A program made the position numbers and the translations under genes. From Candidatus Pacearchaeota archaeon (GTDB taxonomy: Archaea; Nanobdellota; Nanobdellia; Pacearchaeales; GW2011-AR1): 32,523 nucleotides of DNA. Location of the stretch: NCBI GenBank assembly GCA_018304205.1, contig JAGVWR010000005.1, positions 1 to 32,523 on the forward strand, read 5' to 3'. The notes under the pieces are model-generated. The model did no database searches. It was given only the letters and a program-made list of their open reading frames with translations, and was not told where the DNA came from. Positions 1 to 32,523 of the stretch are shown here, piece after piece (within the stretch, counting starts at the first letter, position 1; the number at the start of each line of letters is the position of its first letter).

Positions 1-13
1 GGAGATGAGCTAA

Positions 14-775
14 ATGGAAATTAATATTAAAGCCCTAGTTTACGGAATATTAGCAGGAGCAGGAATTTTAGCATTTTATATTTCTGTTCTTACAATATTC
101 CAAAGTTACGGATTTGCATTATCAGAATTTAATAGATTATGGTTTTGGCTTGTTCCTTTAGCTGTAGGGTTTGGGACTCAAATTGGTTTGTATGCTTCTA
201 TAAGACACGATGCAACTGTAAATAGAGGAATGGCTGCATCCGGTACTGTTTCAGGAGGGTCAATGATTGCTTGCTGTAGCCATTATTTTCTTAGTATTCT
301 TCCATTTATAGGAATTGCAGGTTTAAGTCCATTTACTTCATTTTTGATGACCTATCAGAAAGCGTTCTTTTCAATAGGTATTGCTTCAAGTATTATTGGG
401 GTTACATTGATGCTTAACCATAAGAGAAAAATGAAAGCTCATGAAGATGCTAAGCCTTCGAACTATAAGATTTCAAATGAAATGAAAGGAGGTTTAAGAT
501 TAATGGCAACTGAGAAAAAAAGCGATACTTTCCATATTAGTGGTAAAGCAATTGCAGTTATAGGCATTTTATTATTGCTTTTGGTTGGTACCTTTGGGAT
601 GTTTCTTCTAAAGTCTTCACCTAATAATACTGGATCTGTATCTGCTCAAACTGATAGTGTTTCTGGAGATATACCAGAAAAATGTAGGCTTCCTGCTGGT
701 CAAGATGTGACTTCTTGGAAAGAGCATTTAGGGCATCATGAAGATACAAAAGAATGCTTGAAGTATTTTAACTAA
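14..775 (+). CDS. multi-pass membrane protein with a Cys-Cys motif, joined to a further TM segment and a Cys/His-rich tail; possible metal-handling protein
   Basis: Long ORF with hydrophobic segments (GILAGAGILAFYISVLTIF, WFWLVPLAVGFG, ILPFIGIAGL, FFSIGIASSIIGVTLML, AIAVIGILLLLLVGTFGMFLL). Contains IACCSHY and a C-terminal HLGHHEDTKEC. A CxxC gene starts 1 nt after its stop. Confidence 0.6.
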   Translation: MEINIKALVYGILAGAGILAFYISVLTIFQSYGFALSEFNRLWFWLVPLAVGFGTQIGLYASIRHDATVNRGMAASGTVSGGSMIACCSHYFLSILPFIGIAGLSPFTSFLMTYQKAFFSIGIASSIIGVTLMLNHKRKMKAHEDAKPSNYKISNEMKGGLRLMATEKKSDTFHISGKAIAVIGILLLLLVGTFGMFLLKSSPNNTGSVSAQTDSVSGDIPEKCRLPAGQDVTSWKEHLGHHEDTKECLKYFN

Positions 776-776
776 A

Positions 777-1010
777 ATGGAAAAAGAAATCAACTTCGCG
801 ATAAAGAAAGGTGTTTATTGCAGCTGGTGTGCTGATCTTATGAAGAAAACTCTCAATCAGCATTTTGCACTTAAAGAGATAGATGTAGATGTAGTGAAAG
901 AAAAAGTTCATCTCATAACCTACAAAAGAATTAGTCCAAAAAGCATAATTTTATTTTTAAAAAAGAGAGGATATGGGCTGGTTGAAGAAAAATGTATAAG
1001 TAGTAAATAA
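777..1010 (+). CDS. small CxxC protein, heavy-metal-associated (HMA/CopZ)-like
   Basis: 77 aa with N-terminal 'GVYCSWCADLMKKTL' (CxxC near the first helix, as in HMA domains). Tightly coupled to the upstream membrane protein. The fold assignment is inference. Confidence 0.5.
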   Translation: MEKEINFAIKKGVYCSWCADLMKKTLNQHFALKEIDVDVVKEKVHLITYKRISPKSIILFLKKRGYGLVEEKCISSK

Positions 1011-1168
1011 ACTCTTCTTGTATGAATTATCTTTTGCAATCTAAATTCATCCCTAATTTTCTGCCTGCAATATTCAGCCATATACATACAATTCTTCTCT
1101 GCTTCTTTTCTTAGAAATTCTTTTAGAGGCGTTTCCATAGAAATATGAAGATGTGAGTTCTTGCCCAT
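920..1168 (-). CDS. ribbon-helix-helix (CopG-like) DNA-binding protein
   Basis: N-terminal 'LHISMETPLKEFLRKEAEKNCMYMAEYCRQKIRDEF' fits a beta-strand plus two helices RHH pattern. The C-terminal ~30 codons overlap the convergent gene 777-1010 and look like low-quality read-through. Confidence 0.4.
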   Translation of the reverse strand: MGKNSHLHISMETPLKEFLRKEAEKNCMYMAEYCRQKIRDEFRLQKIIHTRRVYLLLIHFSSTSPYPLFFKNKIMLFGLILL

Positions 1169-1247
1169 AAATTTCTCATTAACTGAGATTATAAAAGCAT
1201 TATAGATATTGAATACGAAACAATAAAGAATAACAGATAATAGGACT

Positions 1248-1496
1248 TTATTTTGCTTTTTTGGAGAGTTCTGTCAAATTTTGTTTTTCTTGCAGTTCTT
1301 TAACAATCTCCAAAATTCTATTAAGCTTTAGATCAAATGTAGAATTAAACAGAATAAATCTGACATAACCAGTAACTGTCTTAAAACCAGATGCATCAGC
1401 CATTGCCATCAACCGCATTTTCTGATTTTTTGTTAATCTCATTTGAAATGGATAATTTGCTCTTTCACCATATTGTGTAAAATTATTGATCCTCAT
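1248..1496 (-). CDS. ribbon-helix-helix (MobC/CopG-like) protein
   Basis: 'FQMRLTKNQKMRLMAMADASGFKTVTGYVRFIL' has an RHH-like pattern; 82 aa. Confidence 0.5.
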   Translation of the reverse strand: MRINNFTQYGERANYPFQMRLTKNQKMRLMAMADASGFKTVTGYVRFILFNSTFDLKLNRILEIVKELQEKQNLTELSKKAK

Positions 1497-1613
1497 AAGA
1501 ATAGTTCTTAGAATGAAGATAAAAAGACCATGGAGATTTTATGTACCTAGAAAAGTTATTTATTTAATTCTAATCGGATTTGACTATCGGAAGAAAAAAG
1601 AGGTAAAATCCAC

Positions 1614-1627
1614 AAGCTTTATATATT
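1614..1627 (+). promoter_or_regulatory. BRE/TATA-like box upstream of the ArsR gene
   Basis: aagctttatatatt lies 15-25 nt upstream of the two candidate ATGs (1641, 1647) and matches the window-wide AAAGATTTAWATA-type motif. Confidence 0.4.
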
Positions 1628-1640
1628 AGAATATTCTAAT

Positions 1641-1967
1641 ATGTTAATGAAAGAATTATATAAGTTACATGCCGAAATGTGTAAGGTATTTTCAAATCCA
1701 ACTAGGTTAGAGATTCTTAATTTACTTGGAAATAGAAAGATGTCTGTTACAGAATTAATCAATAAAACTAAATTAAGCCAAGCTAACATTTCTCAGCATT
1801 TATCTATAATGAAATCAAAGGGAATCGTTTCCTCTGAGAGAGATGGCAAGAACATATTTTACAAATTAACCAATGTAAGAATCATAAAGGCGTTTGATAT
1901 AATTCGTGAAGTTCTAAGCGAGAGACTAGAGAAAAATAGAAGTATTCTTGCAGAGGTAAAAGCATGA
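1641..1967 (+). CDS. ArsR/SmtB-family winged-helix transcriptional regulator
   Basis: 'FSNPTRLEILNLLGNRKMSVTELINKTKLSQANISQHLSIMKSKGIV' is the hallmark ArsR HTH region. Confidence 0.9.
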   Translation: MLMKELYKLHAEMCKVFSNPTRLEILNLLGNRKMSVTELINKTKLSQANISQHLSIMKSKGIVSSERDGKNIFYKLTNVRIIKAFDIIREVLSERLEKNRSILAEVKA

Positions 1968-2539
1968 AAGTAAGAGAAAGCGGAATGCCAGGTGAAGAAG
2001 TTTGGAGCGAATTCTTTGAGCCAAAAAGAATTCTTAAAAAATTAGGAATAGACAAAACAATTAGAGATATAGCCGATTTTGGCTGTGGTTATGGTACTTT
2101 TACTATCCCTGTTGCCCAGACTGTGAAAGGAAAAGTATACGCTATTGATATTGAGCCAGATATGGTTGAAGAGACAAAAAGAAAAGCCGAAAAGAGAAAG
2201 TTAGGAAATGTGGAAACTATTGTCCGAGATTTTGTTTCTAATGGAAGCGGTCTTGAAAATGAGAGTGTCGATTATGTAATGTTATTTAATATTCTTCATT
2301 TAAATAATCCAGAAACTCTTTTAAGAGAGGCTTATAGAATTCTGAGAAAGGGTGGGAAACTTGGAATTATTCATTGGAATTATGATTCCGCAACGCCAAG
2401 AGGACCTCCAATGGAAATTCGCCCTAAACCAGAGCAGTGTATTAAATGGGCAAGAAATTCTGGATTTAATCATCCATTACAGTACGATTTAAAATCTTAT
2501 CATTACGGAATTGTTTTAACAAAGGAAGGTAAAAGATGA
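1964..2539 (+). CDS. class I SAM-dependent methyltransferase
   Basis: Motif I 'IADFGCGYGTFT', post-I 'VYAIDIEPDMV' and motif IV-like 'VDYVMLFNILHL'. ATGA overlap with the arsR-family gene. Confidence 0.85.
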   Translation: MKVRESGMPGEEVWSEFFEPKRILKKLGIDKTIRDIADFGCGYGTFTIPVAQTVKGKVYAIDIEPDMVEETKRKAEKRKLGNVETIVRDFVSNGSGLENESVDYVMLFNILHLNNPETLLREAYRILRKGGKLGIIHWNYDSATPRGPPMEIRPKPEQCIKWARNSGFNHPLQYDLKSYHYGIVLTKEGKR

Positions 2540-2710
2540 AAGACAATAATAATCCTCTCAAAAATAAAGTAATAATCACCATCCCTGCTAAATCTTCTTC
2601 AGGATGAATTATACTTAAAATAATTATTAAAATAAATCAAAATATTAGACCGATTATAAAACCACTAATTATTCCTGTTTTATTTTTCATCACATACGAA
2701 CCATTTTGAT

Positions 2711-3145
2711 TCAATCTCTTAATTGATATGCACCCTCTTTCTCATAGACAACAGATCCTCTAAAAATTCCCTGATCTTTATTAAACATTTTATGAATAAC
2801 ATTTATCACATCACCTAACTCATTAGCTGCATCGTCGTTACTAGCTCCCATATAAGTAGCTACTAGCACATATTTCATACTTGCAAGAGGTCTTCTTTCT
2901 TTTTCATATCCTTGTTTAATTCTTTCGTTTGACATTACTCTATAATCATCTGGATATTGAATTTGTTCAGCAAGAGTTTTATCAAGTTGTAGCCCAGAAA
3001 TCCCCTCATTCAATAACAACTGCAAACCTTTGGGAGTTTTTGCCTCGTTTCTTATATGACTCCCAGATTTTTCTAGTTCTTGTTTTGAGGCATCACAATC
3101 AAAAAATGCGTATGCCCTTCCATAGGTTTCTGCTTCTTTTTCCAT
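2711..3145 (-). CDS. hypothetical protein
   Basis: 144-aa ORF with non-repetitive composition. No motif recognised. Confidence 0.5.
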   Translation of the reverse strand: MEKEAETYGRAYAFFDCDASKQELEKSGSHIRNEAKTPKGLQLLLNEGISGLQLDKTLAEQIQYPDDYRVMSNERIKQGYEKERRPLASMKYVLVATYMGASNDDAANELGDVINVIHKMFNKDQGIFRGSVVYEKEGAYQLRD

Positions 3146-3301
3146 ATTTATTACAAGTAGAACTACTATTTAAACCTTTTTATTTGTAACCACTATAAAG
3201 TAACATATTCTGCTTAACAGAGTTTCAGTAAGTATAAATCTCCTCGATAACTAATTCTTTAGAACATTCAATAATTCATTATAAGGTTATTTTTTATTAG
3301 T

Positions 3302-3565
3302 TTATCCGTTTCTAATTCGATGAAGGCAACCCGCCCAACAACAAGGTCTGCGTTTTCCTTCTACAATCTCGTTCCTCGTTCTTTTGATTCTATGATTCCT
3401 AGTCTCTATATGTTTTGCATTCACTATCCAACAGATAAATTCATTGCGTCCAAGAGGTGTAAGATTCTCCCATGCCACTAGAGCAGCCTTACTAGAAGTA
3501 AGAGCCTTTCGCAAATCTTCTGGCATTTTATGTACCACACCGTTAGCGATTTCTTTTTTATTCAT
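3302..3565 (-). CDS. YdeI/OmpD-associated family-like small protein
   Basis: 'MPEDLRKALTSSKAALVAWENLTPLGRNEFICWIVNAKHIETRNHRIKR' resembles the YdeI/DUF1801-type signature (P.dl..al ... wi..ak..eTR..Ri). Confidence 0.55.
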   Translation of the reverse strand: MNKKEIANGVVHKMPEDLRKALTSSKAALVAWENLTPLGRNEFICWIVNAKHIETRNHRIKRTRNEIVEGKRRPCCWAGCLHRIRNG

Positions 3566-3610
3566 TTTATTTTATCCCTCATTAAAGTTACTTTGTAAAC
3601 TTTTCCTTTT

Positions 3611-4090
3611 CTATTTCCCATATTTACCTATTTTCTCCCTTATAATTTTTATCTGCCCCTCATTCAATTTCCCTAATATTTCCTTAGATTTTGAGTGAAA
3701 GAAAGGAGACCCAGAAATGATCAAATCAGAATCATTTTTTTGAACTGCTCTATCAACATAATATTGAATTGTATTTCTACAATCAAATACCTTACTTATC
3801 ACTATGATCTCCTCTTTAGAGTAAAATTCAGATAAAAATTCTTCCATAAATTTTAATGTGCAGGAATGAATTTCACATTTTATCCCTATTCTCATTAAAA
3901 TAGCATATAAAGAGTAATACATAGAATAATAACAAGCCGAAACAGAAAATCTGAGACTATAGCTCTTTTCTCGATTCATTGTTCCAAATGCATCTTCTGC
4001 CATTTTAATATAGCCGTTTACAAGATTATCATTATGTTCAATTAGTTTTATTCCATCTTTTTGTTTGAAACACCAATTTATATTTACCAT
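3611..4090 (-). CDS. HEPN-domain protein (toxin-type partner of the upstream minimal nucleotidyltransferase)
   Basis: All-helical 159 aa. 'AEDAFGT...SACYYSMYYSLYAILMRIGIKCEIHSCTLKFM' resembles PF05168-type HEPN. Overlaps the MNT gene by 7 nt. Confidence 0.7.
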   Translation of the reverse strand: MVNINWCFKQKDGIKLIEHNDNLVNGYIKMAEDAFGTMNREKSYSLRFSVSACYYSMYYSLYAILMRIGIKCEIHSCTLKFMEEFLSEFYSKEEIIVISKVFDCRNTIQYYVDRAVQKNDSDLIISGSPFFHSKSKEILGKLNEGQIKIIREKIGKYGK

Positions 4091-4650
4091 ATTAATTCTA
4101 TGAATTGTTCTACTCCTTTTAATATAACGTGATTCTTAATTATTTCTCTTATCAAAGTATCGCCCTTATCAAATTTATATTTATCAATTTTAACAATATT
4201 TATTTTAATATTATATAATTGCTCTAAATCTTTGATCTCTCTATTCTCTCCAATAATTAACACATCTAAATCTGACTTTTTATTAGCTGAAAAATTAGCG
4301 TAACTTCCAAAAATTCCAATAATGCCTTCAATTCTTGACTCAAGTTTGTTAAATAAATCCTTAAAGCTTTTATATTTTTCAATAAACTTTATCTTTCTAC
4401 TAATTTCAATCAGCTTTATTATTTCTTTTATATTTTGATCAAGATTATTCAAATAATAATATTTATTTTTACCTTCAAAAGAGAATTTCAATATATTTTC
4501 CTTCTCTAATTTATTTAATATGTTGGAAACTGTTTTCTGATTCATTTTTAATTTTTTAGCAACATCCCTTCCATAAATCTTTTTATTATAATCCGTTGCA
4601 AAGTTTTCTAATATGTTTGATATATTATTGTTGAGTATCATAATACTCAT
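4084..4650 (-). CDS. winged-HTH plus minimal nucleotidyltransferase (MNT) protein
   Basis: N-terminal HTH 'MNQKTVSNILNKLEKENIL'. NTase motif 'IGIFGSYANFSANKKSDLDVLIIGE' (GS...DxD). Confidence 0.8.
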   Translation of the reverse strand: MSIMILNNNISNILENFATDYNKKIYGRDVAKKLKMNQKTVSNILNKLEKENILKFSFEGKNKYYYLNNLDQNIKEIIKLIEISRKIKFIEKYKSFKDLFNKLESRIEGIIGIFGSYANFSANKKSDLDVLIIGENREIKDLEQLYNIKINIVKIDKYKFDKGDTLIREIIKNHVILKGVEQFIELIW

Positions 4651-4697
4651 ATGAGTAATAAAATATTTAAAAGTTTCTAATTACTAAGTGTAAAAAT

Positions 4698-4785
4698 ATT
4701 ATGTTCAGGAACTTGACTCCTTGAAAGAAATCCATAAAAGATTTCTCTAGCATCCAAAGCACAAGTGCCTCATTGTGCTTTTGAT
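4698..4785 (-). repeat. intergenic repeat family, copy A (full length; terminal palindrome degenerate)
   Basis: The reverse complement reads atcaaaagcacaatgaggcacttgtgctttggatgctagagaaatcttttatggatttctttcaaggagtcaagttcctgaacataat. It aligns with copies at 6210, 8187 and 19048. Confidence 0.8.
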
Positions 4786-4804
4786 TTAAAGATTATTAAT
4801 AATA

Positions 4805-5152
4805 TTAAGCGGCTATCGGGATAAAGTCCTTGCTTAAGAATCTTTTAAAGTCTCTTTCTAGGCCTGGCTCAAAGTAGAATGTTGTTTTATTATCAAAGAA
4901 ATCTGTCCAATATGCCCTTCCAAAAACCCTTTCTCTGTTACTAGAATTAACTATAAGAAAACCATTTTGTTTTCTTTGGAGGAAACTATAATCTTCTTCA
5001 ATTCTTAGTTCTAAACTTCTATCCATTTCGTGAGCTCGTAACATCTCTGTGACTTCTTTTTGGTGTGATTTTATATAAGGGTATATCTTTTTGCATGCTT
5101 CTGCGCTCCTTTCTTCTTCCCTCTGCATTAAATCTTTCTCTTGTTTTTTCAC
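4805..5152 (-). CDS. hypothetical protein
   Basis: 115-aa ORF. No motif recognised. Confidence 0.5.
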   Translation of the reverse strand: MKKQEKDLMQREEERSAEACKKIYPYIKSHQKEVTEMLRAHEMDRSLELRIEEDYSFLQRKQNGFLIVNSSNRERVFGRAYWTDFFDNKTTFYFEPGLERDFKRFLSKDFIPIAA

Positions 5153-5252
5153 TATTTTTAAACTTGTTTTAAATTTAAGTATCTTTTGTTAATTTATACA
5201 ATATCAAAAGTTTAACAAAGTTAGGTCTTGACAAAGTAAGTTTTTGTTTCAC

Positions 5253-5266
5253 AAAAGATTTAAAAG
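5253..5266 (+). promoter_or_regulatory. BRE/TATA-like box for tRNA-Val
   Basis: aaaagatttaaaag is centred about 28 nt upstream of tRNA position 1 (5291). Confidence 0.5.
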
Positions 5267-5290
5267 ACTTAGATAATCTCAATATATATT

Positions 5291-5393
5291 GGCCCTGTAG
5301 TCTAGTGGCAAAACGACTCGTTTACAAGTATGGCGATGAAAGTCAAAAATACTAAAAGCCGAGTAGTCAGGAGTTCGATTCTCTTCAGGGCCA
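5291..5393 (+). tRNA. tRNA-Val (anticodon UAC) with a 32-nt intron at position 37/38
   Basis: Acceptor GGCCCTG/CAGGGCC. Anticodon stem ACTCG (5316-5320) pairs with CGAGT (5360-5364). Loop is TTTACA, then intron 5327-5358 with internal helix AGTAT/ATACT. T arm AGGAG-TTCGATT-CTCTT; discriminator A. The D stem has one mismatch. Confidence 0.85.
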
Positions 5394-5397
5394 TTTA
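5361..5397 (+). repeat. direct repeat, left copy (3' exon of tRNA-Val plus 4 nt)
   Basis: gagtagtcaggagttcgattctcttcagggccattta matches 5999-6035 at 34 of 37 positions. Confidence 0.85.
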
Positions 5398-5398
5398 A

Positions 5399-5725
5399 TT
5401 AAAATGTGGTCTTTAACTTCTGATTAATTAATTCTTTTACTTTAGAACTTTTTACTTCACCTATCTTTCCGTGAACTATGCTTTTATGCAAGGTAAAAAT
5501 CATATCAAGATAAATAAAAGAGTCAAAGCGAATATTTCCTTCGCAATCTTCTTTTTTAAGAATTATCTCATACTTTTGAATGTTTCTTCTTTTTGTTGTA
5601 ATTTGACAAAAAATAGTGTTATCTCCTTCTAACGAATTAATAACTAGTGCTGGTCTTTTTTTTGTTTTAGTTAAATCACTAAACGGAAAATTTACAAGAA
5701 CTATATCAAATTTTTTAAAAATCAT
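5399..5725 (-). CDS. PemK/MazF-family toxin (endoribonuclease-type)
   Basis: 'FDIVLVNFPFSDLTKTKKRPALVI' is the typical N-terminal PemK/MazF signature; 108 aa. Confidence 0.8.
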   Translation of the reverse strand: MIFKKFDIVLVNFPFSDLTKTKKRPALVINSLEGDNTIFCQITTKRRNIQKYEIILKKEDCEGNIRFDSFIYLDMIFTLHKSIVHGKIGEVKSSKVKELINQKLKTTF

Positions 5726-5952
5726 TGTAGATATGCGAATGCTTTATCATCTTCTTTTGATGCCCATGACTCCGAAAGAAGTTTTTCATCTCCTAGAAAA
5801 CGAGCATTATCCCAATCTTCTTTATCGAGTTGTTCCAATTCATTAACTCTTTTTTCAACTATCTTTCTAACAAATTCACTCCATTTTATCTCAGAATATT
5901 TTCTCATTTTTTTATATACCGTGTCATCTATTGATAGAGTTATGTTCGTCAT
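5722..5952 (-). CDS. RHH-type antitoxin candidate for the MazF-like toxin
   Basis: 'ITLSIDDTVYKKMRKYSEIKWSEFVRKIVEKRV' has an RHH-like pattern. 4-nt overlap with the toxin gene. Confidence 0.6.
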   Translation of the reverse strand: MTNITLSIDDTVYKKMRKYSEIKWSEFVRKIVEKRVNELEQLDKEDWDNARFLGDEKLLSESWASKEDDKAFAYLQ

Positions 5953-5998
5953 TGTACCCTAAGTGAGCTCACTTATTTAAATGTTTCTGTTTTTGTGT

Positions 5999-6035
5999 GA
6001 GTAATCAGGAGTTCGATTCTCTTCAGAGCTATTTA
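5999..6035 (+). repeat. direct repeat, right copy (degenerate tRNA-Val 3' exon)
   Basis: gagtaatcaggagttcgattctcttcagagctattta. Mismatches to the left copy at 6004, 6027 and 6030. The acceptor strand CAGAGCT can no longer pair with GGCCCTG. Confidence 0.85.
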
Positions 6036-6092
6036 TTAAAGAGAACAAAACTATATATTTGTATCTCATAAGAATTGAAGCCTTCGGACTAA

Positions 6093-6326
6093 ATGGAACA
6101 TGAAAGAGGTAAATGCGAAGGTTATTGGGAATGGTTTAGAAAGGATGGAACTAAAATGCGTTCAGACTATTTCAAAAAAGGAAAGCAAACTGGAAAATGG
6201 AATACATTTGATGCTAGAGAAATCTTTTATGGATTTCTCGGCACAGAAAATCTATTAGATTTTCTTGTGCTCAAGAAACGATCACACCTTGAAAGGTGTG
6301 GTTTTCTGTCAGGTTTCTTGACATAA
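6093..6326 (+). pseudogene. MORN-repeat-variant (YwqK-like) fragment whose 3' part is read-through into repeat copy B
   Basis: 'GKCEGYWEWFRKDGTKMRSDYFKKGKQTGKWNTFD' looks like two MORN-variant repeats. From about 6210 the ORF sequence is the intergenic repeat itself. Confidence 0.4.
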
Positions 6327-6329
6327 ATA
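6210..6329 (+). repeat. intergenic repeat family, copy B (expanded, with extra hairpins)
   Basis: gatgctagagaaatcttttatggatttctc, then GCACAGAAAATC/GATTTTCTTGTGC and CACACCTT/AGGTGTG hairpins, then ttctgtcaggtttcttgacataaata. Confidence 0.75.
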
Positions 6330-6351
6330 CTTTCTGAATAAGCAAGTTATC

Positions 6352-6369
6352 AAAGATTAACTATAAAAA
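6352..6369 (+). promoter_or_regulatory. BRE/TATA-like box for tRNA-Gly
   Basis: aaagattaactataaaaa. The TATA centre lies about 27 nt upstream of tRNA position 1 (6393). Confidence 0.45.
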
Positions 6370-6392
6370 CCCTTTATTCAAATTACATTTGT

Positions 6393-6480
6393 GCGATCAT
6401 AGTTAAGTGGTATAACGTCTCGTTGCCAAAATAAAAATTGCAAAAACGAGGAGTTTCGGGTCCGATTCCCGATGGTCGCA
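6393..6480 (+). tRNA. tRNA-Gly (anticodon GCC) with a short (~17 nt) intron at 37/38
   Basis: Acceptor GCGATCA/TGGTCGC (one G-U pair). D arm GTTA-AGTGGTA-TAAC. Anticodon stem TCTCG/CGAGG with loop TTGCCA, then intron 6429-6445. T arm TCGGG-TCCGATT-CCCGA; discriminator A. Confidence 0.75.
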
Positions 6481-6592
6481 TTCTTTTTTATTATTAAAAA
6501 GAGGACTAGTGTTTGCCAATAAAGAAATCACTGAAACAGCTCAAACAGATTAATAAGAAGGTGTTCGTTTTGAAGAACTTACTAAAAAATTA

Positions 6593-7099
6593 TTATTCAG
6601 AAATAAGTTCTTCAAGTTTAGGTGAGAATCTAGGTTTCCAATCACTACCACAAGGACTTTGATAGTGTTTGCTTATTTTTGGAGAAAATCCCGAATAACG
6701 AACTCCCAATCTATCCCCTACAGCAGTCTTATCGTAGTCAGGGTCAGAAACACTACAATAAAATCCAGATGATGCATCTTGAGCATCAATGGTTTCTCTT
6801 CCAAGATTCAAGCAAGATTGACATCCCCCGTCTGAATATTTCCGATAAGCATCAATAATCCCTTTCGCGGATGATAAATCAATACGAGTAGATACTTCTC
6901 CATTTAATTCATATTTACCATCTTCAATAACTTCTAAAACTCTTGCTAAACCAGCATTTAAGAAAGAACTATCTAATTTACCAACACTATTTCTTACATC
7001 ATGTAACATAGATAAAACTACTTTAGGAACTTTCTCTGCAGGAATATCTCCTAACCTATCCATCTTTGTTTCATATTTGACTTCTTGTAATAAAGGCAT
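6593..7099 (-). CDS. hypothetical Cys-containing protein
   Basis: 168-aa ORF with 'GGCQSCLNLG...FYCSVSD...SPCGSDW' (four Cys). No family recognised. Confidence 0.55.
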   Translation of the reverse strand: MPLLQEVKYETKMDRLGDIPAEKVPKVVLSMLHDVRNSVGKLDSSFLNAGLARVLEVIEDGKYELNGEVSTRIDLSSAKGIIDAYRKYSDGGCQSCLNLGRETIDAQDASSGFYCSVSDPDYDKTAVGDRLGVRYSGFSPKISKHYQSPCGSDWKPRFSPKLEELISE

Positions 7100-7189
7100 T
7101 CAAGAATTAATAAACAAGTCTTTAAAAAAATTTGGATACTCAAGATTAATATATACTAAATTAGTAAGGTCTTCACTTTGAAGTCTTTC

Positions 7190-8077
7190 TTAATAATCAG
7201 GAGAAGGACTTTGCTTTGCATTAACATTTGCAGAAGCTAAAGCAGGATTCGGCAAAAAACTAGAAGGGACATATCTGCCTTTAGAGCTTCTCATAGCTTC
7301 TATATACGGAGAGACAGGTATTGCTGCAGTTCTTTGAGAGTTATCTGGAAAACCATAATGTCTCTCTCCAGAAACAAAATTCACTGCTGTTGAAACTATC
7401 ATGGAAGCAGCAACAGCAACAACAGAAGCAAGTTTTACTATCCTGCCTCTGGTTCTCAATCTATCTCTATTTGTTCGTCTTTCTTTTGGATCAATTGTTA
7501 TTCCACTATAAACTAATCTAGGCTTAAATGCAGGAGCAGTTAATCTCGAAGACCCATATTCTCCAACTTGCAAAGGTCCTTGCAATTCATAATCTTCTGC
7601 AGTCATAGCACCTTCCAATTTTCCAACATCCTGACCGAGCATTTTTGGAATCTCCGCATATTTATTTTCGCTAGTAATAGCATCTAAGAATTTTGATGTT
7701 GAGACAAACCTTCCGCTTTCATCTCTTGGAATCAACTTCGTTTCTCTAAGCTCAAAACCATCATATTGCTCAACAATCTTGTCAAGAGCTTTAGAAATTG
7801 TGCTTCTATGTCTGTTAAACTGTCTAGCAATCTCGCTTTTGGACATTCCTGCCTGATAAAGACCATATACTTCAAGTGAGTCAGATTCATCCATTCTAAG
7901 ACCTTTTTTATCCAAATTACTTAATCTTCGGTATATTTCTTCAATTTCCATAGGCTTAAGATTATTTTTTGAATTTCTTTTTAAATTCAGTTTTCTTCTG
8001 GCTATAAGTCTAGGTTCTATTAAAGTTAAGGATCCAGGTCCCAGATCATTTGCCATTTTGTTCATAAAATCCTTCAA
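7190..8077 (-). CDS. HTH-domain protein with a C-terminal transmembrane anchor
   Basis: HTH 'AGMSKSEIARQFNRHRSTISKALDKI'. Single hydrophobic helix 'IVKLASVVAVAASMIVSTAVNFV' followed by a ~60-aa tail. Confidence 0.6.
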   Translation of the reverse strand: MKDFMNKMANDLGPGSLTLIEPRLIARRKLNLKRNSKNNLKPMEIEEIYRRLSNLDKKGLRMDESDSLEVYGLYQAGMSKSEIARQFNRHRSTISKALDKIVEQYDGFELRETKLIPRDESGRFVSTSKFLDAITSENKYAEIPKMLGQDVGKLEGAMTAEDYELQGPLQVGEYGSSRLTAPAFKPRLVYSGITIDPKERRTNRDRLRTRGRIVKLASVVAVAASMIVSTAVNFVSGERHYGFPDNSQRTAAIPVSPYIEAMRSSKGRYVPSSFLPNPALASANVNAKQSPSPDY

Positions 8078-8186
8078 AAATCTACTTATTTAAATCTTTC
8101 CAAAGTTACTATTATAAAGTTACTATCAAATATTATTTTCCGGATAATTATATTTAAATAATCTAGGTTTAGACTCTTTTTTAAAT

Positions 8187-8259
8187 ATCGAAGGCACGCT
8201 TGCTTTTGCTGCTAGAGAAATCTTTTATGGAGTTTTATCAAGTATCTTGACATAAATAG
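8187..8259 (+). repeat. intergenic repeat family, copy C
   Basis: atcgaaggcacgcttgcttttgctgctagagaaatcttttatggagttttatcaagtatcttgacataaatag. Confidence 0.8.
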
Positions 8260-8441
8260 CTCTTTACAAAGGGTTATTTCTATGATAAACTAGTTTACTA
8301 CTTTTATAAAGAGAAACATTTGTTTAAGGAATATCTTTTCAGAAAGAAAATTTAGAATGGGCATTAACTTTGGGTCCAACTATAGTTCAAGAAGGAGTAG
8401 TGGGATTAATATGTGAAGGAGTTGTTGGTGGGGCTTTTAGT

Positions 8442-8455
8442 AATAGATTTAAAAA
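8442..8455 (+). promoter_or_regulatory. BRE/TATA-like box for aroB
   Basis: aatagatttaaaaa is centred about 26 nt upstream of ATG 8477. Confidence 0.45.
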
Positions 8456-8476
8456 TTAGAAATTTCTTTATTATTA

Positions 8477-9466
8477 ATGATATTGAAGTCAAAGTTGTCT
8501 ATAATAGAAGTTGAGAGAGGACTAATAAGAAATGAGGGTATTCCTCTTGGATTTATTATAACTGATAGAAATGTCTTTGAAAGAAATAAAGAGTCATTAA
8601 AGAATAGAAAAGAAATGTTTGTTATTGAACCTGGTGAGAAAAGTAAGAGCATTGAAATATATATGCAGATTCTTAAAAAACTTTCAGAGATAGATTTTGT
8701 TGAAAGAATAATTGCTTTTGGGGGCGGAGTTGTAGGAGACATTGCAGGATTTGTAGCTTCCACTTATAAAAGAGGCATAGAACTAATTCAGATTCCTACA
8801 ACCTTACTTGCAATGGTCGATAGCGGCATAGGCGGTAAGAATGGAATAGACATAGGTTTAAAGAAAAATTATGTTGGGACCATATATCAACCAAAGAAGA
8901 TTTTGATTGATAGCTCCTTTTTAGACAGTCTGCCAGAAAAGGAATTTAGTAACGGATTGGCTGAAATGATAAAGCATTCATATATTATGAATAAACCTAA
9001 ATTGGAAAGATTTTGCAAGAAGGTTAACAAAAATGACAAGGATATAAATGAGATTATTTTGAAATCTGCCGAAGTGAAAATTAAGATTACGGAGAAAGAC
9101 ACAAAAGACAATGGACTACGAAAAGCGCTCAATTTTGGTCATACAATTGGGCATGCCATAGAATTGTTACATAATTTAAGTCATGGGGAAGCAATTTCCA
9201 TAGGTATGGTGAAGGAAGCGATGCTAGCAAATAAAATTGGACTTGTAAAGCAAGATAAAATAGATTCTTTAATCAAATCTTTTGAAGTAAATGGATTGCC
9301 AATAAGTTGGCCGAAAGGAGCTAGTGCAGAAAAAATAATAGAGATAATGAAATATGATAAGAAGGGTGCTTTTCTATTTGCTTTCGATATAAAGAATCAT
9401 AATAAATTTATCAATGAAAAAACAGTTAGGGATTTCTTGAAGGAAGACATTGATTTAAATGATTAA
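8477..9466 (+). CDS. aroB: 3-dehydroquinate synthase
   Basis: 'IIAFGGGVVGDIAGFVASTYKRGIELIQIPTTLLAMVDSGIGGKNGI' and 'LNFGHTIGHAIE' are hallmark AroB motifs. Confidence 0.9.
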   Translation: MILKSKLSIIEVERGLIRNEGIPLGFIITDRNVFERNKESLKNRKEMFVIEPGEKSKSIEIYMQILKKLSEIDFVERIIAFGGGVVGDIAGFVASTYKRGIELIQIPTTLLAMVDSGIGGKNGIDIGLKKNYVGTIYQPKKILIDSSFLDSLPEKEFSNGLAEMIKHSYIMNKPKLERFCKKVNKNDKDINEIILKSAEVKIKITEKDTKDNGLRKALNFGHTIGHAIELLHNLSHGEAISIGMVKEAMLANKIGLVKQDKIDSLIKSFEVNGLPISWPKGASAEKIIEIMKYDKKGAFLFAFDIKNHNKFINEKTVRDFLKEDIDLND

Positions 9467-9513
9467 TCTTTAAGTTTAACCTTTGTTGTAAATAACCTTA
9501 AATTTATAAATTT

Positions 9514-10380
9514 TTACAAATGGAATTTCGACATTAAGATTGGAAGTATGTGATAGTTAAACACCTTTATTAATGGCATGGATTTTGGAAAGATTTCGTA
9601 ATCCTTTTTTTTCAGTTTTTCTTCTAAATATTTTATAGAAAAATCTTCTAATAGATTATGGTTGCATAAAATATAAGAAATATCGGTATCTTGGTAATGA
9701 TGAGCATCTGAAACTGATATCCCTTTAACTCCATCAAGAACACTCTCTTCGTATCTTTGATTGTTTAATTCACCAGCTGATAGAGCATTAAACTCTTCAA
9801 AAAATACTTTTTCTTCTTTTACAAGCTTTATTGTTTTTTCAAGGGGTAAACTGTCAACAACATCTGAAGGATGGCAAACAATTGAGAAGCCGCCATTACT
9901 TGAAACATCAGATATTGTTTTTTCTGTATCTTGAGAATGAGGAACTAAATCTTCTAAACCTATTACGTTAATGTCCGCTGTTTCTCCATCATAAAGAGTT
10001 CTTACTTCTTGAGTATGTAATATTATTATAGAAGACAATTGCATTTTTTCAATGTCTTTTCTTATCTTTCTGTTTCTTTCGAATCTTGCCCATCCTTCTT
10101 TTTTATTATAGTTTATATTGAAATCATTGGTTAAATATTGCGCTTGAGACATGTAAGAAAAGAAACGGTCATCCATTCCACTTGTTGGAGTGTGACATGA
10201 GGAAAGAGCACAGATCCCAATTGCATTTTCAAAGGCGTTTTCTACAATATCTCTTAAAGAAGGAATTGGAAACAATTTTTTGTAAAGTCTTCCTGATTTA
10301 TCGCTAGGTCTATAAAAGTGAGGATGTGCGTGAAGAACAACTTTAAGTGCGTAGTTCTCATCATGTGCTGTCTTTCCCAT
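9514..10380 (-). CDS. PHP-family-like metal-dependent phosphoesterase
   Basis: His-rich motifs in PHP-like order: 'VVLHAHPHF', 'FSIVCHPSD', 'GISVSDAHHY'. The assignment is motif-based only. Confidence 0.5.
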   Translation of the reverse strand: MGKTAHDENYALKVVLHAHPHFYRPSDKSGRLYKKLFPIPSLRDIVENAFENAIGICALSSCHTPTSGMDDRFFSYMSQAQYLTNDFNINYNKKEGWARFERNRKIRKDIEKMQLSSIIILHTQEVRTLYDGETADINVIGLEDLVPHSQDTEKTISDVSSNGGFSIVCHPSDVVDSLPLEKTIKLVKEEKVFFEEFNALSAGELNNQRYEESVLDGVKGISVSDAHHYQDTDISYILCNHNLLEDFSIKYLEEKLKKKDYEIFPKSMPLIKVFNYHILPILMSKFHL

Positions 10381-10431
10381 AAAAATTGAGTTATTAGTAG
10401 ATATATAAATTTATTGTCTTTGTTTTTTAAT

Positions 10432-10983
10432 TTATGCATTACCTATTAAGTTCCTAAGAAAAAAGCCTACAACGAACGCAATAATTGCTGCAGCTCCGCC
10501 AATTAAAATAATCTCAAATACTGATTTAAATATATTTCTTTCAGTTACTCTTGCTTTTGCAATTCCGATTATAATAAAGGCAAGCGCGGTTAGCGCGATT
10601 GAATAAGAAAACTGATTTGCTCTTAAGGAAGGGATGAATACTGCCAATACAAAAGAGATTAAAGGAATAAATCCGATTATTACGAAGGAAAAGAAGGTGG
10701 CTATTGCAGTTTTCCTTGGGTTTTTTATATGTTCATGCCTATGTTTATGTTTTGCCATTAAATCATTTTCAGATTTTATAGCTAAGTAATTTGAAATAGC
10801 CATTGAAAAAGCATCTGCAAAAAGATTTGCGAAGCCAAGTATTAAGACTATGACTGAACTTAAAGAAGCGCCCATGACTCCCGCAACAACTGCAAAAGTA
10901 GTTACTGTTCCATCAATGGCGCCGTAAACAAACTCTTCTAAATACTTCTTTTCAAAACTCCTCTTTATTATCATAGGTATCAT
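10432..10983 (-). CDS. VIT1/CCC1-family iron/manganese transporter
   Basis: 'EEFVYGAIDGTVTTFAVVAGVMGA' signature plus multiple TM segments. Confidence 0.85.
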   Translation of the reverse strand: MIPMIIKRSFEKKYLEEFVYGAIDGTVTTFAVVAGVMGASLSSVIVLILGFANLFADAFSMAISNYLAIKSENDLMAKHKHRHEHIKNPRKTAIATFFSFVIIGFIPLISFVLAVFIPSLRANQFSYSIALTALAFIIIGIAKARVTERNIFKSVFEIILIGGAAAIIAFVVGFFLRNLIGNA

Positions 10984-11027
10984 TAGAAAATTATATATTT
11001 AAAATATCCCTATGACTTAGGAAAAAG

Positions 11028-11040
11028 AAAGATTTTTATA
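11028..11040 (+). promoter_or_regulatory. BRE/TATA-like box
   Basis: aaagatttttata is centred about 25 nt upstream of ATG 11062. Confidence 0.45.
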
Positions 11041-11061
11041 CAGAGTTTAAGGGGTTTTTCT

Positions 11062-11307
11062 ATGACATTTGTAAAAGATGATAATACTTTAGTATATACT
11101 GGGCCTTTTAGAAGTTGCTGGGATTATCTATTGAGAAATAAGTATACTCAGGAATTTCCTAGTACGGATCTCCCTATTTTTATACGTGGAAACGAAATAG
11201 TAGAAAGAGTGGAAATTATGGAAAATTTAGAACCGGATATGGAAAAAAGATATAAGATAGTGAGAAAAGAGGCAACCAGGAAAGATAGGTCTGGAATACA
11301 AAGATAA
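11062..11307 (+). CDS. hypothetical small protein
   Basis: 81-aa ORF with its own consensus promoter. Confidence 0.45.
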   Translation: MTFVKDDNTLVYTGPFRSCWDYLLRNKYTQEFPSTDLPIFIRGNEIVERVEIMENLEPDMEKRYKIVRKEATRKDRSGIQR

Positions 11308-11342
11308 GATAGTTTTAAAAACTTAAAAAAATACTTCTATAA

Positions 11343-13157
11343 ATGAGCGACAAGAAACCAACACTTGCAGATGGACTTAATTCTCCTGTAAAATATGATT
11401 CTAACAAAGTCCCGGTAATACCCAGTGTACCTGGAAATGAAAAGCAAAAAAGTCCAGAAGAAATGGCTAAGGAATTTGAAAAACTTAAAGCTAAATTAGA
11501 AGATTTGAAAAAAAAGATAGTAAACAAACATAAATTTGTTAGATTTTTGAGCATATTGCCTCAACAAATGTTACCTTTATATGCTGAAGACGAAGCAATG
11601 CCTAAAGAAGTTGAAGATACAAAACCTTTACTTTTGTTTATGTGTATTCCAGAGGATAATTATAAGGATCTTCCAAAAATAAAGCCAGAAATAATAGAAA
11701 TGATTAAAGAAACCAAACAAAATATTTGGCTTATCGTAAAAACAGAAGTAGATATATGGAGTTATGGATTAGATAGTAAATTTGAGTTGATAGATGGAAT
11801 TTCTAATTCATTTCCATTGCATGATGGCGGATTTTTAGGATCATTAAGAGTTGCGAATATACATAAAGCATTAGTTTTGAGAAAGTTTGAGAAATATATT
11901 ACTTCTTATGTAATTGGGGGAAGTCTTGTAAGAGGTGTGGCCGGAAAAGATAGTGATGTTGACACATTTATAATTATTGATGATACTGATGTTAAAAGAA
12001 TGCCTAGACTTGAGTTGAAAGAAAAGTTAAGAGGAATGATTTATGATTATATAAGAGAAGCAAGTGCTTTAGCTGGAGTTCAAAACATATTAAATGTACA
12101 AGTTTATTTGCTTACAGAATTTTGGGAATCTGTAAAAGATGCACAGCCAGTTATGTTTACTTTTATAAGAGATGGAGTTCCATTATATGACCGAGGAACT
12201 TTCATTCCTTGGAAATTACTTCTTAAGATGGGAAGAATTAAACCTAGTCCAGAAGCAATTGATCTGTTTATGAAATCTGGCGATCAGACTGTTGAACTTG
12301 TTAAAAGAAGATTAATGGACGCAATGGTTGATATTTACTGGGGAATCTTAACCCCTACTCAAGCATTGTTGATGCTTGCGGGTCATGCTCCTCCAGAACC
12401 TAAAATAGTTGTTTCAGAGGTTAAGAAAGTTTTGGTTGATCGTGAAAAATTAATGACTATGAAGGAACTAAAAATCTTAGAGAGGTCAGTTAAGTTGTAC
12501 AAAGATTATGAACATGGAAAATTAACTGAGATTTCTGGAACAGAAATAGATCAATTAAGAAAAGATTCCAACGAATATACTAAGAGAATGAAGGTATTAA
12601 AAGATGAGCTGGAATTAAGGATGAGAGAACATACAGTAGACAAGATTCATGATGAAGTATTTACGGTTTTGAAAAATATATTTGGAACTAAGTCTAGTGA
12701 TCTACTTGTTAAAGACTTAGAAGAACAGTTAGTGAAGAAAGGAAAAATACAGAAGAGAATGCTTAATATAGCTAGAGAAATCGCTGATATAAAGAAGAAA
12801 TCGAAGAATAAGAAACTTACACATACTGAACAACAGAAAATAAGTGGAGAAGGATCTGAACTACTTAATGCTCTAACTGAATATGCTCAAAGAAAGGATT
12901 TAGTTGCTCTGGAAAAGGGAATTATTCAAATAACTTCTAAAGATAGAAAAGCAGAACTTGTAACTACCGATTCTGGAATATTTGTAGTTGAAAAGAGAGG
13001 TATAAGAAAGATCTCTGGGAAGAGAATAGATAACAGTGATGCTAAAGCTTTTGAAGACGCACTAAAGAATACGAAAGAAAGACTCAAGGGAAAACTAAGT
13101 CAGGAAACACTTGATGTATTAAAGAAAGAATTTGGCGAATTTAGCGTTGAGTTTTAG
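11343..13157 (+). CDS. large Pol-beta-superfamily nucleotidyltransferase: degenerate NTase-like module, intact NTase, helical (KNTase_C/HEPN-like) domain, charged C-terminal region
   Basis: 'IGGSLVRGVAGKDSDVDTFIIIDD' (GS...DxD). 'DAQPVMFTFIRDGVPLYDRGTF' and 'IYWGILTPTQALLMLAGHAPPEP' are paralogous to ORF 25723-26571. TATA ttttaaaa lies 26 nt upstream of the ATG. Confidence 0.75.
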   Translation: MSDKKPTLADGLNSPVKYDSNKVPVIPSVPGNEKQKSPEEMAKEFEKLKAKLEDLKKKIVNKHKFVRFLSILPQQMLPLYAEDEAMPKEVEDTKPLLLFMCIPEDNYKDLPKIKPEIIEMIKETKQNIWLIVKTEVDIWSYGLDSKFELIDGISNSFPLHDGGFLGSLRVANIHKALVLRKFEKYITSYVIGGSLVRGVAGKDSDVDTFIIIDDTDVKRMPRLELKEKLRGMIYDYIREASALAGVQNILNVQVYLLTEFWESVKDAQPVMFTFIRDGVPLYDRGTFIPWKLLLKMGRIKPSPEAIDLFMKSGDQTVELVKRRLMDAMVDIYWGILTPTQALLMLAGHAPPEPKIVVSEVKKVLVDREKLMTMKELKILERSVKLYKDYEHGKLTEISGTEIDQLRKDSNEYTKRMKVLKDELELRMREHTVDKIHDEVFTVLKNIFGTKSSDLLVKDLEEQLVKKGKIQKRMLNIAREIADIKKKSKNKKLTHTEQQKISGEGSELLNALTEYAQRKDLVALEKGIIQITSKDRKAELVTTDSGIFVVEKRGIRKISGKRIDNSDAKAFEDALKNTKERLKGKLSQETLDVLKKEFGEFSVEF

Positions 13158-13203
13158 TTAGATTTAGTCTAAATGTTACCATTATGGAAAGACATTAATA
13201 GGG

Positions 13204-13217
13204 AAAGATTTATATAT
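13204..13217 (+). promoter_or_regulatory. BRE/TATA-like box for the 13238 gene cluster
   Basis: aaagatttatatat is centred about 26 nt upstream of ATG 13238 (leaderless geometry). Confidence 0.5.
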
Positions 13218-13237
13218 CTATATTTTAAGTTTTCTAT

Positions 13238-14080
13238 ATGGATTGGAATGAAAAGTTTAGAAGCTGGGTTAAAGAAAACCCGGATGATTTTAAGAAGCTA
13301 AAAAGCCAAATTACTCAAAGGTCACTTGACTGGTATTTGTATAAGACTAAAGGAGTTTCTCATATAAATTTAGGTGCTAGAGTTAAATTATATAAAGCCA
13401 CAAAAATAGAAGAATTTCGTCCCGATAATTATATTGATCCTGAAACATTTGGTGTTGAAGATATTATAAAAAGAAAAGTTCCTTCAACAGCAATAGAAAT
13501 ATGGTTGGGATATAATGATATTGCAAAAACAGATTTTGCTAAAAGAACTGGAATTCATAGAGATAGTTTAACTAGTTATATAAATGGGGCGAAGGTAAAA
13601 GATTTCACATTAGTAAAGATTATTTCAGGCCTTAGAAAATACGCTAGTGAAGGCCCAAGTAGAAGAGGATTAGAGGCCGAAGAAGTTGATAAAGTTTTGA
13701 GAACTGCTGGCGAGGGTATTGGTAGGGGCAATGACGGAAGAGATATTGTTGATTTAATTGAAAGGGGTTTTGATGATTTGAAACAATACCTTGATAAATT
13801 AAATGATAAATCGAAAGTTAAACCTTCAAAAGATGGTGCTGCGCTTTCAGATAAATTAAAACAATTAGATGTAGCTATAGATTCTTTAGTAGACGCTATG
13901 GAGTATTATAAGGGGCAGGGAAGAGATGTTAGAATGAAATTAGCAAGTTACTTAGCTAGAACTAATCAATTGCATAGATTTGGATGGGCTTGGAACGTTT
14001 ATGGGGGATTGTCAAGAAGAGAGGACGATCCAGACTCATTTGCAAGAAGCACTAAACCCCCGGAGAAAAATAAAGCTTAA
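13238..14080 (+). CDS. double helix-turn-helix (XRE-like) protein; first gene of the GHKL cluster
   Basis: Two HTH-like segments: 'ITQRSLDWYLYKTKGVSHINLGARVKLY' and 'IAKTDFAKRTGIHRDSLTSYINGAKVKDFTLVKIISGL'. Helical C-terminal half. Confidence 0.6.
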   Translation: MDWNEKFRSWVKENPDDFKKLKSQITQRSLDWYLYKTKGVSHINLGARVKLYKATKIEEFRPDNYIDPETFGVEDIIKRKVPSTAIEIWLGYNDIAKTDFAKRTGIHRDSLTSYINGAKVKDFTLVKIISGLRKYASEGPSRRGLEAEEVDKVLRTAGEGIGRGNDGRDIVDLIERGFDDLKQYLDKLNDKSKVKPSKDGAALSDKLKQLDVAIDSLVDAMEYYKGQGRDVRMKLASYLARTNQLHRFGWAWNVYGGLSRREDDPDSFARSTKPPEKNKA

Positions 14081-14081
14081 A

Positions 14082-15626
14082 ATGAAATGGAAAGAACCAA
14101 AAATGCCTGGAGAAGGTCAAAGTAGACTAATATTAGAATTATCTAGACAATACGATGGACCATACCCCTCTACTAGAGAATATGGTACGAACGGTCTTGA
14201 TGCTATTGAAGAAGATAGAAGAAACGGATTAATAGATGATTCTACAAATATGATGAAGTTTTTAGCTGAGCAATCTACAAAGAGAGTTATTATTCAAGAT
14301 TTTGCTGCTGGAATTAGTTCTGGTAGAATGCAAGAGTTACCTGAAAGTATAGGCAAATCAATAAAATCTGGAAAGTTTGATCAAAGAGGAGAGAAAGCAG
14401 TCGGTTTACTTGCATTTGGATCTATGGGAACTTCAGTAGATATAATTTCTAAGATGGTTTCTGAAAAGACGTTTAATCATTTGAGATATGAAATTATTGG
14501 AAAAGCAAAAGATGGAGATGAGAGAGTAGTGTATAAAATTGATACTCTTTCAAGAGAGGATATGGACAAATTATATTGCGGTAAATTTGATCATGGTACA
14601 AAGATTTTGATCAATACAAATGCCCACGTTATAAAGAGAATGGCTTTCGGAAGACTTAGAAATTTTGTTCAATCGTATTATGCTCCAATATTAAAAAGAA
14701 ATGCTTCAAGTATAACATTTATTGTTGGTGATATTGATAAAGGTTTAGAAGAAAAGGTAACTTTTCCAGAAATTAAAGGAAATATTTTAGCTGATGGAGC
14801 TATACAAATTGATTCTGAGATTGCTGGTGATAGAAGGGCAAAGGTTGATTTTCATCTTGTTTTTGATCATGATAGTGAGAGGGGGGGTGTTCCGGTATTT
14901 AGTAAGGGTGTAAAGATATATGATAATGTGCTTGAGCTTGACGAGTCTTTGGGCGATACTGCTCTTTGGACATGTCCACATATTCAAGGTTATGTAAACG
15001 AAGAGACTCTTAAGGTAACTCTTGGAAGAAACGGAATAAATAGAGAGAGTATGGGTTATAAATCGCTTGTTCAATTATTGAGAATTGTTGATGGTAAACT
15101 TAGAGGCAAAATTTCTCAGAATATGCTGGAAAAAGATGAAAGAAGAGATACTGGAATAATTAAGGAAGGTTGGAAATTAATGGAGAAAGTTTATCAGACA
15201 ACAGTTCCACTTGACAAAGATGATAGGGTAGCTTCAACGAGATCAGAATCTGGAACGCAAAGTCCTGATAAAGAACTAAAGAAGAAGAAACCAAGAGTAT
15301 TTCCTTTTCAGGAACCGGTTAGAACTTCTTTTTCTGAGATAGAGAAACATTTACGTGCAAAGTTAACTCCTATGGGTACTCAGTATTTTATTTACGTAAA
15401 TGTAAGTCACCCAGATTATAAGTTTGCATTTGGAAATGGAAAGAGAGATAGGGGACTAGATTATTTGTTTGAAGTTTCTGCTCCGATAATTGCTCAGGCA
15501 GAAATGAAAAACTCTATTGAAAAAAAGAGAAAAATGTACGGTAGTGTATATCAAATTGCTGGAGAGATATCAAATAGAGCCCAAGATATTATATTTCAAT
15601 ATAGGAAACTTAGGTTTGGTAAATAA
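14082..15626 (+). CDS. GHKL (Bergerat-fold) ATPase, MutL/Top6B/MORC-like
   Basis: N box 'REYGTNGLDAIEE', G1 'VIIQDFAAGISSG', G2 'FDQRGEKAVGLLAFGSMGTS', G3 'HGTKILIN', in canonical order and spacing. Start chosen at ATG 14082, 1 nt after the upstream stop. Confidence 0.65.
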   Translation: MKWKEPKMPGEGQSRLILELSRQYDGPYPSTREYGTNGLDAIEEDRRNGLIDDSTNMMKFLAEQSTKRVIIQDFAAGISSGRMQELPESIGKSIKSGKFDQRGEKAVGLLAFGSMGTSVDIISKMVSEKTFNHLRYEIIGKAKDGDERVVYKIDTLSREDMDKLYCGKFDHGTKILINTNAHVIKRMAFGRLRNFVQSYYAPILKRNASSITFIVGDIDKGLEEKVTFPEIKGNILADGAIQIDSEIAGDRRAKVDFHLVFDHDSERGGVPVFSKGVKIYDNVLELDESLGDTALWTCPHIQGYVNEETLKVTLGRNGINRESMGYKSLVQLLRIVDGKLRGKISQNMLEKDERRDTGIIKEGWKLMEKVYQTTVPLDKDDRVASTRSESGTQSPDKELKKKKPRVFPFQEPVRTSFSEIEKHLRAKLTPMGTQYFIYVNVSHPDYKFAFGNGKRDRGLDYLFEVSAPIIAQAEMKNSIEKKRKMYGSVYQIAGEISNRAQDIIFQYRKLRFGK

Positions 15627-15655
15627 TAGTGTAACTTCATAGTTGTTACAAATAC

Positions 15656-15668
15656 AAAGATTTAAATA
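15656..15668 (+). promoter_or_regulatory. internal BRE/TATA-like box within the GHKL cluster
   Basis: aaagatttaaata is centred about 26 nt upstream of ATG 15690. Confidence 0.5.
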
Positions 15669-15689
15669 TCTCTTTTTTTTGAAGATTTT

Positions 15690-16574
15690 ATGGGCGGGAA
15701 AAGAATTAATTGGACAGAAGAAGCAGCTAGACTTTTATGGGTTAGAAATTTACAAAAAGTTAATTCAAAAGTTATATCTGAAGAATTGTTGAATATACAT
15801 GGTTTAAATATCAAACCTCAATATGTTATTGCTTTCGCTTGTAGATTAAGAACACAAGAAGAGGCAAGGTTTTCTAGTATAATCACAGAAATTCCAAATG
15901 CGGAAAGTATTCCTGCAAATTATAAACTTGCTCCAGTAATTGAACTTGCTGAACAGGTTGACATGTCGGGAGTTATTAAAAGTTCTAGATCTACTTTGGA
16001 TTCTTTAATGGGTCAATATAACGCAAAAGTTAATGATGTATTAAGAGATTGGGAAGATGCTATTTACAAAGAAATGACTAAACAGGCTGATAGAGTTAAA
16101 AATTTTGACTTAAATACTCTTTACGGTCATACTCCTCTAACCGAATTAGCGCGTTTACCTGAGGCAGACAAGGCTAAAATTATTGATCTTTTAAGGAGAG
16201 GGGTGAATGGAGATGCAATAAAAAATATAGAAATATTAATTGCAGACAAAGATCTTTCTAAACAGAATATAGGAGTAATTTTACCATTATATTTTGAAGA
16301 TGATAAAGCATCTGACAAAAGTCTTAGAAGTGCACTAAACGATATAGTTGTTGCAACTCTTGTATCAGAACCTTCATTTAGAAGAGCTAAACAATTTAAA
16401 GGAAGGTTTGGGGATTTAGTTATGTACGATTTCAATTTAACTAGTGCCCCTAATTATAAATTAATTGAGCAAAATATAGTTAAAGGATTGTCTAGTGAAT
16501 ATAGTGGAGTTGGAGTTAATTTTCTACTTGACTATTTTCCATTGGGATTAGTTGGGAAATCTAAGAGGGGTTAA
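15690..16574 (+). CDS. hypothetical protein (orphan; possible N-terminal HTH)
   Basis: 294-aa ORF. 'INWTEEAARLLWVRNLQKVNSKVISEELL' is weakly Myb/HTH-like. No catalytic motif recognised. Confidence 0.55.
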   Translation: MGGKRINWTEEAARLLWVRNLQKVNSKVISEELLNIHGLNIKPQYVIAFACRLRTQEEARFSSIITEIPNAESIPANYKLAPVIELAEQVDMSGVIKSSRSTLDSLMGQYNAKVNDVLRDWEDAIYKEMTKQADRVKNFDLNTLYGHTPLTELARLPEADKAKIIDLLRRGVNGDAIKNIEILIADKDLSKQNIGVILPLYFEDDKASDKSLRSALNDIVVATLVSEPSFRRAKQFKGRFGDLVMYDFNLTSAPNYKLIEQNIVKGLSSEYSGVGVNFLLDYFPLGLVGKSKRG

Positions 16575-16575
16575 G

Positions 16576-18588
16576 ATGAACTTAAGTAGATTGTCAAGAG
16601 ACGAATTAAAATCTCTTAAGGCCGATCCTGTAAAACTAAGAAGTTATTGTGTTGGGAGAAAAGTTTCTCTTATTGATGTTTTAGATCAAATAGATGCTTT
16701 AATTTCTGATAATGTAAACAATAAAAGTAAGGATGACAAATTAAATATTTCTAGATTAAAAAGAAGAATCTCTGTTTGCGCTCCTAGAAACATATATAGA
16801 GTAATTAGAAAGGTCAATGCAGAATATAGGGAGAAACGGTTTAGTTATGGTAGTATAACTTTAGAAGATTTTGCAAAAAGAGTTGATTTTGATTTAGAAA
16901 AAAATGATTTAAAGGTTGGTGTTGAGACTACTTTTTCGGGGTTTGTAGCTAACAGACTTTATGACACAATAGTTTTAAAGAAGTATCATCCAAAAGATAA
17001 GAAAAGAAGAAAAAGAATAAAGAAAAAAGTTCCAGAACATTTAAGAAAAATAAAAGATGAAGATTTTTCTAAATTTTTATGGATTACATTTGACTCTGTT
17101 TCAATGGAATTAGTAAGAGGAAAATTACCTGAAAATTATGTTGCTGATAATTATAGAATGATTAATGAGGAAATTGTTTTACTAAAGGGTAATGAAATGG
17201 TTAAGCATCCTTCTATAGAAGGAACAAGAAATTGGGTTGATCCTAGCAAGGATGAGACTAGAAAAATGATAACTAATTATATAGATAGCTATCTTCTCAA
17301 TAATCTTAGAGGAAAAGCAGAGGTAGTTGAGACAACACTTACTACAATTATAAGTGAAAGAGGAAAAATTGAAGAAAGAATTAATAAATTAAATGAGGAA
17401 ATAAGAGATATGTCTGAAAAAAAGAGGTATTTAATCTTTTCACTTGAAGGCCCAAATTATCGGGTAAATCAATTTGTTAAAAATATCCTTGGTGGTAGAT
17501 CAAAGTCTGCAAACTTAAGTGGAAGAAAAGTTATAGAGGATACAATAGCTACTGCTGAAGGTTTTAAAAGAAAAGTTGATGTTACTTTCGATTTAAGAAT
17601 CGTAAGTCTTCCTGGTTTTGATACATTTGTTAAAGGATATAAAGAATTTATTAATTCTCTTCCTGAAAATGAAAGAGGATCATTAAATTCTAATTTAGAT
17701 ACAATTCTAAGAAATGGTATACTTTCTGAGAATTTGATCGCAAGCAAAGACAATGAAATTTCTTTATGCCAGAGAGAACTAGATAAATTAACTTTAAAGG
17801 AAAGTGAAATTTCACAAATGAGAAACTCCCCTAAAAATTTGAATTATTTGGGTCTGGAAGGTCCGAATTTTTCAAGTTTTCTTAAAATCTATGGCCTTCT
17901 CTCTAAATATGGGCTTGGTTTAAAGGGAGTTATTCCTGAAAATAGCGAAAGATTGTATAATTTGATGAATAGTTTAGCAAGACACGATAATTTTAGAGAA
18001 TATTTTAGAGATGTCAAAATTGCTAGAGCAGACTTAGATGAACTTATTCTTCTTGATTTTGTTAATAGTCCTTTAGTTAGATTAGAAAGAGAACCCACTA
18101 AGGATGAAGATTTGAAATTAGGAGTTAGATACAAAGAAGATTTAATAGGTTTAGATCAATATTATTTGGCTTTAGATAGTTTGGAAACAGAAGGTGTAGA
18201 AAAGACTTCAAAAAAATTTGGAATATCTCCAGAATTTGCCTCTATAATTTCAGATAGGTATAAAGATAAATTTGATATTGTATTTTTGGATTATGTTGGA
18301 AGAATGACTTCTAAAAGACAATTAGCTTTAGAAGTTCTTGTAAGAAGAAGGTTAAATAGTAATGCAATTATAGCAACTACTACAAATGCTTCTGCAAGAG
18401 TTAATCCAAGAGGAGAATCTGGGGGGATGGAGCAAATAAATAATAATATTCTGGAAATTTCTTTTGATGCATTCATTAATAATGGTTATACTCCTATTGA
18501 AAGAGAGGGCTTAGAATACAATAAAAGTAAGAGCGCAAGTGATGGAATGATTTTCCAAGTATATTATATAAAGAAAGATCAGGTTTAG
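16576..18588 (+). CDS. large orphan protein with a duplicated 'LEGPN[YF]' module; C-terminal module shows Rossmann/methyltransferase-like motif order
   Basis: 'FSLEGPNYRVNQF' (17443-) and 'LGLEGPNFSSF' (17854-). The second is followed by 'GVIPENSERLYNLM', 'VKIARADLDEL' and 'KFDIVFLDYVGRM' (18271-). Basic patch 'KDKKRRKRIKKK'. Start taken at ATG 16576, 1 nt after the upstream stop. Confidence 0.6.
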   Translation: MNLSRLSRDELKSLKADPVKLRSYCVGRKVSLIDVLDQIDALISDNVNNKSKDDKLNISRLKRRISVCAPRNIYRVIRKVNAEYREKRFSYGSITLEDFAKRVDFDLEKNDLKVGVETTFSGFVANRLYDTIVLKKYHPKDKKRRKRIKKKVPEHLRKIKDEDFSKFLWITFDSVSMELVRGKLPENYVADNYRMINEEIVLLKGNEMVKHPSIEGTRNWVDPSKDETRKMITNYIDSYLLNNLRGKAEVVETTLTTIISERGKIEERINKLNEEIRDMSEKKRYLIFSLEGPNYRVNQFVKNILGGRSKSANLSGRKVIEDTIATAEGFKRKVDVTFDLRIVSLPGFDTFVKGYKEFINSLPENERGSLNSNLDTILRNGILSENLIASKDNEISLCQRELDKLTLKESEISQMRNSPKNLNYLGLEGPNFSSFLKIYGLLSKYGLGLKGVIPENSERLYNLMNSLARHDNFREYFRDVKIARADLDELILLDFVNSPLVRLEREPTKDEDLKLGVRYKEDLIGLDQYYLALDSLETEGVEKTSKKFGISPEFASIISDRYKDKFDIVFLDYVGRMTSKRQLALEVLVRRRLNSNAIIATTTNASARVNPRGESGGMEQINNNILEISFDAFINNGYTPIEREGLEYNKSKSASDGMIFQVYYIKKDQV

Positions 18589-18989
18589 GCGTTGTAGCTT
18601 CCTCTTGTCCAATTTGCTAAATATGCCGAGACAGTTTCGACAGGAACTTTCTTTAAAGCTAAACGAACATCTAGGTGTGTTGCTCCTTTGTTTTTAAGAG
18701 ATACAACCTTATCTCTTATAGGATCTTTTTCTCGATATTCTCCTTTATTTGAAACGGTTCTGAGAATTTCTACTAGCATAGATGTTTGCCTAGAATCAAG
18801 CAGCTTTATCGTTTCTTTCGGAATGTGAATTTTGCCATTTCCATTCGTATAAGTGTAAACTTTTCTAACCAAGGCGGCCTTATATCCAGCTAATTGTTCT
18901 TGGCTTATTCTTTCTTGTTTTCTTATAACCGGATCAGAGTAACCTTCTCTTATTTTGCTATAAATTCTGTTTTGTTTTGTTTTTGTCAT
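18585..18989 (-). CDS. hypothetical small protein, convergent on the GHKL cluster (4-nt overlap)
   Basis: 134-aa ORF. TATA-like tttataaa (19011-19019, minus strand) lies about 22 nt upstream of its ATG. Possible C-terminal HTH 'GATHLDVRLALKKVPVETVSAYLANWTRG'. Confidence 0.5.
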   Translation of the reverse strand: MTKTKQNRIYSKIREGYSDPVIRKQERISQEQLAGYKAALVRKVYTYTNGNGKIHIPKETIKLLDSRQTSMLVEILRTVSNKGEYREKDPIRDKVVSLKNKGATHLDVRLALKKVPVETVSAYLANWTRGSYNA

Positions 18990-19047
18990 AAAAATTAGGC
19001 GATTTTAGAGTTTATAAATATTTGTTTAGTACTACTATATAATTAAT

Positions 19048-19119
19048 ATCAAAAGCACTTGTGCTTGGGATGCTAGAGAAATCTTTATGGAGTTTTGTCA
19101 AGTTTCTTGACATAATAGG
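19048..19119 (+). repeat. intergenic repeat family, copy D
   Basis: atcaaaagcacttgtgcttgggatgctagagaaatctttatggagttttgtcaagtttcttgacataatagg. Confidence 0.8.
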
Positions 19120-19187
19120 CAAGTTTTAAAAAGCCAAAATTTCTATGAAGAGTATCTATTTATTAGATAAATTAAGGACTAAACAAA

Positions 19188-19487
19188 ATGAAAGGAATTG
19201 TAGTACAATTTAGAAGAGGAAGAAAGATAATTCACGAAAGGCATTACCTATTGGACTTGGGGATGAAAGACAGAGCAGAAGCTAAGAAACTAGCAGGAAA
19301 GAGTGTTGAATGGAAGTCGCCTGCTGGAAAAATAATAAAAGGAAAAGTAAGCGATGCTCATGGAAATAAAGGATTAGTAAGGGCTATTTTTGAGAAAGGA
19401 CTACCTGGACAGGCGATTACTACTGAGATAGAATTAAAAGATGTTCCTAGCGAAAAAATAACTAAGGTAAAAGAGGCAAAGAAGTAA
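19188..19487 (+). CDS. rpl35ae: 50S ribosomal protein L35Ae (eL33)
   Basis: 'GIVVQFRRGRK...GKVSDAHGNKGLVRAIFEKGLPGQAI' matches the L35Ae signature. Confidence 0.88.
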   Translation: MKGIVVQFRRGRKIIHERHYLLDLGMKDRAEAKKLAGKSVEWKSPAGKIIKGKVSDAHGNKGLVRAIFEKGLPGQAITTEIELKDVPSEKITKVKEAKK

Positions 19488-19805
19488 ATGACAACGGTAC
19501 AATATAAATTTCCAGGAGAAACAGAAAAAAAATTAATAGAAGTTTCACAACTAGATCAGAATGCAATGTATCTCATTGGACATCCTAAATTTGAAAATGC
19601 AAAATTAGAGCAATTGAGATACACTTTTCCTATTGTTCTTGGAAGTAAAATAGAGGATGAGCTTGAGGAGTTAGCAAAGATTGGAGGAATATGGTCTGAA
19701 AGTGGGAGACCAATCCTGAATGCAGTTGTTTATTCTTACGGACGTAATAATAATTTTGTGCATAATTTAAATAATAAACAATCCAGTTTAGGGGAAGTAG
19801 CATAA
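19488..19805 (+). CDS. hypothetical protein embedded in the ribosomal protein operon
   Basis: 105-aa ORF whose ATG directly abuts the rpl35ae stop (TAAATG). Its own stop abuts the rpl10e ATG. Confidence 0.5.
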   Translation: MTTVQYKFPGETEKKLIEVSQLDQNAMYLIGHPKFENAKLEQLRYTFPIVLGSKIEDELEELAKIGGIWSESGRPILNAVVYSYGRNNNFVHNLNNKQSSLGEVA

Positions 19806-20345
19806 ATGGGATTAAGAAAAGCAGCGGCGTATTCAAGAATGCATGTTAGGCCATACACGAGAAAATCTGGTGTAAAGAGCAAATCATACATCAAAGCTAT
19901 TCCACAAAATAAGATAGTTAAGTTTAGAATGGGAAATCAGAAAGATTCTGAATCCGGAAAGCATAAATTCATTATAAAGTACATGAGTGAAGAAAAAGTA
20001 CAAATAAGGGATAACGCGCTTGAAGCATCAAGAATGTGGCTAAATAAAATTTTGGATGAAAAAATGCCTGGAGAATATTTCTTAGATGTAAAGGTTTATC
20101 CTCATCATATTCAGAGAGAGAACAAATCTGCTGGAGGAATGGCTGGAGCAGACAGAATTTCTACAGGAATGACGCATTCATTTGGAATTACAATTGGGAG
20201 AGCAGCAATTGTAAATGCAGGAAAAGATGTTTTTGTTATAACTACCACTAGCGAGAAAAATGCAAGAGATGCAAGAGACGCATTAAAAGCTGTAAAGACT
20301 AAACTTCCATGCAGGGGAAGAATTATTTTTGAAAAATTAGAGTAA
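19806..20345 (+). CDS. rpl10e: 50S ribosomal protein L10e (uL16)
   Basis: 'MGLRKAAAYSRMHVRPYTRKS...IPQNKIVKFRMGN' is the typical archaeal L10e N-terminus; 179 aa. Confidence 0.92.
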   Translation: MGLRKAAAYSRMHVRPYTRKSGVKSKSYIKAIPQNKIVKFRMGNQKDSESGKHKFIIKYMSEEKVQIRDNALEASRMWLNKILDEKMPGEYFLDVKVYPHHIQRENKSAGGMAGADRISTGMTHSFGITIGRAAIVNAGKDVFVITTTSEKNARDARDALKAVKTKLPCRGRIIFEKLE

Positions 20346-20346
20346 A

Positions 20347-20538
20347 ATGAGTTCTTTAAGTGAATTAGTTAGCAGGGAATTGGCCAAAGATATTGATGAC
20401 CCTGTTAAATTTGTTCTTGAACTTTGGGTAGAATTCTTGCATAGGGCGATTAAGCCAAGTTATTGTTTTGATAAGAAGGATAGAATTAAACTGCAGGGTT
20501 TAGGAATTTCGGAAGAGAGATGCGAAATTATTATTTGA
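20347..20538 (+). CDS. hypothetical small protein
   Basis: 63-aa ORF starting 1 nt after the rpl10e stop. Confidence 0.4.
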   Translation: MSSLSELVSRELAKDIDDPVKFVLELWVEFLHRAIKPSYCFDKKDRIKLQGLGISEERCEIII

Positions 20539-20735
20539 TGTTTAATAATCTTGGGAGTGAAATGCCAGATGTCGTGTCCATGGCTCTTTTAGAAAATTTA
20601 AATGAATATTTAGAAAGGGCGAGCGAGGTAAAGGAAGTACGGAGTTTTGAGGAAACTGATAAGTTGGTTAATGAATTATGCAGGGGTTATAACGAATTGG
20701 CTAAGTATTTAAGAGAGATAAGAATAGCTAGATAA
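20520..20735 (+). CDS. hypothetical small protein (likely true start ATG 20538, TGATG overlap)
   Basis: 71-aa ORF. The internal ATG at 20538 overlaps the upstream TGA stop, suggesting translational coupling. Confidence 0.4.
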   Translation: MRNYYLMFNNLGSEMPDVVSMALLENLNEYLERASEVKEVRSFEETDKLVNELCRGYNELAKYLREIRIAR

Positions 20736-20737
20736 TT

Positions 20738-20760
20738 TTATGTTAAGAAACTTGACATAA
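20738..20760. repeat. intergenic repeat family, copy E (palindrome only)
   Basis: TTATGTtAAG-AAA-CTTGACATAA lies between a TATA-like taatttta (20732-20739) and ATG 20776. Confidence 0.65.
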
Positions 20761-20775
20761 CTATTCTGAAGAAAA

Positions 20776-21060
20776 ATGAGGATATATACAGGGTATAAAT
20801 TGACTATTCTTTCTATGATAACTGCTAACCATATTTCGGCTCAACATAAATATATATTTGCAATTGAAAAAGAAGAAAGAGAGGCTATCGACTTAGAAAA
20901 AATTGTTAAGGGTTTAAAAATTGCTCAACATGATTTAATAGATGATAATCCTATAAGGTTATTTAATCAAACAGCTAAGATGTATAGACTAGGAGACAGC
21001 ATAAGACAATTGGAGAGAAGTTTATATCTGATAATAGATAAAATAGTGTCGAATTTATAG
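20776..21060 (+). CDS. hypothetical protein
   Basis: 94-aa ORF. No motif recognised. Confidence 0.4.
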   Translation: MRIYTGYKLTILSMITANHISAQHKYIFAIEKEEREAIDLEKIVKGLKIAQHDLIDDNPIRLFNQTAKMYRLGDSIRQLERSLYLIIDKIVSNL

Positions 21061-21180
21061 ATCCTTTTTCATCAGAAGGGATGTTTCTTTTAACAAATCA
21101 TGTACTTCAAAGTTTAACAGATAGAGGGTTACTAAAGTATAATAGAAGTAGTTAATAAAAATTTCCACTTAGTAGTATGA

Positions 21181-21193
21181 AAAAGTTTAAATA
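21181..21193 (+). promoter_or_regulatory. BRE/TATA-like box for vapBC
   Basis: aaaagtttaaata is centred about 26 nt upstream of ATG 21215. Confidence 0.45.
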
Positions 21194-21214
21194 GCCAGTA
21201 TTACTAAATTATTT

Positions 21215-21454
21215 ATGATGATTAAAAGAGAAATTGGGGAAAAAGGGCAAGTAGTCATTCCTAAAGATATTCGTAAGCATCTTGGTTTAGGTATAGGGAC
21301 AGGTGTAACCTTTGAGGTTAAAAATGACGAAATTATTATGAAAAAAGAAGAAAATTCTGTTGATATTGTAGAGGACTTTTTTAATACTCCTAAAATTAAG
21401 AAAAAAGTTTCTACAAAAGAACTTAAGAAGATATATGAAGAACAATATGGATAA
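21215..21454 (+). CDS. vapB: AbrB/SpoVT-family antitoxin
   Basis: 'REIGEKGQVVIPKDIRKHLGLGIGTGVTFEV' is the swapped-hairpin AbrB signature. Overlaps the PIN gene by 20 nt. Confidence 0.8.
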   Translation: MMIKREIGEKGQVVIPKDIRKHLGLGIGTGVTFEVKNDEIIMKKEENSVDIVEDFFNTPKIKKKVSTKELKKIYEEQYG

Positions 21455-21857
21455 AAAATATTTGGACGCTAATGTTTTCATACAAGGTATTTTGAGAGAA
21501 GATACTAAATATAAGGAAGTTATTTTAAGGATGGCAAGAAAAGAATTTGTCGGTGTAACTTCAATCTTAAGTTGGGATGAGATAGTATTTGTTGTAGGAA
21601 AATTTTTAGGTAGAGAGGTGGCTAAAAGAGAGGGAAAGAAATTTTTCGGGTTGCCAAATCTTGAATTGATAGATGTTAAAAGAGAAGTTATTTTAAAGGC
21701 GCAAAAACTGATTGAAAAATATAACCTTAAACCTAGAGATGCGATTCATTCTGTTACTGCTATCAGTTTAGGCATTAAAGAGATTATTTCAGAAGATGCA
21801 GATTTTGATAAAATAAATGAATTAAAGAGAATCTCTCCTGAAAGTTATAGAAAATAA
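21435..21857 (+). CDS. vapC: PIN-domain toxin
   Basis: 'YLDANVFI' (first Asp), 'PRDAIHSVTA' and 'ISEDADFDK' are acidic PIN motifs in the correct order. Confidence 0.8.
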   Translation: MKNNMDKKYLDANVFIQGILREDTKYKEVILRMARKEFVGVTSILSWDEIVFVVGKFLGREVAKREGKKFFGLPNLELIDVKREVILKAQKLIEKYNLKPRDAIHSVTAISLGIKEIISEDADFDKINELKRISPESYRK

Positions 21858-21899
21858 AGAAGCAATAATATTTATTAAGTCAATTAATTTGTTCTATTA

Positions 21900-24755
21900 A
21901 TGAGTAGAAAAGAGGTAGAGAGCGAGAGCGTTAGTCTTATAAAATGGTTTTCTGAACTGAGTAATAAAAGTATAGATGTTGCAGGTGGGAAAGGAGCTTC
22001 ACTTGCTGAGATGTACAATAATAAGTTTCCTGTTCCTCCAGGTTTTATTGTAAGTGCGCAGGCTTATAAGTATTTCATAGAAAAATCTGGGCTTGCTGAG
22101 AGAATAAAATTCATGCTTTCTGATTTAGATGTCAACGATACTGAAAAATTGAATAAGGTTTCTGGCGAGATAAGAGGATTAATTGAGAAAGCACACATGC
22201 CTGCTGAACTAGAAAGTGAGATATTAGAGGCTTATGAAATTTTAGATGTTAGTAAACAGCATATAGAAAACGCTAAGGGAACAGCACTAGGAATATTAAA
22301 GAGAGGACATGAACCTCCATTTGTTGCAGTTAGAAGCAGTGCGACTGCTGAAGATTTAGCTGATGCAAGTTTTGCTGGACAGCAAGATTCTTTTTTAAAT
22401 GTAAAAGGTAAAAGTGATTTAATTGAAAATATAAAGAAATGTTTTTCATCATTATTTACTGCTAGAGCAATTTATTATAGAACACAAAAGAAATTTGAAC
22501 ATGATAAAGTTTACCTTGCAGTAGTAGTTCAGAGAATGATAGACTCTGAAAAATCAGGAGTTATGTTTTCAAGAAATCCTATAAAAAATGATGGCAGCAT
22601 ACTTATCGAAGCGGTTTTTGGGCTTGGAGAGGGAATTGTCTCTGGAAAGATAAAACCCGATAGCTATACGGTGGATAAAGGTTTAGATAATTTTAAGGTT
22701 ATTAATATAGAAATAAATGAGAAAAGACTTGCAATTGTAAGAAATTCAAGTGGAAAGAATGAAATTGTGAAATTAACTTCTGAAAGAGGGAATCAACAGG
22801 TATTGACTAGTTATGAAATAAAAAGACTTGCCCAGTACGCAAGACATTTAGAAGAGCACTACGGAAAACCGCAAGATATAGAGTTTGCAATAGAATCTAA
22901 TGAGATATTTATTGTTCAATCTAGACCAATAACTACTAAATTTGAAGATCATGAGCAAAAAGAATTGACAGGAGAGGTATTACTTAATGGACTTGGAGCT
23001 AGCCCAGGAATTGGATCTGGAAAGGTAAAAATAATTCATGATCTAAATGAATTAGATAAGGTAAAGCCCGGAGATATTTTAGTTACTGAAATGACAAATC
23101 CTGATATGGTTGTTGCTATGCAAAGAGCTGCAGGAATAATAACTGATGAAGGAGGAATTACGTCACACGCAAGCATCATAAGTAGAGAAATGGGAATTCC
23201 AGCGGTTGTTGGAACTGGAAACGCAACTAAAAAATTAAAAGAGGGGCAGATAGTTACTGTTGATGGATTTACTGGAAGAATTTTAGAGGGGAGAAGTGAG
23301 ATAAGAGAAGCAGAAATAAAACCAATTTTGAAAACGAAAACGAAAATAAAAGTAATAGTTGATTTACCTGACTTTGCGGAGAGAGCGGCTAAATCAGGAT
23401 CAAAAGCAGTAGGACTTGTGAGACTAGAAGGAATAATTGCAAGTTCGGGTAAACATCCAGTTAAGTTTGTTAAAGAAAATAAGATTGAAAATTATGTAGA
23501 GATTCTTGTTAAAGGATTAAGAAAGATTGCAGAACCCTTTGAAGAGATATGGATAAGAAGTTCTGATATAAGATCTGATGAGTTTAGAAACTTAGAAGGA
23601 GCGCCTAAAAATGTTGAAGGAAATCCTATGCTTGGAGATCACGGAGTCAGATTTAGTTTAAGACATCCGCAAATAATAGAAGCAGAGTTTAAGGCCGTAA
23701 AGGAAATTGCCGACGAATTTCCAAGTAAGAAAATAGGATTAATGATGCCTCAAATTATAAGTGTATCAGAACTTGCCGAATCAAAGAGAATTGCTAAAGA
23801 AGTTGTTGGAATTCCAAACAATGTTAAAATAGGAATAATGGTTGAAACTCCTGCAGCTGTTCAGATTATAAACCAGTTATGCGAAGAGGGAATTGATTTC
23901 ATAAGTTTTGGGACAAACGATTTAACGCAGTTTACTTTGGCTATTGATAGAAATAATGGAGATGTTCAGTATCTTTATGATGAAATGCATCCTGCAGTTT
24001 TGAATTCTTTAAGGTATGTGATAAAAAGATGCAAACATTATGGAGTTGAGACTTCATTATGCGGACAGGCAGGAAGCAGGGAAGATATGGCCAAGTTTTT
24101 GGTTGAACAAGGAATAGATTCTGTTTCTGTAAATGCTGATGCAGCATATAAAGTGAGTGAGGTAATCGCTCAAGCGGAAAAGGAATTTACAAACAGAAAT
24201 TTTGAAAGTGAGCAAGATGAAAAAGGAATAAGCAGTAGAGAAAAGGAGAAAGAGAAGGATATTATTTCTGTCGAGAGAACTATAGAGGTAGAAATTCCTT
24301 CTGCAAAGATAAATGTGAGTGCCGTCGAAACCGAGGATATAGAAGATTTAGTATTAAAAGAACTTGAAGGTGATGATTACTCTCCTGGCAATAAGGAAGA
24401 TAAAAATGAAAAGGATATTCCTTCTTTAAATGATGCTATTCCTGTTGAGTCCATTGATTTAATGGATAATGCTAAGGAAAGCGAAATTGATTTGAATTCA
24501 TTGAGTTTGGTTAATGCTAATGTTGAGGAAGGTAAGGAAAGCAAAGAAAGTAGTGAAGTAGAAACAAAAAAAATTGATGATAACGCCGATGATGAAGAAA
24601 CTGAAGGAAAAGATGAGGAAGAGGAAGTGCTTGGCGGGGCGATTGCTGATGAACTATTAAATGATAATGAAGAACTTGAAGACTTTGATAAAAATAAGGA
24701 ATGGGCTCCAGCATCTAAGAATAACAATGAGGATGAAGTTCTAGATATTTTCTAG
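21900..24755 (+). CDS. ppsA: phosphoenolpyruvate synthase with a ~190-aa acidic low-complexity C-terminal extension
   Basis: 'VAGGKGASLAEM', phospho-His loop 'GGITSHASIISREMGIPAVVG' and PEP-utiliser TIM motif 'FISFGTNDLTQFTLAIDR'. The catalytic part ends near 24180; the remainder is rich in D/E/K/N. Confidence 0.93.
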   Translation: MSRKEVESESVSLIKWFSELSNKSIDVAGGKGASLAEMYNNKFPVPPGFIVSAQAYKYFIEKSGLAERIKFMLSDLDVNDTEKLNKVSGEIRGLIEKAHMPAELESEILEAYEILDVSKQHIENAKGTALGILKRGHEPPFVAVRSSATAEDLADASFAGQQDSFLNVKGKSDLIENIKKCFSSLFTARAIYYRTQKKFEHDKVYLAVVVQRMIDSEKSGVMFSRNPIKNDGSILIEAVFGLGEGIVSGKIKPDSYTVDKGLDNFKVINIEINEKRLAIVRNSSGKNEIVKLTSERGNQQVLTSYEIKRLAQYARHLEEHYGKPQDIEFAIESNEIFIVQSRPITTKFEDHEQKELTGEVLLNGLGASPGIGSGKVKIIHDLNELDKVKPGDILVTEMTNPDMVVAMQRAAGIITDEGGITSHASIISREMGIPAVVGTGNATKKLKEGQIVTVDGFTGRILEGRSEIREAEIKPILKTKTKIKVIVDLPDFAERAAKSGSKAVGLVRLEGIIASSGKHPVKFVKENKIENYVEILVKGLRKIAEPFEEIWIRSSDIRSDEFRNLEGAPKNVEGNPMLGDHGVRFSLRHPQIIEAEFKAVKEIADEFPSKKIGLMMPQIISVSELAESKRIAKEVVGIPNNVKIGIMVETPAAVQIINQLCEEGIDFISFGTNDLTQFTLAIDRNNGDVQYLYDEMHPAVLNSLRYVIKRCKHYGVETSLCGQAGSREDMAKFLVEQGIDSVSVNADAAYKVSEVIAQAEKEFTNRNFESEQDEKGISSREKEKEKDIISVERTIEVEIPSAKINVSAVETEDIEDLVLKELEGDDYSPGNKEDKNEKDIPSLNDAIPVESIDLMDNAKESEIDLNSLSLVNANVEEGKESKESSEVETKKIDDNADDEETEGKDEEEEVLGGAIADELLNDNEELEDFDKNKEWAPASKNNNEDEVLDIF

Positions 24756-24810
24756 GGTTTTTGAGTATTGTTATGTTTGTTTTTGTTACTACTATTTAGT
24801 TACTTAAATA

Positions 24811-24824
24811 GAAAGATTTATAAA
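24811..24824 (+). promoter_or_regulatory. BRE/TATA-like box
   Basis: gaaagatttataaa is centred about 26 nt upstream of ATG 24846. Confidence 0.45.
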
Positions 24825-24845
24825 CCCTAATTGTATAGGAAAATC

Positions 24846-25715
24846 ATGACAAAAGCAAGATCAAATGTATACGAAGAGGTAATGAATCACCTCAAATTAT
24901 CTAGATTTATTCAGAAAAGTAAATCAGAAAGAGATAATCCTAGTAATCCTAACGATGTTATAAAATCTGCTGAAAAAGGGTTAAGAGACGCATTTTATGG
25001 TCAACTTGTTGCTTCTGGTTCAATAGATCCAAAGGTATTAAAAAGAGCAGATTTGAATGATCCAACCAATCCAAATTATGAAAATGGAAATAAGTTAATT
25101 GAAGGAAAGGCAGATCTTGAGTTAAGACATTCTGAAACAGCTGCATCTACAAAATTTAAGTCTAATTTAGATGATTTTGTTGGCAGTGTTCCTGAAGGAG
25201 ACTTAGAAAAAATGCTTGCTAATGATAAATCTGCGGGAATATTAGCTGGAGTTGCTGATGATAAAGAAACATTTGGGCTATATAAGGCTCATGAATCATT
25301 AAAGAAATTTGCTGAGGATTACAGAGCTAAGGGCGATGAAGCTATTGATTCTAAAGAAACTGCTCAAAAAATAATGGATTATAAGATAAAGGGAGCAAGA
25401 GCAGCTGAAATGAAATCAGTAAAGGAAAAGGGTTATAATGAGAGAGATCAAGCAAGTGCTGGAGAATTGGCTGAATTCGCAGCTAAAATAGGATTTACTG
25501 GAGAAAAAGGAAAAGAGTACGCCTTAACTGGAATAGAATCTGAAGTTAAAGAAATTGAAGAAAGACTTAAGGCAAAGGGAGACTTCAGGAAAGCACTTAG
25601 AGGAGCATACGAAAATCTCGCTAATAGAAATCTAGTAGTTGCCAGGGATCTTGCTTATGGGGCGCATGTAGATAAGATTGATGAAGAAGTTAGCAAATAT
25701 GTAAGAGAAAGATAA
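24846..25715 (+). CDS. hypothetical helical protein
   Basis: ORF with charged, helical composition. Start moved from TTG 24831 to ATG 24846 on promoter geometry. Confidence 0.55.
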   Translation: MTKARSNVYEEVMNHLKLSRFIQKSKSERDNPSNPNDVIKSAEKGLRDAFYGQLVASGSIDPKVLKRADLNDPTNPNYENGNKLIEGKADLELRHSETAASTKFKSNLDDFVGSVPEGDLEKMLANDKSAGILAGVADDKETFGLYKAHESLKKFAEDYRAKGDEAIDSKETAQKIMDYKIKGARAAEMKSVKEKGYNERDQASAGELAEFAAKIGFTGEKGKEYALTGIESEVKEIEERLKAKGDFRKALRGAYENLANRNLVVARDLAYGAHVDKIDEEVSKYVRER

Positions 25716-25722
25716 ACGCTAA

Positions 25723-26571
25723 TTAACCTTTAGTATTTTTTTGTTCTTCAATTAATTTGTTTATTATCTGAGTCATATCAAGAAGAAATTTTTCTGCGGT
25801 TTCCTGCCATTGATCAATTTCTGCGCCTTTTACATCATTAGTTTCTCCATAACTGATAGATTTGTGCAGGGCGTAAATATCTTTTAGGGCTCTTATCGCA
25901 TTCACTTTTAACATTCCTTTTTCAACAAAGGCGGTATTGAGAAGTTCTGGGAGATGTTCTGGACTAGGGGGTAATTTTCCAGCCATGATTAATGCAGCTT
26001 GCGCTGAATCAACCATGCACCAATAGACTCCTTCGATGGCACCAATTTCTGCAGATTTACTTCTTGCTAAATGTGCTGGTGCTCTTTGAAGAGCCGCATA
26101 AACTGCTTCAACCGTTGATTTTATTTTTCCTTGATATAGTAAAGATTTTATAGGATTAAAGAAACCTCCAGAATCAATAAGTGCTTCTCCATATCTTAAA
26201 ACATTTAGAACTACAGGATCTCCGTGAAGAAGGTCTTGCCACCATGTTGTTAATTTTATTGTATTAATATGCAAGTCTTTAGAGTAATCTTCTGCAGAAA
26301 TTAATTTTCCTAATTCTTCTCTATACCAAGCAACTAATTCTAAATCCCAACTTATTGAGGCATCGTCGATTATAATAATAATATCTATGTCAGAACTTGC
26401 ATTGGCAGTATTTTTCGCTTGACTTCCAAAAAGAATACTTGCTTTTACCATCTTGTCAAATTTTTGATGGACTTTCGTTGCGAAATCCATGGCTATTTCT
26501 CTTTCTGATCTAGGCTTATAATCCTTAGTGGATTTTTTTACTTGTTGTACTTTATCCCTCTTTTTTGTCAT
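25723..26571 (-). CDS. Pol-beta-superfamily nucleotidyltransferase with a helical (KNTase_C/HEPN-like) C-terminal domain
   Basis: 'ILFGSQAKNTANASSDIDIIIIIDD', 'GDPVVLNVLRYGEALIDSGGFF' and 'VYWCMVDSAQAALIMAGKLPPSPEH'. Paralogue of the core of ORF 11343-13157. Confidence 0.75.
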   Translation of the reverse strand: MTKKRDKVQQVKKSTKDYKPRSEREIAMDFATKVHQKFDKMVKASILFGSQAKNTANASSDIDIIIIIDDASISWDLELVAWYREELGKLISAEDYSKDLHINTIKLTTWWQDLLHGDPVVLNVLRYGEALIDSGGFFNPIKSLLYQGKIKSTVEAVYAALQRAPAHLARSKSAEIGAIEGVYWCMVDSAQAALIMAGKLPPSPEHLPELLNTAFVEKGMLKVNAIRALKDIYALHKSISYGETNDVKGAEIDQWQETAEKFLLDMTQIINKLIEEQKNTKG

Positions 26572-26618
26572 CTTATTAAGTTAATCTAAAGTTATTTTTA
26601 AATGTTTACAAATCATTT

Positions 26619-28457
26619 TTATTCCATTGGACTACCTGAAAGTCTATTTCTTCCCGACATTTGACCTCCAAGTTCTACTGGAAGATTTGAGAAACCTGTT
26701 CCATAAGTTTGGAAATGAATATCTGGAAGAATTGCTCCTTGCCCTGCAAAGTAGCCTCCAGATGCGCCAGATGCTTGGTTCCAATATGATCCTCTCGATG
26801 CTGCATAAACTGGAGTGCCAAATGCAGAAAGAGTTTCTCCATATGGAGAGACTGCTCCGAAGTGTTGAATCCAATCTCCAGTTTCTATTATTCTTTTAAT
26901 ATCTTCTACTTTCTTACCATATTGACTTAGTAATTTTTCATATTCTTTCATAGGGACGTTTCCCATTCCCATTGGAAGTTCTGAGTGAGACATACCAAAG
27001 TTATCTGATAAGTGAACGTGTTTAATGAATGGAGCCATTTTCTTAAACTGCTCTTTAAGATGCTCCTCTTTGTAACCATATTGCCTTAACATATTGATGT
27101 GTCCTACATCCCATGTTGCACCGATTAATTTTTCAGCTTCTTTTTCAGCTTCTTTTTTTGTCATGTCTAATTCTTTAACTGCTTTTTTCACAAATTTTTC
27201 TTTTGTTTGTTTGATTAGTTCTGAAAGCTCCTCTGCTCTTGTTAAACCCATTCCAACTGGAGGATTTTCAATGCTTAAAATTGGGGCGGTTTCCCCAAAT
27301 TTTTCAAATCCTTTGAATGCTACATTTGCAAAGGTTTCTGCTGATTTTTCTATTGCAAATTTGTCTAGAGGTTTATAAGATTCTGGAGCGTTTACAGAGT
27401 CAAGAATTCTGACTCCTTTTGAAATCGCTTCAGATAGTTCAACAATCTTTGATTTGTCGTCTTTATATTCGTTCATTAATGGAGCCACTTCTTCTCTAAA
27501 TTGTCCTAATTTATCCATTGTTTTTTGATCATCTTTCTTTTCTGCTATTTCATAAGCTTCATTGTAAGCGTCTTTTAATCTTCTATAAGATTCTCTGATA
27601 TAAACGTCACCTTGTCCCATACCATTTATTATTTGGTCTGCTGCTTTTCTTGATTCTGGACTAAGATCATTAAGAAATTTTTGTCCTTCAGGTGTTAAAG
27701 ATTTTGCATAGATTTCTTCTGCTTTTTTCCCTCTTAATTCTGTATTTGTATTTTCAGTATCTCTGAAAATTTTATTAACCTCACCAATAAATTCTCTTCC
27801 TCGTGAGGCTGGCAAGGAAATTTCACTTAATTTTTGCTCCCAACGTTGTTCATTTATATTATTTAATTCCGTATCTATATCTTTTTTCTCTCCGAATAAA
27901 TAATCTTTTTTTGGTTTAGGAACCGTTCCAAAACTTCCAGTTCTTTCGTCTATAACATACAAATTTGTTGTTTCTTCTTCTCCCTGATCATTGATTATTC
28001 TTGTTCTTGGTTCTGGAAGAGAGTGGCTTGCGTGCATTGTAACAACTATATTTCCATCCGGATCTATTTTGTGTCCTCTTTCAACTGCTTCCCAAATTTG
28101 TCTTTCTGCTTGTATTCTTTGATTTTCATCCCAACTTCCTCCTTGAGGGTTTATTCCAGTTGGTTCTATCATTGGGCCATGTAAGGTAAGATCTGCACCT
28201 ACTAATTTCTTGAGCCTATGAATTTCTTCTAAATGTTGATTTGGGATTGCTTTTGCAACTTCTGCAAAGGTCATTTGAACTTCTACTGTTTTAGTTCCCG
28301 TATTGAGTGCATCAGAAGTTGCTTTTAATTGATTTGCAGTTTGAGGGTTTATGGCCGAACCTATGCTACTCGTCGAGACATAATGATTAATTGGATTGCC
28401 ATGATTTGGATCTAGTCCATAATCTGCTCCAGAATAAAATCTTTCGCTATATTTCAT
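26619..28457 (-). CDS. xylose-isomerase-like / AP-endonuclease-2-type TIM-barrel protein split by a ~230-aa helical insertion, with a Gly-rich tail
   Basis: N-terminal part has 'LTLHGPMIEPTG' and 'IVVTMHASH'. C-terminal part has 'LSIENPP', 'IGATWDVGHINM' and 'IKHVHLSDNFGMSHSELPMGMGNVPMKEY'. SD-like gaggag lies 8 nt upstream of the ATG. Confidence 0.6.
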   Translation of the reverse strand: MKYSERFYSGADYGLDPNHGNPINHYVSTSSIGSAINPQTANQLKATSDALNTGTKTVEVQMTFAEVAKAIPNQHLEEIHRLKKLVGADLTLHGPMIEPTGINPQGGSWDENQRIQAERQIWEAVERGHKIDPDGNIVVTMHASHSLPEPRTRIINDQGEEETTNLYVIDERTGSFGTVPKPKKDYLFGEKKDIDTELNNINEQRWEQKLSEISLPASRGREFIGEVNKIFRDTENTNTELRGKKAEEIYAKSLTPEGQKFLNDLSPESRKAADQIINGMGQGDVYIRESYRRLKDAYNEAYEIAEKKDDQKTMDKLGQFREEVAPLMNEYKDDKSKIVELSEAISKGVRILDSVNAPESYKPLDKFAIEKSAETFANVAFKGFEKFGETAPILSIENPPVGMGLTRAEELSELIKQTKEKFVKKAVKELDMTKKEAEKEAEKLIGATWDVGHINMLRQYGYKEEHLKEQFKKMAPFIKHVHLSDNFGMSHSELPMGMGNVPMKEYEKLLSQYGKKVEDIKRIIETGDWIQHFGAVSPYGETLSAFGTPVYAASRGSYWNQASGASGGYFAGQGAILPDIHFQTYGTGFSNLPVELGGQMSGRNRLSGSPME

Positions 28458-28504
28458 TTCATTATATCTCCTCTTTCGTTATTAAACCTTATTTTATTTA
28501 AATT

Positions 28505-29077
28505 TTAGTATTTGTCAAATCTTTTATCTCTTTTTGTAAGACTTGATGAGCTATACTTTTCATCTGGGGTCTGTTCTTCCATTTGAATAGATTGATTTCT
28601 AGTATTTTGACCAATGTTAGTGTTTACATTTTGAGGCATAAACATTTGGTCTGCCGAACTTCTTTGTTGAATAAGGCTTCTATTTTGAAGTATAGGGGCA
28701 TTTGAAGAAAGAATTTCTTGTCTTAGTGATGGAAGTACTGATGAAGGGGTCTGATTCATAGTTCTATATTGATTAGTGTTTGTTTGTTCTGATTGTCTAT
28801 ATTGAAAATTGTTTTGTTCATTGTTTCTTTGTTCTATCTCTGTTGTTTGTCTTTGAACTTCTCTTACATTTGGGTTTGCTTCCAGTACAGGGGAAATCTG
28901 TTCAGCAGGCAAGTCATTTAAAAATCCCTTAATTTGTTGTTTTTCAGCATTATGAATTTCACTCTCTAAGTTAACTTGATTTTTAACGGAAGTGAAACTA
29001 TCTTTTTTTATTTCTTTTATCTTTATGTCTTTTTCTATTAATCTTATGAATTTTATTTTCTTTGTATTTTTAGCCAT
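28505..29077 (-). CDS. Q/N-rich low-complexity protein
   Basis: 190 aa. Basic N-terminus, then a Q/N/T/S-rich stretch ('QRNNEQNNFQYRQSEQTNTNQYRTMNQ...'). Confidence 0.5.
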   Translation of the reverse strand: MAKNTKKIKFIRLIEKDIKIKEIKKDSFTSVKNQVNLESEIHNAEKQQIKGFLNDLPAEQISPVLEANPNVREVQRQTTEIEQRNNEQNNFQYRQSEQTNTNQYRTMNQTPSSVLPSLRQEILSSNAPILQNRSLIQQRSSADQMFMPQNVNTNIGQNTRNQSIQMEEQTPDEKYSSSSLTKRDKRFDKY

Positions 29078-29128
29078 TTATTAGTGAGGAAAAACTAGTA
29101 TAATAATGTTTTTAGTATGGAAAAGACA

Positions 29129-30712
29129 TTACAAAACAGGGGGGAAGGCAGGCATAGAGTTTGATTTTTTGTAGGAATCATATGCTTTTCTGCATTTCCA
29201 TCTTGCTTCCATGATTGCTTGAGATCTGAATACCTTTTCTTCGTCAGTATCTTTATCAATTCCTTCTTTTTCGTCTTTACCTTCGTCTTTTTTGTTTTTA
29301 TCTTTTTTAAAGAATGAGAATAACGCAGAGAAAGGGTTTTCATCATCGCCATTCTTCGATTCTTCTTTTTTTTCTTCTTTCTTCTTCTTTTCTTCCCACT
29401 TCTTATTGTCTAAAAATTCGTCAATGTCATCTTGCAGCGCGCCTAAACTTTCTGTAGTTGCCCCTTCTATCCATTGATATACATCACCCATATCGTCTTT
29501 TGCAAGTTCTTTTTTTAGAACGTTTAATTCATCATCATTGAGACCATAACTTGTGAAAGTCATAGTTACTTTTCCTCTGTAAGTATAGCCTCCTCTTTGA
29601 TCTGATCTATCTGGGGCGCTTCTATATTTGAATTCAACTATAATTATTGAGTGATATTTTCTTAGATCAAGCTTTCTAAAAGATTTTGGAATTTCTCCTG
29701 ACTGAATATCTCCTTCTGGGTCATATTTTGCTTTTCCTAAAAGAACTAATTCGAAAATTGCAGTGTTAAACATGCTAGCCATTGAAGCATCTGGGGAAGC
29801 TCTTTGTTCTAATTGTCTTGCAGCTTTCAAATAAGGTTTTATCCATTGTGAATATAATCTTAATGAATTTACTTGACTCATAAGATATTTTCTTTCAATT
29901 TCAAATCTTTTTCTTAATTCAACATCTGATTCTTTAATCCATCTAAAGAATTCTCCGACTCTTTGCTGGAGTAGTCTTCTTACTCTTTCATTTAAGTCTA
30001 AACCTCCTTTTTCTGGGCTGTTTATGACATCATCTAAGGATCGCAGAGCCATGAAAGCATCTATAAGGGTAATAAAGTTTGGCTGGTTTGCCCCTCCAAC
30101 GGCAAGTGCTTTAATGGAACTATTTCCTCTCTTTATATCAACTTGATCAAGCCAAATTTGCTTTAGTGAGAGAAGTGCCGCAATCTTTTTCCCTTCATCA
30201 TCTTTTTGATTATAATCATCATATTGCGCTAATCTTAACTTGAATTCTTTTAAGTCATAGACTATGTTAAGAACAGATCTTAAGACAGCATTAGCTGTTT
30301 GGAATATTTTCATTGCTTCTTCCTGCATTCTCGTTGCTCTTTGTTGATATTCTGAAAAGAAACCTGAGCCTGCAGTTGAAGTGAAATTATCAACTAACCT
30401 TTCTGCTTCACCATATTCTGCTTGAATATAATCGAGTATAAAGAAATAAATAGGTTCAAGATTTTGAGCAAATGCGTCATAATCTAATCTGTGTTTTTCT
30501 ATAGGATTTTTTAATCCCTGAAGAGAGAATGCACTTTTTGCAAGTCTTAAGTGTTGGACTTCCATGTAATCTGAAGAAACAACTTTTGCTTTTTCTGCAG
30601 CCTTAAGGTACCCTTCTTCTTTTGCTATATCCTTTACTTCAGCTATAAATTCTTTATCACAATAAGTATCTGGGCTTACCGCCGCAATTAATTTATGTAT
30701 GTCTACTGCCAT
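29129..30712 (-). CDS. large orphan protein with a charged K/E-rich linker and a putative amphipathic segment near the C-terminus
   Basis: 527-aa ORF of non-repetitive, well-balanced composition. No P-loop or other catalytic motif seen. 'KKWEEKKKKEEKKEESKNGDDENPFSALFSFFKKDKNKKDEG' lies near the C-terminus. Confidence 0.6.
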   Translation of the reverse strand: MAVDIHKLIAAVSPDTYCDKEFIAEVKDIAKEEGYLKAAEKAKVVSSDYMEVQHLRLAKSAFSLQGLKNPIEKHRLDYDAFAQNLEPIYFFILDYIQAEYGEAERLVDNFTSTAGSGFFSEYQQRATRMQEEAMKIFQTANAVLRSVLNIVYDLKEFKLRLAQYDDYNQKDDEGKKIAALLSLKQIWLDQVDIKRGNSSIKALAVGGANQPNFITLIDAFMALRSLDDVINSPEKGGLDLNERVRRLLQQRVGEFFRWIKESDVELRKRFEIERKYLMSQVNSLRLYSQWIKPYLKAARQLEQRASPDASMASMFNTAIFELVLLGKAKYDPEGDIQSGEIPKSFRKLDLRKYHSIIIVEFKYRSAPDRSDQRGGYTYRGKVTMTFTSYGLNDDELNVLKKELAKDDMGDVYQWIEGATTESLGALQDDIDEFLDNKKWEEKKKKEEKKEESKNGDDENPFSALFSFFKKDKNKKDEGKDEKEGIDKDTDEEKVFRSQAIMEARWKCRKAYDSYKKSNSMPAFPPVL

Positions 30713-30730
30713 CTTTTTTATACTTCTAAG

Positions 30731-30744
30731 TAATTTACTTTAGT
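30731..30744 (-). promoter_or_regulatory. BRE/TATA-like box for the 30712 minus-strand cluster
   Basis: The minus strand reads ctaaagtaaatta, centred about 25 nt upstream of ATG 30712. Confidence 0.4.
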
Positions 30745-30846
30745 TGTATTTATCAGAGAAAACGTTTATTTAAAGATTACTCATATTTTTAGGGTTTAAG
30801 AAAAACTAATAAATAACTTTAAAAGTAAAGAATCTTTCGATTTTTT

Positions 30847-31200
30847 ATGACATATGGTTTTAATTTCTTACAAAGCGGAAGGGAAGATCCGCTTAGAAGG
30901 AAGAAGGATTATGAGATTATTCCATATAAACATAGTCTTGGAAATCAAGGAGGAATTGCATCTTATCCGTTAGGTTCTTCTGGGTCAGGAGCAGGATACA
31001 GCGGAAGAAGTCTACTTGCAAGAATAGATTCTGGAATGTCAAAATATGAAGATAAAACTAAAAAAGGAAAATCAAATCCGCTTCATGCAGAGTATCCACA
31101 AGGGGAACAAAGGACGGGGAATTATCCTAACTTGAGCGAGGCTTTAAAGAATTCAATATCTTACTTTAGAAGTTCTGCAAGTTACAAAAAAGCTGCATAA
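30847..31200 (+). CDS. hypothetical G/S-rich small protein
   Basis: 117-aa ORF. No motif recognised. Confidence 0.4.
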   Translation: MTYGFNFLQSGREDPLRRKKDYEIIPYKHSLGNQGGIASYPLGSSGSGAGYSGRSLLARIDSGMSKYEDKTKKGKSNPLHAEYPQGEQRTGNYPNLSEALKNSISYFRSSASYKKAA

Positions 31201-31241
31201 AAAGTACTTCAAAACATATTTTATAAAGCTAGTTTTTCTTT

Positions 31242-31263
31242 ATTATGTCAAGAAACTTGACAG
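31242..31263 (-). repeat. intergenic repeat family, copy F (palindrome end only, inverted)
   Basis: The reverse complement ctgtcaagtttcttgacataat matches the 3' end of copy D. Lies 17 nt upstream of the GNAT ATG. Confidence 0.65.
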
Positions 31264-31279
31264 AAAATGTAGGGCACTT

Positions 31280-31717
31280 ATGAAAATAGAAAAAGCAAAT
31301 AAGAAAAATTTAAGAGAAATAGCAGAGATATTTAGAATTGAATCTGGAAAAGAACCATATTTTCAAATTTGGACCGAAAAGAAGGCTCTTATGAAGATAA
31401 AACAATTTTTTAATAAAGATGATATTTACGTTGCTTTACTTGAGGGCAAAATTATAGGATTTATAATTGCTTATTCTTACAGAAGTGTAGATAACAAGAA
31501 GAAAGGATTTATTGAGGAAATGTGGTTTGATGAAAAACATCAGGGAAAAGGATATGGATCTGCGCTTATGAAATATGTAGAAACTAAGTATAAGAAAAAC
31601 GGAGTTGAAATTATACAACTTGCAGCTAAGAGAAAGGCAAATGCATTCAAATTTTATGATAAAAAAGGATATAAAGAAAGCGAGGATCTTATTTTTCTGG
31701 AGAAGAAATTAAAATGA
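31280..31717 (+). CDS. GNAT-family N-acetyltransferase
   Basis: 'IEEMWFDEKHQGKGYGSALMKYVE' (acetyl-CoA-binding Q/RxxGxG/A motif) and 'AFKFYDKKGY'. Confidence 0.85.
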   Translation: MKIEKANKKNLREIAEIFRIESGKEPYFQIWTEKKALMKIKQFFNKDDIYVALLEGKIIGFIIAYSYRSVDNKKKGFIEEMWFDEKHQGKGYGSALMKYVETKYKKNGVEIIQLAAKRKANAFKFYDKKGYKESEDLIFLEKKLK

Positions 31718-31778
31718 TTATAGAAATGTTTATATATTGATTAGATATATACTTATATATAAATTATATATTTATAAA

Positions 31779-32048
31779 ATGCAAAAGCAACTTAAACAAA
31801 TACAACATTCACCGACCCTGAATACAGTAATAATGGTAGAGGGAACTTTAAAAAAAGCTGGAGAAGTCATAACTTTAGCCGAACTAAAAAGAAGACTTCC
31901 TAGAAAAGTAATGCATCAAACATTAAATCAAATTTTAGACTACTTGCAATGGAGTGGAAAAATTATAATTGGAATGAAAGGTATTTTATGGGTGTTTACA
32001 GAAAGAAAGGAATTAAACTCTTTGATTGAAAGAGGCCTAGAGCTATGA
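31779..32048 (+). CDS. wHTH-like antitoxin candidate
   Basis: 89 aa from ATG 31779. ATGA overlap with the downstream RelE-like gene. 'ITLAELKRRLPRKVMHQTLNQILDYLQWSGKI' is winged-helix-like. Confidence 0.5.
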   Translation: MQKQLKQIQHSPTLNTVIMVEGTLKKAGEVITLAELKRRLPRKVMHQTLNQILDYLQWSGKIIIGMKGILWVFTERKELNSLIERGLEL

Positions 32049-32392
32049 ATAAGCCTGTTAGAGTTATACTTCTTGATCAGGCTAAAGAAGAATACCATAG
32101 ATTAAATGAAATTGTGGGAAGACAATTAGAAAGAGGAAAAAATCACACAGAAGAAATGCAATTATTAAATTCTATAAAACAGAAAATAGAATTAGTAAAA
32201 TCTAATCTTTTTTATGGAGATAATATAAAGGAGAACTTAATTCCAAAGAAATATCAGGTCAGTAACTTATGGCGAGTAGAACTAAGTCAATTTTGGAGAA
32301 TGATTTACACAATCAAAGGAGACCAGGTTGAGATTATTTGTTTTATCCTTGACATTGTGAGTCATCCAGAATATAATAAAATATTTGGTTAA
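32045..32392 (+). CDS. RelE/ParE-superfamily toxin-like protein
   Basis: C-terminal 'LWRVELSQFWRMIYTIKGDQVEIICFILDIVSHPEY' fits the RelE-type pattern (r..l..yRiiY.i....v.i..i.h...Y). Confidence 0.6.
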   Translation: MNKPVRVILLDQAKEEYHRLNEIVGRQLERGKNHTEEMQLLNSIKQKIELVKSNLFYGDNIKENLIPKKYQVSNLWRVELSQFWRMIYTIKGDQVEIICFILDIVSHPEYNKIFG

Positions 32393-32429
32393 AGAATAAA
32401 TAAAATGAAGATATTTGAAAAGAGGGAAG

Positions 32430-32523
32430 TGAAGCTCCCAATCGCAGCAGAGCTGCGGGGCTTCTAAAAGTCACTCAACTTTAACTGGTCGGTAGACCGA
32501 CCTTGATTACGAATATATTTTCT
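32430..32523. ncRNA. GC-rich structured segment cut by the window edge (possible start of a structural RNA)
   Basis: Nested hairpin GAAGCTCC...CGCAGC-aga-GCTGCG-GGGCTTC and hairpin GGTCGG-taga-CCGACC. Locally much more GC-rich than the surrounding sequence. Identity and strand unknown. Confidence 0.2.

Follow-up and report, generated by a model that had tools for sequence, protein, structure and literature searches.

The six dispersed repeats in the window (the whole stretch of DNA that was analysed, 32,523 nt) probably belong to a non-autonomous, MITE/REP-like family of mobile DNA in Woese-/Pacearchaeota-like DPANN archaea, whose movement, as single-stranded DNA, would depend on an enzyme of the IS200/IS605 type acting in trans. 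The evidence comes from a filled and an empty allele of the same site, from the number and spread of the copies and from a set of hairpins whose stems are conserved by compensatory changes.

Repeat copies in the window

A previous interpretation of this DNA, made without database searches (the sequence-only reading), had described six copies of an intergenic repeat, and all six are present where it had placed them. With up to three mismatches, the palindrome pattern matches the window at 6304-6326, 8233-8255, 19093-19115, 20738-20760 and 31243-31265, while 0.00 matches are expected from 100 shuffles. The core GATGCTAGAGAAATCTTTTATGGAGTTTT occurs at 4726-4754 (minus strand), 6210-6238 and 8208-8236, with 0 expected. 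This core, proposed as common to the four long copies, is hence found by pattern in copies A, B and C; in copy D, which was recovered by repeat search and alignment, it carries a 1-nt deletion. Hairpin 1, likewise ascribed to all long copies, is present in A, C and D and missing from the 5'-truncated copy B (Table 1).

Copy B aligns to positions 64-180 of the full element with 96.6% identity, has a predicted fold with z = -6.0 and retains the modules M3 (GGCACAG...CTTGTGCTC) and M4 (CACACCTTGAAAGGTGTG). It overlaps a 77-aa ORF (6093-6326) without a Pfam match, presumably a fragment resembling MORN/YwqK-type repeats. Copy A is found in identical form in contigs L004, L005, L007 and L008.

The two short copies differ from the long ones in their loop, which is AAA in E and F and TTT in the long copies, and copy F, read on the minus strand, agrees with the final 25 nt of the full element at 25/25 positions. 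Most likely, copies E and F are therefore solo terminal hairpins that run opposite to the long copies. A comparable solo unit is present at L016:5532-5554. The CTTGACATAA end had been thought to point towards the next gene in every case, which fails for E and F; nor do the 21-27 copies on other contigs follow any rule of orientation with respect to the neighbouring genes.

Table 1. Positions and composition of the repeat copies in the window.
Feature	Position	Strand	Length (nt)	Composition
Copy A	4699-4785	-	87	short hairpin 1, core with middle hairpin, degenerate terminal hairpin (GTCAAGTTCCTGAAC)
Copy A, ATAA	4699-4702	-		target-site bases
Copy B	6210-6326	+	117	5'-truncated: core/H2 hairpin, M3, M4, terminal hairpin and ATAA
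Copy C	8187-8255	+	69	minimal form: degenerate hairpin 1, core, terminal hairpin ATCAAGTATCTTGAC and ATAA
Copy D	19048-19115	+	68	minimal form; 72 nt upstream of rpl35ae
Copy D, hairpin 1	19051-19066
Copy D, core	19069-19096
Copy D, terminal hairpin	19097-19111
Copy D, ATAA	19112-19115
Copy E	20738-20760	-		solo terminal hairpin (TTATGTTAAGAAACTTGACATAA); strand assigned by the loop
Copy F	31243-31267	-		solo terminal hairpin; minus strand TTTTCTGTCAAGTTTCTTGACATAA

The full-length element and its distribution

The 21-22-nt core is carried by 18 metagenome loci, and the catalogue of the family comprises about 27 distinct copies of 23-187 nt on Rifle groundwater contigs of Woese-/Pacearchaeota-like DPANN archaea. 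The master form has a length of about 176 nt (180 nt with the following ATAA) and a fixed order of modules: M1, a long stem with a nested small hairpin, the linker GGATGC, H2, M3, M4 and the terminal hairpin M5. As the tip of M3 is the reverse complement of the H2 unit, and M4 is similar to the hairpin nested within M1, the element is a mosaic of few hairpin units. Judged from their sequences, copies A, C and D represent minimal forms that arose by deletion and copy B a 5'-truncated form, all shortened from this element of about 176-180 nt. A search of the window with the Rfam 15 covariance models returned two tRNAs only; none of the repeat copies was matched, even with the threshold relaxed to E <= 10, in agreement with the initial impression that this is not a described element.

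Compared with the flanks, the read depth of bins holding the element was 47-68x, and 8-30x in other runs; the bin of copy D reached 8-10x the flank depth in four runs. Other species in the samples may contribute part of this excess. The copies are intergenic and occur in every orientation, some of them exactly filling the gap between convergent genes. The distance from the palindrome to a start codon varies from 0 to >500 nt, and the palindrome also faces the 3' ends of genes.

The family extends beyond the species of the window. Contig L010 is syntenic and comes from another species, with 44-66% protein identity to the window, and its element shares 88-93% identity with the copies in the window. 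No copy is found at the window position orthologous to the L010 element, and none beside the L10e gene (rpl35ae operon) of L010. Diverged copies with the same architecture were present in 3 of 43 relatives.

Conservation of the predicted hairpins

The full copy has a predicted folding energy of -84.5 kcal/mol (z = -11.6). In an alignment of 24 copies, 95.6% of the stem cells are paired, compared with 30-48% in slid controls, and 13 base pairs have changed on both sides, so that the covariation sought in the stems is present. Hairpins lie at both ends, M1 at one and M5 at the other; both abut the ends and are kept as structures. The loop and linker sequences GGATGC, TCTTTTATGGA and UCUUUUAUGGA are conserved, GGATGC and TCTTTTATGGA even in distant relatives. 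The mismatches in variable stem positions, 15 G-T and 10 A-C, show no strand bias, and folding is predicted equally well for both strands; hence, either strand, and DNA as well as RNA, may be the folding molecule.

Insertion polymorphism, ends and target site

Over 2.4 kb, contigs L021 and L025 share 96.4% identity. At one site, L025 has a 176-nt element where L021 reads GAGTAAT^ATAATTTTG without an insertion; the empty allele was seen in two independent runs ('skips 176, both = 2'), and this is the one clean filled/empty pair found. At a second locus of the same two contigs, 180 nt in L021 correspond to 83 nt in L025. Missing module segments are flanked by the short direct repeats TGCT, CAAG and TTTCT. 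Hairpin modules are lost or swapped at a fixed locus between strains.

Directly after the element, 20 of 21 copies carry ATAA, which on the other strand places the element 3' of TTAT. This tetranucleotide is already contained in the empty site, so the ATAA that had been taken for the end of the element consists of target-site bases. The 5' flank shows a weak RAW preference only. A duplication of the target comprises 2 nt (AT) at most, as the comparison of the filled and the empty site is ambiguous by exactly 2 nt. As inverted repeats, the terminal 12 nt of the two ends agree at 6/12 positions, and the best local similarity of the ends is TCAA-AAG against TCAAGAA (10/13 with one gap).

The element is small, non-coding and present in multiple copies with insertion polymorphism, and we consider it very likely to be a mobile non-autonomous repeat. 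The MITE-like character that had been proposed is borne out by the precise filled/empty polymorphism, the high copy number and the occurrence in several species, though this is no classical MITE. Convincing terminal inverted repeats are lacking here and a duplication beyond the possible 2 nt is absent, whereas classical MITEs are bounded by clear inverted repeats of about 10 bp or more and flanked by target duplications.

Candidate enzyme

The stems may be preserved because the element would be recognised and moved as folded single-stranded DNA. A putative mover would be an HUH/Y1 enzyme (IS200/IS605 TnpA-like or RAYT-like) encoded elsewhere in the genome, and the active strand would then be the reverse of the orientation used in the sequence-only reading, TTAT^GTCAAG...GCTTTTGAT^, with carets at the element boundaries. 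Among the left-end cleavage sites of IS605 elements, TTAT is the most frequent (PMC9956272), and IS200-type Y1 transposases are known from Archaea (PMC6006769). The assignment to the HUH single-strand type is tentative. No transposase of any kind was found adjoining any copy, in the window or across the 0.84 Mb of contigs examined, and these contigs likewise showed no coding variant of the element between such ends. This search covered roughly 0.2 Mb of host-related contigs and 0.65 Mb from relatives, a far from complete sample of the genome, and neither set contains a Y1 TnpA or a complete IS that shares the ends of the element; a RAYT gene was likewise not seen in the contigs examined from the incompletely sampled host genome.

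A mobile element served by another enzyme is a less favoured, rather unlikely explanation. It would involve a recombinase with a 2-nt AT core (IS607-type serine or IS110-type DEDD) or a DDE transposase producing a 2-bp AT duplication. The AT at both junctions and the ambiguity of exactly 2 nt fit such an enzyme, as does the weak similarity of the ends. The DDE variant has to do without a convincing terminal inverted repeat, and the presence of T at position -1 in only 8 of 21 copies excludes a Tc1/IS630-type duplication of TA. Furthermore, none of these enzymes was found in the contigs examined, and this explanation gives no reason for five hairpins conserved with compensatory changes. The junctions themselves are compatible with a 2-nt crossover core of a serine or DEDD recombinase as well as with a 2-bp duplication.

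Possible roles as RNA, guide scaffold or operator

The copies may instead be structured small-RNA genes or cis-acting RNA modules (terminators or mRNA stabilisers like bacterial REPs) with stems kept for the function of the RNA, possibly in addition to mobility. The strong conserved structure with its compensatory changes, the loops and linkers GGATGC and TCTTTTATGGA shared even with distant relatives, the copies that exactly fill a gap between convergent genes and the location of copy E in a probable operon, between ORFs 20520-20735 and 20776-21060, which lie 40 nt apart, are in agreement with such a role. We nevertheless judge it improbable: Rfam gives no match, orientation relative to genes is random, G-U is not in excess over A-C, and copies are dispensable, as a strain with 96% identity lacks the element at one site and fixed loci have lost modules. 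A shared promoter is also absent from the 5' flanks. The TATA-like boxes at A, C and D, regarded before as possible promoters of a small RNA, are flanking DNA, and an AT-rich box is missing at many other copies. The flanks of the copies are unconserved and often not AT-rich, and their comparison does not support a small-RNA family with a TATA box of its own. The boxes would find an explanation in the target of the mobile element: a target RAW-AT-AAWW would be similar to archaeal TATA boxes, and copies would then adjoin TATA-like boxes in promoter regions.

A stand-alone omega-RNA cassette of a TnpB-type nuclease, with a reverse-strand scaffold of about 150 nt ending in ...GCTTTTGAT, the adjoining flank as guide and TTAT as TAM, is very improbable. 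Size and multi-hairpin scaffold fit, the element would stand at the right end of an IS200/IS605-like layout, and TTAT is known as a TAM, that of ISDge10 TnpB (PMC10787141). However, a TnpB-like gene (Pfam OrfB_IS605) is absent from the Pfam matches listed for the window and the ORFs adjoining copies, and a scaffold could not tolerate the free loss of modules.

There is hardly any likelihood left for the shared operator suggested in the sequence-only reading, with a dimeric regulator bound to TTATGTCAAG-N3-CTTGACATAA between TATA box and start codon. The near-perfect 10-bp-arm palindromes of E and F, 12-15 nt upstream of start codons, and the HTH proteins encoded in the window would suit it. 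However, the palindrome belongs to a mobile element as its terminal module and is usually accompanied by other, unrelated hairpins. It lies in all orientations, at widely varying distances from start codons and also at convergent and other 3' gene ends, it is missing where orthologous positions were examined in the related species L010, and one half of it (ATAA) is target DNA that predates the insertion.

Relation to known systems

The IS200/IS605 family is the most widespread IS family in Archaea (PMC13343696). With its non-autonomous derivatives (PATEs, MITE-like elements mobilised by Y1 HUH TnpA), the element shares the lack of convincing terminal inverted repeats and of a target duplication beyond the possible 2 nt, hairpins at both ends, insertion directly 3' of the fixed tetranucleotide TTAT, a precise empty site and a small, non-coding, multi-copy form. 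It differs in that a cognate TnpA, TnpB and full-length IS were not found in the contigs examined, and in having five modular hairpins instead of two ends. In IS608, the end hairpins are alike, carry a guide tetranucleotide at the foot and stand some way behind the cleavage sites. The hairpins of this element are dissimilar on the left and right and directly abut the ends, with no guide tetranucleotide in between, which counts against the favoured explanation.

Similarities also exist to REP/BIME/REPIN sequences and their RAYT enzymes, that is, short palindromes preceded by a fixed tetranucleotide, mosaics of hairpin units of which some are inverted (as the M3 tip is to H2), and an intergenic, high-copy location often at gene ends; the solo copies E and F resemble single REPs. 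In contrast to REPs, whose stems are GC-rich, the stems are AT-rich, several hairpin types follow each other in a fixed order, and a RAYT was not found in the contigs examined. REP/RAYT systems have so far been seen only in Bacteria, Archaea having IS200-type Y1 proteins only (PMC6006769), and REPINs have been described as passing mainly by vertical inheritance (10.1101/2022.05.22.493013), whereas this element spreads between species.

Modular bacterial repeats such as pneumococcal BOX and the classical MITEs (Correia, RUP and the Sulfolobus SM MITEs) are likewise small, non-coding, intergenic and modular, with a variable number of modules and stable predicted folds. Pneumococcal BOX, composed as boxA-boxB(n)-boxC, is bacterial, and its way of moving is unknown. 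Unlike classical MITEs, the element has neither clear terminal inverted repeats nor target duplications beyond the possible 2 nt.

Implications

With their very small genomes, DPANN archaea are commonly regarded as poor in repetitive DNA; here, one hairpin-mosaic element is apparently present in tens of copies and varies between strains. To our knowledge, a REP/RAYT-like or IS200-like system acting in trans has not been described in Archaea. A more far-reaching possibility, to which we attach small weight, is that the element is the first archaeal counterpart of REP/BIME-RAYT-type systems: a hairpin mosaic that a trans-acting enzyme for single-strand DNA, or one of a kind still unknown, would keep and carry even from one co-occurring DPANN species to another, with conserved loops (GGATGC, UCUUUUAUGGA) that would mark a role useful to the host, e.g. 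as RNA 3'-end/stability modules or guide-RNA scaffolds.

The near-identical copies in a second species with about 55% protein identity point to recent DNA exchange among uncultivated symbionts. In practice, the element may serve as a marker for strain typing, accounts for assembly breaks at its copies and provides a concrete substrate for finding the responsible enzyme. As its target would be similar to the TATA box, insertions would fall in promoter regions, where they could alter the expression of neighbouring genes.

Insertion of the element and its target site

The mobility of the non-coding repeat, which is about 176 nt long (180 nt with a flanking ATAA), is shown directly by a filled and an empty site. 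Over 2.4 kb, the metagenome contigs L021 and L025 share 96.4% identity; L021 carries the empty site, GAGTAAT^ATAATTTTG, and L025 has 176 nt (ATCAAAAGC...CTTGAC) at the caret. The empty form is also present in Logan contigs of two independent runs ('skips 176', 2 ambiguous letters). A second site is filled in both strains, by 180 nt in one and by 83 nt in the other. For the window copies A-D, no empty alleles were found in eight runs. The filled and empty sites bear out in substance the MITE-like mobile repeat that the sequence-only reading had listed as one of three candidates, beside a small-RNA gene family and a shared operator of a dimeric regulator.

As the empty site already carries ATAA, this tetranucleotide, previously counted as the element's terminus, belongs to the target. 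It follows 20 of 21 copies, so that the element, viewed on the other strand, sits directly 3' of TTAT, and the opposite flank shows a weak RAW preference. The two ends match as inverted repeats at 6 of 12 positions. A check for target-site duplications had been proposed: duplication of TA is excluded, while an AT repeat of at most 2 nt is compatible with the junctions.

Inside a tRNA-like gene adjoining the polymorphic insertion site, a 15-nt insert (TGCTTGGTTAAACCC) differs between the two 96%-identical strains (L025 ~13760-13800, L021 ~900-1000), which may reflect presence or absence of a tRNA intron. Two copies on contig L013 (4417-4527 and 10371-10480, the latter at the contig end) are different variants of the element that have a 22-nt 3' flank in common. 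They were set aside as an assembly artefact, the shared flank being probably a join through the repeat; such elements break or mis-join metagenome assemblies.

Window copies and modular anatomy

All six copies claimed for the window were found on reading the sequence, and their coordinates were refined (table). The palindrome pattern (up to 3 mismatches) matched five times and the core pattern three times, against 0 matches of either in 100 dinucleotide-preserving shuffles. The parts first described also stand, namely hairpin 1 (AAAGCAC...GTGCTT), the core GATGCTAGAGAAATCTTT(T)ATGGA, and the terminal hairpin GTCAAG-TTT-CTTGAC followed by ATAA. Hairpin 1 had been ascribed to all long copies; copy B lacks it and has ~66 additional nt forming two further hairpins. 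The minimal form, M1(short)-core-M5, is represented by copies A, C and D. Copies E and F, described as palindrome-only, have an AAA loop, and F on its minus strand is identical to the final 25 nt of a full element; the best reading of both is a solo terminal hairpin in reverse orientation.

Coordinates of the repeat copies (refined) and of toxin-antitoxin/defence-type genes in the window
Feature	Position	Strand
Copy A	4699-4785	(-)
Copy B	6210-6326	
Copy C	8187-8255	
Copy D	19048-19115	
Copy E	20738-20760	
Copy F	31243-31267	
Toxin-antitoxin/defence-type genes	3611-4650, 5399-5952, 21215-21857, 25723-26571, 31737-32392	

The longest copies, of 180 nt, read ATCAAAAGCAYGATGTGCC[ACTCCACCTTTAAAGGTGGAGT]TTGAAAAGGCACTCATGCTTTGGATGCTAGAGAAATCTTTTATGGATTTCTC[GGCACAGAAAATCCATAAGATTTTCTTGTGCTC]AAGAAACG[ACCACACCTTGAAAGGTGTGGT]TTTCTGTCAAGTTTCTTGACATAA, in the order M1 (a stem with a nested hairpin), linker GGATGC, H2 (the middle hairpin of the core), M3, M4 and the terminal hairpin M5. 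Shorter copies lack entire modules. In the alignment, read by eye, the missing segments are bordered by short direct repeats (TGCT, CAAG, TTTCT, GCCAC/GGCAC), as would be expected from slippage across hairpins. The tip of M3 is the reverse complement of H2, and M4 is similar to M1's nested hairpin; a few hairpin units thus make up the element as a mosaic. The inverted H2 unit also better explains the complementarity of the H2 and M3 loops than a kissing interaction; neither this nor a pseudoknot of the H2 loop with the 3' tail is conserved in relatives.

A full copy folds with -84.5 kcal/mol, compared to -39.5 for shuffles (z = -11.6). In a 24-copy alignment, standard pairs occupy 95.6% of the cells, versus 30-48% with the partners slid. 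The covariation that had been proposed as a check is present, with changes on both sides in 13 pairs; many of these paired changes are whole-hairpin variants, e.g. CTCCACC/GGTGGAG versus CCACGGC/GCCGTGG. The opposite strand folds equally well (z = -11.1), and the variable mismatches in the stems (15 G-T, 10 A-C) favour neither strand; therefore, neither the folding strand nor an RNA or DNA nature is indicated.

Copy B overlaps a 77-aa ORF (6093-6326) without Pfam match, whose N-terminal repeats are MORN/YwqK-like (GKCEGYWEWFRKDGTKMRSDYFKKGKQTGKWNTF) and which then reads into the copy; it is probably a gene fragment cut off at or by the element. In the Rfam search suggested earlier, only tRNAs matched, at the gathering threshold as well as at E <= 10. 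These are the two intron-containing tRNA genes at 5291-5393 and 6393-6480 (51.7 and 51.8 bits), both missed by ARAGORN. The 3' part of the former is repeated at 5999-6040 (88% over 42 nt), and gene and repeat bracket a MazF/PemK toxin gene (5399-5725) with a small upstream ORF (5722-5952) that is RHH_12 on homologous contigs. This arrangement looks like a small integrated islet, or its remnant, at a tRNA gene.

Host, abundance and spread

The window has a G+C content of ~31-32% and encodes rpL35Ae, L10e, aroB, PPDK and several toxin-antitoxin pairs; contigs from Rifle aquifer metagenomes carry identical proteins. In a comparison with 185,579 species genomes, the nearest relatives of its PPDK (up to 71% identity) all come from MAGs of Woesearchaeota, Pacearchaeota or Nanoarchaeota. 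The host belongs to the DPANN archaea and has no species-level representative. The core pattern has 0 matches in these species genomes, the host species being absent from the GTDB representatives, and 0 in viral contigs. Four viral matches to the H2 and terminal-hairpin patterns lacked the other modules and were judged to be chance. Words of the element were absent from three tiny SOLiD metatranscriptomes. At window positions 920-1168 and 1248-1496 there are adjacent paralogous 82-aa ORFs, of which the otherwise collinear JGI contig L007 has one, a small strain-level difference in copy number.

The further copies whose search had been recommended do exist. An exact scan of JGI metagenome contigs with the core gave 18 loci, nearly all in one groundwater metagenome, and together with BLAST of a full-length copy ~27 distinct copies were catalogued. 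Bins of the element are 47-68x deeper than adjoining single-copy DNA in two runs and 8-30x in other runs; related species present in the samples may contribute part of this excess.

Contig L010 is syntenic with the window, with proteins only 44-66% identical, and its element has 88-93% identity to the window copies and 98% to that of contig L015. The orthologous window position has no copy, nor does L010 have one beside its L10e (rpl35ae-operon) gene. Three of 43 PPDK neighbourhoods from distant relatives hold diverged versions. Their layout is the same, their stems are compensated, and the ATCAAAA start, GGATGC, the H2 loop TCTTTTATGGA and a C-ATAA end are retained. One relative copy outside the training set was recovered by the covariance model with E = 1.3e-5. 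In L042, the locus of a distant relative, a ~320-nt cluster of nested hairpins (~6790-7110, minus strand) lies upstream of rpl35ae at 7183, with an H2-like unit and three other hairpins within the loop of M1's inner hairpin. The nesting suggests growth by nested insertion. Window copy D has its place in this intergenic region too, but in the opposite orientation, which suggests an insertion hot spot rather than a conserved regulatory site.

Position of the copies and alternative roles

The intergenic copies occur between divergent, tandem and convergent genes alike, in sense and in antisense, and some take up exactly the space between convergent genes, from stop codon to stop codon. A role in RNA by read-through, as terminator or stabiliser, or as a guide-RNA scaffold may exist. 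That a copy can be missing from one strain and present in another speaks against an essential role at each locus. Small-RNA genes with their own promoter had been suggested by TATA-like boxes beside copies A, C and D; this reading is not borne out by the flanks, others of which (...ctctgga, ...aaacggt, ...tttgtg) share no such feature. The target RAW-AT-AAWW itself resembles a TATA box and would place insertions near promoters, a possible reason for the adjoining boxes. The shared operator fails, because position and orientation of the copies vary, the orthologous promoters examined in contig L010 show no conservation, and half of the 'palindrome' is target DNA that was there before insertion.

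The window is dense in toxin-antitoxin/defence-type genes for a small genome (table), namely HTH-MNT with HEPN, MazF with an RHH partner, MazE/AbrB-like with PIN, another MNT and a ParE/YoeB-like pair. A link of the element to MNT/HEPN genes was rejected: MNT is frequent in the other loci as well (7 of 122 ORFs), but those located by phmmer are at least ~0.9 kb from copies.

Possible mode of movement

Neither the window, nor the surroundings of any copy, nor the loci of the relatives yielded a transposase. When 122 neighbouring ORFs were classified with Pfam, there was none among 25 listed of the 97 matched families, and detailed scans of 56 ORFs (window, loci and relatives) found housekeeping and toxin-antitoxin genes. 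Four ~290-aa proteins of unknown family adjoining copies have no homology to one another. An HTH protein (7190-8065) was discarded as transposase, as only a short HTH segment matches; its sequence reads as having a hydrophobic, membrane-like segment. A tblastn search with an IS608 TnpA query gave nothing.

Read on the putative active strand, opposite to the orientation first assigned, the element would end at TTAT|GTCAAG... and ...GCTTTTGAT|. Hairpins stand at both ends and are kept by compensatory change. Together with ends that are not inverted, the lack of a real duplication, a fixed tetranucleotide on a single side and a precise empty site, these hairpins would mark single-strand (HUH/Y1) transposition, of the kind used by IS200/IS605 and its non-autonomous derivatives or by REP/RAYT systems. 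IS605 elements are most often cleaved at TTAT on their left end (PMC9956272), and TTAT is also known as a TAM of TnpB (PMC10787141). No IS family is more widespread in Archaea than IS200/IS605 (PMC13343696); there, IS200-type Y1 proteins are known and RAYTs are not (PMC6006769). A recombinase with a 2-nt AT core is a possible alternative to HUH/Y1 transposition. Against a simple fit to IS200/IS605, the hairpins of the element abut its ends and the two are unlike each other. IS200/IS605-derived elements and bacterial REP/BIMEs are closest in behaviour, with membership in neither demonstrated. Overall, this is a modular, non-autonomous mobile element of DPANN archaea, a hairpin mosaic that had not been described before.

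What the first reader, a model, noticed from the sequence alone, without database searches (positions are those of the whole stretch)
13238..18989. Orphan gene cluster built around a MutL/Top6B/MORC-like GHKL ATPase: candidate uncharacterised DNA-directed or defence-type system
Seen in sequence: four co-directional genes are packed with 1-nt stop-to-start spacing at 14080/14082 and 16574/16576. A single 63-nt gap carries a second consensus BRE/TATA box (15656-15668). A fifth small gene converges on the cluster with a 4-nt overlap. The products are a 280-aa protein with two XRE-like HTH segments, a 514-aa ATPase, a 294-aa orphan, and a 670-aa internally duplicated protein. The ATPase has all four Bergerat-fold boxes in order: REYGTNGLDAIEE, IIQDFAAGI, QRGEKAVGLLAFGSMG and HGTKILI. 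The RE...N.LDA.EE and RGE boxes look closest to the MutL/Top6B style. Established knowledge: prokaryotic MutL/MORC-type GHKL ATPases have been described in restriction-modification-like conflict systems (Iyer, Abhiman and Aravind 2008). Topo VI B is the canonical archaeal GHKL protein, but it is normally partnered with a Toprim/CAP A subunit, which I cannot see here. Inference: this partner set (HTH, GHKL, orphan, Rossmann-like giant protein) does not match any system I recognise. It also sits in a window rich in TA modules. It is the best candidate here for a novel system, for example defence, chromatin or DNA manipulation, or a cryptic mobile-element replication/partition module.
Basis: partly seen in the sequence, partly recalled or inferred. 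Interest (0 to 1): 0.8.

Follow-up and report, generated by a model that had tools for sequence, protein, structure and literature searches.

The report
Hsp90-like ATPase and methyltransferase-like gene cluster
A small group of tiny groundwater archaea (DPANN) carries a conserved, fast-evolving set of five uncharacterised genes, pairing an Hsp90-like ATPase and its DNA-binding partner with a methyltransferase-like protein and two more DNA-binding partners; it matches no described system and its function is still unknown.

Summary

Three details need correcting:
- The 514-aa ATPase (B) is Hsp90-like by sequence and by predicted fold, not MutL/Top6B/MORC-like. It is also not an ordinary HtpG orthologue.
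- The 670-aa protein (D) is not internally duplicated. Its C-terminal third has a class I SAM-methyltransferase fold with an unusual conserved YLGLEGPNF / FLDYxG signature.
- The cluster is two units. A-B is an XRE-type HTH protein plus the ATPase. C-D is followed by a convergent small gene, E.

A-B is adjacent in all 20 loci that retain sequence upstream of B. C-D-E is conserved in seven lineages. All five genes sit together in five lineages, in two permuted orders and in different flanks, down to 23% ATPase identity, so the linkage is old and probably functional. Elsewhere A-B sits beside other D-type methyltransferase-like genes, a type II R-M system or an integrase.

No PADLOC, PHROGs, NCBIfam, phage or plasmid match exists, and no nuclease or helicase is detectable.

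Best guess (about 0.35): a DNA-directed accessory system in which an HTH-targeted methyltransferase-like module works with an HTH-recruited, ATP-driven Hsp90-type clamp. The function is inferred, not shown.

The parts
13157..13179 (.). Imperfect palindrome GTTAGATTTAG-t-CTAAATGTTAC, about 25 nt upstream of the A promoter. It is a possible operator.
   Evidence: 11-nt arms, 82% complementary. Not tested for conservation or significance.
13204..13216 (+). BRE/TATA-like promoter box AAAGATTTATATA for the A-B operon. It ends 22 nt before the ATG.
13238..14080 (+). Gene A, 280 aa. It has XRE-type HTH segment(s) and a conserved C-terminal helical domain (AIDxLVxQMDYF...RWGYVxNILGGI...TFAR). It is the obligate upstream partner of B.
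   Evidence: An A homologue sits directly upstream of B in all 20 loci that retain upstream sequence.
14082..15626 (+). Gene B, 514 aa. [quoted passage not shown]
   Evidence: Pfam HATPase_c_3 scores 22 bits, below the cut-off of 25. Family profile against PDB gives Hsp90 N-domains, E 6e-5. AF2 pLDDT is 79. Foldseek top 50 are all Hsp90/TRAP1/HtpG, E 4e-16 to 3e-13. Invariant ATP-binding residues plus R316.
15631..15649 (+). GTAAC-N9-GTTAC element 6 nt upstream of the C promoter. It is one of four exact copies of a composite promoter element in the window.
   Evidence: 13 matches with at most 1 mismatch against 1.16 expected.
15656..15668 (+). BRE/TATA-like promoter box AAAGATTTAAATA for the C-D operon.
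15690..16574 (+). Gene C, 294 aa. It has an N-terminal Myb/SANT-like W-x2-EE-x2-L-x-W segment, a variable middle and a conserved C-terminal domain of about 190 aa with unknown fold.
   Evidence: The L043 homologue hits Myb_DNA-bind_5 at E 0.001. C lies immediately upstream of D in all 7 lineages.
16576..18588 (+). Gene D, 670 aa. It has a poorly modelled N-terminal region with an invariant IEGTxxW motif, two long helices flanking a small beta domain, and a C-terminal class I methyltransferase-fold domain (about aa 418-670, nt 17827-18585). Conserved motifs are NYLGLEGPNF, PE, NLMxS and KFDxVFLDYxG.
18585..18989 (-). Gene E, 134 aa. It is a small protein with two HTH-like segments, read by eye only. 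It converges on D with a 4-nt overlap.
   Evidence: The convergent position, with a 4-nt overlap or a gap under 10 nt, is kept in all 7 lineages.

Best explanation
This is a lineage-restricted accessory system of Pacearchaeota/Woesearchaeota-type DPANN archaea, built from two physically linked modules.

Module 1 (A-B):
- A is a DNA-binding adaptor with XRE-type HTH(s) and a conserved C-terminal domain.
- A is translationally coupled to B, an Hsp90-type GHKL ATPase.
- B keeps every ATP-binding residue and an Hsp90-like catalytic-loop arginine. It is therefore inferred to be an active, dimerising ATP-driven clamp that A recruits to DNA.

Module 2 (C-D, with convergent E):
- D carries a class I SAM-methyltransferase-fold domain with a strongly conserved cofactor-site signature.
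- C (Myb/SANT-like HTH) and E (small, HTH-like) are its targeting or regulatory partners.

Proposed working, which is inference and not shown:
- Module 2 marks nucleic acid, most probably DNA, because at least two of the five proteins (A and C), and possibly E, carry HTH-type segments.
- Module 1 then reads, remodels or occludes that DNA using ATP. This resembles the way MORC/paraMORC GHKL ATPases accompany methylases in restriction-modification-like conflict systems.
- No nuclease or helicase is detectable. The output is therefore more likely silencing, occlusion or controlled expression than cleavage.

Shown: gene structure, folds, conserved residues, two promoters and conserved linkage.
Inferred: complex formation, DNA as the substrate, methyl transfer, and any defence role.
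For: Linkage:
- A-B adjacency holds in 20 of 20 loci with upstream sequence, with junctions of -4 to +1 nt at most of them.
- C-D with convergent E is conserved in 7 lineages.
- All five genes occur together in 5 lineages, in two orders. A-B-C-D-E is seen in the window, L023 and L043. C-D-E-A-B is seen in L024 and L044.
- L043 and L044 have different flanks, and their B shares only 23% identity with the window's B.
- Other A-B loci sit next to distant D-type methyltransferase domains. These are the L001 414-aa protein (E 1e-58) and the 'fam10' proteins in L036, L037 and L038 (hhalign probability 75%, E 2.4e-5).
- A further homologous 302-aa class I MTase abuts the cluster in L023 and L043.

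Folds and residues:
- B is Hsp90-like. E33, N37, D40, D73, G77, G103, G108, S114, G172, T173 and R316 are invariant.
- The top 50 PDB matches for D are all methyltransferases.
- The broader D family carries HTH domains and gives weak Methyltransf_35 hits.

Accessory character:
- A-E share 26-47% identity between syntenic genomes, against 55-79% for the flanking genes.
- The families are rare. B has 7 clusters in the word-indexed search. D has 45 clusters at E <= 1e-30 among 1.84 billion representatives.
- Neighbours include a type II R-M pair (L014), a HEPN plus NTP_transf_2 pair (L043) and an integrase (L017).
Against: - There is no biochemical or genetic evidence of any kind.
- No nuclease, helicase or other effector is recognisable.
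- PADLOC finds nothing for B-E and only a non-significant AbiEi hit (E 0.019) for A.
- About half of the A-B loci have no D-type gene within the sequence held. C-D-E occurs without A-B within 10 kb in L025 and L042, so the two modules can work apart.
- D's motif I (LEGPNF) departs from the canonical GxGxG, so it could bind SAM without transferring methyl, or bind another ligand.
- D's closest structural matches are RNA methyltransferases (fibrillarin, BCDIN3D, RsmD-like), so RNA is a live alternative substrate.
- In three genomes the cluster occupies one chromosomal slot among conserved housekeeping genes, so part of the synteny reflects shared ancestry.
- The structure models rest on shallow alignments of 4 and 7 sequences. 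The N-terminal third of D is not modelled.
Confidence: 0.35

Rival explanations
1. A-B is a portable regulatory switch. A would be an XRE-type repressor whose DNA binding is controlled by the sensor ATPase B. The switch would govern whichever cargo lies next to it, and C-D-E would be only one such cargo. This is comparable in logic to CapK/CapS, CapW or BrxR-type controllers of adjacent immune operons.
For: - A-B is the invariant core, while its neighbours vary: C-D-E, fam3, fam10, the L001 trio, and a type II R-M pair in L014.
- A has XRE-type HTHs.
- Palindromes lie upstream of both promoters.
- A GHKL kinase plus DNA-binding repressor pair is known to control adjacent immune operons (PMC13373217, read).
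Against: - B has an Hsp90-type N plus middle architecture, not the small anti-sigma-kinase type, and no STAS domain is present.
- In L024 and L044, A-B lies downstream of C-D-E rather than at its promoter.
- The GTAAC-N9-GTTAC element before C also precedes unrelated genes, so it is not a cluster-specific operator.
- Several A-B loci have no obvious cargo.
Confidence: 0.25
2. The genes are the maintenance, regulation or anti-host module of an integrated or degraded mobile element (plasmid or virus) of DPANN archaea, not a cellular system.
For: - A Phage_integrase-family gene (30.9 bits, above the cut-off) lies 0.7 kb upstream of fam3-A-B in L017.
- The L001 partner protein has excisionase-like HTH_17 and PHROG excisionase hits.
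- The distribution is patchy and the genes diverge fast.
- Structural relatives of B in viruses include giant-virus Hsp90s and many phage RIIA proteins.
Against: - No direct repeats flank the cluster and it shows no GC deviation.
- No replication, capsid or conjugation genes lie nearby.
- The IMG/VR scan found no relative of D, and only remote N-domain matches for B.
- There are no tblastn hits in 50,697 phage or 72,556 plasmid records.
- Three genomes carry the cluster in the same chromosomal slot.
Confidence: 0.15
3. These are housekeeping functions that merely sit together. B would be a minimal Hsp90-type protein chaperone for these reduced archaea, regulated by A. D would be an RNA or protein methyltransferase (fibrillarin-like) acting in ribosome or RNA biogenesis.
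For: - The top fold matches are Hsp90 for B and fibrillarin/Nop1 for D.
- In the window, L023 and L024 the cluster lies beside the ribosomal protein genes L35Ae and L10e.
Against: - The family is very rare and lineage-restricted.
- It evolves about twice as fast as the adjacent housekeeping genes.
- There is no match to Pfam HSP90 or to the NCBIfam HtpG models.
- B is strictly coupled to an HTH protein, and HTH domains recur through the partners.
- Nearness to r-protein genes is not unusual in genomes of about 1 Mb.
Confidence: 0.1

Closest known systems
Hsp90 / HtpG / TRAP1 family of GHKL ATPases
   Same: - The N-terminal signature resembles that of Hsp90: family consensus QYxNPLHALREYxTNAIDA against Hsp90 YSNKEIFLRELISNASDAL.
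- The best 60 PDB sequence matches and the top 50 PDB fold matches are all Hsp90-family, with N and middle domains aligned over about 400 residues.
- An invariant LTLGR[DE]GIN arginine resembles the Hsp90 catalytic-loop motif NLSRE. The Hsp90 motif is recalled from memory, and the equivalence was not checked by superposition.
   Different: - There is no match to Pfam HSP90 (PF00183) or to the NCBIfam HtpG models.
- B is 514 aa, against more than 600 aa for typical Hsp90 proteins.
- Its C-terminal region differs: a long helix, a basic disordered linker and a small alpha/beta domain.
- It is always encoded with an overlapping HTH-protein gene.
- It is restricted to a few DPANN lineages.
MORC / paraMORC GHKL ATPases of restriction-modification-like systems (Iyer, Abhiman and Aravind 2008, PMC2292703)
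   Same: - Both involve a GHKL ATPase with a transducer-like second domain.
- Both are encoded in conserved neighbourhoods with methyltransferase-type genes and HTH proteins.
- Both show a patchy, accessory distribution.
   Different: - The defining partners, superfamily II helicases and restriction-fold, Vsr or HNH endonucleases, are absent.
- B groups with Hsp90, not with MORC or MutL.
- The methyltransferase-like partner belongs to an uncharacterised family, not to Dam or Dcm.
- PADLOC models give no hit to B.
Class I SAM-dependent methyltransferases (fibrillarin, BCDIN3D, RsmD-like; Pfam Methyltransf_35)
   Same: - D residues about 418-670 are predicted to adopt the Rossmann-like methyltransferase fold, and the top 50 PDB matches are all methyltransferases.
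- An acidic residue ends strand 2 (E455), and a D-containing motif IV is conserved.
- Weak Methyltransf_35 hits appear in D homologues.
   Different: - No Pfam family reaches its cut-off.
- Motif I is YLGLEGPNF rather than GxGxG.
- Window-type D proteins carry an insertion of about 80 aa between motifs III and IV.
- The domain is fused to about 400 aa of unknown N-terminal sequence with coiled coils.
- Substrate and activity are unknown.
Phage RIIA proteins
   Same: RIIA proteins are among the best viral fold matches to B (E 1e-11 to 1e-8). Viral contigs encode proteins of about 700-800 aa whose N-domains match the B profile.
   Different: - Only the N-terminal ATPase part matches at the sequence level, with 25-33% identity over about 100 aa.
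- RIIA proteins are longer and are paired with RIIB, not with an HTH protein.
- No A, C, D or E relatives are present on those contigs.
CapK/CapS-type controllers of adjacent immune operons (PMC13373217)
   Same: It is a two-gene module of a GHKL-superfamily enzyme and a DNA-binding protein, found next to variable accessory operons.
   Different: - CapK is an anti-sigma-factor-type kinase with STAS domains, and CapS is a STAS-wHTH protein.
- No STAS domain is detected here, and B is Hsp90-type.

Membership tests
Hsp90/HtpG | Bergerat-fold N-domain carrying the Hsp90-type motif I signature | tested here: met
   The family profile matches Hsp82/Hsp90/HtpG N-domains (best E 6e-5), and the best 60 PDB matches are all Hsp90-family. 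E33, N37 and D40 are invariant.
Hsp90/HtpG | Hsp90-type middle domain following the N-domain | tested here: met
   The Foldseek top 50 PDB matches are all Hsp90/TRAP1/HtpG, E 4e-16 to 3e-13, with 350-690 aligned columns and TM about 0.45. The model is of moderate quality (pLDDT 79, built from 7 sequences).
Hsp90/HtpG | Sequence match to the curated family models (Pfam HSP90 PF00183, NCBIfam HtpG) | tested here: not met
   Neither model hits, even at E <= 1. B should therefore not be filed as an Hsp90 orthologue.
Hsp90/HtpG | Chaperone activity and C-terminal dimerisation domain | not testable with these tools
   The C-terminal 100 aa are modelled as strands plus helices, but no coordinates were available for comparison.
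MORC / paraMORC R-M-like systems | Conserved neighbourhood with an SF-II helicase and/or a restriction-fold, Vsr or HNH endonuclease | tested here: not met
   No helicase or nuclease family is detected in A-E or in their conserved partners. The one adjacent R-M pair (L014) is a single case.
MORC / paraMORC R-M-like systems | GHKL domain closest to the MORC/MutL clade | tested here: not met
   The best sequence and fold matches are Hsp90-family. Pfam HATPase_c_3 scores 22 bits for the window protein, below the cut-off of 25, though it passes in homologues.
MutL | DNA_mis_repair transducer domain and MutL C-terminal dimerisation/endonuclease domain | tested here: not met
   No Pfam or NCBIfam MutL-family hit at E <= 1.
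Topoisomerase VI subunit B | Partner A subunit (Toprim/CAP) and Top6B transducer domain | tested here: not met
   No Top6A-like gene lies in the cluster or in any of the more than 20 related loci. There is no Top6B family hit.
Class I SAM-dependent methyltransferase (protein D) | Rossmann-like seven-strand methyltransferase fold | tested here: met
   The Foldseek top 50 PDB hits are all methyltransferases. The best is fibrillarin 1g8a at E 8e-5, with target TM about 0.5. pLDDT over this part is mostly 70-95.
Class I SAM-dependent methyltransferase (protein D) | Canonical SAM-binding motif I (GxGxG) and a curated family match | tested here: inconclusive
   Motif I is YLGLEGPNF. Only sub-threshold Methyltransf_35 hits are found (E 0.004 to 7e-5 in relatives). 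The acidic residue E455 and the LDYxG motif are conserved.
Class I SAM-dependent methyltransferase (protein D) | SAM binding and methyl transfer | not testable with these tools
   This needs biochemistry.
Known anti-phage defence systems (PADLOC-DB v2) | HMM match of any component | tested here: not met
   B, C, D and E give no hits. A gives only AbiEi at E 0.019.
XRE/Cro-C1 HTH proteins (protein A) | Match to the HTH_3, HTH_31 or HTH_26 models | tested here: inconclusive
   The window protein scores 17.6 bits against a cut-off of 23. Each of the three models matches 4 of 11 family members, best E 4e-5.

The most novel reading that the evidence does not exclude
The five genes form a previously undescribed kind of ATP-dependent, methylation-linked DNA-surveillance or silencing system in DPANN archaea. 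An Hsp90-type clamp, brought to DNA by its own HTH adaptor, would act together with a new family of HTH-guided methyltransferase-like proteins and without a classical nuclease. This would be a prokaryotic use of the Hsp90 branch of GHKL ATPases on nucleic acid rather than on protein clients.
Probability: 0.25. Interest if true: 0.85.

Novelty: categorically new. Interest (0 to 1): 0.62.

Why it matters
- Archaea largely lack Hsp90, and the Hsp90 branch of GHKL ATPases is known as a protein chaperone (from general knowledge, not tested here). Here a member of that branch is locked to an HTH partner and repeatedly linked to methyltransferase-like genes, which would point to a DNA- or RNA-directed use of the fold.
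- The D-type methyltransferase-like family has no described member. It comprises 110 clusters at 50% identity, often fused to HTH domains.
- DPANN archaea are episymbionts with tiny genomes. A conserved, fast-evolving five-gene accessory block in such genomes is likely to matter for conflict with viruses, mobile elements or hosts.
- The comparative data give concrete experiments: ATPase-dead and motif-IV mutants, A-B and C-D-E co-expression, and methylome readout.

Tried and rejected
- **MutL/Top6B/MORC assignment of B:** rejected. PDB sequence and fold searches give Hsp90 only at the top.
- **Ordinary HtpG orthologue:** rejected. No PF00183 or NCBIfam HtpG hit.
- **Internal duplication of D:** rejected.
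- **Known defence system:** PADLOC gives nothing. PHROGs gives nothing for A-E. NCBIfam gives nothing.
- **Phage or plasmid origin:** tblastn of B and D against the phage and plasmid collections finds nothing. The IMG/VR scan with D finds nothing, and with B finds only remote RIIA-like N-domains.
- **Mobile-element boundaries:** no flanking direct repeats, no tandem repeats and no GC shift.
- **Remote homology between partners:** I tested C, D N-terminus and E against each other's neighbours, and against the upstream partner 'fam3' seen in other loci. hhalign was not significant (E 0.03-0.6). The only hint is the E C-terminus against the fam10 C-terminus (E 0.002-0.05).
- **Cluster-specific operator:** the GTAAC-N9-GTTAC element before C also precedes unrelated genes, so it was rejected as specific.
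- **Word-indexed homologue searches:** they under-reported family sizes (7 and 4 hits). The exhaustive representative search showed 110 D relatives.
- **Literature:** searches found no description of this pair or cluster.
- **Failed runs:** one Pfam call failed on size, and one script timed out.

Full report
**1. What is in the sequence.**

The window is a low-GC (about 32%) archaeal contig. It carries two intron-containing tRNAs that Rfam finds and ARAGORN misses. Identical copies come from Rifle-aquifer and other groundwater metagenomes.

| Gene | Coordinates | Strand | Length |
|---|---|---|---|
| A | 13238-14080 | + | 280 aa |
| B | 14082-15626 | + | 514 aa |
| C | 15690-16574 | + | 294 aa |
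| D | 16576-18588 | + | 670 aa |
| E | 18585-18989 | - | 134 aa |

- The A/B and C/D junctions leave 1 nt between stop and start.
- The B/C gap is 63 nt.
- D and E overlap by 4 nt.

AAAGATTTATATA (13204-13216) and AAAGATTTAAATA (15656-15668) each end 22 nt before an ATG. This 13-mer is the window's general promoter consensus, with 8 matches against 1.8 expected. The block therefore has two forward transcription units, A-B and C-D, plus a convergent E.

**2. The ATPase (B).**

- Pfam gives only a sub-threshold HATPase_c_3 hit for the window protein (22 bits, cut-off 25). All six homologues found first carry it.
- A profile of the family matches Hsp82/Hsp90/HtpG N-domains (best E 6e-5), and the best 60 PDB matches are all Hsp90-family.
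- The AlphaFold2 model has pLDDT 79 and pTM 0.68. Its top 50 PDB fold matches are exclusively Hsp90, TRAP1, Hsc82 and HtpG, at E 4e-16 to 3e-13, spanning the N and middle domains.
- In the viral structure library the best matches are giant-virus Hsp90s, followed by many phage RIIA proteins.
- Across 16 homologues sharing 20-37% identity with B, the ATP-binding residues E33, N37, D40, D73, G77, G103, G108, S114, G172 and T173 are invariant. So is R316, within LTLGR[DE]GIN. From memory this resembles the Hsp90 catalytic loop NLSRE. I did not verify the equivalence by superposition.
- There is no hit to Pfam HSP90, to MutL or Top6B families, or to the NCBIfam HtpG models.

B is therefore an Hsp90-like GHKL ATPase. 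It is neither MutL/Top6B/MORC-like nor an ordinary HtpG.

**3. The partners.**

*Protein A.*
- It is a weak XRE-type HTH protein. The window copy scores below threshold. HTH_31, HTH_3 and HTH_26 each match 4 of 11 family members, best E 4e-5.
- Its C-terminal 80 residues are well conserved.

*Protein D.*
- It has no sequence match in PDB and no family above threshold.
- Its model has pLDDT 67.5, and residues 46-222 are unreliable. It shows two long helices around a small beta domain, then a Rossmann-type domain.
- The top 50 PDB fold matches to that domain are all class I methyltransferases, including fibrillarin, Nop1, BCDIN3D and RsmD-like proteins (best E 8e-5).
- Conserved motifs are NYLGLEGPNF, PE, NLMxS and KFDxVFLDYxG.
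- The claimed internal duplication is not supported.
- An exhaustive profile search finds 110 representative relatives, 45 of them at E <= 1e-30.
- Many relatives carry only the methyltransferase-like domain, preceded by HTH domains (HTH_23, HTH_17, HTH_7, Cbp1-like). A few give weak Methyltransf_35 hits.

*Proteins C and E.*
- C starts with a Myb/SANT-like W-x2-EE-x2-L-x-W segment. Its L043 homologue hits Myb_DNA-bind_5 at E 0.001. C ends in a conserved domain of unknown fold.
- E is a small protein with two HTH-like stretches. This reading is by eye only.

**4. Comparative genomics.**

I collected loci by contig look-ups and by genome, metagenome and viral scans. I then classified the genes with family HMMs, BLAST and hhalign.

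| Pattern | Where seen | Detail |
|---|---|---|
| A directly upstream of B | all 20 loci with upstream sequence | junctions of -4 to +1 nt at most loci |
| C-D with convergent E | 7 lineages | D/E overlap of 4 nt or a gap under 10 nt in every case |
| A-B-C-D-E | window, L023, L043 | full set, first order |
| C-D-E-A-B | L024, L044 | full set, second order |
| C-D-E without A-B within 10 kb | L025/L026, L042 | modules can occur apart |
| A-B beside other D-type methyltransferase-like genes | L001, L036, L037, L038 | L001 414-aa protein, E 1e-58; 'fam10', hhalign E 2.4e-5 |
| A-B preceded by a third recurrent gene ('fam3') | 6 loci | function unknown |
| Homologous 302-aa class I MTase abutting the cluster | L023, L043 | 26% identity, E 3e-27 |

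- L043 and L044 have flanks unlike the window's. Their B proteins are only 23% identical to the window's.
- The linkage therefore predates deep divergence and is not explained by inherited synteny alone.
- Other neighbours of A-B include a type II R-M pair (N6_N4_Mtase plus RE_MamI, L014), a HEPN plus NTP_transf_2 pair (L043) and a Phage_integrase gene (L017).
- Named sources are Pacearchaeota and Woesearchaeota MAGs.
- Between the three genomes that share the window's chromosomal slot, A-E are 26-47% identical. The flanking VIT1, NTP_transf_2, L35Ae, L10e and PPDK genes are 55-79% identical.

**5. What it is not.**

- PADLOC, PHROGs and NCBIfam give nothing significant for A-E.
- tblastn of B and D against 50,697 phage and 72,556 plasmid records finds nothing.
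- IMG/VR holds no relative of D, and only remote RIIA-like N-domain relatives of B.
- No helicase or nuclease domain is detectable in any conserved partner.
- No att-like repeats, tandem repeats or GC shift mark the cluster.
- Literature searches found no description of this pair or cluster. The MORC/paraMORC paper defines its systems by helicase and endonuclease partners that are missing here (PMC2292703).

**6. Interpretation.**

Shown:
- Two tightly coupled gene pairs and a convergent small gene.
- An Hsp90-type ATPase with an intact active site.
- A methyltransferase-fold protein with a conserved cofactor-site signature.
- HTH-type segments in A and C and, by eye only, in E.
- Old but non-obligate linkage of the two modules.
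- Rarity, fast evolution and accessory-type neighbourhoods.

Inferred:
- A recruits a B dimer to DNA.
- C and E target or regulate D.
- D methylates DNA, with RNA as the alternative.
- The two modules cooperate in a modification-linked, ATP-dependent action on nucleic acid that ends in silencing or occlusion rather than cleavage.

I put this reading at about 0.35. The rivals are:
- A-B as a portable regulator of variable cargo (0.25).
- A mobile-element module (0.15).
- Co-located housekeeping chaperone and RNA-methylation functions (0.10).

**7. Verdict.**

No described system shares this composition, and each close family fails at least one defining test. I therefore rate it categorically new as a gene system, while stressing that its function is unproven. 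Interest is 0.62. It is a well-delimited, conserved and testable orphan system with an unexpected Hsp90-type core, but it has no functional data and is known only from uncultured organisms.

Noticed in passing
window 3186-3204, 8105-8123, 15631-15649, 24785-24803: A composite promoter element, GTWAC-N9-GTTAC, sits about 6 nt upstream of the BRE/TATA consensus AAAGATTTAWATA at four genes: the 144-aa gene 2711-3145(-), the 291-aa HTH_38-like gene 7190-8077(-), gene C, and the 289-aa gene 24831-25715. There are 13 matches with at most 1 mismatch against 1.16 expected. Similar elements precede both cluster genes and unrelated genes in related loci. It looks like the site of a shared transcription factor, that is, a small regulon.
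   Followed up: partly
window 11343-13157 (+): A 604-aa protein with an NTP_transf_2 (Pol-beta-type nucleotidyltransferase) domain sits next to the cluster in the window, L023 and L024, at 57-59% identity. It is convergent just downstream of A-B in L027. It may be a conserved neighbour or a further partner, and its function is unknown.
   Followed up: partly
window about 17644-17694 (gene D); L003 11227-13290: A population variant of D on a JGI Rifle contig is 687 aa instead of 670 aa. It carries an in-frame tandem duplication of 17 residues (SLPENERGSLNSNLDTI) in the helical region before the methyltransferase-like domain.
   Followed up: partly
L016 3336-4433, L017 1919-3022, L028 150-1052, L030 3-1085, L037 7258-8649, L038 7309-8655: A third recurrent gene ('fam3', 300-460 aa) lies directly upstream of A-B in six loci that lack C-D-E. 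It contains repeated W/I-T-x-x-E-A-x-x-L-W HTH-like segments. No family match and no significant relation to C were found.
   Followed up: partly
L036 4520-5707; L037 5651-7153(-); L038 5701-7203(-); L001 2991-4235(-): Distant D-type methyltransferase-like proteins lie beside A-B in loci without C-D-E. The C-terminal 40 residues of the L036-L038 proteins weakly resemble the C-terminus of E (hhalign E 0.002-0.05, not significant).
   Followed up: partly
L023 8876-9784(-); L043 3991-4899(+): A homologous 302-aa canonical class I methyltransferase (Methyltransf_31; 26% identity, E 3e-27) abuts the five-gene cluster in two lineages, on opposite sides. It is absent from the window.
   Followed up: partly
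window 5291-5393 and 6393-6480: Two tRNA genes of 103 and 88 nt are found by Rfam (about 52 bits each) but missed by ARAGORN. This is consistent with archaeal intron-containing tRNAs.
   Followed up: no
L013 1345-2502 and 2503-2892: In one metagenome contig the B homologue is split into two adjacent ORFs (385 aa plus the C-terminal part). This could be a frameshift, a pseudogene or an assembly error.
   Followed up: no
L018-L022 (IMG/VR contigs), about 9850-12300 in each: Viral contigs encode 700-820-aa HATPase_c_3 proteins whose first 100 or so residues match the B profile. Judging by the fold matches of B, they are probably RIIA-like proteins.
   Followed up: partly
   Followed up: no
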